From: Trichoplax adhaerens
Lineage: Eukaryota; Animalia; Placozoa
Direction: 5' to 3'
DNA: 44,404 bases
Assembly: GCF_000150275.1 (NCBI RefSeq)
Contig: NW_002060951.1
Coordinates: 2,339,919 to 2,384,322, forward strand
A program made the translations under genes and the position numbers. Positions within the stretch are counted from its first letter, which is position 1, and every line of letters begins with the position of its first letter. The notes beneath the pieces were generated by a model, which was not told the DNA's origin, ran no database searches, and was given only the letters and a program-made list of their open reading frames with translations. Positions 1 to 44,404 of the stretch are shown here, in pieces.

Positions 1-1020
1 GTACATGGACTGTACACCGTACAGTTAGTACTGTACCGTATTGTACTGTACTGTACTGTACGATGTGAGCCAGTGCTATTAGGCAATATAAATTGTAGTA
101 AAGCTGCAAAATTTGCCTCAAATTTTATATTAGCTTACAGTACTCTTACTCTAATTCCAACTGGTTCACACTGATGTGAGCCAGTTCTATTTAGAGTGCT
201 ATTAGGCAAAATAAATTGTAGTAAAGCTGCAAAAGTTTGCCTCAAATTCTATACATACAGATAGTGTACTTTAGTACACACTGTCATACTAAAGTCAACG
301 GCTGTTTGTTGCCCAAAATGAGGAGCTGATTGCTGGACTGTACAGTTAGTACTGTACCGTATTGTACTGTACTGTACGATGTGAGCCAGTGCTATTAGGC
401 AAAATAAATCGTAGTAAAGCTGCAAAATTTGCCTCAAATTTTATATTAGCTTACAGTACTCTTACTCTAATTCCAACTGGTTCACACTGATGTGAGCCAG
501 TTCTATTTAGAGTGCTATTAGGCAAAATAAATTGTAGTAAAGCTGCAAAATTTGCTTCAAATTTTATATTAGCTTACAGTACTCTTACTCTAATTCCAAC
601 TGGTTCACACTGATGTGAGCCAGTTCTATTTAGAGTGCTATTAGGCAAAATAAATTGTAGTAAAGCTGCAAAATTTGCTTCAAATTTTATATTAGATTAC
701 AGTACTCTTACTCTAATTCCAACTGGTTCACACTGATGTGAGCCAGTTCTATTTAGAGTGCTATTAGGCAAAATAAATTGTAGTAAAGCTGCAAAATTTG
801 CTTCAAATTTTATATTAGATTACAGTACTCTTACTCTAATTCCAACTGGTTCACACTGATGTGAGCCAGTTCTATTTAGAGTGCTATTAGGCAAAATAAA
901 TTGTAGTAAAGCTGCAAAATTTGCCTCAAATTCTATACATACAGATAGTGTACTTTAGTACACACTGTCATACTAAAGTCAACGGCTGTTTGTTGCCCAA
1001 AATGAGGAGCTGATTGCTGT
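1..1020. repeat. Higher-order tandem satellite array. Monomers of about 123 bp start at 487, 610, 733 and 856, with a 111-bp variant at 62 and 376. Longer about 203-bp units at 173 and 856 carry an extra 100-bp segment plus a GTAC tract.
   Basis: Near-identical copies of gatgtgagccagttctatttagagtgctattaggcaaaataaattgtagtaaagctgcaaaatttgc...ccaactggttcacactgat recur with a 123-bp period. The 314-bp block 62-375 is repeated at 376-1020 with three extra monomers inserted. Confidence 0.9.
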
Positions 1021-1205
1021 ACAGTACATAGACTGTACACTGTGTACAGTTAGTACTGTACCGTATTGTACTGTATTGTACTGTATAGCGTACTATAGTA
1101 CACACTGTACTGCATCGATCGGACTGGAGTCGTAATGGATTTTTTCGGGTACACCGTACACTGTACAGTACAGTATACCGGTAGTCCATGACGTACTACT
1201 GTAGA
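1018..1205. repeat. GTAC-palindrome microsatellite tract (degenerate GTACTGTACAGTAC units) immediately upstream of the AIP-like gene start.
   Basis: Dense runs of tactgtacagtac / gtactgtac variants. The motif is its own reverse complement. A similar short tract lies at 1-61 and 336-375 inside the satellite. Confidence 0.85.
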
Positions 1206-1301
1206 CGGTTCAAATTTCCTTACGAATATTCTCGAACATTATCTGCCATTAATTTATTTTGCCTTAGACTTCGTGATTAACGATTAATAATTTCAATCGG
1301 T

Positions 1302-1382
1302 ATGCCAGATATTAAAGGTGTAAGGAAATCCGTAATAAGACCTGGCAATGGTATTCCATTGGAGTTATTCACCGGTAGTAAG
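1302..1382 (+). CDS. AIP: AIP-like exon 1
   Basis: ATG at 1302; donor aag|gtacaa; phase 0. Confidence 0.75.
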
Positions 1383-3647
1383 GTACAAAACCAATTAGAT
1401 ATTGATACCGAATTTGGAAAGCAATAGAGAAAGAAAGAATTAGATAGGATAGCTTTACACTTTATATTATTATTTTACGGTTATATTAAGACGAGCAATC
1501 ATCTACAACTCGGTATGTGTACTCGTATGACATGTGTCGTTGGAATTATGCATAACCAACTAGTATAGGTAACATGTCTAATGACTATCATTATGCATAG
1601 TAACTGTCTATTCATAGTTCCGATGACATATGCAGATATGCACGTATTGTAAAATAAGTACACATATACTCGTATAATGATCGCATATCGAAGTATGATA
1701 AGTCTTAGCAGTAAAATATTCGTACAACGAACGTATCTTTATACTGTATCTTCCTTTTAACATCAATTTTACTATTAACGGTATTTTACAACCACACTAA
1801 CTACGGACGAAGTTAAAATATCAGACTAAGAATTGCTCGATAATTGATATACTGTGTCAGTAACATGCTATTACTCGAGTACATTCACTACCTAATGTAG
1901 TGTATACTGTACTAGTTTTCGCTGGTGTATAAACTACACAACTACCTTACCGATTCATTTCTATCAAATGCACTACCATTAGTAAGAGATTGCTACATAC
2001 AGTATAATAATACAGCATGTTAATATCATGCCCGAAGATAGTTATTCTCTGTACTTTAAAATGCAAGATTGCCATAATATCGAAATGACAAAAGAATATT
2101 ATTTTGCTTTCATCTATCAGAGTAGAGATACTAACATTATATCACATTGAGACTTTTTAAGTTTATACGATTCCCTACTGACCCCACATAGGTGACAACC
2201 AGCAGTTGCAATACTTTATATTAAATTTCTCAGATGAAATTAGCAATTATTGTAGGTCTATTACAACTGTTGAGATGAACACTATATTATGCTCAATAAA
2301 TGCATTTACGAAATACAAGTTTGCCCTGATACATATGACTACGTATTTTATAATTGTAGGTGACTTTCCATTTTAAGACAATCACCTTAGATGAAAGCAG
2401 AACTGTTATCGATGATAGTCGACAGATGGGAGAACCATTTGAATTGTTGTACGGCCGGCAATTTAAATTGGATATATGGGAACAAGTGATTCCAGAAATG
2501 ACTGTTAATGAACTGTCATCATTTGCTTGCGATAAAGAGGTGAAACCAAGAAGCATTCCGATGTTCACTTATTTCACAAACAGTAGTCGTCAATGTATGA
2601 CGTGTTCATGGTTTACTTTTGTAATAGTATAAAAGTAATTTTATAGTCTCTTAACTGATCCTCTAATTAAATTGCACGTAATTATTTGGAAATCCTTGAT
2701 ACCACGTCATAATGCTGCTATGAAGTCATGTCGTTACTTTTCTATCGATATCACATAAATTTCACGTACGTTCGAGTGCTAGGATTATGAAGGACTACGT
2801 TTATGTAGTCTTATTGTCATGAAAAACAGCAATTAATATGATTTTAATTTTACTAGCTGGTACTCAGCTATCCTCTTGTATCAAAAAGTATACGAGATCA
2901 CATAAAGAAAAAGAAGGATCCAGGAGCTGAAATAGTTGATGGTAGCAGATGTTGCGCTTCTTCCTCCGGCTACGGATATGCAGATCTAGATAAATTATCC
3001 ACAGATAGACTTGGTTAGCATATTAAATGGGTCAATATAACATAATATCTTTAACAGCCATTAACATTGCATACTGATATGATTTAATAGGTTTAGTGTT
3101 CGAAATTGAATTGCTTAAGGTAGAAAAGCATGGAGAATACAAAAGCGAAGTCTGGCAAATGACTCCTGAGGAGAAATTAGCTGCGTTGCCTGGTTACAAG
3201 CTTGAAGGCAACAAGTATTATCAAGAAAGAAAATATTCTAAAGCGGCAGATAAATACGCTGTTGCTTTAGGTTGCATAGAACAACTATTATTGAAAGAGA
3301 AACCTGGTGAACCTGAGTTCAAAGCATTAGAATTAAAAAAATTGCCGTTCCTTTTGAATTACTCTCAATGTAAATTGTGCTTGGGTGAATATTATGAAGC
3401 AGCCGAGCATTTATCGACGGTGATGGAGATTGATCCCAATAATGTTAAGGCATATTACAGACGAGGCAAGGCTAATAGAAAGCTATGGAAGATGGAAGAA
3501 TCTCGAAGCGATTTCAGTAAAGCAACCGAATTAGATCCAACTCTACAAGGAGCTGTAAATAAAGAATTACAACTAATAGATGAAATACAAAAAGACCACT
3601 ATCAAGAGATGAAAGCAAAGTATCAAGGAAAAGGTATGTTTGCTTAA
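1302..3647 (+). CDS. AIP: AIP/XAP2-like (aryl-hydrocarbon-receptor-interacting protein family; FKBP-type N-domain plus C-terminal TPR). Gene span; 4 coding exons (1302-1382, 2360-2539, 2857-3013, 3091-3647), 324 aa.
   Basis: Spliced translation MPDIKGVRKSVIRPGNGIPLELFTGSK / VTFHFKTITLDESRTVIDDSRQMGEPFELLYGRQFKLDIWEQV... / LVLSYPLVSKSIRDHI...RCCASSSGYGYADLDKLSTDRL / GLVFEIELLKVEKHGEY...NYSQCKLCLGEYYE...VKAYYRRGKA...KGMFA* aligns along its whole length with human AIP as I recall it ([80 protein letters not shown]). Splice sites are GT-AG with consistent phases (0, 0, 1). Total 975 nt. Confidence 0.85.
2360..2539 (+). CDS. AIP: AIP-like exon 2 (PPIase-like domain)
   Basis: Acceptor ttgtag|g; donor gag|gtgaaa; 60 codons. 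Confidence 0.8.
2857..3013 (+). CDS. AIP: AIP-like exon 3
   Basis: Acceptor tttactag|c; donor ttg|gttagc; ends in phase 1. Confidence 0.8.
3091..3647 (+). CDS. AIP: AIP-like exon 4 (TPR domain, stop taa at 3645-3647)
   Basis: Acceptor tttaatag|g; matches track ORF 3096..3647. Confidence 0.9.
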
Positions 3648-6515
3648 GTTACGTTTATCTTGGATTATTATATTATAAATTTGCTGAACTAGCCAAAAAT
3701 TGAAATCGTTGCAACCAATGTGTAAATAGGACAATTTATCATAGGTACTGTTTTTGGATGTGACTGTTTAATGTTGAATAGTAGACTTTAATTTTCATCC
3801 CCTCTTCAGTAAACGTTGCTAGTGATCTTAATGATTGATTAAATTTATTTAAGTTTCCATTATTCAGTTGCCAAGGGGGTTAGTATTTTCCAATAGCGAT
3901 TGTTACGTGTTATCTTATTTTATAACAGTTTCCAATATACTGATATGTTTGTGACTTTCATCGTATCATATGTATAACCTTTATATTATTAAATGCTAGT
4001 GCATATGTGTAGTGTTCTTAATTATTCCATTTCTCATACTATGCGTACAAATTCAAAAAATATCCGATACGAATTTTATTGATAATTATAATTGTATTAG
4101 TTGTAATTCTTACAGCGGCTAAAAATAAAATGTACATTAACGTCATCTTATTCAACCGTAAGATTTTCGATCAAACTGGAAAGTTCAATTGGAGTAAATA
4201 TCTGTGAACCACAGCAGTCTGATAGCAGTCCATAAATATACAATTTTAAATATTGACGACCTAAAAATTTATATAATGAAGACGTCTGCTCTTACGATAT
4301 AGTAAACAGTAGGCGTGATAGCCATAATTTTTAATAGCTTTAATGATGTTAACGCTTTAAATATCAGTATTACTTATAAAATTGTAGTAGCTACGTACTC
4401 CAATCTATCCTGAGCGGTATTTACTTTCAAAAACTATTTGCACTGTGAGCGGTGTGAGCTAATTGCTAATGCAATATTGTGAACGATCACATACATGCTA
4501 ATTCAGTATAGTACCGCAATACGTCTGATCAGACAAGTTTTATTTACTGACAGCAATTCTTACATTTTAGAGACTTGACTTTGAGTTCGGAATACCTTAG
4601 AGTAGATTCTTGCTAGCAGTTAATTATTGCTCTACTATTCTTAAACTTTGTAATAAAAGCCTTTTCTTAAATTCTCTCTTGACTAAGACAAATATTGTGA
4701 GATACTTTTATTATACGACCGTGTAAAGGAAAATGAAATATTCTCCATACTGTCTTAACAGAACCAACATATCCTGTGTTAGTAAAAGTTTTCGCTCCAT
4801 CTATAACATCTTCATGTAATTTATCGATTTCAGCTTGAGCCTGTTTGGTCTTATCATTTACTATGCAAATACTGCGTGGGATATAGTATCATAGGTGTTT
4901 TTATTTATCGAGAATAAAGTCCCTATTAACATTTCCTTTAATCGTATGATCAGATCTGATTGATTGAAATTTCTAATTCTAAAAATAACGCATTGAAGAT
5001 TACCAAGAATTATGAAATCATCCTGTTTTGTATCTTTATGTCTACAGTAAACGAGTATATGAGTACAGTATATATCTATGTATAGGTAATTAATACTTTA
5101 CAGGTACTAATTTCGAAAATCTATCAATCACTAGTAATATAGCGTATTATTGCAACAGATGGTCATAATTTAGTTATTTAATTCTTAAAATATTTTGGAT
5201 AATAGGTATAATATTTACTTTTTCTCTTAAATCACTGTGCAACAGGATTCTAAAACTGACGGTAAATAAGTAACAGCAGGAATCTGCGGTACAAACTAAG
5301 TTATTTCGTAATAATTGAGGTCATGTTGCACTACAGCGATATACGCATGCCATTCAATCTGACTATAGTAATATACAGTGAGTTATTAGTCATGAAAGGA
5401 AAATTAAACGTAATATTATACTAAATATTAGTAGTGATGTTATTTTAATATTATTAATGTAGAGTTTTCACTTTTGGTAAGAGTTGTTTGAGGTTTAAAA
5501 TAGTCTTAAATGAGGTCATGCAGTTACTCTTTAGGGCAAGTGTACCTGATACCACCCAATATTATAGGTACTCGTATAAATGTACAGTATAGCAAGCCTA
5601 ATGATCAATGTCTACTTTATGCATTAATCATTCGACGAAATTCGTAATTGAAAACTATTGATCGTTGATCGAATAACTTTTTACTAGGTACTGTATTGTA
5701 ATTCGTATACGAATATACCAGTAACGTAAGCCATGGTTACTGAAGCAATAGCATAAGGTGGTGCCTGTCCGTCGTAAAGCTTCGTCTAAATATTCTAATA
5801 TAACTCATACTATAATATTGTATACCATACAGTGTTAACGCGTATTTTCTTATTATAATAATAATTTTTGGTTACTAACCAACTACTACACACCCAGTTG
5901 AGCGCCATTACTATAAACTCTAGCTGTACTGCTCCTGATAATAACTACAACCTGTATTCCCATGTTTTATAGCGCATCACATAGAGTGCGTTTGCACATT
6001 TTGTAATATTTATGATTCACGGTATTATTGAATTTGTTTTCTTTAATTTATCCAACAAGCATTATTTAAAAATTTACTAACGTCTACGCTACAATTACAC
6101 TCAATTTCCATTTTCCATATACGCGTATTGTGTAATGTATACGAATATTTATTATTTCAATTTATCAGTTAAAGTAACTACAGACCACAGTACAGATTAT
6201 AGATAGAATTATGAATGTACAATTGGTGATATATCTGCAATCCAGATTTAACTACGCCAGAGCATCTAATCGGCTAATGTGTAGATTAAATATAATGTAC
6301 TATTCTTGTCATTTTTACTGAAGTAACACATGGAATGAATATTGTAATAACTCTTTAGTACTGTACATTTGGCAAACAGTAAATTAGTAAGCATATAGTA
6401 TTTTATAGTTAAATTGTTAATATTCAACTTTTGTAGTATTAGTTGCCATATTCCTGACGAATTCCGTTTCTATATTGAAATTATCACCAGGTATTTCTAA
6501 TATCACGGGTCGATA

Positions 6516-6803
6516 TTAGCGAATTATATTTACAGATCCATCGTAATTTAACTTTTGTAACCCAATGGACTCATGACTGTTAGGAGCTATAAAGGTTGTA
6601 TAGTCATAATCATTTTGAGCTAAATCTTGCATAACGGCTTCCAATTCCATCGAAAACTTATTCAGGTAACCATCGCTAGTAATATGTTCCCTCGGTACGT
6701 CATTTTTACTGTTAAAACTCTGTTGGTCTTCAGTGTGAAATAGTGATGTGAAATCGTCTGCGAAAGTATCGTCTTGTAGATATTCATTATTATCCAATCC
6801 AAA
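6516..6803 (-). CDS. XBP1: XBP1 exon 4 (acidic C-terminal region of the spliced isoform; the unspliced frame ends inside this exon)
   Basis: Acceptor tttatag|tttgg; stop taa at 6516-6518. Confidence 0.75.
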   Translation of the reverse strand, partial: FGLDNNEYLQDDTFADDFTSLFHTEDQQSFNSKNDVPREHITSDGYLNKFSMELEAVMQDLAQNDYDYTTFIAPNSHESIGLQKLNYDGSVNIIR

Positions 6804-8536
6804 CTATAAATAGAATAAAACCTCGAATAAGTGAGTATGAACTATTACAATCGTTGCAGATGTTGGTTATTGGTAAAAATTTGAAATACATTGCACATTT
6901 GGCAATTATATTCTATAGAATTGTTTTAGCCTATCGTTAAAATGTAAGTGCAAATCATATCAGTTGCATATGCGAGCTTGTTTGTTTATGAATGTATAAC
7001 ACTGCCAGAATTTTTACTTTATGAAATATTACAATAGTTTCTCGTTCAGGATACAGCAAGACGATTGAGTGTGATAGAAATCTTCTACATACGTAATATC
7101 GAGGACGATAAACTAATAACTATAATATAGTTCTGATAAGTGTGTTATCGTCAATTAGTATAAATATAATTAAAAAATTTGTAAAGTATTCTAGTTTACT
7201 TTTATACAGTTAATCACAGATTGCCATAAGAAGATATGCAAATTACAACGTACCTCAAATTCATTATAACTGACACAAGATACAGGTACAGAAGTAATGC
7301 CCTTTTCTGCTGCGGAGAAACGTAGAGCACTGCTGGCTCAGCAGGCATTTCAACAGGACCTGATAAATCTTTCGTGTCAATAAGGTCACATTGTTCTATA
7401 TATTCTTGCATAGTTGCGAGGACTATTTCAGACTCGCTCTTTAAAGATGAGTTTTCTTGCGACAGTTGTTCAATTTTAATTTTAAGCATATCATTTTCAT
7501 TTCTTAGTTTTTGATTCTAGAAATAGTTAATTGTAATTTAGTAAACTGCCAAGTGGGTCCTGTCAATAATTCGTTATAGTAACTGTATTTCGTATAGCAC
7601 ACATACGCGTAACTAATCTAAGCAATTATGATGCAGTATGTAATGTACATCTCCATGCAGATCTCATATCAGGTGTACTATAAGAAAGTAATTGTTTAAC
7701 TTTTCAATATGATATATGCACATTAGATTTTAATGTTAAGACTTATGCTACGGTATTAACCTCTAAACATGGATAGTATCTTAATGATGACTATCATCTT
7801 GTAATGTATGTACAGTACTATACATTACCTCATTTCGTAAAACATCTACATTCGATTCCAAATAATTCATTAGCTCCTTCTTTTTATCTCTAGCTGCCTG
7901 AGCTGCTATACGATTTTTAATTTTTCTGCAAACAAAAAAGATTCAATAAAATATGAAATCGTTTCCCATACAACAATGAGATTTTAGTTAAAAGTTATAT
8001 ACCACAGCACAACAAGAGCAGCTCCTGGCTGCTGTTTGATTTTTTTCTACAACGGCAATGTTTAACTTTTAGTTCAATAACTTAATTAGCGTATTATATA
8101 GTGCAGAGTAATTAGGTTTTAACAGCTTTAATTGTATAGTAGATACAATATTTTAATTTGATGAACGCCAATGAAGACTATACTGTACAGTAGAAATGAT
8201 AATTATTATAATACATGACCTGTAACTGTACTGGTTACTAAATGCGCCTAAAATGATACAGAAATCTAGCGGTCTAATATCTTACTATACTGTACAGTAC
8301 AGTACTGCATGATCGTTACATCACTAAGATGCACTATAACTACAGCGTCCAATACTACAATACATTGCCTGAATATATACTTCAAGATAGAAAATTCAAT
8401 TTTACCGATTAAATCTTCTTTCTTCGGGTGTCAGGTTTGGATTGCGCTTTCTTTTCCTACGTACTGGTGAAGGTATATCTTCAGAGTTGCATGACGAATT
8501 ACATGTGTTACTATCTGAAAATCCTGAATCTTCCAT
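6516..8536 (-). CDS. XBP1: X-box binding protein 1 (bZIP UPR transcription factor). Gene span; 4 conventional exons (8406-8536, 7829-7925, 7254-7516, 6516-6803). Exon 3 carries a 20-nt IRE1-type unconventional intron (7313-7332). Predicted spliced isoform XBP1s about 252 aa; unspliced XBP1u about 213 aa.
   Basis: Minus-strand translation MEDSGFSDSNTCNSSCNSEDIPSPVRRKRKRNPNLTPEERRFNR / RKIKNRIAAQAARDKKKELMNYLESNVDVLRNE / NQKLRNENDMLKIKIEQLSQENSSLKSE... matches the XBP1 basic region and zipper as I recall them (RKLKNRVAAQTARDRKK...ENQKLLLENQLLREK). Removing 20 nt shifts the frame so that exon 3 joins in phase 0 to the acidic C-terminal exon (FGLDNNEYLQDDTFADDF...NIIR*, track ORF 6516..6797). The unspliced frame instead terminates about 50 codons into exon 4. 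Confidence 0.85.
7254..7516 (-). CDS. XBP1: XBP1 exon 3 (leucine zipper; contains the unconventional intron)
   Basis: Acceptor tttctag|aatcaa; perfect donor ag|gtacgt at 7253/7254. Confidence 0.85.
7313..7332 (-). other. XBP1: 20-nt unconventional (IRE1/RtcB-type) intron of XBP1 mRNA with twin stem-loop cleavage sites
   Basis: On the mRNA strand, gagc[CAG|CAGT]gctc is a 4-bp stem with a 7-nt loop, and tttct[CCG|CAGC]agaaa is a 5-bp stem with a 7-nt loop. Both loops fit the IRE1 consensus CNG|CNGN. The excised segment is cagtgctctacgtttctccg (20 nt, +1 frameshift). Confidence 0.75.
7829..7925 (-). CDS. XBP1: XBP1 exon 2 (bZIP basic region)
   Basis: Acceptor gtttgcag|a; donor gag|gtaatg. Confidence 0.85.
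8406..8536 (-). CDS. XBP1: XBP1 exon 1
   Basis: ATG = reverse complement of 8534-8536; donor cg|gtaaaa; ends in phase 2. Confidence 0.8.
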
Positions 8537-8915
8537 ATTGATTCTTCTTAAAAGCAGCTTTCCATTAACTAACAAAGTTCATAAGGAGTGCTGTCGGTAA
8601 TGAGTTTAACTGATTGTGTATAAAACCGAAATACTGGCTATTAAGTTGTTAAGCTCTACAAAGTACTTAGACAGTCTTTGAGAAATTTCGGTGTTGCAGC
8701 TTCTATTTAAGTGTTTTTATCCAGCCCCAAAAAGGTTCTATTGCGTCATGCAAGTTACAAGTTATATAAAATGTACGCAGAAGTAAATAGTAAAGAGAAT
8801 GGCATCATTGGCATATCGTATGTTTACTTCCATACACAGTATTGTACTGAATTCTATTTTTATTTTTTGCATCGTGTTTGAATTTGATTGGTTGATTGAT
8901 TTCATTTACAGGGTA

Positions 8916-9232
8916 ATGTACTGTACAGTACAGTACACCAGTAACAGTGCATTCTTAATGTTGTACTGTACACTGTACAGTAGCAACGATTTGTCTACCC
9001 TCTATGAGAAAATGGCTATGCTGCGTCATACGTATGTGCGCATCCTCTGAATTTTATACGAATTCTAGTATAAAAATAAAACATTACATAATCTAGTCCT
9101 ACTCTACAATCTACAGTACTGTACATGCGCGTAGGTAGGATGCAATAATGGGCGTGTCTGTTGTGTAGCAAGAGGAGCTGCCTTATAGCAGACATTGCTA
9201 CTGTACTGTACTGAACAGTACTATACGGTATA
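8916..9232. repeat. GTAC-palindrome microsatellite tracts (8916-8985, 9108-9128, 9199-9232) upstream of XBP1 (minus strand)
   Basis: tactgtacagtacagtac..., ctacagtactgtacatg, ctactgtactgtactgaacagtactatacggta. Confidence 0.8.
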
Positions 9233-9902
9233 TCAACCAGTAAAAGCCCTCAAATATTTCTTTCTTTGCTCTATACATTTTGCGAGAACACTTTACAAGT
9301 TGGTGACTGCAGGAAAAATCTTTAATTTAGGTAATAAATCAACCCTGTGAGTTAGCTTGTAATACCATAAGTAAGATAAGCCTAATCTCATCGTTTCCGT
9401 TTTTTAAATAATAGTATAATACTTCACCTAAATTACGATAAAAACCGTAGTATCGAATACGCATCCAGAATCTTTGATTGCGGAAGTGCAGCTTTCTTTC
9501 TTTCGATATCACTTTAATGTCAGGCCGTACGAAAGCTTATGAATTTGAAGTCGATCGATAGAAGTTTGACATCATCCGCCTAATTTTAATACTCTACAGT
9601 TCTTTACATTGCGTAGTCATTATTACTATAACAGTCTAGTATCTGTTATGTATTATTCGTGTTATATTGCGACACTAGGTCAATCACGCTAGACAAGGTT
9701 AGACACGTCAAAGTGGCCTTAATAAACGCAAAATCGTCTTTTTATTCTGGATTACATTGCCGTTCGTGATATAGATATACAGAATCATCCATGTAGCAAG
9801 TTGCATACATAATAGTAACTAGTTAGACTATTTCGCTATGGACTAGTTAGGCCCATCAGATCAAAATTAGCTAAAAAATGAGACGCCATGATCCGCGTCC
9901 GA

Positions 9903-10180
9903 AAAAGATACAGTGCTGTACCACTGTACAGTACAGAACAGAATACAGTATTACTGTTACTATACAGTAGAACAAAACCACCGTTGCTAAGTTATAGTCT
10001 CAGCGGCAGGGACATTGTAATGCATTGATACGACAGGAATCTGTTAATATACAGCGTAATGAAGTAGGTGATATACTGTACTAGTAGTCGGCGTTGTTTT
10101 AATTGCATTATTTCAAGAAATGATTGATTTGTACGTATCTACAGGATATGACGTACTGTAGTTAGGCTGTTACACTACGT
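9903..10180. repeat. GTAC-palindrome microsatellite tracts upstream of MVP
   Basis: gctgtaccactgtacagtacagaacagaatacagtattactgttactatacagtag, plus weaker copies to 10180. Confidence 0.75.
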
Positions 10181-10473
10181 CTGAATTTAAGCAATTTGTT
10201 CTTTGTTGCCAGCTACGGTATAAGCTCCTATATACTGTATACGCACGCACCGTAAGTTGCATTGCAGCATTTAGGTACGGTAATTAATAGGTAATTGTGG
10301 ACGACGTAGAACACGCTTAAAAGTAAAATGAGTACTGATTAAGGAGTTATTTGTAAATCTTTTGCTAACAGCGGTGTATTTATGAGTATTCATGAGTAAA
10401 TTGATTATATTTATCAGTAATAAATTGGCACTATAATTGAAGATGCATCTATATGATTCTGGGTTGTAGCAAA

Positions 10474-10945
10474 ATGAGTTCGAAAGGATCTTCACGCTCC
10501 TCTGAGGAAATGAACATCTTTCGTATTGCACCGTATTACTATATTCACGTCATGGATCTGAATACCAACGTGACGCGAGTAGTAAACGGACCAAAGACTT
10601 ACATACGACAGGATAATGAGAAAGTAATTTTTGGACCGGAAAAGATGGTCACAGTACCTCCACGTCATTACTGCATTGTCGAGAGCCCTGTCGTACGTAA
10701 TAAAGATGGCAATGTGGTTTTTGATACCTACGGGCAAGCTAAGCTACGACACGCAGATCTTGAAATTCGCTTTTCTCAAGAACCATTTCCGCTTTACCCT
10801 GGAGAAGTTTATAAACAAGCTCCCAAACCGCTTATGGTTGTCGCTGCGAACTCTGCTATTAGACTTAAAGCTATTTTAGATTTTGAAGAAGAGGGAACAA
10901 AAGTGAACCGTGTAGCCGGGGACGAATGGCTATTTGAAGGGCCAG
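10474..10945 (+). CDS. MVP: MVP exon 1 (start ambiguous: 10453, 10474 or 10510)
   Basis: Donor cca g|gtattt; tgggttgtag|caaaatg just upstream could be an acceptor of a 5'UTR exon, which is why I chose 10474. Confidence 0.8.
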
Positions 10946-13900
10946 GTATTTTTTTGGATGCATTGTCATGAAAATATTGATTTTTACATGACTGCACTGT
11001 TAATGAGAATGGACTTCTATTGACACTCAGGGACTTATATGCCAAGAAAGGAAGTAGAAGTAATCGAACCCGTTCGTGCTACTATAATTCAGCCGAATCA
11101 GGCAATCAAGCTGAGAGCTCGTAAACAAACTACGGTAACGTGTTTATACTTGATAGAATATCTTACATTGTAAAGAGAACTATATTTTAGCTAATTAATA
11201 AGATATACGTAATTGATTAATCGTCAGGATCGAAACGGTGTCGAGCGCGTCACCGGTGAAGAATGGACGGTTAAAAAAGTGGGTGCTTACTTACCCGGTG
11301 CATATGAAGAAGTAATGGGAACATTAGATGCCTACGTCTTGACTGAAAAGGTGCTCGATACAGTTAAACTATGACGCTTTAAAAATGCAACATTCTGGCT
11401 ACTCTACTGTATAATTATAATTGAGGCCTAGATCAAGCAAACTGTAGTGGATAGAGAACAAATCTTAAATTCGTTACCACTGTTCATGATTATTATTTAT
11501 ACATTACTAGAAAGCACTTCACCTGCGTGCTATGCGCACTTTCCGTGATTGCTTCGACATAGAAAGAAAAAATGGTGAGGAATGGCTTGTTACCATGGTT
11601 GAATCTGAAGCTTATATACCTGATGTTTACGAAGAGGTCGTACTTACTTTGATTCATACGGAGTTGATATTTATTTTTTAAATTCTTCACCTCTATTGGC
11701 TATTTAAATAACGGAAAATTTCTTATTCATTAGGTTGTAGGAGTGGTAGATATCACTACCTTAACCAATCGACAGTATGCAGTTATCCTAGATCCCGTCG
11801 GCGCCAACGGGAAACCACAACTTGGTCAAAAAAAGCTAATCAAAGTTAGTAACTTAATTAATATTGCATGTAAGATCATAATGCAAAGCAAACGATCGGC
11901 ATAGTTATTTAACTTTATATTAATACGCGTATTTGCTTTTTAGGGTGAAAAGTCGTTTTTCTTACAACCAAATGAACGCCTTGAGAGTGGAATTCAAAAT
12001 GTGTATGTTCTTGGTGAAGATGAAGGATTGATACTTAAGGCTAAAGAAGAATTTCTTGATACAGAAGATAATAAGACCCCTCGTAAGCCTGGTGATAGGT
12101 GGATGATCCGTGGTCCTATGGAATATGTACCACCAGTTGAGGTTGACGTTGTATCGAAAAGGAAAGCTATTCCTCTGGATGAAAATGAAGGTATTTATGT
12201 CCGCGACGTAAAATCAGGCAAGGTAATATTAGCATAGACTACATATTTTTATATCATTCTTGTATTCGTTATATAAATATCTTTGAACGTCGCTGCGATT
12301 TGGTAGCAAATTCTCGTATTACGCTTAGAGTAATTTAGTTTAAATATCCTACACTTATTTCGCTTGCTCGAAAAATGTTAGGTTAGGTCTATATGCGGCA
12401 AAACTTATATGCTTTCTCAAGATGAGGAATTATGGTCTAAAGAATTACCACCAACTGTCGAAGAGTTGTTAATTAGCAATAAAGACCCACTTGCCGACAG
12501 AGGAAACTATGCAACCAAAACTTCTTCAGCTAAACGTGACAAAACTAAGGTTGTCACGTTCAGAGTGCCACATAATGCGGCGGTACAAATTTATGATTAT
12601 AAGGAAAAAAAAGCGAGGTACCGTAATGCTTCGTATTTATATTGATATTAACTTCCGCCAATTAAAGCAATTGCATTCTTTATTACGTAATTTCTTGTTG
12701 TATATTTAGGGTAGTTCTTGGACCAGACTTGGTCATGCTCCGCCCCGACGAACAGTTTACGCAGATTAGCTTATCTGGTGGTAAACCGAAAAGACCTAAC
12801 CAGATTAAATCCTTATGTCTTTTACTGGGGCCGGATTTCTGTACTGATGTGCTTACTATTGAAACAGCAGATCACGCCAGGCTGCAATTACAGTTGGCTT
12901 ATAATTGGTAAATCAGTTAAATTTTCTGATTCATTATGTTACACGTTTAGAGAACGCGTTACTAAAGATTTAACAACGATTGTAGGCATTTTGAAATATC
13001 TGATAAAACTCAAACTAGTTTAGCAAAGCTTTTTGCAGTCCCGGACTTTATTGGAGATGCTTGTAAAGCGATTGCATCAAGAATTCGAGGGGCAGTTGCC
13101 AGTGTACAATTTGATGATTTCCATAAGGTAATTTTTTTGCATGGGTGAACGTAAAACGTTATCAAAATTTTTAAGAAATTAAGATTTAATGACTCGTGAT
13201 ACGTGATAGTAATTGTAAGCAATAACGAAATGTTATAGAATTCGGCAAAAATCATCTGTGCTGCAGTTTTTGGATACGATAGCGATCGGAAGCTTGGTAG
13301 TCGTTTTATCTTTCCTGCTAATAACTTAGCAATTACAAGCATAGATATACAGTCTGCAGAACCAGTAGATCAAAGAACCAGAGATGCCCTTCAAAAATCT
13401 GTACAGTTAGCTATTGAAATTACAACAAATTCCCAGGAGGCTGCAGCTAGGTATCCTCAGTAACGGCCAAACTTTGTAACTTATTTAGAAGAAACTGATT
13501 AAAATCTCGTCTATATCAGGCATGAAGCTCAAAGACTCGAGCAGGAAGCGAAGGGTCGTTTGGAGCGGCAGAAGATAAGCGATGAGGCGGAAGCTGAGAG
13601 ATCTAGGAAAAATCTCTTAGAATTACAGGCTCAAAGGTATTGAAAATACTACTAACCATTAGTAGAATGTTACAAAATCTAACACACACTTTACTATAGC
13701 GCTGCTGTAGAGTCTAGTGGTCAAGCGAAAGCCGAGGCTCAGTCTAGAGCTGAAGCAGCTAGAATTGAGGGCGAAGCCGCAGTTGAACAAGCAAAACTCA
13801 AAGCCGAAGCCCTAAATATCGAAACGGTACTTATAGCATAATGCGATATACCACTAGTAATGTGAATATACGCGTATACTGTAAAGCGAATACTTCACCT

Positions 13901-14336
13901 AGAATTAGATATCAAAATGACCATAATTTTTCTGGGATTAAAACTACAGACAGCTGAACTCGAACGTTTGACTCACGCTCGCGAAGCCGAAATTAAATAC
14001 GTTAGAGAGCAAAATGAATTGGAAATTTCAAAATCCAAACAAACTGCTATTATCGAAGTCGAAAAATTCGGAAATATGGTTAAAAGTATTGGCTCTGAAA
14101 CTCTACGTGCAATTGCAGTTGCTGGGCCAGAAAATCAGGTACTTTACAGGATTATTAGATTTTTAATTTAATGTCTTTAATTTTCCTACCCTCTTTCATA
14201 GGTTAAGCTTCTGCAGTCTCTTGGAATACAATCGACTCTGATTACTGATGGTTCTAACCCAATTAACCTTTTTAACACTGCATCTGGATTAATCGGTGCA
14301 GTTGAACCGCCACTAAAGCGAGAAAAGCTACAGTAG
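10474..14336 (+). CDS. MVP: Major vault protein. Gene span; 14 coding exons, about 857-864 aa depending on which of three in-frame ATGs is used (10453, 10474 or 10510).
   Basis: End-to-end alignment of the spliced translation with MVP as I recall it: [40 protein letters not shown]...[14 protein letters not shown]...[23 protein letters not shown]...DEWLFEGPG|[13 protein letters not shown]...|...[23 protein letters not shown]...[18 protein letters not shown]|...LADRGN...[18 protein letters not shown]|[17 protein letters not shown]...[30 protein letters not shown]|HFEIS...[35 protein letters not shown]|...[38 protein letters not shown]|[10 protein letters not shown]...|...IAVAGPENQ|[30 protein letters not shown]...*. 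Exons: 10474(10453)-10945, 11031-11134, 11228-11350, 11511-11636, 11734-11844, 11944-12222, 12382-12617, 12710-12907, 12986-13127, 13239-13450, 13520-13636, 13700-13826, 13950-14138, 14202-14336. Total from 10453 is 2592 nt (864 codons) with all phases consistent. Confidence 0.92.
11031..11134 (+). CDS. MVP: MVP exon 2
   Basis: cactcag|gg...acg|gtaacg. Confidence 0.85.
11228..11350 (+). CDS. MVP: MVP exon 3
   Basis: cgtcag|gat...aag|gtgctc. Confidence 0.85.
11511..11636 (+). CDS. MVP: MVP exon 4 (3' boundary 11636 or 11639)
   Basis: tactag|aaa...gaa gag|gtcgta. The alternative gtc|gtactt paired with acceptor ttgtag|gag gives the same phase. Confidence 0.7.
11734..11844 (+). CDS. MVP: MVP exon 5
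   Basis: cattag|gtt...atc aaa|gttagt. Confidence 0.75.
11944..12222 (+). CDS. MVP: MVP exon 6
   Basis: tttttag|ggt...ggc aag|gtaata. Confidence 0.9.
12382..12617 (+). CDS. MVP: MVP exon 7
   Basis: tgttag|gtt...gcg ag|gtaccg. Confidence 0.85.
12710..12907 (+). CDS. MVP: MVP exon 8
   Basis: atttag|g gta...aat tg|gtaaat. Confidence 0.85.
12986..13127 (+). CDS. MVP: MVP exon 9
   Basis: attgtag|g cat ttt gaa (WHFE, completing the conserved YNWHF)...cat aag|gtaatt. Confidence 0.85.
13239..13450 (+). CDS. MVP: MVP exon 10
   Basis: ttatag|aat...gct ag|gtatcc. Confidence 0.9.
13520..13636 (+). CDS. MVP: MVP exon 11
   Basis: atatcag|g cat...caa ag|gtattg. Confidence 0.9.
13700..13826 (+). CDS. 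MVP: MVP exon 12
   Basis: ctatag|c gct...acg|gtactt. Confidence 0.9.
13950..14138 (+). CDS. MVP: MVP exon 13
   Basis: actacag|aca...cag|gtactt. Confidence 0.9.
14202..14336 (+). CDS. MVP: MVP exon 14 (stop tag 14334-14336)
   Basis: tcatag|gtt...cag tag. Confidence 0.9.
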
Positions 14337-14913
14337 CACTAAAAATTATTGGAAATACAAAGTCAGTAATTTCGTTGGAAATAGTTCGATTCGCCATTGT
14401 GAATCTACTCTTCATCTTGACTACTCATTAAATTGGCCTTCGGCGTTTAGACCTTGACTGGTTAATCTAAATATTTTATTTGTATTATCAAACCTTAATG
14501 GAATTTATGTCACTGCTAGTACAGTACAGCATTAGAATGCTACTTTATTCCCTCAATTATTCTCTATACGTATATACATTTTAAAACGCCTTTTCGCCAA
14601 TAGTCAGTATACTTTAAATGATGTAGCTAAATAAGATGATTTCTTTATTCTTCATTACATAGTAACGTAAGAAAAAGTGCGATCTCTATTAGAAGATAAT
14701 GTGCTGTGCTTAATATATAATTAGCAGATACGAATCTATCATAATTATAAAAGGACCTTTTGTAATAACCATGTAGAAGGTTTTATGATATATTTGATTT
14801 TAAAATATTTCTGATGTTAAAGCTTTCAATAGCAAATCTTATACCAATAACCATCTGATTATGGTAATTGCATATCATTTACATTATGGCGTCAGTTAAA
14901 GCTAGTGATTGCA

Positions 14914-14939
14914 CCCGGGGATACCTATCCGGGTTTTTT
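14914..14939 (+). other. GC-rich hairpin (cccgg-N10-ccggg) immediately followed by a T6 run; unassigned (small-RNA 3'-end-like or terminator-like element)
   Basis: gcaCCCGGggatacctatCCGGGttttttatccgg lies in an otherwise AT-rich intergenic stretch between MVP and the Mondo gene. Confidence 0.3.
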
Positions 14940-15109
14940 ATCCGGCTAAATGGAGCTAGTAGTATTTTTCACCTATCGCTGAGTATCAAAGATCAAATCT
15001 GCACGTACGAAGAAAATCTCTTACCATAAAAGTCTGTGTTTTACTATAAGAACAGTAGCCCTTAGTAACACAAACAAGTCTTAAAGTCTTATTTTATTGT
15101 TATCTTTAC

Positions 15110-15960
15110 AACTACGGTATACTGTACAGTACAGTACAGTATTCCGTTTCAAAGGCATACTGTACTGTACTGTGCAGTAAGTCGTTTTAATTTACAGTAG
15201 TTATAATCTTCCCGCAGCTATTATATATTCGTAATTATACTATATTATGTTGATTAAAGTTCTTGTCTACTTAAAAATCTATAACCACTAATTTTAGTCG
15301 AATATTCAGTACAGTACAGTAGGCCAGGCCAACCCAGCTTGCAAAAACCTGGTACTACTGTACAGTACACTGTACAATATTCATCGCTGAAGCAGCTCTA
15401 TCTATTCTCTTGCCTCTACTGAACCTAATACCAAGTTTCATAAAGTTTGATTAAGATTTAAACTACTGTACTGTATAGTAGTTTAAATCTTAATCTGTAC
15501 ATATTGGGTGGAAAATCATTGTTTGGAGCTCTGCCCACTATGCCAAGGTGATAATAAAAAGTATAGTACATAATAAGCGTATTTGCAGCTTGACAAGTTC
15601 TAGCCTGCTGCTGCCTCAATGTACAAACCTTCGACAGGTGTAACTAGCACTAGCTTGGTTCGAGACGGAGGGACATTCGGCCGGCCTTCAGTACTGTACT
15701 GTACAGTGTACAGTACAAGAGACCAAAGACCGCGCCTGCATCTACAGTACAGTACTGTAGGTTTTATTGTGCTAGGCCGCCTAGGCGTACAGTACTGTAC
15801 TGTACTGTACTGTAGACGTGACTCCCAGGCTAGTGAAATTTTTGTACTGTACCGCACAGTAAAAAAAGGTGTCCACTGTTGTACAGTAGAATACGATACT
15901 ACTGAAGTAGTGTACACTGTAGTGACTGTACCATGTACTGTACAGTACATATCCGATTCA
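15110..15960. repeat. GTAC-palindrome microsatellite tracts (15113-15180, 15307-15378, 15463-15481, 15688-15955) upstream of the Mondo gene
   Basis: Long runs of gtactgtactgtacagtac variants. They create the overlapping spurious ORFs 15600..15980 (-) and 15619..15999 (+). Confidence 0.9.
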
Positions 15961-16118
15961 GTCATCAGTTTAGGTCTCAAGGTAAACGGCGAAATCTAAT
16001 CTTTCACTATTTATTTATGTCGTTGTACAGTATGTAGTTTATTCTTTCTGTTTTTATCGCGAAAACAGAAATAAATTTGATTAGCAAATCCGTTAGTAGG
16101 AATACGAAAATCTTACAG

Positions 16119-16312
16119 ATGGAACGAATTTTTAATACAAATTTGCGACCAGTAAACTCTAATAATGGCAACTTATCTTCTGGCTACAATTTTGCACGTT
16201 TTGGACAAATGCCGAAGCAATACAACTTTTTCAATCGCTATACTCTGTCCGATAAGGTTGCCGATGGTGATTCTTTAGCTCAATTACTCGACTGTTTGAG
16301 ATTGGAATATAG
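16119..16312 (+). CDS. MLXIP: Mondo exon 1 (first ATG after an in-frame stop; start and the existence of further 5' exons uncertain)
   Basis: Ends ...SLAQLLDCLRLEY ag|gtatat (MCR II). Confidence 0.55.
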
Positions 16313-19300
16313 GTATATTGTGATGTATATTCTAATCCAAATTATACCATTTCAAATACAGTATAAGGTATTAAAAAGATTTCAAGGACAGCGCCTCAGT
16401 ACATAATTTGCGGTACTGTACGTGTAGTAATAAGCAATTTTTGTAGTTTAGACAGTACTGTATACTGTACGTATGTCCCGAAAACTTCAGCATGTTCAGT
16501 ACTTACAAAGGGGCACAGTTTCATAATTTACTGTACTGTATTCTATACCGTGGACCGACCGGTTAATTTATTCAGCTCGAAAAATTCATAGAAATATAAC
16601 ATCGACCAATTAATAATTTCCTAATTTTTTAGTTAATTATTAAACCTACAACTCTTTTCATTTTAGTTATTATTTAGGCAAATTTGATGTCTGAACGCAT
16701 TCACTAGAACTGTACAGTACAGTACAGTGTACACTGCACAGTATAGCTGTATTTTAACCAGCACGCGAACTGTATCATACTGTGCTTCCTGCTGTACCGT
16801 ATTGTACAGTACAGTGTTCACCTTATGATCACGTATTCAATGCACTAGTTGGTTGCCATGTCATAAACTGCAAGTGTTTTCCTTATAGTTAAGTACAGTA
16901 ATTGCCATACACTAAGTATTTCAAAATTATTAATACGCAATTTGCTGTCACAAAATGAATTACTAGCCTAAAATTGCAATGAATTATTATCATTAAAATA
17001 TACGATGGCTTGTTTCTGACATTAGCCCCTTCTACAGTATATCGCAAATCCCCAGTTCTCCTATATTTAGTGATATTTAGACTAGTTAATGTAGACTGTA
17101 CAATGTACAGTCTACATTCGTGGTACATTAATTAAGTTAAGTTAACGTTGTCGTGTAGCACATTTATAAACACAAAATATTAACATATCATGAAATCTTT
17201 ATTATGGACTATTATCGACTGGTTTGAAACCCCTTTTTTCTTATATTAGTGACACCTTGCTAACTCCGAGATGGAAGAACTTCAAAAGTCAAAATCTAAA
17301 ATGGGAACAAAAACGGAGATTAAACAACATCATTTGGAGAGCCTGGCACATGCAATGTAAGTTGTATTAAAGTTAACCCTCTGATACTTACAACAGCGCA
17401 AAGTTCTTGCAATAATGTTCTTGTTTCATGCTATACAATTTTCAATAAATATTCAAAATTTTATGACTACATAATTACAGTACGATTGTATCATAACCCG
17501 AGGTTATTCACTATTTATGCTGCAATCGTTAGATAGATTTATTGCGCTATACTGCTTCATTTTTTACGCGTATTAGTCACTTTTGCCGTAACTTATCTTT
17601 ATGTAAAAAAATGTCGTTAGCAATGTGTGAAATATCCAATATACTATTAAGTTCCAAGTAGTATACGAAGTGGTAGATTCAAGACATGCCAACCGATAAA
17701 AGATAAAGAAGTACCTTATAGTACTAAGCTGCCATATATGCTGCGCTTCGTGAATCGTATCCAACAGTTTATAAATATAATTAGAAGCTGCCAATGATCT
17801 TATTGATCTTTTGGATAATGTACATGAAGTTGTTGAACCTGTTTAATTGTAGAATCTTTAGTAAAAAGCCACAATCTGTGCGGTATTACATAATCTTGAT
17901 AACAGTTTTTATGTTGGGACGGAAGAGAAGAGCACAGTATACTATCAGAAACGTATCTATCGTTGCGGTTTTGATGTGCTACGTTCGACATTACGACTAA
18001 CAAGGTCTTCCTATTTAACAGTTCAAAAGCATCGTAACTTGCCATTCTGTAAATTTGCCATCCCTTTCCTTGAAAATATGCACAATAAACCTCAGGTATT
18101 GACGTAATAAAAAGCTCTATATTTAAAGAATTAAAGTAAACCGTTGTATGGATAGCCATGACTACCAATCTATCCTAATTTTAATAATTGATCACTGTAT
18201 TACATCAAGCAATGACAGGAGCGTATCATAAATATTCTTAAATATTTTTCTACATGAAGGCAATCGTAGTAGAAGGTGAACATTGGCGTCGAAGGCTTGA
18301 TGCCATTGCGTCAGAATATAAACGATGGAGATGTTATTTTGGGCAGGTACTTGTATGATCTAGTCGCTAGATTACGAATCTTACCTCTAAAAATGAGATT
18401 TTTGTCTTTATTAGCTAATTGTAATTTTTGATCTTTTCGAAATTTAGACTGTTACACCTCCTGAAACAGAGACACAAGTCATTCTGGGAAATGTCTGTTA
18501 TATTTTGTCTACATCATCATATAACGTTAAATCGATATCGTTTTATAGATTTTTACCTTATTGCTACGTTTTATGTGCTTCTATAGGATGATGAATTATC
18601 GCAACAACTGAATGATGCATCCAATAAATTGATCAAAGAACAATTGACAGGGTTAGTCAACTAAGATATTATTTTGTAAGCAATAGGTCTTGAAGCTGCT
18701 TCATAACTTGAATACCCCCGTTACTGCTGAGAATAATCATTTCAGTATTTTCATTGATAATCTTAATTAGGCCAGGGAATGATAGCGAAATATTCCAAAA
18801 TTCAGCAGATGGTAAGTGTCACAGCTGCAGATTAGAGGTAGTATAACAGCAGTAATTTATCGTAACGGGTATTCACTGCTAGTTATTGTAATTTTTAGAT
18901 TTTTTTTCGTATTGAGTTGTAAGTCGAGTACTGATTTCGAATCTTTCATTACAGTTTTCATGTTACCAGATACGCTCTTTTCCAGTCTAGCACCTGTAGA
19001 CGACTTCAATTCTACCGACGAAAGACTTATGGGTAAGAAAGTCTTCGGTAGTTATTATCATGAAGACGTAGCAAAAGAATAATAATAGATTACGTTGTTC
19101 TTTAATATAGATACAGCAGATTTAATCCAACCAACCCTTGATCAATTACAGCCGTCTGTTGCAGATTTATTGGCTACGATGGAAGATAACGGTGAGAGCA
19201 TTATTTCGATATTAAAAAATGCATGCTTTAACAATTGACTATTTAATGCGAATTGCAGTTAGCTAAATTTCTTTCCATATAACCATGTCTTTACGACAAA

Positions 19301-21906
19301 AACAGATAACTACTTCTTAAAAAAATTGGACGAAACTCCTCCGTTTTCCTTTACCGCTCAGCCTCAAGGTTTAGCAGCTACTCAAAATCTGACACAATCC
19401 CAAAAAAATAAAGCACCAATTTCATATCATCCAATTGACGAGCAGCATTACAAACATGTAGTGCCAGCAAATGTTGAAATTAATCAAAATGTTGCAAACC
19501 ATGGTCATCAAGAATTAGGGCTTATGAATGTTAGTAACTATAACTGCTCCGCCATCGACACTAATGCTACTGGATCATCCAACTCTATCCAGAATGTACC
19601 GCGTGCTGATAATGTTCATTTAGCTATGCATCAGAACCGCTTTAACCAGCAATCCTATCAATTACATAACATAAGTATGGAATCTACAGCTACTTTTATT
19701 AAGACATCTAACAATCAGCTATCGGAATTAGAGAATCAGTTACCCCAGGATTCCTTTCATGTATACCCAAACGTCGACAACAGGCAACGTCATCCAAACC
19801 TAGGAGCCGGAACTACCAATCATAATAATCATCCACCTAAATTAAACAATATTTCAGAAATTCAAACGAGATTTAGACCTAGAGCTCCAGATCAATCTTC
19901 GAAATCTCCATCAACTCCTGCCCATATTTTGTACAATCCTGTAAATAATCAGCAAGCAATGGTTTCTGAAGGCGCTGTTCCAGAATCTCCTGGCCGCGGA
20001 TTTAGTAAAGAAAATCAGCCTATTCCCAGTCAATCAAGTTATACCTTTTGGAATGAACAAACTCAAGATTCTAGTGATAAATTTTTATCGCAACGGCCAG
20101 CCGCCGCCAGTCAGGAAAGAATTGTCGCCAACACCGCTACTGATAATTCTTTCCTAGCTCGATTGCTTACGAATTCAAATTTTACTCAAGAATCGAGACA
20201 ATATCAACGTCATTCAATCGAGAGACACTACGTAGCTAAGCCAGTACCAATTGCGCCTGCTCAAAATAAGGTACAGATGAACAACTCGCCTTCGTTGGGA
20301 AATTTACAGTATGACTGGAATCAGACGCGAGAATCATCGAAAACCTTAGATAATGTAACTATATCTACTGAATGCTTTGCCATTTTTGGTTGTATTACAC
20401 CCATAAGGCTTCATCACTTACTAATTTACGATTTGCTTAATATTAAGAATGAATCTACGTCTTTGCCGGTTAGCCCTACTCATACTGGCTCCATAGCACA
20501 CGGTAAGTAAGCAACGCTGTAAACTTAACTATTCACCATCTTGCACCCATGTAATCTTTTATTATTGTCCCTTAGTTGTGGAGCCGACTGGATTCGCTAA
20601 GATTGAATCGCATAGTGGCTATATGAATAGTATTCAGATGACCAGCAAAGCTAATATGAATACATCGTCGGAAAGCCAGACTAAGCCGTCAGTTACTAAT
20701 GAGGTTGTTTAATTAAACCTTGAGTTTATAATAGCGAAAATGACAAGCTGCAGGATAAGAGTGTTGTTTTTAGACTATATGGGTAAAATCTTAGATAGTT
20801 ATAAACATTTCTCATTTAGGAATATCGAAGGAGATCGCATCAGTCTTCCGAGCAGAAACGCCGTGGCAATATTAAGGTTTTCGGCCTTTTTTATGATGAA
20901 ATCACTAGCACAATATAAATCTCGATGACGTAACTAATGATTACTATTAATTTATTAGCTAAGATTTGAGAAACTGCAGTCTCTAGTACCATCGTTAACT
21001 TCAGTGCACAATGCAAGAAACAGTAAAGCAACTATTCTTCAAAAATGTCAGTAAGATTAATTTATGAGTATTCTTAGATGAAATATGGCTAAGTAATGGT
21101 AATCCTAGTTTTTTTCTATTTTCTGTCGCCTAAATTAGCAATTGATTATTGTAAAACCTTAACCCAAGAAAAACAAGCGATGCAAGCTGAAATTCAGAGA
21201 CTTAAAAGTAGAATTTTAGAGTTAAATGAGGGTATAAAGTACGTAAAATTCTATGTTGTAATAGCGTAATGTTTTAACGGAGATACTATTACTCATACCA
21301 ATTTATATACGTTACATGTATAGTAAATGTCATCAACAATTACCTGTGACTGGTGCTACTGTTACCCAGCAGCGAGCTGATCAATTACGGCAAAAATTTG
21401 ACGAATACGTTAAAAAAAGGACTTTAAGCAATTATAAATTCTGGATTGTATCCTTTTCGCTTAGGATTATACATCTTTCGAGTGGCAATCCCTCAGAATT
21501 TACTTTCTTCTGTTTGTTTATATATTTTATGTTTACTCTCAAATGCAATCTGTGATTCTTTAACGATATAAAACTGCTACAGTTTAGCATCATTATTAGG
21601 CCGTTGTTCGAGTCATATAGCAACACTGCTGTAACATCAAGCTATGATGAATTCTACCGAACAATGCAAGCATGGATGGATCAGCACTGCACTCTTGTTC
21701 AATTGAGACCAGGTATGATTGCATGACCAGGTAATTGCTATCTGTTTAACATAAAGATTAATGCAAGAACTAATCTGTTTCCTTTCATTTCAGTTGTCAT
21801 GGCCGCGCTTTGTCAGCTAAGTACCGATACGGATATACTATCGAATCCATCATTAGTTCCTGTTCAGGCTGTAGAAGCTGCAAAAAAATTATTAGTTGAA
21901 AATTAA
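16119..21906 (+). CDS. MLXIP: Mondo family (MLXIP/MLXIPL, MondoA/ChREBP-like) glucose-responsive bHLH-leucine-zipper transcription factor. Gene span; 17 coding exons, about 930 aa.
   Basis: Spliced translation shows the Mondo conserved regions: SLAQLLDCLRLEY|SDTLLTPRWKNFKSQNLKWEQKRRLNNIIWRAWHMQ (human, as I recall it: SLTKLFECMTLAYSGKLVSPKWKNFKGLKL...RLNNAIWRAWYIQ); ...YYQKRIYRCGFDVL... (KRKSPVCGFVTPL); AIVVEGEHWRRRLDAIASEYKRWRCYFGQ (AVILEGNYWKRRIEVVMREYHKWRIYY); TADLIQPTLDQLQPSVADLL (ADMIQPDLTPLQPSLDDFMD). It then has a 1.2-kb Q/N/S-rich exon, followed by the bHLH-ZIP EYRRRSHQSSEQKRRGNIK|LRFEKLQSLVPSL...SKATILQKS|IDYCKTLTQEKQAMQAEIQRLKSRILELNEG (RRITHISAEQKRRFNIKLGFDTLHGLVSTL...KVSKATTLQKTAEYILMLQQE), and the C-terminal WMC/DCD domain KCHQQLPVTGATVTQQRADQLRQKFDEYVKKRTLSNYKFWI|FSIIIRPLFESYSN...AWMDQHCTLVQLRP|VVMAALCQLSTDTDILSNP (CQQQLPATGVPITHQRFDQMRDMFDDYVRTRTLHNWKFWVFSILIRPLFESFNG...AWLDQYCSLPALRP). 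Exons: 16119-16312, 17250-17356, 17938(alt 17906)-18095, 18260-18346, 18448-18492, 18587-18651, 18770-18810, 18955-19032, 19111-19191, 19306-20502, 20576-20703, 20820-20876, 20959-21046, 21139-21238, 21324-21447, 21583-21712, 21794-21906. Total 2793 nt (931 codons) with consistent phases. Confidence 0.85.
16405..16820. repeat. GTAC-palindrome microsatellite tracts inside Mondo intron 1 (16410-16550, 16708-16818)
   Basis: gcggtactgtacgtgtag, gacagtactgtatactgtacgt, gaactgtacagtacagtacagtgtacactgcacagtatag... Confidence 0.8.
17088..17118. repeat. Near-perfect 31-bp palindrome (15-bp arms, 1-nt spacer) in Mondo intron 1
   Basis: aatgtagactgtaca a tgtacagtctacatt. Confidence 0.8.
17250..17356 (+). 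CDS. MLXIP: Mondo exon 2 (MCR II/III: PRWKNFK...IIWRAWHMQ)
   Basis: tattag|t gac...caa t|gtaagt. Confidence 0.85.
17938..18095 (+). CDS. MLXIP: Mondo exon 3 (CGF motif; 5' boundary uncertain, the alternative 17906 requires donor caatgtaa|gttgta)
   Basis: Frame carries ...YYQKRIYRCGFDVLRSTL... and ends cct cag|gtattg in phase 0, matching exon 4. Confidence 0.55.
18260..18346 (+). CDS. MLXIP: Mondo exon 4 (MCR IV: AIVVEGEHWRRRLDAIASEYKRWRCYFGQ)
   Basis: catgaag|gca...ggg cag|gtactt. Confidence 0.85.
18448..18492 (+). CDS. MLXIP: Mondo exon 5 (TVTPPETETQVILGN)
   Basis: aatttag|act...aat|gtctgt. Confidence 0.5.
18587..18651 (+). CDS. MLXIP: Mondo exon 6 (DDELSQQLNDASNKLIKEQLTG)
   Basis: ctatag|gat...aca gg|gttagt. 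Confidence 0.6.
18770..18810 (+). CDS. MLXIP: Mondo exon 7
   Basis: taattag|g cca...gat g|gtaagt. Confidence 0.55.
18955..19032 (+). CDS. MLXIP: Mondo exon 8 (MCR V-like copy 1: VFMLPDTLFSSLAPVDDFNSTDERLMG)
   Basis: cattacag|tt...atg g|gtaaga. Confidence 0.7.
19111..19191 (+). CDS. MLXIP: Mondo exon 9 (MCR V-like copy 2: DTADLIQPTLDQLQPSVADLLATMEDN)
   Basis: taatatag|at...aac g|gtgaga. Confidence 0.75.
19306..20502 (+). CDS. MLXIP: Mondo exon 10 (1.2-kb Q/N/S/P-rich low-complexity central region)
   Basis: Acceptor aaaaacag|at; corresponds to track ORF 19326..20510; perfect donor cac g|gtaagt at 20502/20503. Confidence 0.8.
20576..20703 (+). CDS. MLXIP: Mondo exon 11
   Basis: cccttag|tt gtg...aat gag|gttgtt. 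Confidence 0.7.
20820..20876 (+). CDS. MLXIP: Mondo exon 12 (bHLH basic region: EYRRRSHQSSEQKRRGNIK)
   Basis: catttag|gaa...att aag|gttttc. Confidence 0.85.
20959..21046 (+). CDS. MLXIP: Mondo exon 13 (helix-loop-helix: LRFEKLQSLVPSLTSVHNARNSKATILQK)
   Basis: ttattag|cta...aaa t|gtcagt. Confidence 0.75.
21139..21238 (+). CDS. MLXIP: Mondo exon 14 (leucine zipper)
   Basis: aaattag|ca att gat...ata aa|gtacgt. Confidence 0.8.
21324..21447 (+). CDS. MLXIP: Mondo exon 15 (WMC domain; ends at the U12-type donor)
   Basis: gtatag|t aaa tgt...ttc tgg att|GTATCCTTT. Confidence 0.85.
21448..21582 (+). other. MLXIP: U12-type (minor spliceosome) GT-AG intron in the Mondo gene
   Basis: The 5' splice site att|GTATCCTTT matches the U12 consensus exactly. 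The branch-site-like TTCTTTAAC at 21557-21565 lies about 18 nt upstream of the acceptor ctacag|ttt. Splicing here restores ...YKFWI|FSIIIRPLFES..., which matches human FWVFSILIRPLFES as I recall it. Confidence 0.8.
21583..21712 (+). CDS. MLXIP: Mondo exon 16
   Basis: ...ctacag|ttt agc...cca g|gtatga. Confidence 0.85.
21794..21906 (+). CDS. MLXIP: Mondo exon 17 (stop taa 21904-21906)
   Basis: tttcag|tt gtc atg gcc...gaa aat taa. Confidence 0.85.
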
Positions 21907-24686
21907 TCACAAAGTAAATTTAAATTTAATTTGGGATTAATTTTTACGAGTAACTTGTATTCATATAGCTTTGCCACAACAGTCTAGACTATTATCTGGA
22001 TGATTCAAACCGGTGTTCTAATTAATTTAATATTATATATTCATGTAAATATCAATAACATCAATTGTGTGTTGCAGCTTTTAATTTTTTTAATTCTATC
22101 TCTTTTGTGTTAATTATTAAGATACAAAAATTGATTTAATATAACTAGTGTACCAAATGGACAACAAGTAAAAGATTGTATATATAAAAATATATGTACT
22201 GTATATGTACTAGATAACTGGTACATATAAACGTTATAGTCAGTTACTTGCCGCTTAAAGTGGTTGTTCGTATTTTTAATAACTAGAGTTAGTCGGTCAA
22301 GTCGCTATGCATGATAATATTCACAAAGCGTTTACAATGAAATCGATAGTAGATATTTAAAAGTAACTTTCGAATTCAGTATGCATACGGTATTACACAA
22401 TTGATATGCACGCATCCTCACCCTATTATAGCATCGTGGCTGTATACGCGTATATATACGTATGCTGTATTTATGTTACAAGATTTACAATAAATTCTTT
22501 CTTTTATCGTTCGGCAAACGGTTGGGTCGCAATACTATATATAAAACATGCTTAACGTAGACAATAATTTAATATTATAATAGTACTGTGTGCATACTAA
22601 TGTAAAGTTAACAATGTAGGATCGTACAATTGTATCTTCAGATTTCGAAATATAATTGAATACGTATAAGAGGAGGTATTTACTGTAGGCTTCAGCTAGA
22701 ATGCCATGAAATCTGTCAAAGTTTTTTAGAACTTAAGGTTTTACATAATCTAATTGATTTTCAGTTATAACTTGCGGTTAATATATCGTTACTCTAGAAC
22801 CTACTATAAATTTATATAATACCGTGATCATTCGTTTTTCTTTACACTTCACGAAAGCTTCATAAATTGTAATGCTTACCGCATCTATTAGAGAATTGTA
22901 TCCGAGTTGTTTATTATAAACTCCGAAATTCTGTTATCTAAAATCCATCCGCTGCATGTTTGCATAGATACAATATGAAATTTATACTTGTAGTAGGCCA
23001 ACGCGGTAAGGAAATAATTTTAGTATAATTCTACATTTCCTTTCTTAATGTACGTATACTGTACATCAGAGTACTTTGCTACTAACATCACCAAATTGAA
23101 GTAAATTGCATAACTTAGACAACATCGAAAGTAGCCTTTCTTAGGGCTTTGCTTCTAGATGGCTTCTCATCTTTTTTTTGGCGAAAGGAATTACCTGATA
23201 TACACAATCATCTGAACAAGACTGATTCTAGATGTAAGAATCTTGTGACATTATATGTAAAGTACAGTAGAATGAGTTGATAAGTGCGCAATACAAAGTA
23301 CTGCACTCGGTAATTGCTGCATTAAGATGATATATGTTTGGGCCATCCCTTAAGATCTATCTAGATCTCTCCGATATTTATGCAAGATTGCAATAGAGAC
23401 TATCCTAATTCTGAATTTCTTCCGCATCGTATTCGACAGTGATCGCATCTAATTCTCAATCTAGCGTACGACCACGCATGCTACATATCTATCCAATCTA
23501 CGGAAGCTGATATCTTATTTGAACACGGTCTCGAATAGTTTAATAATCACATACAATTATATATATATTAATGTATAAATTGATTTGAATGCACAATGGG
23601 GATGAGATAAATCTATTAGTGGTATTTTGTAATTGTTAGAAATAATAATTTAATTAGAGCAAGATAATTTAACTGCTTGCCCGATTGTTGGGGCGATCAG
23701 CACAATGCGTATATAGAACTGATTGCTTTTGTTGATATATTGTGGTAGTTGCCGAATCGGTTATAAAGAAGGTTCGATTTATCTAGCTTATGTTACTAAG
23801 TCAGCCAGTACCTAATAATTTAATGAAATTCTTTGTTTTGTAAGAAAAGTGTAATAACTTTGTCAGTACACATTTGATAAAGATTTACTTCGAGTATTTA
23901 GAAGCAAGCACCATGATATTTAGGATAGTTTAATCATTGAAGAAATTTTATAATCGGAATCTATCGTTGCCCGCTAAATAATTAGGCGTCTGGATATATA
24001 AATTGATTGTTAAAATAGATGAAAAGGGTCTAAGGCCTGTCCCTTTAGTAGCCTTTAGCACTAAGCGTCAATGCTTGCATTGTACATTGTACAATAACTT
24101 TCAGCAGTTTTGTTGCTCACTGTCAATTGATTAAAACTATTAAAATGATACTGTTTTTAGTACAATAAAATTAACCTCATGTTACTAGATGCTAAAGTTG
24201 AACTGTCATATCGGTACTCAATATAAAAACTCAATCCATAAATTAATAAACTTACAATTAAGGTAATAGATATTGATACAGTGTAGTACATAATATAAAA
24301 TTAAAGTACAGTACTGCAAGGGTATATCAGCTGCAGTTATCCCATGCAGCATGTATAAAATGCACAAATAAGTACGAAATCTTCAGTAAGGATATTGCTG
24401 ATAGAGTCAACTTTTTTAATAAGGTTAGCAGGCATATTTAACGTAAGTTCGCCAAAAAATATGCTGAGTATACTATATATAGACAGATAGATATGCGTAT
24501 CGATACACTAATACTGTACAAATCATTCACATCCACATCTTAAATAACAATCATAATCAACCACACATTAAAAACCAGAGCCCGAACTAGCAGTCGTAAT
24601 TGCATAAAGGATCAGACTACTTGTTATATTCGGTTGTTTACGAAATTTAAGTCGTAAGTATAGCATTCGCATGTATTTGTAGTCTT

Positions 24687-24814
24687 TTATGAATAGCTAT
24701 TTATACTTATATCTCGCGATCGATACGTAATATTCGCGTCTTGTAATTCTTCCAAAACATGTTGAGGCAATCGTCCTGTGACAGATATTGCGTAACATCC
24801 TCTCGTGAAAGAAT
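24687..24814 (-). CDS. SUPT4H1: SPT4 exon 4 (stop = reverse complement of 24687-24689)
   Basis: attcgtag|at tct ttc...VTGRLPQ...tca taa. Confidence 0.85.
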
Positions 24815-26563
24815 CTACGAATTAATATAGCATTTAAGAACCATTTTGCGCAAAAGCAAAAACCGCGTATGTTGTTAGAGACTTCAATACGTTATAATCT
24901 ATACTGTACGGTATATACTGTACCCAAAAACTGTATTAGATCTAGTTTAAACCACTAATAAACGCAAAATTGAATTTTTGACATAGAGCTAACATATTCT
25001 CATGGTATAATAGTTACACAAACGAATTGCTCTTATAGATACTATCTAAAGATCAACAAGTCATTACTAACCTATTCCTTGCCACCTTGCTACCCAGCTA
25101 TTTTTTGGATCAGTCAGTGAAATCATTCTACGAAAAAGGACAAAGTAAGAATATTTATGTATATGGGCAACAGTAGCATCTACCTCATAATCCTTTTACT
25201 GAATAATCTATGATTAATTATACACAATTAATTAAAGCCTTAATCAACATAGGGCAATAACAATAAATTTACTATTGAATTCGTATATCGAATATTGATA
25301 TTCTAATATTTTTATGGCTTGTTTCATAGCAAAAAAAAGCGTATTATACTTGCAATACTACGTAGCTACTCATCTACAAGATGAGAGCATTAACGTCTTC
25401 TACTGCATACTGTACTGCAGATAACAATTTGCAACGGTTTCCGCACAAACTCTAATCCTAGTATAGTTACAGTAAGCTACAAGGGTAGTAAATATCTCTT
25501 AGTACGCAATACTAAGTTTTTGAGATGAAACATCCAAAAATTTAGCAAGCTTATGTAAATAAGCTTTGTACGGCTGAACATTGATAAAACATTTCCATTG
25601 ATCACGACGTTAAGAGCCACTTAAAGGATCAAAAAGTAAACATTTATTATAAATATAGAGGTAAAGAAGCGAATTAATGACATTTCCCATCGTATGTACC
25701 TTGTCTAGTACCAGAATAAAGAAGACGTGCAAATTATGATCATAATCGCATTAACTGCTATCACATTGCTTAATATCTTTCTAGCGTCGTCTTGCAAGAC
25801 TATAGCACGCTTGATAAGTGTTTTACTCTAGACGACAGCACTTACTCAGGCATAACACCAACCAACACTGTACATACGCCTATACAGTTTTATCCATTTA
25901 CTTTAATTATGCTGTTCATACGTACACGTATATGATCTTAACAAAAAAATCTTACTGACTTACCCACTAAAGTTTGGACTTGTGCATTCGTAAACACTCT
26001 GTCTATCCCCTTTGAGATGCAGGTACTTATCACAGTTTTCACATCCATCCAACTCAAATTGATCTATGGTCTGATAATTTTACGTATTCATTATAATACA
26101 ACAAAAAGTTAAAATAGGCGAAAAGTAATAAAGCTACATGAAAAGAAGTACAGTGTTAGTCCAAGATATGCGTACGTATTGCAAAAGATATTAAGGTAGA
26201 AATCTAGACATGAAGTAATAGAACTTGATAATCCTATAGTGTGCGTATTACAAAATTGAGCTGATATTATCATTTTAAATCACAGTATGCTGTTTTTGTA
26301 AGTCTATTTATATATATATATATATTGTAGTAGTGATGGATCTATCAACAAATTTAAATAATTTCAATACTTGAAATGCTGCTCTTAGTCTCTCACTAAC
26401 ACACGAATACATGGCCCACTAGAAAATCAGGATGAAAGAAGCACGTACAGTATTATTGTACACTTGCCTTCACGAGAGAGCAAACCAAACAAGCCCTTAG
26501 ATTACGAACTTCTCTAGGAACACCATCCATTTGTTCTCGAGCATCTTTTAGTTGTTCGTCCAT
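24687..26563 (-). CDS. SUPT4H1: Transcription elongation factor SPT4 (DSIF small subunit). Gene span; 4 coding exons (26468-26563, 25964-26070, 25072-25127, 24687-24814), 128 aa.
   Basis: Minus-strand translation [32 protein letters not shown]|[36 protein letters not shown]|[19 protein letters not shown]|[34 protein letters not shown]...* matches human SPT4 as I recall it ([110 protein letters not shown]). Intron 1 uses a GC donor (aag|GCAAGT). Total 387 nt. Confidence 0.85.
25072..25127 (-). CDS. SUPT4H1: SPT4 exon 3
   Basis: ttttcgtag|a atg att...gga ata g|gttagt. Confidence 0.8.
25964..26070 (-). CDS. SUPT4H1: SPT4 exon 2
   Basis: tatcag|acc ata...agt gg|gtaagt. Confidence 0.85.
26468..26563 (-). 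CDS. SUPT4H1: SPT4 exon 1 (zinc-finger start)
   Basis: ATG = reverse complement of 26561-26563; GC-AG donor gtg aag|gcaagt. Confidence 0.8.
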
Positions 26564-26687
26564 TGATAGGCGTAAAACTTTGAAAAATTTTGGCTAATAA
26601 AATTTGAAAGGTACAGCAGCAGATAAAAAGAAGCTCGGTTTAGTAGCAGCAATATCTGTAAAGTGAGTTAAATCAAATCTTTATAGT

Positions 26688-26870
26688 AGGGTCTCTACTG
26701 TACAGTTACAGTACACCGTACAATACAGTACAGGACTTTAATATAGTAAATGGTGACACTGTACAGTACTGTACTGTATACGGGTACAGTACGGGTATGT
26801 CCAGTACAGTACTATACACTGTACACGGTATGCTCAGTACTGTAGGACACTGAAGACAGTAGCACAGCGG
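26688..26870. repeat. GTAC-palindrome microsatellite tract in the 371-bp divergent SPT4 / L10K intergenic region
   Basis: ctactgtacagttacagtacaccgtacaatacagtacagg...gtacagtactgtactgtatacgggtacagtacgggtatgtccagtacagtactatacactgtacacgg. It creates the spurious ORF 26706..26990 (-). Confidence 0.9.
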
Positions 26871-26934
26871 CAGCAGTGCTACTGCCATCACAACTTGCAA
26901 GCACAAAAGGAGATTAGAAGACGAAATTACAAAA

Positions 26935-27885
26935 ATGCCACAAGGTCCTGTTAGGAAATTATCCAAAGCGAATAATAGTAAAAAAGTCAAAAGATTAACT
27001 AAAACATCGATAAAAAGTGAGTTCTATCTAATCACAATTTGACGCTCTACTGCTTTCATTTTTTGACAGTGCTGTATAGTAAATGCAAGGAGTAGTTTTA
27101 CTATGGACTGAGGCGTATACCTGTATCTTTATGCCTATTTCACTCCGTATTTATTGATCATGGCTGTTTTTAGGGAATGCAAAGCAGCCTAGGAAGGGTA
27201 CGAAAGTAACTGGTGCTGACAAATTAAGGAAGGTATATGAATTGAAAAATTGGGAGATAATATTCCTGAATGAAGCTAGAAATCAATTAATTCTTAAAAT
27301 TTCTGCATGATCAGTAAAGCTCGTATCCTTAATATGATACACGTCCTACATTATTGGATGCTTATTCAACAAATGTACATTACTGCAACAAGCTAATAAT
27401 ATAGTTATTGGGATGACTTGATAAGATTATTCCAATACTGCAAACTTGCCAATAATATGGCATAAAACTTGATGCACTGCAAGTGGATGCAGTTGTAATG
27501 TAAGAATACGCGTATTTTATAGTAACAACTGTAAGTGAGAACAGGTGATGCAGAATTTCTATACTGAAATTCTCTACTCAGTCCATTACAGTATATCAAT
27601 TTATGTAAGAGATCAAATAAATTTAGTGTAATATATCGGATCCGAATACCAATTTACAAATACAGTACTTATTCACTTATTCATTAAAATCAACTTACGT
27701 GTATCCTTCTAACTGCGTATGATCTTGCATTTCCATCAACACAGACTTTGCAAAAAAACATTAACAAAAGTATAGAGGAAGACGTTAGACAGCGAGCTTC
27801 AAAGTATGAAGTCAAACCTTTCTATATCATCCGTAACGATACCACCACGAAGGAAACATTAAAAAAGAAACCCGAAAGTAAATGA
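26935..27885 (+). CDS. Leydig-cell-tumor 10 kDa protein homologue (C19orf53 / L10K, UPF0390 family). Gene span; 3 coding exons (26935-27016, 27174-27232, 27745-27885), 93 aa.
   Basis: MPQGPVRKLSKANNSKKVKRLTKTSIK|RNAKQPRKGTKVTGADKLRK|TLQKNINKSIEEDVRQRASKYEVKPFYIIRNDTTTKETLKKKPESK* resembles the human protein as I recall it (MAQGQRKFQAHKP...[47 protein letters not shown]...). Splice sites aaa a|gtgagt, tttttag|gg, agg aag|gtatat, aacacag|act. Total 282 nt. Confidence 0.65.
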
Positions 27886-28703
27886 ATTGATCCTCCGAAA
27901 GAATATTGGGCAAAAATTTTTACTCAATATAGTACTAGATATTGCTTGCAATATTTAGTCTACTTGTGCGCATTCAAACTAGCTTAAGTTTATCTTGGTA
28001 TCCAATCGACGTACACCATACAGCAAAAGCATCATCAGTGCAAGATGCTGAATTATGAAATACTTCGACATACGTGTGTACTTATTTAAGGTATATTCTT
28101 TTAAAAGCCATAATGATTGCATTATGATGGTACCTGAATTTGTAAATTTCCGTGAGCTGTCTTAATAGGATGTTATGTTTACAATTTTGTAACAAAGCTA
28201 ATATAATAAAATCTTTAGTCTTTAAACTGCAAGCCACATTGCCATGTCAGCAATGCACATAGTGTACAGTATGTTCGTATGAGAACATCAATGACTTTTC
28301 TCGCGGATCACACGTACACATATACGTAAACGATGTATGGTAGTGATAATATTTTGAGTCAGTAGATCTATCCATTAGTATAGCTAACTAACTTCCACAT
28401 TGATCATAAGTTCAAAAATGCCCTATACTGTATTGTATTGTTAAAATAATGACAACATTAATGTTGATTCCATTCTAGGCCGTAAATTATACTTTACAAG
28501 TTAAATTGCACAATATCTATGATATTTTATAGCATTTCTAACATTATAGGACGAGCGAATGATAAACCTGGATCTAAATTGAAATACTCGTACAGTATAC
28601 AGTATTATTCATCACCAAAACGTTACGGAGAAAATATGACAGACAGTGTATGAACTAGTGTAACTAATGTAACTGAATCTGAATGATCACAAAGGAGTTT
28701 GAC

Positions 28704-28922
28704 AGTTTCAGTTCTTAATCAGAACAGTACAAGCTTATTGCTTATAGTGCTTATGGGCTAACAGTTAGTTTCACTAGTTAATTGAAACTGCACAAGCTTT
28801 ATTGCTCACAGTATTTGTGAGCGATACGCATGAGTTTAGCCATCCAGTTAGTTTCAGTTATTAATCTGAATAGTACAAGTTATTGCTTACATTATTTGTG
28901 AGCTATACACTTGTTTTGCAGA
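28704..28922. repeat. Three diverged tandem copies of an about 75-80 bp unit
   Basis: cagtt(ag)tttcagtt(a/c)ttaatc(tg/ag)aa(t/c)agtacaag(c)ttattgcttaca(g)tatttgtgagc... recurs at about 28704, 28763 and 28846. Confidence 0.6.
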
Positions 28923-30967
28923 ATAAAAAAACTTTTACGTTAATTCAAATAGTTGAACTACCAAACTAATTATTCCTCCATTACTCAGTAAGGATAATCA
29001 GGACACAGTCAAGAATATAGTAACGGCTACTAGGGCCAAGATTAAACTTGTAACCAGTATAAACTTAGCTATCGAATGTTATGTGGTTTGTGTTGTATTT
29101 ACTGTTACTAGTCAACTTTAGTGAATTGCTAGTGAACGAGTCAATATGTACTGTAATTACGGTATTAAGTTAATATCATTGTTTTAAGCCCTGCAGCTAC
29201 TGTGCTGTATGCAGTTTATCTGCACTAATTCCTAGACGTTACAGGTCTGTCATACATACAGCTGTAGCAATGATGACCATACTGTACAGTACAGTACCGC
29301 TCTGGCAGTCTCCAAAGTCCAAATACCATACCGACAATATATTTTAAAAGTAGTGAAAAATAAGTTATTGATAAATATTAAACGAAACTTCCGTCGCTGA
29401 TTATATTCAGACCAGATATGTAACCTAAGATTAATAATTTATTGCATAACCACAAAATTAATATCATCACTGGTAGATAATTACGTATGTTAATTTTGTT
29501 AATAATATTAATTTGATTGAAATTGACAATGGTTAAATAACAACCAGCCTAACTAGGAACTTAGTTTAAAATAGAGACCTTGGATTAGTTTTTATTTTAA
29601 CTAATCATCACTTCAACAGCTACAATATGTAAAAATAGATTTTTGAGAGAGATTCAATTTTACTTTAAAACGTGTAGGATCGCAAATTGCCAACACTCGT
29701 CGATGCTGCATTGATGCATTAAAAAATATGTCCATAGAACAATGGATTTTCATTGTTTATCTTTAAGACCGGAAATTAACACGACAGAAAGTAAAATTAC
29801 AAAGATAATTGAGATATATCACAAAATTTTACAATCAAACCTCTTACAAAACCCTTTAAAAAAATAAGAAAATGTTTAAAGTTCTCGAATCTTTGAACAT
29901 GTGCAAACTTATACTTCTTATAGCTGATAATCTTTGCTCTTGAGATAGTTGATAAATTAATTGGTAACCTATAAAATATTATATTAACTTCGAAATCATC
30001 AATAGCGTCAAATACGCAGGTACTGTCAACTTAATCTAAAATCTCAGTCATTATTTAATTATATACTAACACTGAATATACTCTATTTCTGTTGTGCTAC
30101 GAATTCTCACTTCTTTATGGTATCGCGATTGGCATATCATAATATGCCCTAGCCATAGCTCACTAAAACTTTATACTCCAATATTATTAAACTGGTAAGC
30201 GAAGAGATACAACTGCTTTAGAGCCAGAAATTTGAGCAATCTCCTAGATTCTGCACTGTATGTGATTAATCTTCAACAGTCAGTTAAAATATGGGTTGTT
30301 ATAATTATTATTCCTAAAATATTTTCATTCTTTATTAACAAAACTGATTACAGCTTGGTTGTAAATCATCAGTTATTATAATTATAATCATAGGCCTGTT
30401 GCGATATCTGGTCAGTACAGTACTCTAGACAGACATTTTAATAATATTGTGCTGTTGGTGTTGGTACTGTACTTGTTTAGACGGGGTAACAATAATTCTG
30501 ACACATTGAAATGTTGCAGTGAGCTCAGACAGACAATGAGCAAATGTAAATAAATATAATAAGCGACAGTCAAATAATGTAAAGCAAAAGGTACAGTACA
30601 AATAAACAGCAGTACGCGAAGTATACAAAATACTTGCTTTTTGAAACATACTAGCTAAACATCCTGTCGCTTCGCCGACAGAGATATAGGCAGCTAAATG
30701 ATTATAATGCAAAATTGCAGTACCACGCAAAGTTCAAAGAAACATTTTATTACTGCTGAAATACAAATGCGAGACTGTACTATACAGTATACAGTACTCA
30801 CAGTATATATTCTAAATGCAGCACAGTTACTAACTATAATTAATATAATCCATCTAGTCCTATATTAAACCGTGAACAGGAGTAACTGTGACACTAACAA
30901 GAAATGAGAGACCATATCAGATCTAAAGAGACGGATAGCGCAAACTTTAAATTCCGATTCATTTTCT

Positions 30968-31385
30968 GTCACTGACCGTACATACTGTACAGTACAGTAT
31001 GTACTAGCATACTGTACTGTACTGTACAGTACATTACAGCGTAAACATGGCTGAAACAACACCTTATTTTCTGTTTACGGTACTGAATAAGGTGGTGATC
31101 CTTACTACTGTACTGTACTGTACACTGTACACTGTACAGTACAGTACTGTAAAAGAAAATTACTGCCTGTACTGTACTGTACAGTACTGTAGTCTACAAT
31201 ACTGTACAGTACAGTACTACATGGTTACAGTACTGTATACTGTAGAGGTTTTTTTCTTACCTCTAGGCTAGCCCATAATGCAGTATACAGTACTGTACTG
31301 TACACTGTACAGTACACTAATTTTGAATACTGTACAGTACTGTACAGTACAGTACAGTACATTACACTGAGTTTAGTACTGTAGA
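30968..31385. repeat. Largest GTAC-palindrome microsatellite tract (about 0.4 kb, interrupted at 31040-31110), 250 bp upstream of the Tudor/PHD/MYND gene start
   Basis: ccgtacatactgtacagtacagtatgtactagcatactgtactgtactgtacagtac...actgtacagtactgtacagtacagtacagtacattacactg. It generates the spurious ORFs 30865..31062 (-) and 31047..31271 (+). Smaller tracts lie at 30410-30470 and 30770-30800. Confidence 0.9.
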
Positions 31386-31634
31386 GCGAATGCGCATCGC
31401 ATTTTATTCCTTATTTAACTCGACACTATCACTATTATCAGTGGTCCTGTCCATCAAGAACATTAAATATCAGTAAAACAGTCATCAGACTCAGCATCAG
31501 CTATCAACTAATCGCTAATATCTATATTTTATCTAATTGTGAACATTATATCTCAAGAGCTTTACTAAAACAGGACGAAGACCTTTTAGCATCGCGCCAT
31601 ATTTCAGGTTTTGTTAACACCGTAGTAAGATGAT

Positions 31635-31806
31635 ATGAACCTCAACAAGAAATTTCCACATGCTATCAATGATGTTATTATCGTCAAATGCCAGAACAAT
31701 TACTATTATGCGAAAATAAAAAGCATCGACAAACGACGTCGCAAGTGTAAGGTCTTATTTGATGACAAGTCTACAGATGATCTACCCTTTAGTGATATCT
31801 ACAGCG
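31635..31806 (+). CDS. Tudor/PHD/MYND gene exon 1 (Tudor-like)
   Basis: ATG 31635; donor agc g|gtaagt. Confidence 0.65.
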
Positions 31807-34800
31807 GTAAGTTCTTCATTTAACTGCAATATTGCCTCATATTATATGTGCTCACTCACTTCATCGCCGACTCCAAATAATTTGTTATAAAAGTTACCAC
31901 TAAATCCAATGTTCTCAGAAATTGTGTCTCTTTTTACTCGAGAATATTTTGCAGCGTCGCATGTAGAAAGTACCTTAGCACTGTATTACATTTCAAATTG
32001 AGATTATTTTCTATTAATGGTGGATCATTATAAAGCATCTCTTGAATGGTGTGATATTGCTCTACTGTACTATTATGTGCAATATTTTCAATGTAATTCC
32101 ATCGATTGGTGACATACAGTATTACTTTACGTTAGCAGTGAGTGGATACCAATAATTACAGTACTGTACAGCTGCAAGTCTAGTCTTTACTCTCTATTGT
32201 CTTTGTCATTTCTATCAGTATCTTTCGAGTTTACAATATATAATTAGACATACGCATTCTGTAATACCGTTAGTATCTCATTTTCCTTTTCTACTGTATG
32301 CTTTTCAACATGTAATGAATACCGAATAAGTGTGTATAATACTGGTAGAGTAACAGTAAATATAGGATATGTCGTTTTTACCAATGTTCATGAAACTACT
32401 TCGAATCAGACAATTAGACATTTATTTTATTTAATTTTACTATACAGATTGTGAGTACATAAAACCACCTTTGTAAAAAAGAGTGTCGTACGGTACTGCA
32501 CGGCTCCATACTGATACTGTACAATCTTTTACAGTACTTCAGTGGACATGCTGCACAGTGCACAGGTATACTGTATACTGTACTGTACGTTCAGTACAGT
32601 ACAGGTCATCGATAGCCTTTGTGCTCGCATTGATTCAAAGAGAAAGAGTTGTTCAATGTTCACTGTACACACCGTACGTACTGTACGGTACTATACGGTT
32701 TTGTTCTGTAGATGTGTGGCTGTATTATAAGAGTAGATGCGTTATATGCATTACCTAGTATAACTACAGCCTTTAGCCTTGAGTGCAGCACATCTTTTTT
32801 GTCTTTGCACTATTGCTTGCTAAACAATAGACGTAAAATGCAGCGTGCTTGTAGACTTGGCTAATTTTATTTCTTTATTTATTAAAAAGTAAAAAAAGTA
32901 TATACCATAAATATATAATATATACCTGAAATTATTCTATGAAGTTGAAGATCTTAAAAGCGTTTGTGTGCTATCACATTACTCAGCTTGGAAGAACTGC
33001 CAAGTTGATAACTTACAGTAGTGTAGAAAATACAGTACAGTACTGTACTGTACAGTATATTAATTGTGCAAAGTGTACAGTACAGTACACCATACAGTAC
33101 AGTACTGTGCACTGTACAGTACAGTATTCCTTCTCGGTTACTTCTGGACGACCGTCTACAGTACTGTACATTTTATTGATATACTGTATTTTGGATTTTA
33201 CTGTAACGTAAAGCTAGCTCATAGTGATAGTGTGAATTGTATCTGTTCCAGTATCAATCAGCACCGCTTAATAACAAACTAACGTTAGTATCAGTAATAA
33301 AATAACGCATCACACACATCAACTTCTTTATCCTTGACTGCCGGAGTTGTGAGCTTGCGAGTGACTGATTCCATCATCCATTGTACTATTAGGAATAAAT
33401 ATTACTATTAACTGAATGCGATGTACAGTATTACAATGAATCCACTTAGCATCGGTGTTCATTCATTAAAGCTAGAATTTTTAGAAGGGCAATTAACTCC
33501 AATTTTTGCCGTTACTTCTATAAATTTTTAATGTTGGGGCTGTTGTTGTTCGGATTTTCTATTTACTCAAGTTGGCGATACCACTACGGAAATCGTCTGC
33601 ATCGTTTGTAAGAGTGGCTCTTCTGAATCACCTAACGAGATTGTCTTATGTGATCGATGCAGTATTGGTAAGTAATAATGATTAATTAAAATTTTAGTGC
33701 TATATTCTATTGAAGTCTTCATGCATGCAGCGCAAAAGAGTTTGAAATCATTACATGTTTAAACGTTTAATAAACAAGAAAGTATCAATTAATCCTATGG
33801 CAATCAATTTTAGCCTATTACAACGTCAATGTAAAAGTATTTACTGTTAGTGTAGTCAAAAATTTCATTAATCTTAATTAATTAAGTAACAGTACTGGTG
33901 CTGATGGGAATACGTACATGCGCGTATATTATGGTATCACATTATAAAATTATACTGCATGATATCTTTTATAAGTTCTAGCGTAAGGTGGTATCAGAAT
34001 TAGTACAGTACATTAGTTAGTTACCTGTTGCATACAGGTAATAATTTTTTTATTTACCATCAATACGTAAAGTCGTAGACTTTGTTCTAATAAATAAAAT
34101 CTAATAGATAAAAACATTAATTTAAATTTTTAAATACAGTATAGCTGAGTGATTGAGTTGTAGTGGATGATATGTCACAGATGACATTACGACAATTTGG
34201 TCATTTTTTCTATTTAGGATATCATCAACAGTGCCATTCACCACAGATACCAGAATCGGTTTTGAAGCCGGACGTTCCGTGGTTATGCCATTATTGTCAG
34301 TCGAGTGAAATTTGCCCATATTTTGTAAAAAATCCTTTTACTGACGATAAAGGAGGAAATTTTAATAATAAGGTAACGTATCATATATGCATCGATGTTA
34401 TATTCAATAATTAACCTCAAGATAACGCACATTACTGTAGGTAAATTAAAATTACAGTATAAGTACAAAATTATCCTATATTTCACTTATAATTAGCGAG
34501 CGACGGGATTTATATGATATTTTTGTAACAATCAGAAAAAGCCAATAGATAAAAAGCTACGAAAGAATCCATTTCCAGATCCTACTTTAACCTCACCTAA
34601 AGATGCTGTGATTGACCCGAAGAAAAGCGCTACTAAGAATACAAGAGTGTCCATACGAAAAACCATTAGTAAACGGAAGCGTAAGTGTATATAAATATTG
34701 TCTACTTGCTGCGTATGTATTTAAGGGCATATTGGTTATCGTACAGTATACAACTATATATAATAGTTAACGTTGTATAAATGCACCGTATTAAATCAGG

Positions 34801-37796
34801 ACTTCTTCGGAAATATAGTTCTTATCAATTTTTCTAAATTGTCTTTATTCGATTGGCAAACTCTGTATAGGAGATCTAGACACGGATGAATCTGAACAAG
34901 AGACTGCTGAAGATGAAGACGAAGAGGAAGATGGAGATGTTGATTATCAAGATACATTCCGAAAGAGAAGGCGAGCTGCAGTAGTAGCCAGGAAACGTGT
35001 CCAAAAATACATGAATGAAACTGGAGTCGCTAGCGATACTGATACTGAGAATGCAAATGCCAGCAAGAAAAACAACGATGCCGATTTTAATATAAATTCT
35101 GTTAATACACACGGTAGTGTAGGGATAGGACTATTAACCGAGAATAGGATTTCAAGTAGTTTTCCTATGGCATCATCTGGCGGTTTTGGAACTTCTCCAA
35201 ATCTTAGCTTAAATAATAACTATAGTATGAGCGGAGTACGAATTCAATCTCCTGTTATGATGCCTCAAATGAATAGCATGATAAGCGATCATGCCATACA
35301 TAATAATCCGAATCAAATATTTAATATGGCTAATGGCCTTATGAAATCGCCTCCTGTTCATTCACCAACTTTAGGAACTTTAACCTCACCCATGGGTAAT
35401 GATATGCAGACATCACCTACCTTTGTTAATGAAAGCTTTCAGTCATGCAGTAATGTAAACCAACCATCGTACTATCAGCCTCAGCCGCAAGCGATTAACA
35501 ATATAGATTATCAATCACAGCCTTTATCTGGTTACAATTCATCTGCCCAAAATTTTACAAATCCATCGCATATGCAACTATCACCTCAGATGACCCCACA
35601 GTACCCAAATCCTTCACACGTTTATTCTCAACATCATTCTCATCACGTGCCTTCAATGATTCATAGTCAAGACCCTCATTATCAACATTTTCCTAACTTT
35701 CACAATATGCCATCACAAGAAGTAGCTCCGTATGGTGTCTCTCAGTATAATCAGTACCATTGGTTAGGTCATCCACAGCAGCCCCAGACAATACAGCACA
35801 TGCCATCATCTCAGTATGCGGTGTCACCGATACAATCCGTAAGCGGCAGTCTTGGTATGACTGGACCTGCCAATCAGCAGTTCTCTATAGGACAGCCTGA
35901 ACAAGCACCATCACAAAAATTGTCGCATAGTACTGACCACCAATTATCAACGAATAACCTACCTAATGTTACAAATTTTAATGCAAGCAATTCTTTTGCA
36001 ATTTGCAATGAAACAAAAGATAACATAGATAAATTGAACACTAAGGAAGTACTGTCAATATCAACTGAAGCCAGTATTTTAGACGTTGCCACCAAGACGC
36101 CGACTATACGAGGTCAAAGTAAGAAATCAGATACTGATAGTAGTATTGAAAAGGAAACAGTTACCAAGGTTACTACAGGAGAACAGTTTGAAACAGCCGA
36201 AACTTTAAAATCTCAAGTTAAAGCATATGATATCCCAAAAAATAAACAGAATGATAACCATAACTCAGTTGAATTTCACCATCTACAAGAATCAAATTCA
36301 GTGAGATATAGAGAAGAACGCGATAAAGATGTATCACACTTAAATACCGAAATATTTCAGAAGCAGACATCTGGGAACTTATCTAACGCTACTGAAGGTA
36401 TTTAAATGGGAGTATTTTTATTGTATTTCTGATGTAGTTTTCACTGGATAATTTACACTTATATTGGTTTGGTGTTTAGCAAAATCCATTAAGAATTTCT
36501 TTTTCTAAATTGGATTATAATCTTAAAGGTAATAGAAACTCTGTCATTAAGGAATCATCGGACAACCCTATTAGCAATCCGAATCAGACTGACAAAACGT
36601 CGGTAAGAAATCTTGCGTTGATAAATTATTCGGCTTCGAACATTAGAACACAACCTGGCCTTCCGATATGGCATTGATATCTTAGCTTATTAAAACTACC
36701 TATAATTTATTCATCTGTGTTTGTGAATAAACTTACTAGCTTCGTTAATTAAGATGCATTTAAGACTCGTAAACATAAATAAATTTTTGCAGTTCTATTG
36801 CTGTAATATGATTTCTTAGTTCATAGAAAATAGAAGGATTCTTCATCTACATAAAGACCTTTCATCATAAAATCTAAACTAGACTGATCAAAGCTGATAA
36901 AGTATCCTTTTTACATCTCATGTAATTGCAGATTAATCTGGAAGAAAATCAAATATGTCCGAAAACCAAAGTGAAGAAAGATGGGAAAGACGATTCATTT
37001 AAGTCCGATGATGGCATTAGTAAGAACGAAAAATCTAAAAACGAAAGCAATGCCGATGAAATTAAATCTAAAATAGAAGCGGACGCTTCCTCTAAAAGAA
37101 ATAAAATGAACGACACAGCAAATTCTAGTGATAAGTCAGCAACAAATGAACCTAATCAACAAATTTGTGATTCCACGAAAGATTCTAAAGATGGCTTAAA
37201 GCATGCCAAAGAACAGCGAAACCTGGAAGAAGTAGATAATAAGTCAAACAATTACGATAAGGATATTCATAGAGGTAATAGCAGAAAATTTTTATAAAGC
37301 TTATAAGATGTATGGTATAATACTTGTAAAAGGTGTAGATATACACGTAGATGTTATACGTTGGTAGATACGAAATAATAACCTATTATACTAGTACTAT
37401 CAATACTTAATTTAAAAATCTGGCAAAGTGAAATTCAGAAGGAGTAGGTAGTGCGGCCTTAATATATGAAAATACGGATAGTACGTATTATTTTTTGAAA
37501 TATCTGATAGGTGTAAGACATACTGTAAATATGGTTAGTGTGGTACATTAATAACAGGTCGTATATTGACAGATCCTGAAACTAATGCTCGTGGTGCATT
37601 GGATAACATAAAGTCTACTCCTTGTAGTGGTGACACTGTACGACCCCTTAATGTAGATGTAGAGCCCCATCGTATGTGTGATAATTGTAATCAACCCGCC
37701 TTCTTTCTCTGTTCCGGCTGTAAAACCACATGGTATTGCAGTCAACGGTGCCAGGCGAGTAAATTCAATAATTCTTTCGCAAATCATCTAGCCTAA
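31635..37796 (+). CDS. Tudor-like + PHD finger + MYND zinc-finger protein with a very long Q/N/S/P-rich region (chromatin-reader-like; domain order is reminiscent of ZMYND8/ZMYND11-class proteins, but no bromodomain or PWWP is recognisable). Gene span; 8 coding exons, about 916 aa.
   Basis: Exons 31635-31806 (MNLNKKFPHAINDVIIVKCQNNYYYAKIKSIDKRRRKCKVLFDDKSTDDLPFSDIYS: Tudor/Agenet-like pattern), 33572-33667 and 34218-34372 (PHD C4HC3: CIVCKSGSSESPNEIVLCDRCSIG|YHQQCHSPQIPESVLKPDVPWLCHYCQ), 34536-34680 (basic KKPIDKKLRK...RKTISKRKR), 34871-36397 (acidic then 1.4-kb Q/N/S-rich; contains track ORF 35011..36405), 36529-36602, 36932-37274 (K/D/S/E-rich), 37558-37796 (MYND: CDNCNQPAFFLCSGCKTTWYCSQRCQ). 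All GT-AG with consistent phases; total 2751 nt (917 codons). Confidence 0.7.
32488..33208. repeat. GTAC-palindrome microsatellite tracts in intron 1 of the Tudor/PHD/MYND gene (32488-32712, 33015-33208)
   Basis: cggtactgcacgg...tactgtatactgtactgtacgttcagtacagtacagg...; aatacagtacagtactgtactgtacagtatat...ccatacagtacagtactgtgcactgtacagtacagtattcc. They give the spurious ORFs 32483..32758, 32542..32730, 32939..33211 and 33064..33282. Confidence 0.85.
33572..33667 (+). CDS. Tudor/PHD/MYND gene exon 2 (PHD N-half)
   Basis: ctcaag|tt ggc...att g|gtaagt. Confidence 0.7.
34218..34372 (+). CDS. Tudor/PHD/MYND gene exon 3 (PHD C-half)
   Basis: tatttag|ga tat cat...aat aag|gtaacg. Confidence 0.75.
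34536..34680 (+). CDS. Tudor/PHD/MYND gene exon 4 (basic region)
   Basis: caatcag|aaa aag...aag c|gtaagt. Confidence 0.7.
34871..36397 (+). CDS. Tudor/PHD/MYND gene exon 5 (acidic stretch + 1.4-kb Q/N/S/P-rich low-complexity region)
   Basis: tgtatag|ga gat...act gaa g|gtattt. If this donor is not used the ORF ends at taa 36403-36405 instead. Confidence 0.7.
36529..36602 (+). CDS. Tudor/PHD/MYND gene exon 6 (small; boundaries least certain)
   Basis: ttaaag|gt aat aga...acg tcg|gtaaga; phase-compatible with its neighbours. Confidence 0.45.
36932..37274 (+). CDS. Tudor/PHD/MYND gene exon 7 (K/D/S/E-rich)
   Basis: attgcag|att aat...aga g|gtaata; track ORF 36926..37297. Confidence 0.65.
37558..37796 (+). 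CDS. Tudor/PHD/MYND gene exon 8 (MYND zinc finger, stop taa 37794-37796)
   Basis: ataacag|gt cgt...C-x2-C-x7-C-x2-C...WYCSQRCQ; track ORF 37566..37796. Confidence 0.75.
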
Positions 37797-39764
37797 GCGC
37801 AAGTTAAATTCTTGAATCTATTGTATGTTAGCGCACATGTGTAATTAACTTTACGTACGCATCAGCATTTCTCTACTACCTGGTAATGCTTTATAGTAGC
37901 TATAATAATGCTTATGAGGTAATATTATGCCTTCTTTTAGCATAAAATACATGAAGTAAAAATATCTTATTTTTCCGATCATATTTCTACGTTTTTCTTA
38001 ATTACTAAGATTCAGTCTATAAATATCTATTACAATAGTCTTACAGTCGATTTCCTGATAGATTCTTTTTATATTATTTTAGGAGAAAGTATGGAATGAC
38101 CATCACTTAAAATGTAAGAGAATACCGTGGCATTTGACATAGTTCATATGTTCTCCATATCGACATGGTTAAACAATAATTGCGAACCTCTGAAATATAT
38201 TCGTTGACTTCGATAGAAATAATGTATTTCCTTATTATACTGTATTTATTTTAAGTGTTAAGCTGTATTATTATTATTTATATTACAGTACGGCTAAAAC
38301 GTCGGTGCTTCACCTTGTAATAAATAAATTGTGGCACTCGTAGAAGTAATGTAATACCACAAATGAATGTAAGAATTTTTTATTACAGTCAGCTACTTCT
38401 AGTTATGACTAAGACAACTGTATCGTAACTTGATTAACTACGGCTATAATCTCATTTATATTCTGTTACCAGTCCTCTAGAACGGTTTAAAGATAATGAT
38501 TCTTGAATCGATCTATTGACAGCAATTTCTTATATATTGGCGATTGTTATTGTTAGTTGCGATTACAATCTGCACCAATGCGTATATAATGTAAATGTAT
38601 TGTAATCCCTTGGTATACGTCATTGTTTTATGGGACGGGACTCTCTTAGATATATTCTTCGCAGTCAATAATATAAGTGGAATATCCACTTACACGTATG
38701 ATGTTAGGGTTAACATTTTAAAAGTATACTGTTAACAGGACTTGAGAATTAGAATATGATCATTTGGACACGAGTAATATCCAAACTATTCAGTACTAAC
38801 ATGGTCGTTATTTATTCTTGATCAAATCAAATGGCCGCTCTTTGACAAATGATTACATCACTAATTTTTTACATTTTATGCATTTTCACTGGTAACTATG
38901 AATATAGGGTCTATAAATTTCTTCCGTATCTCGTATAAAATTTCGTACATTTTTTCTTTTAATTTGCACAGAACTACGGAAGTACTCTGCAACGAATAGC
39001 TGTTGATTTATACTGTACTGTACGTATTATCATTTAGTATATTTGCTTAATTAATAACAGTTAAAAGTTATTATAGTTAATGATATTATTAGCTTGTAAA
39101 TGTATATGATGCCAGATAGCTCAGTTACTGACAATCATTAATTTTAATTATTGACTCGTACCTAGAATTACTTTTGAAATCGTATAATTCCTTTAAATCT
39201 GTTCAGTTTATTATACTGTAACTGATGTGATTACTTCGAATATTAACACTAAGTTGTGTTTGGTCTAAGATAATGCCGATGTCTTGTTACTATCCAGACC
39301 AATTATGTTCATAAATAAATGAATAATTTATAAGTATGGCTTACAGACAGTAGTTATTTTATATTATATACGAGAAAATAACGATTACAATTGAATGTAT
39401 CATTGACATTAATACAAACATTCGTCTAATAAATAATACGGTAACTACATGTTAAATGATATGTAATCGTTCACGTTGGCTGTGATATTGAAAACCTAGG
39501 TTCGATTTTGTAGTAATTAAAAACTTAAAAACATTTTCTAACAAGACGATCCACTCTATAGTAATACTAGTATACAGTATAGAGTAGGTCATGTGTAAAA
39601 TTTATCAATCGGTGCACTGCTAGTAGAAATGTAGTACCGTTGATAATGCCATCCTATCCTCGTTGCCTTATTAACTACTAGTTACTGTAGATCCCTCGCT
39701 CGTGTACTCCTGAGCTTGAGCACGAAACTACGAGTACCGTTATATTCGTTGTTACCAGGTATCT

Positions 39765-39940
39765 TGTACAGTACGTTCTGTACAGTATACTGTACTGTAC
39801 TGTAACTGTAAGAACTAAAAAGGACTGTACCGTACAGTACAGTCCAGTACGTACTACTGCTACAGCCTGTAGATCTGATACGGTAACTACTCGAGTAAAA
39901 GAAAGAAAAACACCAACATTGCTACAGTACAGCACCAGTT
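39765..39940. repeat. GTAC-palindrome microsatellite tract upstream of a candidate gene start at 39963
   Basis: tcttgtacagtacgttctgtacagtatactgtactgtactgtaactgtaag...ggactgtaccgtacagtacagtccagtacgtactactgctacag; spurious ORF 39678..39953 (-). Confidence 0.85.
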
Positions 39941-42725
39941 TCAGGCACGCCACCTTGGCACATGGCTACAATAATGGAGTCTGGCAGTGAAAATGGTACG
40001 TTGCTAACTATTAGGTTAATTAAATCGTAAATCGACATATTTCGACTTTGAGCATATTTCCAGTTTGATTTCTTCTGACTTTTCTAAATAGTCAAGCCTC
40101 GTCTTTTTCAGCTTACAACCGAAATAAAACACTTTGCAACAGTTCAGAATGCATGGTAGCTTGCAGGAGCTGGGCAGTGGGCAACGTGGCCGCGATCGGA
40201 TTCGAAAATTCGTGAACCACTGTACAATTAATTACAATTTATTATTGAAAAGTACAGTCTACATATACATATACATATGTATCTACAAAAAATCCGCGTA
40301 TGTTGTCATGTCGACAACTACATCGAGATAAAAGTGATGTTTTTGACCTAAATTTGTTAACATTTACTGTATTTGATATTAATATACAGTACTATACAAA
40401 TGATGCATCACACGACGAAGATTTTTGTTCTACTGTAGATTGATCCGATTACAATATACGGTACAAAATATATCCAAATCCTCTCTCATTGTAATAATAA
40501 TAATAATTATTAGTCTCAGAGATTTTTACAACAACGTAAAGATGTTGTAGCATTAATTAATAAGCATTTCAAGTTAAAAGTTTATAAATGGACCTCCAAT
40601 CGTTTACTCTGAGATCATCGCAACAACAACTGTAAAAGGTATGATTTATCTGCCAATATTGGCTACTGACGTAAACTCTTTCTTTGAAGTTGCATGAAGC
40701 AAATGATTAGTGTAAGCTATAATATATAATTTAAGGAGTCATGGATGTTCCACATGATGAAAATCACGACGGTCATCTGAACTTACAGTAAATGATGCAT
40801 AAATATCTGTAATCGGACCTGATGGGCATCGTGACTTCTTTTAAGTTAATCAGTGAAAATCATTTAGTATTCTATGGCAAGTTCGTGTTGATATTTATTA
40901 ACTCTTTTTGCTCAGCTGATAATAATAATCAGCAATTCTTCATTTTAGAAATAGCGTAAACTTTAAGCATTTCCGTTTTGTTACTGTAATCCACTGCTTG
41001 TCGCACAACATCGTTAATCTATTTAATCTTTTCCTTTATATCTATCTAGGCTTTCTCTGAGACCGCTCTCTATGAAATGGATGGCATATGCGTAGACATG
41101 CAGCATGCCAAGCTGTGAGTCTGCGTTGTGCATGACCCCTGAAGGAGCTTAAGATGTGTAAAATCACAAAAAATAGGATAATAAAATTTTTGATGATAAT
41201 GGAAATCGAATTAGTTTTATTTTACTCTGCAACAGCCTAAAGTGATTTAAAAAAAGCTCTTGATTCAAGGTAAGATTGGACTGAAATTGCTGAATGATAT
41301 GCTGTAGACATCATTGGATTCGGATAAGTGCAGAATCTATGAAGCTGTATGAACTAAACATAAATCTATGATACTTACTGATTAGTGTTATTGTTAACAA
41401 TGTCGCAAAGCGATGAGCGGCGGTAAACTACCGTTCTAATACAGGTACACTCCTGTCTGTATGCAATGTCATCATCTGTAACAAAATAAAGTCAAATACG
41501 AAGTTTTTTTCTTCGAAACGATGTAGTAGCCTGATTGACTTCATGAATTCGAATAAGCTTAGACCAGTGTTAATTGTTCATAATTAGTACAAGTGCACAC
41601 ACTGTAGGAAACCGTGAACCGCGTTTCAAAAATCCTCAAAACATGTTCCAAAACCATAAAACGCGTTTCCATTTTTGCAAATATACGCCTGGAACGCGAA
41701 CCACGTTTCATAAAATATCGTTGAACCACGCAACTTTGGCTTAAACATACATGACTCCCACTGGTGAGCGGGTGCAGAGTTAGAATTTTCTTTTACCTTT
41801 GATATGTGTAAGCAACTGGTAAGAGTAACTTTGGACAAGTAAGGATCATGACTTAAAAGTTTGATGTACAGTGATACTGAATATATACGCATATACGAAG
41901 ATTTTATAAAAATTACTTAATATTTACTATAATCTTAAAATACCTCTCTGATCATAATAATTGGGTACTTGACAGTTTATCTAATAACCTCATGTAGATT
42001 GAAGAAAAGAGGTCTGCTTTATGATTAACGTTTACAATACCAAACGTAATTTGTGAAGTAGCTACCGAATTATAACGCAGATTCATTTCTAGTGATAAAA
42101 ATAATCGTTATTATGCTATAACCTGCCCCTCTCTCTGAATAGGGCCAAAATTAACGATCTTTTAATATAAGTTGTATAATAACTAATCACGTTCAAGTCG
42201 TCAACATAGTAACTGATACATGTTCGTTCGACATCATTGGTATTAAAAATTTATTTAATATATAAAATGTATATATTTTACAAAAATCTAATAAAAACTT
42301 TAGTCTGTTGATGAAATACATATAAAAAGTGCGAATTTAAGTTAATAAATCCAGCATCGCATAGTATTATTCCTGCGATACATACGAGCATGAAAACAGA
42401 ATTTATTTGGTTAGTTCCTACTTCGCTATCATATTGTACACATATGAAAATATCACTTTTCATCCGAAAGTTTGAGTAATGGATTCTCGCTTATCTACAT
42501 TGTCAAAAAATATTTGTGACCAATACATCACTAATCTACTATACGTATTGTGCTTTTCAAAAATTTTTAATTCCAATCAGTAGTAATTTGCAGTACTGTG
42601 ATCTTATCTCTACTAACGTTAGCTTTGTAACAATAATTCATGAACAACTATAACATTTACATGGTACAAAATGTTGATGAACTCGTAAATTTAAAATAAC
42701 TGTGTTCAGAATAACCGTGAGATAT

Positions 42726-42855
42726 TCATTTCAGATTCGTTTTCTCGTCTCCTTCGTTTTCTGTGCTTTGTAGTAACCATTTTTCGCCGATACGCTGTTC
42801 GCTTTGCACATCACGTAGAATCATCATCGCAACCTTCCAAGCCATTTCGTCTTCA
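42726..42855 (-). CDS. AKAP10: AKAP10-like terminal exon (PKA-anchoring helix; stop = reverse complement of 42726-42728)
   Basis: ...tttttacagag|t gaa gac gaa atg gct tgg aag gtt gcg atg atg att cta cgt gat gtg... Confidence 0.7.
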
Positions 42856-44404
42856 CTCTGTAAAAACGAAGTGATTATTCGGTCTTAAATACTTGCAATT
42901 AGTAATTTTAAAACAGCAATGTCGAACGATTTCATATTAAAAATTTACAATCAGATTGCAATATTATAACCTGTTGGTCTGGTGCTCGAGTAATCTTTTG
43001 CATCGCCCGTGTTAATCGTGAACCTATCAAGAAATAAAGGCGTTAGCCGGCTATTGATGTAGATTAAAAAGTTTATTTCGAATAATTTAACATCCCCAAC
43101 CAGGTTTCTTCTTTAGCCCAGGTTCAGGCTCAGCTTCAGTGACAAATCTACCATACTCGTCAACATAACCAAAAGATAGAGGCCTCAAAGATAACAGTAG
43201 ACTTAGGACCAGAGAATAGCTAAAGGAAAGTAACTGATCAAAAATATACCTGTGAAGCGTAGCTTCTGCTGCAGATGGTTCAATTTTTGCAGAACCTTCC
43301 ACTGCATTATTCTTATTATTCTCTACCAAGTTCGGCGCAACGTCAGAAATATCAGCAACCCTACGTCCAATGGCTTGCAAACTAATTGCTTCCAGTTCCT
43401 CATCATCTTCGTCACTACCTTCCATTATAATCAATTTGACACCCGCTATGATATCACTCATTCGTTGTGATGAATTAACCAATTCCGATAAGTACTTGAA
43501 ATAAAGGCTACTATGCAAAAAGCTTGGTAAAAAAACCTTAAATAAAAGTGAAGATAAAATACTAGTAAGATGTAAATATTTAAAATATTAATAGTTACTT
43601 GATAATTCTGTAAATAAACTACATACCTCCTCAATCATGAAGTAAGTATATTTCTGAGGTGTTTTAAAACAATCTACTGTAGGCCCAGATTCCTGACAAA
43701 TGTTATTTTCTATTTCAAAGCGTACAATATCATCAATGCCAAGAGATTTCGTAGCTTGCAAAGAAAAATATCTGAAGAAAAATAAAGATAATATTATGGC
43801 TTCTCTTTCGAAGTGTTTCAGAAATTGGTGAGCCGCTGCACTTGAAATATGAACGCTTTTGCTTACTTATTATATATTATCATTGCATCATCTTGGGCTT
43901 CACTCGCACAGTACTTGCCAGTCTCTTTTGCCGTTACTAATTGCTGTCGAAAATTTTCCGATGTTTGCCAAAACTGTAGATAGTTTAAAGCATTTTCTTG
44001 CTCCATGAACTAGGCATACAAAATAAGAAAACAGCACAATATTCATTGGTGTGTTGTGTTAAACACATACAAATCCTTAAACTTTGAATAAGCTATTATC
44101 ATTATTTTATTTAAGATTACTCAATCAGCATATACCTCCATGAAGTAGAACATTGCCATCTCATTATATAATATGTCTGCAACGCTAATTCGCGTACTAG
44201 TTAATATATCTACTTGATAATTACTATACATTTCACTGCATAAAAAATATGGAAAAATCCTAATAATAAATATAGAGAAATATGCATTCAGTCTAGTGAA
44301 AGGATTTTGATAATTAAAATTTTAACTTTTAAATATAAATTAGAAGAGCAATAGTACTTCAATACATCACTATCATAAATACGTTTGTAATATACCGTTC
44401 CATT
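42726..44404 (-). CDS. AKAP10: A-kinase anchor protein 10 (D-AKAP2)-like, 3' portion. C-terminal RGS-like domain plus the PKA-binding amphipathic helix. Partial gene span; 5 coding exons in the window (44136-44235, 43867-44009, 43627-43771, 43250-43494, 42726-42855); the 5' end lies beyond the window.
   Basis: Minus-strand translation ...VDILTSTRISVADILYNEMAMFYFME|FMEQENALNYLQFWQTSENFRQQLVTAKETGKYCASEAQDDAMIIYN|KYFSLQATKSLGIDDIVRFEIENNICQESGPTVDCFKTPQKYTYFMIEE|YLSELVNSSQRMSDIIAGVKLIIMEGSDEDDEELEAISLQ...EPSAAEATLH|SEDEMAWKVAMMILRDVQSEQRIGEKWLLQSTENEGDEKTNLK*. The final helix resembles the D-AKAP2 PKA-binding motif as I recall it (QEELAWKIAKMIVSDVMQQ), and the upstream exons show the RGS-domain pattern. 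Phases are consistent when the terminal exon uses the second AG of a cagag tandem acceptor. Confidence 0.65.
43250..43494 (-). CDS. AKAP10: AKAP10-like penultimate exon (acidic linker)
   Basis: Acceptor tttcaag|tac tta tcg; donor cac ag|gtatat. The track ORF 43087..43518 is this exon read through into the intron. Confidence 0.6.
43627..43771 (-). CDS. AKAP10: AKAP10-like RGS-domain exon
   Basis: ttcttcag|a tat ttt...gag gag|gtatgt. Confidence 0.65.
43867..44009 (-). CDS. AKAP10: AKAP10-like RGS-domain exon
   Basis: gcctag|ttc atg gag caa...tat aat aa|gtaagc. Confidence 0.65.
44136..44235 (-). CDS. AKAP10: AKAP10-like RGS-domain exon (most 5' exon resolvable in the window)
   Basis: ttatgcag|t gaa atg tat...ttc atg gag|gtatat. 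Confidence 0.55.

Follow-up and report, generated by a model that had tools for sequence, protein, structure and literature searches.

Clusters of the (GTACW)n microsatellite accompany gene starts in a 44-kb window of the Trichoplax adhaerens genome

Results

Genes and start codons in the window

The window analysed here is a stretch of 44,404 nt (GCF_000150275.1, NW_002060951.1:2339919-2384322). Its source is Trichoplax adhaerens, as exons of three genes match annotated Trichoplax proteins with 100% identity: those of SPT4 to TRIADDRAFT_28457, exon 1 of XBP1 to TRIADDRAFT_64159, and exon 1 of AIP to the AIP protein of Trichoplax sp. H2. Positions relative to genes were counted from eight start codons (1302, 8536, 10474, 16119, 26563, 26935, 31635 and 39963), of which 16119, 31635 and 39963 are candidates. 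The eight do not include that of a minus-strand RGS-domain gene at the right end, because its promoter lies outside the window. The start codons proposed in the initial annotation for AIP (1302, plus strand) and XBP1 (8536, minus strand) agree with the annotated proteins, whereas that of SPT4, placed at 26563, lies at 26530 in the annotated protein. For the Mondo-like gene, both the ATG at 16119 and exon 1 belong to a candidate model. Window ORFs and the annotated SPT4 protein gave no matches in a search of the contig index. Neither Rfam nor tRNA scans of the window gave a match, indicating that the repeat tracts described below do not flank small RNA genes.

Table 1. Gene features and GTACW tracts in the window
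Feature	Position	Strand	Remarks
GTACW tract, duplicated-block copy 1	9..61		about 1.25 kb upstream of AIP start codon; GTACT unit count differs from copies 2 and 3
GTACW tract, duplicated-block copy 2	337..377		found by 7-mer caller and repeat search
GTACW tract, duplicated-block copy 3	1017..1112		190-285 bp upstream of AIP ATG (1302, +)
GTACW tract	1160..1203		about 100 bp upstream of AIP ATG
XBP1	exon 1, 8536-8405; exon 2, 7927-7829	-	tblastn with TRIADDRAFT_64159
Short (ACAGT)3-type run, XBP1 intron 1	8288..8307		
GTACW tract	8917..8982		380-445 bp upstream of XBP1 ATG (8536, -)
Short GTACW run, XBP1/MVP intergenic	9112..9125		
GTACW run, XBP1/MVP intergenic	9199..9222		
Degenerate GTACW tract, weakest of the promoter tracts	9923..9969		about 500 bp upstream of MVP ATG (10474, +)
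MVP start codon	10474	+	
GTACW tract, distal part of Mondo-like upstream cluster	15120..15199		
GTACW tract, Mondo upstream cluster	15307..15376		
Short GTACW tract, Mondo upstream cluster	15464..15501		
Biggest Mondo upstream tract	15689..15949		20 GTAC; 170-430 bp before candidate ATG 16119
GTACW tract 3' of candidate Mondo exon 1	16357..16540		probably intron 1
(GTACA)3 run, probable Mondo intron 1	16709..16728		further copy at 16794-16815
SPT4/L10K divergent pair, start codons as counted	26563 / 26935	- / +	
GTACW tract, middle of divergent SPT4 (-)/L10K (+) promoter	26696..26844		
GTACW tract upstream of Tudor/PHD/MYND gene	30983..31033		
GTACW tract upstream of Tudor/PHD/MYND gene	31106..31244		strong single-stranded hairpin potential
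GTACW tract	31286..31383		250-350 bp before candidate ATG 31635
Tudor/PHD/MYND gene	candidate ATG 31635		exon 1 ends at about 31807; PHD exon ORF from 33532
GTACW tract, Tudor/PHD/MYND intron 1	32515..32604		
Short tract, Tudor/PHD/MYND intron 1 zone	32662..32686		rich in ACGGT/ACCGT variant units
GTACW tract, Tudor/PHD/MYND intron 1	33014..33205		about 330 bp before PHD exon
GTACW tract	39765..39843		120-200 bp before candidate ATG 39963; last copy at 39925-39937

The tracts are the (ACAGT)n microsatellite of Trichoplax

Tracts were located with a caller based on 7-mers taken from strings of GTACA and GTACT units, independently of the initial annotation, and the locations returned by TRF and by a separate repeat search agree with it (Table 1). 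Every GTAC-rich tract listed in the initial annotation was found again, although the range given for them, 1018-39960, proved too narrow at its left end, with further copies at 9-61 and 337-377. The unit had been read as a self-complementary 14-mer, exact matches to which occur only five times in the window. It is instead a pentamer, GTACW, that flips orientation and appears as ACAGT on one strand and ACTGT on the other. Neighbouring GTAC cores are spaced by 5 in 93 cases and by 7 in 14, and the W position is occupied by A 49 times and by T 41 times. GTAC is the most over-represented 4-mer of the window (388 observed vs 139 expected), and tract 7-mers cover 2048 bases, as against approximately 291 in first-order Markov simulations. 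Tract bases amount to 4.6% of the window.

These tracts are clusters of (ACAGT)n/(ACTGT)n, i.e. (GTACW)n, the dominant microsatellite of Trichoplax adhaerens, which, with 5624 copies in the genome, makes up 78% of its pentanucleotide microsatellites (Wang et al., Biol Direct 2010, PMC2871265). The ACAGT/ACTGT unit and the perfect runs of >12 bp of the published repeat are both present here, the latter as perfect runs of 15-20 bp that begin near positions 42, 15307, 15792, 16712, 31167, 31342, 33075 and 39788. The initial annotation had been unable to connect the tracts with a known motif class, yet they had already been published (PMC2871265, PMC12817080). Its guess that they are lineage-specific was reasonable: the source is placozoan, and only there is ACAGT the dominant microsatellite.

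Tracts are concentrated upstream of start codons

As first proposed, tracts precede all eight definable gene starts; measured here, they lie 0.03-0.7 kb upstream of the start codon. With 28 to 59 tract bases, the MVP tract is weak. Counted over the eight ATGs, the upstream 500 bp make up 8.2% of the window but hold 31% of tract bases, a 3.8-fold enrichment, and the upstream kilobases make up 17% and hold 48%. Neither the 500-bp nor the 1-kb share was equalled in any of 1174 circular shifts. At least 59 tract bases are present in each of the eight upstream kilobases, compared with 25% of all 1-kb windows. At the divergent SPT4 and L10K genes, a tract fills the interval that separates the starts; the ATG at 26563 is 133 bp away from it and the one at 26935 is 91 bp away. 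Tracts also occur in three 5'-proximal introns, those of XBP1, Mondo and the Tudor/PHD/MYND gene, the last two on the basis of candidate starts. The remaining 57% of the window contains 25% of the tract bases, so it was fair to call tracts almost absent from gene bodies. ACAGT and ACTGT showed no strand bias relative to gene direction in the window.

Across the genome, Wang et al. (2010, PMC2871265) placed 54% of ACAGT repeats no more than 1 kb upstream of a gene and 85% no more than 5 kb upstream. On the strength of these figures together with the window statistics, the view that the tracts are a promoter-associated element rather than a randomly placed microsatellite is supported. As to mechanism, the initial annotation had put forward three candidates: an arrayed site for a dimeric factor, a nucleosome-positioning sequence, and an insertion or recombination hotspot.

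A positional bias of this kind could also be a by-product, with ACAGT repeats arising and persisting in the open, repair- and slippage-prone nucleosome-free DNA at transcription starts, where they would mark promoters and do nothing. The premise is that promoter DNA is among the little unconstrained sequence of a compact genome. Against this, the non-coding 3'-3' or distal intergenic stretches at 22000-24600 and 28000-30400 hold only copies of 15-20 bp. We consider such a neutral origin a strong competitor of the reading preferred below, although less likely than not, and return to further evidence on both sides of it.

The same positions bear on a possible role in RNA. UGUA is involved in binding of the cleavage factor CFIm, and UGUA every 5 nt on both strands might provide a bidirectional platform for UGUA-binding factors of this kind, terminating upstream antisense or read-through transcripts. 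Owing to the mixed orientations, TGTA does recur on either strand, and the tracts sit between closely packed genes. However, no tracts are found at the convergent 3' ends in 22000-24600, where terminators are needed, and ESTs contain only 14 ACAGT repeats, compared with 5624 loci (PMC2871265), from which it follows that the repeat is mostly absent from mature mRNA. We regard an RNA-level signal as very improbable.

Cluster architecture differs from that of ordinary ACAGT arrays

Each cluster is 50-400 bp in length and consists of numerous short runs of 2-4 units, which occur in either orientation and have degenerate units between them. Long head-to-tail runs in one orientation, as expected of an ordinary microsatellite, were not seen in the window: runs average 2.2 units, and the longest perfect run has 4. 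Among neighbouring units, 45 pairs have the same orientation and 39 are switched (54% same), and in the three biggest clusters the orientations are balanced regardless of gene strand. For comparison we used ACAGT arrays from 115 metagenome contigs, chosen for containing an orientation switch, in which 3043 neighbours have the same orientation and 632 are switched (83% same; Fisher p = 1e-9 against the window). The metagenome runs reach 20 units, and the arrays are kilobase-scale, up to 2 kb. The window tracts, with short runs whose orientations are mixed almost at random, thus differ from ordinary ACAGT arrays, and this is the observation added here.

That arrays of up to 2 kb occur in unrelated metagenome contigs implies that the repeat expands readily, and copies of a duplicated block at 19-60, 340-381 and 1044-1085 differ in their number of GTACT units, which shows that replication slippage acts on the tracts; both observations speak for a by-product. 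On the other hand, short runs of mixed orientation are unlike the freely expanding arrays seen elsewhere.

Mixed orientation also creates many inverted repeats, for example one whose 39-nt arms, separated by 116 nt, show 87% complementarity. Combined with the two flexible YR steps (CA and TA) in each pentamer, this raises the alternative of a structural DNA element that acts without a dedicated protein: a 5-bp phased, pyrimidine-purine-rich, locally palindromic sequence that would exclude or position nucleosomes, or else form hairpins or cruciforms when transcription makes the DNA negatively supercoiled, thereby delimiting the promoter. As a single strand, 31100-31385 has a much lower folding energy than shuffled sequence does (z = -8.5), but the hairpin potential of the SPT4/L10K tract is modest (z = -2.3), and a palindromic repeat yields high fold energies by construction. 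Such an element appears unlikely to be the explanation.

Variant units and transposons

The hexamers CCGTAC/GTACGG fall inside the tract zone, which makes up 22% of the window, in 11 of 15 occurrences. This concentration of ACGGT/ACCGT-type units is consistent with tracts being remnants or derivatives of the TIRs of Mutator-type transposons. Kim et al. (Nature 2025, PMC12221973) described preferential insertion of such elements at the promoters of highly expressed placozoan genes, for loop-anchor promoters, and reported that approximately a third of Trichoplax promoters carry a motif that is also present in Mutator TIRs. Variants of the ACGGT, ACCGT and ACAAT types are expected from point mutation of the unit and are present in metagenome arrays too, in line with a neutral origin. 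Direct and inverted repeat searches around the tracts detected no TIR pairs, no flanking unique transposon sequence and no target-site duplications at any of them, only families of pentamers. The genome contains 6 MuDR fragments, compared with the 5624 ACAGT loci (PMC2871265), and ACGG, as the transposon motif, and ACAGT have been treated as two separate motifs (PMC12817080). Transposon footprints are accordingly a rather improbable source of the tracts.

Comparison with a related genome

In a related genome fragment (L001), the first exon of MVP is 88% identical at the amino acid level and the gene is approximately 73% identical in nucleotides. At this one promoter, the 1.4 kb upstream of MVP contains only copies of 9-10 bp with no cluster, and its flanks could not be aligned. 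GTAC shows no enrichment in this stretch (21 observed vs 19 expected), the window's own MVP tract being the weakest. The missing conservation signal at the relative's MVP promoter is in line with a neutral by-product. Six first exons, combined into a chimeric query aimed at the orthologous promoters of other placozoans, matched only Trichoplax proteins.

Discussion

The promoter-proximal ACAGT repeat was already described in 2010 and is not a discovery of this study; the window therefore adds only an example and anatomical detail. The repeat of Wang et al. (2010, PMC2871265) is identical to the window tracts in organism, unit and position bias, and nothing essential differs. That study covered perfect repeats of >12 bp and left the cluster architecture and the copies in 5' introns undescribed, and it already suggested that the repeat is a transcription-factor binding site. 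A literature search with the literal string GTACTGTAC returned primers and unrelated matches only, and Najle 2023 contains no mention of the repeat.

Recent work on genome folding bears on the same repeat. In a 2026 deep-learning study, Trichoplax Micro-C maps served to train a network that recovered the 'repeating motifs ACGG and ACAGT', and inserting the recovered motifs in silico changed the predicted maps (PMC12817080). That ACAGT is informative for map prediction speaks against a neutral by-product. The motif described by Kim et al. (PMC12221973) likewise comes from Trichoplax, is repeated and promoter-proximal at broadly expressed genes, occurs in 5' regions too, and is tied to 3D contacts and insulation. 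This loop-anchor motif corresponds, according to PMC12817080, to the repeating ACGG of a transposon, whereas ACGGT-type units are only minor variants in the window tracts.

The reading we prefer, tentatively and at somewhat less than an even chance, is that the clusters are orientation-independent arrays of putative short binding sites for a placozoan-specific promoter or architectural factor, remodelled by slippage. Their sites would have the core GTACWGTA(C), and a putative placozoan-specific protein, either a sequence-specific DNA-binding or an architectural one, would occupy the arrays, deplete nucleosomes at the 5' ends of genes that are mainly broadly expressed, and contribute to the insulation that Trichoplax Micro-C maps show at gene starts. 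The arrays would be remodelled continually by slippage and flipping of units, and selection may hold site density high near the transcription start. In favour of binding-site arrays we counted the positional enrichment, an architecture unlike that of ordinary arrays, and recovery of the motif by the Micro-C network (PMC12817080). Counted against them were the lack of evidence for conservation at the L001 MVP promoter and the sample of eight starts, three of which are candidates. We also counted against them that slippage and tolerance of repeats in nucleosome-free DNA could produce the same positional bias without function.

A bolder version, which we hold to be doubtful, is that placozoan housekeeping promoters have their primary sequence code in the (GTACW)n clusters with their balance of two orientations. 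The microsatellite would have been recruited as an array for a putative lineage-specific architectural protein, possibly transposase-derived, that would act with the related ACGG-type transposon motif to set nucleosome-free regions, insulation and promoter hubs. If this were true, slippage would be a built-in, fast-evolving means of tuning how strong a promoter is.

The way in which placozoans, some of the simplest animals, specify promoters and 3D contacts is an active question. One pentanucleotide repeat stands before a large share of genes and is flagged by a model of Micro-C maps. Because it precedes many genes and was singled out by that model, the ACAGT repeat offers a concrete and cheap handle on the protein or DNA property that defines placozoan promoters.

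We know of no animal protein that binds GTACWGTAC, and to our knowledge none of the GRE half-site, Myb, Ovo and Sox sites fits a 5-bp phased GTAC core; these candidates were dropped. SBP-domain factors, a family of the green lineage (plants and algae), recognize GTAC-core elements. The palindromic core is common to their sites and the tracts, but the likeness is one of four bases only and nothing points to a placozoan counterpart. A closer parallel in organization is found in the GA-repeat (GAGA) elements of Drosophila promoters, which are bound by GAGA factor or CLAMP, proteins that keep promoters nucleosome-free. Like the GTACW tracts, GAGA elements have a short microsatellite-like unit clustered upstream of many promoters; they work in either orientation, and the number of sites varies by slippage. 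The two are unrelated in sequence and lineage, and a protein and mechanism are established for GAGA only. Poly(dA:dT) tracts of yeast promoters are likewise simple-sequence promoter features, whose length tunes nucleosome depletion without a specific activator through the stiffness of the homopolymer. GTACW is, in contrast, flexible, palindromic and mixed, so that its physical basis would differ.

Distribution of GTAC-based tracts in the window

Genes are densely packed in the AT-rich window (G+C ~34%), and GTAC is its most over-represented tetranucleotide (388 observed vs 139 expected from base composition), followed by CAGT, ACTG, CTGT and ACAG. Tracts were called by marking all 7-mers that occur in any string of GTACA and GTACT units and merging the marked positions. 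These 7-mers span 2048 bases (4.6% of the window), as compared with ~291 in first-order Markov simulations. The initial annotation had placed palindromic GTAC tracts at promoters and in first introns; the tracts are real, with the merged calls falling at the same coordinates and TRF and a repeat finder in agreement. Additional copies were found at 9–61 and 337–377, with scattered 15–25 bp copies elsewhere.

Placement was assessed relative to eight start codons, listed in the table. Those of XBP1 and AIP are fixed because the first exons match TRIADDRAFT_64159 and Trichoplax sp. H2 AIP, respectively, at 100% identity. The MVP first exon matches vault-domain proteins, and the hand-assembled SPT4 protein matches Trichoplax adhaerens TRIADDRAFT_28457, with SPT4 exons 100% identical to the window. 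Pfam matches back the remaining gene calls (PPIase_AIP and TPR, Tudor [weak], PHD [weak] and MYND) and identify an RGS fragment at the right end of the window. Annotated SPT4 begins with MDGVP at 26530 (minus strand); the in-frame ATG upstream of it, at 26563 (the position listed in the table), would add 11 residues. The Mondo-like, Tudor/PHD/MYND and 39963 starts are plausible, as candidates only. The last opens a 12-codon frame (39963–39998, MATIMESGSENG) that ends at a GTACGT donor-like site; a tract at 39765–39843 lies 120–200 bp before it.

Start codons, associated exon and intron-region clusters
Feature	Position	Strand	Basis
AIP start	1302	+	
XBP1 start	8536	-	
XBP1 exon 2	7927-7829	-	placed by TRIADDRAFT_64159 match
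XBP1 intron 1 cluster	8288-8307		intron confirmed against annotated protein
MVP start	10474	+	
Mondo-like start	16119		candidate
Cluster after candidate Mondo exon 1	16357-16815		
SPT4 start	26563	-	
L10K start	26935	+	
Tudor/PHD/MYND start	31635		candidate
Cluster between Tudor exon and PHD exon	32515-33205		
Candidate start	39963		candidate

The 500 bp upstream of the eight start codons, which make up 8.2% of the window, hold 31% of tract bases, and the upstream 1 kb (17% of the window) holds 48%; neither value was reached in any of 1174 circular shifts of the tracts. All eight upstream kilobases carry at least 59 tract bases, as do 25% of all 1-kb windows, and the closest tract edge lies 31–307 bp from the ATG. 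Between the divergent SPT4 and L10K starts, a 149-bp tract sits mid-way in a gap of ~370 bp. Three clusters occupy 5′-proximal introns.

The tracts are the Trichoplax ACAGT microsatellite

Successive GTACs are separated by 5 bp in 93 cases and by 7 bp in 14, every other spacing being rarer. The fifth base of the unit is almost always A or T (A 49, T 41, G 2, C 1), and the repeat is therefore (GTACW)n, which reads as ACAGT or, from the opposite strand, as ACTGT. The unit is thus a pentamer and not the 14-mer initially described, whose exact self-complementary form is present just five times. Runs are short, with 61 chains of 2–6 GTACs and a longest perfect run of 20 bp. Pairs of neighboring units comprise 21 ACAGTACAGT, 24 ACTGTACTGT, 25 ACTGTACAGT and 14 ACAGTACTGT. 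Orientation from unit to unit is close to random, and counts of ACAGT and ACTGT are similar in every cluster, whatever the strand of the neighboring gene.

Wang et al. (2010, Biol Direct 5:18, PMC2871265) reported the same pattern genome-wide: 61.8% of Trichoplax microsatellites are pentanucleotides and 78% of those are ACAGT (5624 loci), of which 54% lie ≤1 kb and 85% ≤5 kb upstream of the nearest gene. Functions in translation and protein modification are over-represented among the associated genes, ESTs hold only 14 ACAGT repeats, and a role in transcription factor binding was already proposed. The initial interpretation is supported in part, in that the element is promoter-associated and lineage-typical; its claim to novelty is not supported, because the tracts are this published microsatellite. 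A role at the RNA level, through UGUA, is highly unlikely given that the tracts are absent from convergent 3′ ends and from ESTs.

Three copies of a duplicated block, at 19–60, 340–381 and 1044–1085, vary in how many GTACT units they carry, a signature of slippage. Directly upstream of AIP, a 123-bp minisatellite (4.5 copies, 98% identical; 72–1002, core 388–937) sits inside a higher-order duplication in which a ~45-bp unique segment plus a GTACW tract occurs three times (9–61, 337–377, 1017–1112). Within the minisatellite unit lies a short inverted repeat (AACTGGTTCACA / TGTGAGCCAGTT).

Single-strand folding of the larger clusters was much stronger than that of shuffled sequence (z = -8.5 for 31100–31385; z = -2.3 for 26690–26850), as expected because the repeat is palindromic and of mixed orientation. 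Such palindromic content would fit a structural role that needs no protein, in which the tracts exclude nucleosomes or form cruciforms; we consider this role improbable.

Comparison with metagenomic arrays and a related MVP locus

We scanned JGI metagenome contigs with the 24-mer GTACAGTACAGTACTGTACTGTAC, which selects for an orientation switch, and 115 contigs matched (L005–L119). Many of their arrays run for hundreds of bases, up to ~2 kb (L084, ~300–2300; L118, L067, L062; also L020), and one orientation dominates (in L084, W = A 209 / T 4). Despite the selection, 3043 neighbor pairs share orientation and 632 switch, and runs reach 20 units. In the window, by contrast, 45 pairs share orientation and 39 switch (Fisher p = 1e-9), runs average 2.2 units with a maximum of 4, and the three largest clusters are orientation-balanced. 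The Trichoplax clusters are therefore not the product of free slippage. They resemble tightly packed short sites lying on both strands. This difference in architecture, the main addition of our analysis, leans towards constraint on an orientation-independent core with GTAC phased every 5 bp, although a flipping mutational process in palindromic DNA could also generate the mixture. The metagenomic contigs span 29–72% G+C, and many have a few project prefixes in common; given these prefixes, one or a few eukaryotic genomes probably carry the pentanucleotide as a satellite.

Four Logan assemblies (L001–L004; SRR30664515-17, SRR30660616) contain the closest relative, identical sequences aside, of the MVP first exon (88% amino acid identity); their source has 35% G+C and is plausibly another placozoan lineage. 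The gene has ~73% nucleotide identity to the window, and non-coding flanks do not align. The 1.4 kb upstream contains 9–10 bp copies only (TACTGTACA, GTACTGTAC, TACTGTACTG), and GTAC occurs 21 times vs 19 expected, at a single promoter whose Trichoplax counterpart has the weakest tract in the window. Neutral accumulation of the repeat in open promoter DNA is a serious rival, if a somewhat unlikely one: slippage is visible in the tracts and this one comparison, at the MVP promoter, lacks a conservation signal, but the tracts are nearly absent from other non-coding stretches and their runs are short and mixed.

Possible role in chromatin architecture

Kim et al. (2025, Nature, PMC12221973) showed that promoter hubs involve about a third of Trichoplax genes, and that loop-anchor promoters are enriched for a motif also found in Mutator transposon TIRs. 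A network trained on Trichoplax Micro-C maps yields "repeating motifs ACGG and ACAGT" (Chimaera, NAR 2026, PMC12817080); its authors assign ACGG to the Kim et al. transposon motif, report that in-silico insertion of the motifs found significantly altered predicted maps, and add that their network predicts insulation at Trichoplax gene starts. ACAGT is thus known, promoter-associated and computationally implicated in chromatin architecture. The placozoan literature examined yielded no ACAGT-binding protein or experiment.

Units with G or C as fifth base (ACGGT/ACCGT) are minor variants concentrated in tracts (CCGTAC/GTACGG, 11/15 in the tract zone). They are interspersed, for example at 26707–26800 and 32490–32710, at times 10–11 bp apart, and may link the ACAGT repeat to the "repeating ACGG" loop-anchor motif, known here by description and not by logo. 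While these variants leave room for a family relationship, we regard an origin of the tracts as Mutator footprints as decidedly doubtful: the repeat search of the window gave no transposon structure at the tracts, and ACGG and ACAGT are separate motifs in the literature.

Whereas the identity, position, architecture and slippage of the repeat are shown, for function we infer, tentatively and at slightly less than even chances, that the tracts are orientation-independent homotypic clusters. Their short sites would be bound, in either orientation, by a putative placozoan promoter or architectural factor, which would help to define the 5′ boundary of genes, mainly broadly expressed ones, as nucleosome-free and insulating. 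We prefer this reading because the positional bias is tight, the repeats are nearly absent from mRNAs, the architecture is not microsatellite-like, and Micro-C modelling recovers the motif. Existing placozoan chromatin data now allow a direct test of tract function.

Other features

Two adjacent open frames of 73 and 78 aa (4670–5097, minus strand) lie in the gene-poor stretch between AIP and XBP1. They contain a WRIFHFPLHG motif reminiscent of Helitron-type proteins; the frame at 4670–4888, the one of the two scanned, had no Pfam match at E ≤ 0.01. The pair may be a decayed mobile-element fragment, or nothing. An imperfect tandem repeat with a 21-bp unit (AAACCATAAAACGCGTTTCCA, 3 copies, 65% matches) occupies 41609–41671, close to the 3′ portion of the RGS-domain gene on the minus strand.

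What the first reader, a model, noticed from the sequence alone, without database searches (positions are those of the whole stretch)
21448..21582. Textbook U12-type (minor spliceosome) intron in the Mondo/MLXIP gene
The only way to join the WMC-domain exons in frame, giving ...YKFWI|FSIIIRPLFES... (which matches human FWVFSILIRPLFES as I recall it), is an intron whose 5' end is att|GTATCCTTT. That is the exact U12 donor consensus. It has a TTCTTTAAC branch-site-like element 18 nt upstream of the ctacag acceptor, and the intron is 135 nt long. No U2-type GT donor exists at a compatible phase. Minor-class introns are rare and phylogenetically informative. Its presence implies an intact minor spliceosome in this AT-rich lineage.
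Basis: partly seen in the sequence, partly recalled or inferred. Interest (0 to 1): 0.6.

Follow-up and report, generated by a model that had tools for sequence, protein, structure and literature searches.

The report
Conserved minor-class intron in Trichoplax Mondo
The 135-base segment is a real U12-type (minor-spliceosome) intron in the Trichoplax Mondo/MLXIP gene. The same intron is already catalogued in human and mouse MLXIP and MLXIPL, and Trichoplax is already known to have a minor spliceosome, so the finding is correct but ordinary.

Summary
Window 21448-21582 (+) is a 135-nt GT-AG intron that begins GTATCCTTT. It has TTCTTTAAC at 21556-21564, 18 nt before the exon, no polypyrimidine tract, and ends CAG. 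Removing it gives KFWI|FSIIIRPLFES, a block that is invariant or nearly so in 15 Mondo proteins.

The window is Trichoplax adhaerens, and the public model TRIADDRAFT_28773 already uses this junction.

A scoring matrix built from 60 human minor 5' splice sites gives this site 15.7 bits (training median 15.5). Only 2 of 5349 GT sites in the window score as high. The four neighbouring introns score -19 to -1.4.

An intron sits at the same codon boundary and is U12-type in Nematostella, Lottia, Asterias, a lizard MLXIP, a beetle and a moth. In Daphnia it is U2-type. It is absent in one unidentified eukaryote. The MLX paralogue has a U2-type intron at the aligned position.

The Minor Intron DataBase lists human and mouse MLXIP and MLXIPL as minor-intron genes, with matching splice-site strings. 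The Trichoplax minor snRNAs were published in 2008-2009.

No transcript data could be examined.

The parts
21324..21447 (+). Upstream exon, encoding (N)KCHQQLPVTGATVTQQRADQLRQKFDEYVKKRTLSNYKFWI and ending in phase 0
   Evidence: Exon model. It is 100% identical to the public protein P0001. Orthologue alignment.
21448..21582 (+). U12-type (minor-class) GT-AG intron, 135 nt. If retained, it has an in-frame TGA at 21553-21555.
21448..21456 (+). 5' splice-site motif GTATCCTTT (the 12-mer ATT|GTATCCTTT)
   Evidence: The scoring matrix gives 15.67 bits, equal to the training median of human minor 5' splice sites. The identical 12-mer is the SLC25A30 minor 5' splice site in the Minor Intron DataBase, scored 96.6/98.3 there.
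21556..21564 (+). Branch-point sequence TTCTTTAAC. The candidate branch adenosines are 21562 and 21563, 19-20 nt from the last intron base.
   Evidence: The 12-mer GATTCTTTAACG scores 7.24 bits, and only 1.1% of AG sites in the window have an equally good motif in their last 40 nt. The same TCTTTAAC core is in the human MLXIP branch site TTTTCTTTAACC.
21580..21582 (+). 3' splice site CAG. It is the first AG after the branch site, and no polypyrimidine tract precedes it (7 of 18 bases are pyrimidines).
21583..21712 (+). Downstream exon, encoding FSIIIRPLFESYSNTAVTSSYDEFYRTMQAWMDQHCTLVQLRP
20820..21906 (+). C-terminal bHLHZip-DCD/WMC part of the Mondo gene. It has six exons: 20820-20876, 20959-21046, 21139-21238, 21324-21447, 21583-21712 and 21794-21906, including the stop codon at 21904-21906. 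The other four introns are U2-like.
   Evidence: The other introns score -19.1 to -1.4 with the minor 5' splice-site matrix.
17248..17355 (+). N-terminal Mondo conserved-region exon (WKNFKS...RLNNIIWRAWHMQ)
   Evidence: tblastn gives 55-61% identity to proteins named MLXIP or MLXIPL: P0072, P0093, P0117, P0156 and P0160. ORF scan.
18188..18352 (+). N-terminal Mondo conserved-region exon (EGEHWRRRLDAIASEYKRWR)
   Evidence: tblastn hits of the same MLXIP/MLXIPL proteins. ORF scan.

Best explanation
Window 21448-21582 is a GT-AG intron of the U12 (minor) class in the single Mondo (MLXIP/MLXIPL-type) gene of Trichoplax adhaerens.

Inferred mechanism, from established knowledge of minor splicing:
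- The U11/U12 di-snRNP recognises the rigid 5' splice site GTATCCTTT and the branch site TTCTTTAAC together.
- One of the adenosines at 21562 or 21563 attacks the 5' splice site.
- The first downstream AG (21581-21582) is used as the acceptor, without help from a polypyrimidine tract.
- This joins codon I (ATT) to codon F (TTT) in phase 0, inside the C-terminal dimerisation/cytoplasmic-localisation (DCD/WMC) domain.
- If the intron were retained, translation would stop at the TGA at 21553-21555, 35 codons into the intron, and would lose the rest of that domain.

The intron is ancient. It occupies the same codon boundary and keeps the U12 signals in Cnidaria, Mollusca, Echinodermata, Vertebrata, Coleoptera and Lepidoptera.

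Shown here: the sequence signals, the reading-frame restoration and the orthologous conservation. Inferred: actual excision by the minor spliceosome in vivo.
For: Sequence signals at the stated coordinates.

Junction:
- It restores the KFWIFS...PLFES block, which is invariant or nearly so.
- It is the one used in the public protein TRIADDRAFT_28773, which matches the model at 154 of 155 aligned residues. The single mismatch is the first aligned residue, at the start of the third exon.
- Of 74 legal in-frame joins, only this one restores the conserved block.

Scoring matrix built from 60 human GT-AG minor 5' splice sites, with MLXIP left out:
- This site scores 15.67 bits; the training median is 15.48.
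- Only 2 of 5349 GT sites in the window reach that score.
- The four neighbouring introns score -19.1 to -1.4.
- The branch-site score of 7.24 bits is reached by 1.1% of AG sites.

The identical 5' 12-mer is an accepted minor site (SLC25A30) in the Minor Intron DataBase.

Orthologous introns, same position and phase:
- Nematostella: GTATCCTGT...TCCTTGAC
- Lottia: GTATCCTTTT...CTCCTTAAC
- Asterias: GTATCCTTTT...ATCCTTAAC
- Lizard MLXIP: GTATCCTTTC...CCCTTAAC
- Popillia: GTATCCTTTT...TTCTTAAC
- Phthorimaea: GTATCCTTTG...TCCTTAGC

The Minor Intron DataBase lists human and mouse MLXIP (ATT|GTATCTTTG) and MLXIPL (GTG|GTATCCTTA/CC) as minor-intron genes. The last exon codons ATT and GTG match KFWI and KFWV in the mammalian proteins.

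Trichoplax has U11, U12, U4atac and U6atac.
Against: - No transcript or lariat data could be examined, so use of this junction, and of the minor rather than the major spliceosome, is inferred.
- The branch site has one mismatch to TCCTTAAC (C to T; this would still allow a G-U pair with U12, as I recall the human U12 sequence).
- The branch site scores in the lowest 7% of the human training set.
- The branch site lies 19-20 nt from the 3' splice site, further than the 11-13 nt optimum quoted in PMC6717393. The lizard (18 nt) and Asterias (17 nt) orthologues are similar.
- Trichoplax U2-type donors are degenerate. The next intron starts GTATGA, so the first four bases, GTAT, are not diagnostic on their own.
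Confidence: 0.93

Rival explanations
1. It is an ordinary U2-type intron whose donor happens to read GTATCC, and the major spliceosome removes it.
For: - The terminal dinucleotides are GT-AG.
- Trichoplax U2-type donors in this gene are weak and varied: GTTTTC, GTCAGT, GTACGT and GTATGA.
- At the same position Daphnia has a plain U2-type intron, and so does the MLX paralogue. The position itself can therefore be served by the major spliceosome.
- The bare RTATCCTT motif is not enriched in the window.
Against: - The full 12-mer scores at the median of human minor sites and beats all but one other GT in 88.8 kb of two-strand sequence.
- Only G+1, T+2 and A+3 fit the U2 consensus GTRAGT, and the exon ends ATT rather than AG.
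- There is no polypyrimidine tract.
- A U12-type branch motif is correctly placed before the first AG.
- Intron bases +1 to +7 are identical in seven lineages that diverged more than 550 million years ago, while the rest of the intron is unrelated and ranges from 125 to 1735 nt.
Confidence: 0.04
2. The true junction is different. An alternative donor/acceptor pair nearby is used, or the segment is read through as coding sequence, and the published model is wrong here.
For: There are 74 dinucleotide-legal, in-frame, stop-free joins in 21360-21650. The public model is a computational prediction and is demonstrably truncated at its 5' end.
Against: - Every alternative deletes or inserts residues inside a block that is invariant or nearly so in 15 orthologues.
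- Read-through hits a TGA at 21553-21555.
- Orthologous genes are interrupted at exactly this codon boundary in nine loci.
Confidence: 0.02

Closest known systems
Minor (U12-type) intron of human and mouse MLXIP (MondoA), listed in the Minor Intron DataBase (Olthof et al. 2019, PMC6717393)
   Same: - Same gene family and GT-AG subtype.
- Same last exon codon (ATT, coding for I of KFWI).
- Same branch-site core TCTTTAAC in human (TTTTCTTTAACC).
- The position is confirmed directly in a lizard MLXIP locus that has the LRRC43 neighbour.
   Different: - The mammalian donor is GTATCTTTG (C to T at +6), whereas Trichoplax has the perfect GTATCCTTT.
- The mouse intron is 1987 nt; the Trichoplax intron is 135 nt.
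- Trichoplax has one Mondo gene rather than two paralogues.
Minor intron of human and mouse MLXIPL (ChREBP), listed in the Minor Intron DataBase
   Same: A U12-type GT-AG intron after the KFW[V/I] codon, with donor GTATCCTTA/GTATCCTCC and branch site CTCCTTGAC.
   Different: The last exon codon is GTG (V). The branch site has G rather than A at the purine position. It is a vertebrate-specific paralogue.
Conserved U12-type intron in domain I segment 1 of Cav/Nav channel genes, described in species that include Trichoplax (PMC6259924)
   Same: An earlier published example of a U12-type intron position shared by early-branching animals and vertebrates.
   Different: It is an AT-AC subtype in an unrelated gene family.
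U2-type intron at the aligned position of the paralogue MLX (Paralvinella, Parasteatoda)
   Same: A phase-0 intron at the aligned boundary KFQV|FQ, matching KFWI|FS, in the homologous C-terminal domain.
   Different: It has GTAAGT or GTGAGT donors and long polypyrimidine tracts, so it is major-class. MLX was not found in the Minor Intron DataBase supplement text that is held.

Membership tests
U12-type (minor-class) GT-AG intron | 5' splice site matching /RTATCCTTT | tested here: met
   GTATCCTTT at 21448-21456. The matrix score is 15.67 bits against a training median of 15.48, and 2 of 5349 GT sites in the window reach it. The identical 12-mer is scored 96.6/98.3 in the Minor Intron DataBase for SLC25A30.
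U12-type (minor-class) GT-AG intron | Branch-point sequence resembling TTCCTTRAC close to the 3' splice site (optimum 11-13 nt; databases search the last 40 nt) | tested here: met
   TTCTTTAAC at 21556-21564 has one mismatch, and its adenosine is 19-20 nt from the intron end. It scores 7.24 bits, which is the 7th percentile of the human training set but is reached by only 1.1% of AG sites. This is a weak-side member, similar to the human MLXIP branch site TTTTCTTTAACC (scored 86.9 in the database, above its cut-off of 65).
U12-type (minor-class) GT-AG intron | No polypyrimidine tract, and the first AG after the branch site used as acceptor | tested here: met
   The 18 nt GATATAAAACTGCTACAG contain 7 pyrimidines, and the only AG is the terminal one. 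Compare the Daphnia and MLX U2-type introns, which have long pyrimidine runs.
U12-type (minor-class) GT-AG intron | Orthologous introns at the same position are U12-type in other lineages | tested here: met
   This holds for six other lineages, plus the database entries for human and mouse. The exceptions are Daphnia (U2-type) and the metagenomic eukaryote L010 (no intron).
U12-type (minor-class) GT-AG intron | The host genome encodes U11, U12, U4atac and U6atac | not testable with these tools
   The Trichoplax genome could not be searched here, and the window itself has no Rfam hit. Published work reports the full minor snRNA set in Trichoplax, with U4atac expression verified (PMC2396436; PMC2655684).
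U12-type (minor-class) GT-AG intron | Excision depends on the minor spliceosome in vivo | not testable with these tools
   No RNA-seq, lariat or knock-down data were accessible.
Mondo (MLXIP/MLXIPL) transcription factor gene | bHLH-leucine zipper followed by the Mondo/Mlx C-terminal DCD/WMC domain, closer to Mondo than to MLX | tested here: met
   Pfam HLH, E = 1.5e-13. It is 49-55% identical over at least 95% of the query to proteins named MLXIP or ChREBP, against 30-35% to MLX.
Mondo (MLXIP/MLXIPL) transcription factor gene | N-terminal Mondo conserved regions on the same gene | tested here: met
   Window 17248-17355 and 18188-18352 (+) match the N-terminal parts of named MLXIP/MLXIPL proteins at 55-61% and 33-43% identity. 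That the N- and C-terminal exons are joined in one transcript is inferred, not shown.

The most novel reading that the evidence does not exclude
The intron may predate the Mondo/Mlx gene duplication. The paralogue MLX has a phase-0 intron at the aligned codon boundary, but it is U2-type. U12-to-U2 conversion is the commonly documented direction. The ancestral Mondo/Mlx gene would then have carried a U12-type intron here. That intron would have been kept as U12 in Mondo from Placozoa to mammals, converted independently in MLX and in Daphnia Mondo, and lost in at least one lineage. This would make the site a small natural series for studying intron class switching.
Probability: 0.55. Interest if true: 0.25.

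Novelty: already known. Interest (0 to 1): 0.15.

Why it matters
It matters little beyond correct annotation. The intron adds a well-supported placozoan instance to a minor intron already catalogued in mammals. It also shows that this intron has kept its class for the whole of animal evolution, which fits the established picture that many U12 introns are ancient and positionally conserved.

Two practical uses:
- It is a clean marker junction for checking minor-spliceosome activity in placozoan RNA-seq.
- The public Trichoplax model of this gene should be extended upstream.

It does not reveal a new feature of the lineage. The Trichoplax minor spliceosome was described in 2008-2009.

Tried and rejected
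- Rfam at gathering thresholds on the whole window gave no hits, so no snRNA gene lies in the window.
- An exact-protein look-up of the public Trichoplax protein P0001 found nothing on record, so no independent assembly or transcript contig was obtained.
- The shark locus P0010 returned no DNA because the gene range is too long.
- I looked for a published statement that this particular Trichoplax intron is U12-type and found none.
  - MIDB 2024 (PMC11347168) includes Placozoa among its species, but no supplement is held.
  - Larue & Roy 2023 and Moyer 2020 do not mention Trichoplax in the text that is held.
  - Full-text searches for MLXIP or MLXIPL together with minor-intron terms found no discussion.
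- I rejected treating the bare RTATCCTT motif count as evidence. It occurs 6 times against 4.2 expected. The five other copies lie in frames full of stop codons and have no suitable branch site.
- Tandem Repeats Finder found nothing in 14-23 kb.
- I considered a metagenome scan for more MLX loci but did not run it. Most such contigs are short, intron-less transcript fragments from unidentified organisms.
Full report
**What is there.** The window is AT-rich, about 33% G+C. On the + strand at 20820-21906 it carries six exons. They encode a bHLH-leucine-zipper followed by the C-terminal dimerisation (DCD/WMC) domain typical of Mondo and Mlx proteins.

The fourth exon ends ...AAT TAT AAA TTC TGG ATT at 21447. 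The next 135 bases begin GTATCCTTTTCG and contain TTCTTTAAC at 21556-21564. They end GATATAAAACTGCTACAG at 21582. The following exon begins TTT AGC ATC ATT ATT AGG CCG TTG TTC GAG TCA.

**Organism and gene.** The spliced C-terminal translation is 100% identical, from the third exon onward, to the public protein TRIADDRAFT_28773 of Trichoplax adhaerens. The window is therefore Trichoplax, and the public model already uses the junction 21447^21583.

The best non-self matches are 49-55% identical over almost the full query. They are named MLX-interacting protein or carbohydrate-responsive element-binding protein. MLX proteins match at only 30-35%. Pfam finds the HLH domain.

Upstream on the same strand, 17248-17355 and 18188-18352 match the N-terminal conserved regions of named MLXIP/MLXIPL proteins. 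The gene is a Mondo orthologue spanning roughly 16.0-21.9 kb. The public 169-residue model is a 3' fragment that starts at an ATG inside the intron 21047-21138.

**Is it more than chance?** The bare motif RTATCCTT is not enriched: 6 copies against 4.2 expected. The other five copies lie in frames full of stop codons and have no correctly placed branch motif.

The evidence lies in the combination of features. I built position weight matrices from one part of the Minor Intron DataBase supplement (PMC6717393). They used 60 human GT-AG minor 5' splice sites and 82 branch sites, with MLXIP itself left out.

| Measure | Result |
|---|---|
| 5' 12-mer ATT\|GTATCCTTT | 15.67 bits |
| Training median, 5' sites | 15.48 bits |
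| GT sites in the window (both strands) scoring as high | 2 of 5349 |
| Four neighbouring introns of the gene, 5' score | -19.1 to -1.4 bits |
| Best branch 12-mer, GATTCTTTAACG | 7.24 bits |
| Position of that branch score in the human set | 7th percentile |
| AG sites in the window with an equally good branch motif | 1.1% |

The identical 5' 12-mer is the accepted minor site of SLC25A30 in that database, scored 96.6/98.3. Human MLXIP has the same TCTTTAAC branch core.

There is no polypyrimidine tract, and the acceptor is the first AG after the branch motif. The branch-to-acceptor distance of 19-20 nt is longer than the quoted optimum of 11-13 nt. It is similar to the lizard (18 nt) and starfish (17 nt) orthologues.

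**The junction.** I found 74 dinucleotide-legal, stop-free, in-frame joins within 21360-21650. They include GT donors at 21361, 21409, 21516, 21531 and 21552.

Only 21448-21582 restores ...NYKFWIFSIIIRPLFES... without an insertion or deletion. F121, W122, I123 and S125 are invariant, and K120 and F124 nearly so, in 15 Mondo proteins. Read-through meets a TGA at 21553-21555.

**Comparison with orthologues.** I fetched genomic loci for Mondo proteins from eight other organisms and located the homologous codon boundary (analysed).

| Organism | Intron at KFW[I/V/L]\|FS | 5' end | Branch motif | Length (nt) |
|---|---|---|---|---|
| Nematostella | U12-type | GTATCCTGT | TCCTTGAC | 650 |
| Lottia | U12-type | GTATCCTTTT | CTCCTTAAC | 711 |
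| Asterias | U12-type | GTATCCTTTT | ATCCTTAAC | 1442 |
| Lizard Phrynocephalus (MLXIP, next to LRRC43) | U12-type | GTATCCTTTC | CCCTTAAC | 1735 |
| Beetle Popillia | U12-type | GTATCCTTTT | TTCTTAAC | 125 |
| Moth Phthorimaea | U12-type | GTATCCTTTG | TCCTTAGC | 589 |
| Daphnia | U2-type | GTAATT, pyrimidine tract | none | 95 |
| Unidentified eukaryote, JGI metagenome | no intron | - | - | - |

All the U12-type introns are phase 0. Bases +1 to +7 are identical in all seven U12 cases, including Trichoplax, while the intron bodies are unrelated. That is the signature of selection on minor-class splice signals.

**What was already known.** The Minor Intron DataBase paper lists both MLXIP and MLXIPL as minor-intron genes in human and mouse.
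- MLXIP has the 5' site ATT|GTATCTTTG and branch sites TTCTCCTTAACC and TTTTCTTTAACC.
- MLXIPL has the 5' site GTG|GTATCCTTA/CC.
- The last exon codons, ATT and GTG, correspond to KFWI in mammalian MLXIP and KFWV in MLXIPL. These are therefore the same intron.

Minor-spliceosome snRNAs were reported in Trichoplax in 2008 (PMC2396436). The full U11/U12/U4atac/U6atac set, with experimental detection of U4atac, followed in 2009 (PMC2655684). A conserved U12-type intron in calcium and sodium channel genes has been described in a comparison that includes Trichoplax (PMC6259924). The 2024 release of the database paper includes Placozoa among its 263 species. I could not open its tables to see whether this very intron is listed.

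**Mechanism.**
- Shown here: the sequence signals, the frame restoration and the deep conservation.
- Inferred from established knowledge of minor splicing: the U11/U12 di-snRNP binds GTATCCTTT and TTCTTTAAC. The C-to-T change in the branch site would still allow a G-U pair with U12, as I recall the human U12 sequence. A21562 or A21563 is the branch point, and the first AG downstream is the acceptor.
- If the intron were retained, the protein would be truncated within the DCD/WMC domain.
- No transcript data were available to me. The rival readings, a U2-type intron with an odd donor or a different junction, therefore remain formally open but are very unlikely.

**A by-product.** In the paralogue MLX, BLASTP aligns KFQV|FQ with KFWI|FS. 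The MLX genes of the annelid Paralvinella and the spider Parasteatoda have a phase-0 intron exactly there, but it is U2-type: GTAAGT or GTGAGT donors with long pyrimidine tracts. MLX does not appear in the Minor Intron DataBase text that is held.

The simplest reading is that the intron predates the Mondo/Mlx duplication and changed class in MLX and in Daphnia Mondo. This is plausible but rests on two MLX loci. It is a familiar kind of event.

**Verdict.** The feature is a well-conserved, already catalogued minor intron in a lineage already known to have a minor spliceosome. Interest is low. The useful outputs are a corrected view of the truncated public gene model and a documented series of kept, switched and lost states for this intron position.

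Noticed in passing
window 21047-21138 and 16000-21906 (+): The public model TRIADDRAFT_28773 (169 aa) starts at an ATG inside the intron 21047-21138 (MVILVFFYFLSPKLA...). It therefore lacks the bHLH exons (20820-20876, 20959-21046), the long low-complexity exon (about 19263-20507) and the N-terminal Mondo conserved-region exons (17248-17355, 18188-18352). The window supports one longer Mondo gene.
   Followed up: partly
window 15100-16900: The stretch between the 3' end of the major vault protein gene and the first Mondo exons holds about 15 dispersed short clusters of the pentanucleotide repeat (TACAG)n/(TACTG)n in both orientations. Many of them form inverted pairs, for example 15120-15148 with 15151-15179 (90% complementary, 2 nt apart). 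Tandem Repeats Finder sees no long array. Their origin and role are unexplained.
   Followed up: partly
L001 4512-5082 (Nematostella, inside the orthologous U12 intron 4474-5123): The cnidarian copy of this intron is almost entirely filled by 11.2 tandem copies of a 51-nt unit (87% matches). Only the U12 splice signals at its two ends are left unrepeated.
   Followed up: partly
L004 1541-1635 (Daphnia pulex); L010 1476-1511 (JGI metagenome 3300010395 contig): In Daphnia Mondo the intron sits at the same codon boundary but is U2-type (GTAATT..., pyrimidine tract, 95 nt), which is an apparent class switch. An unidentified eukaryote contig from a metagenome encodes Mondo with no intron at this site, and its 559-aa gene is called as a single ORF.
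   Followed up: partly
L007 6082-6767 (Paralvinella MLX); L008 19167-20301 (Parasteatoda MLX): The paralogue MLX has a phase-0 intron at the aligned position (KFQV|FQ), but it is U2-type (GTAAGT or GTGAGT donors with long pyrimidine tracts). This suggests that the intron position predates the Mondo/Mlx duplication.
   Followed up: partly
window 10453-14330 (+) and 3096-3647 (+): Two neighbouring genes were seen. A major vault protein gene lies immediately upstream of Mondo on the same strand (Pfam Vault_2, Vault and MVP_shoulder hits). A TPR-repeat ORF lies near 3.1-3.6 kb.
   Followed up: partly
window 36902-36910 (+): A second perfect GTATCCTTT occurs here, probably the only other GT site in the window that reaches the Mondo 5' splice-site score (I did not print which site it was). 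All three upstream frames contain stop codons, and no branch motif lies at a suitable distance, so it looks like a chance match.
   Followed up: partly
literature (PMC2396436), not in the window: Trichoplax and cnidarian U6atac are reported to carry a 'CC variant' ([GU]CCGA) in place of the AAGGA element thought to pair with the 5' splice site. Even so, both the Trichoplax and the Nematostella Mondo introns keep the canonical ATCCT at their 5' ends.
   Followed up: no
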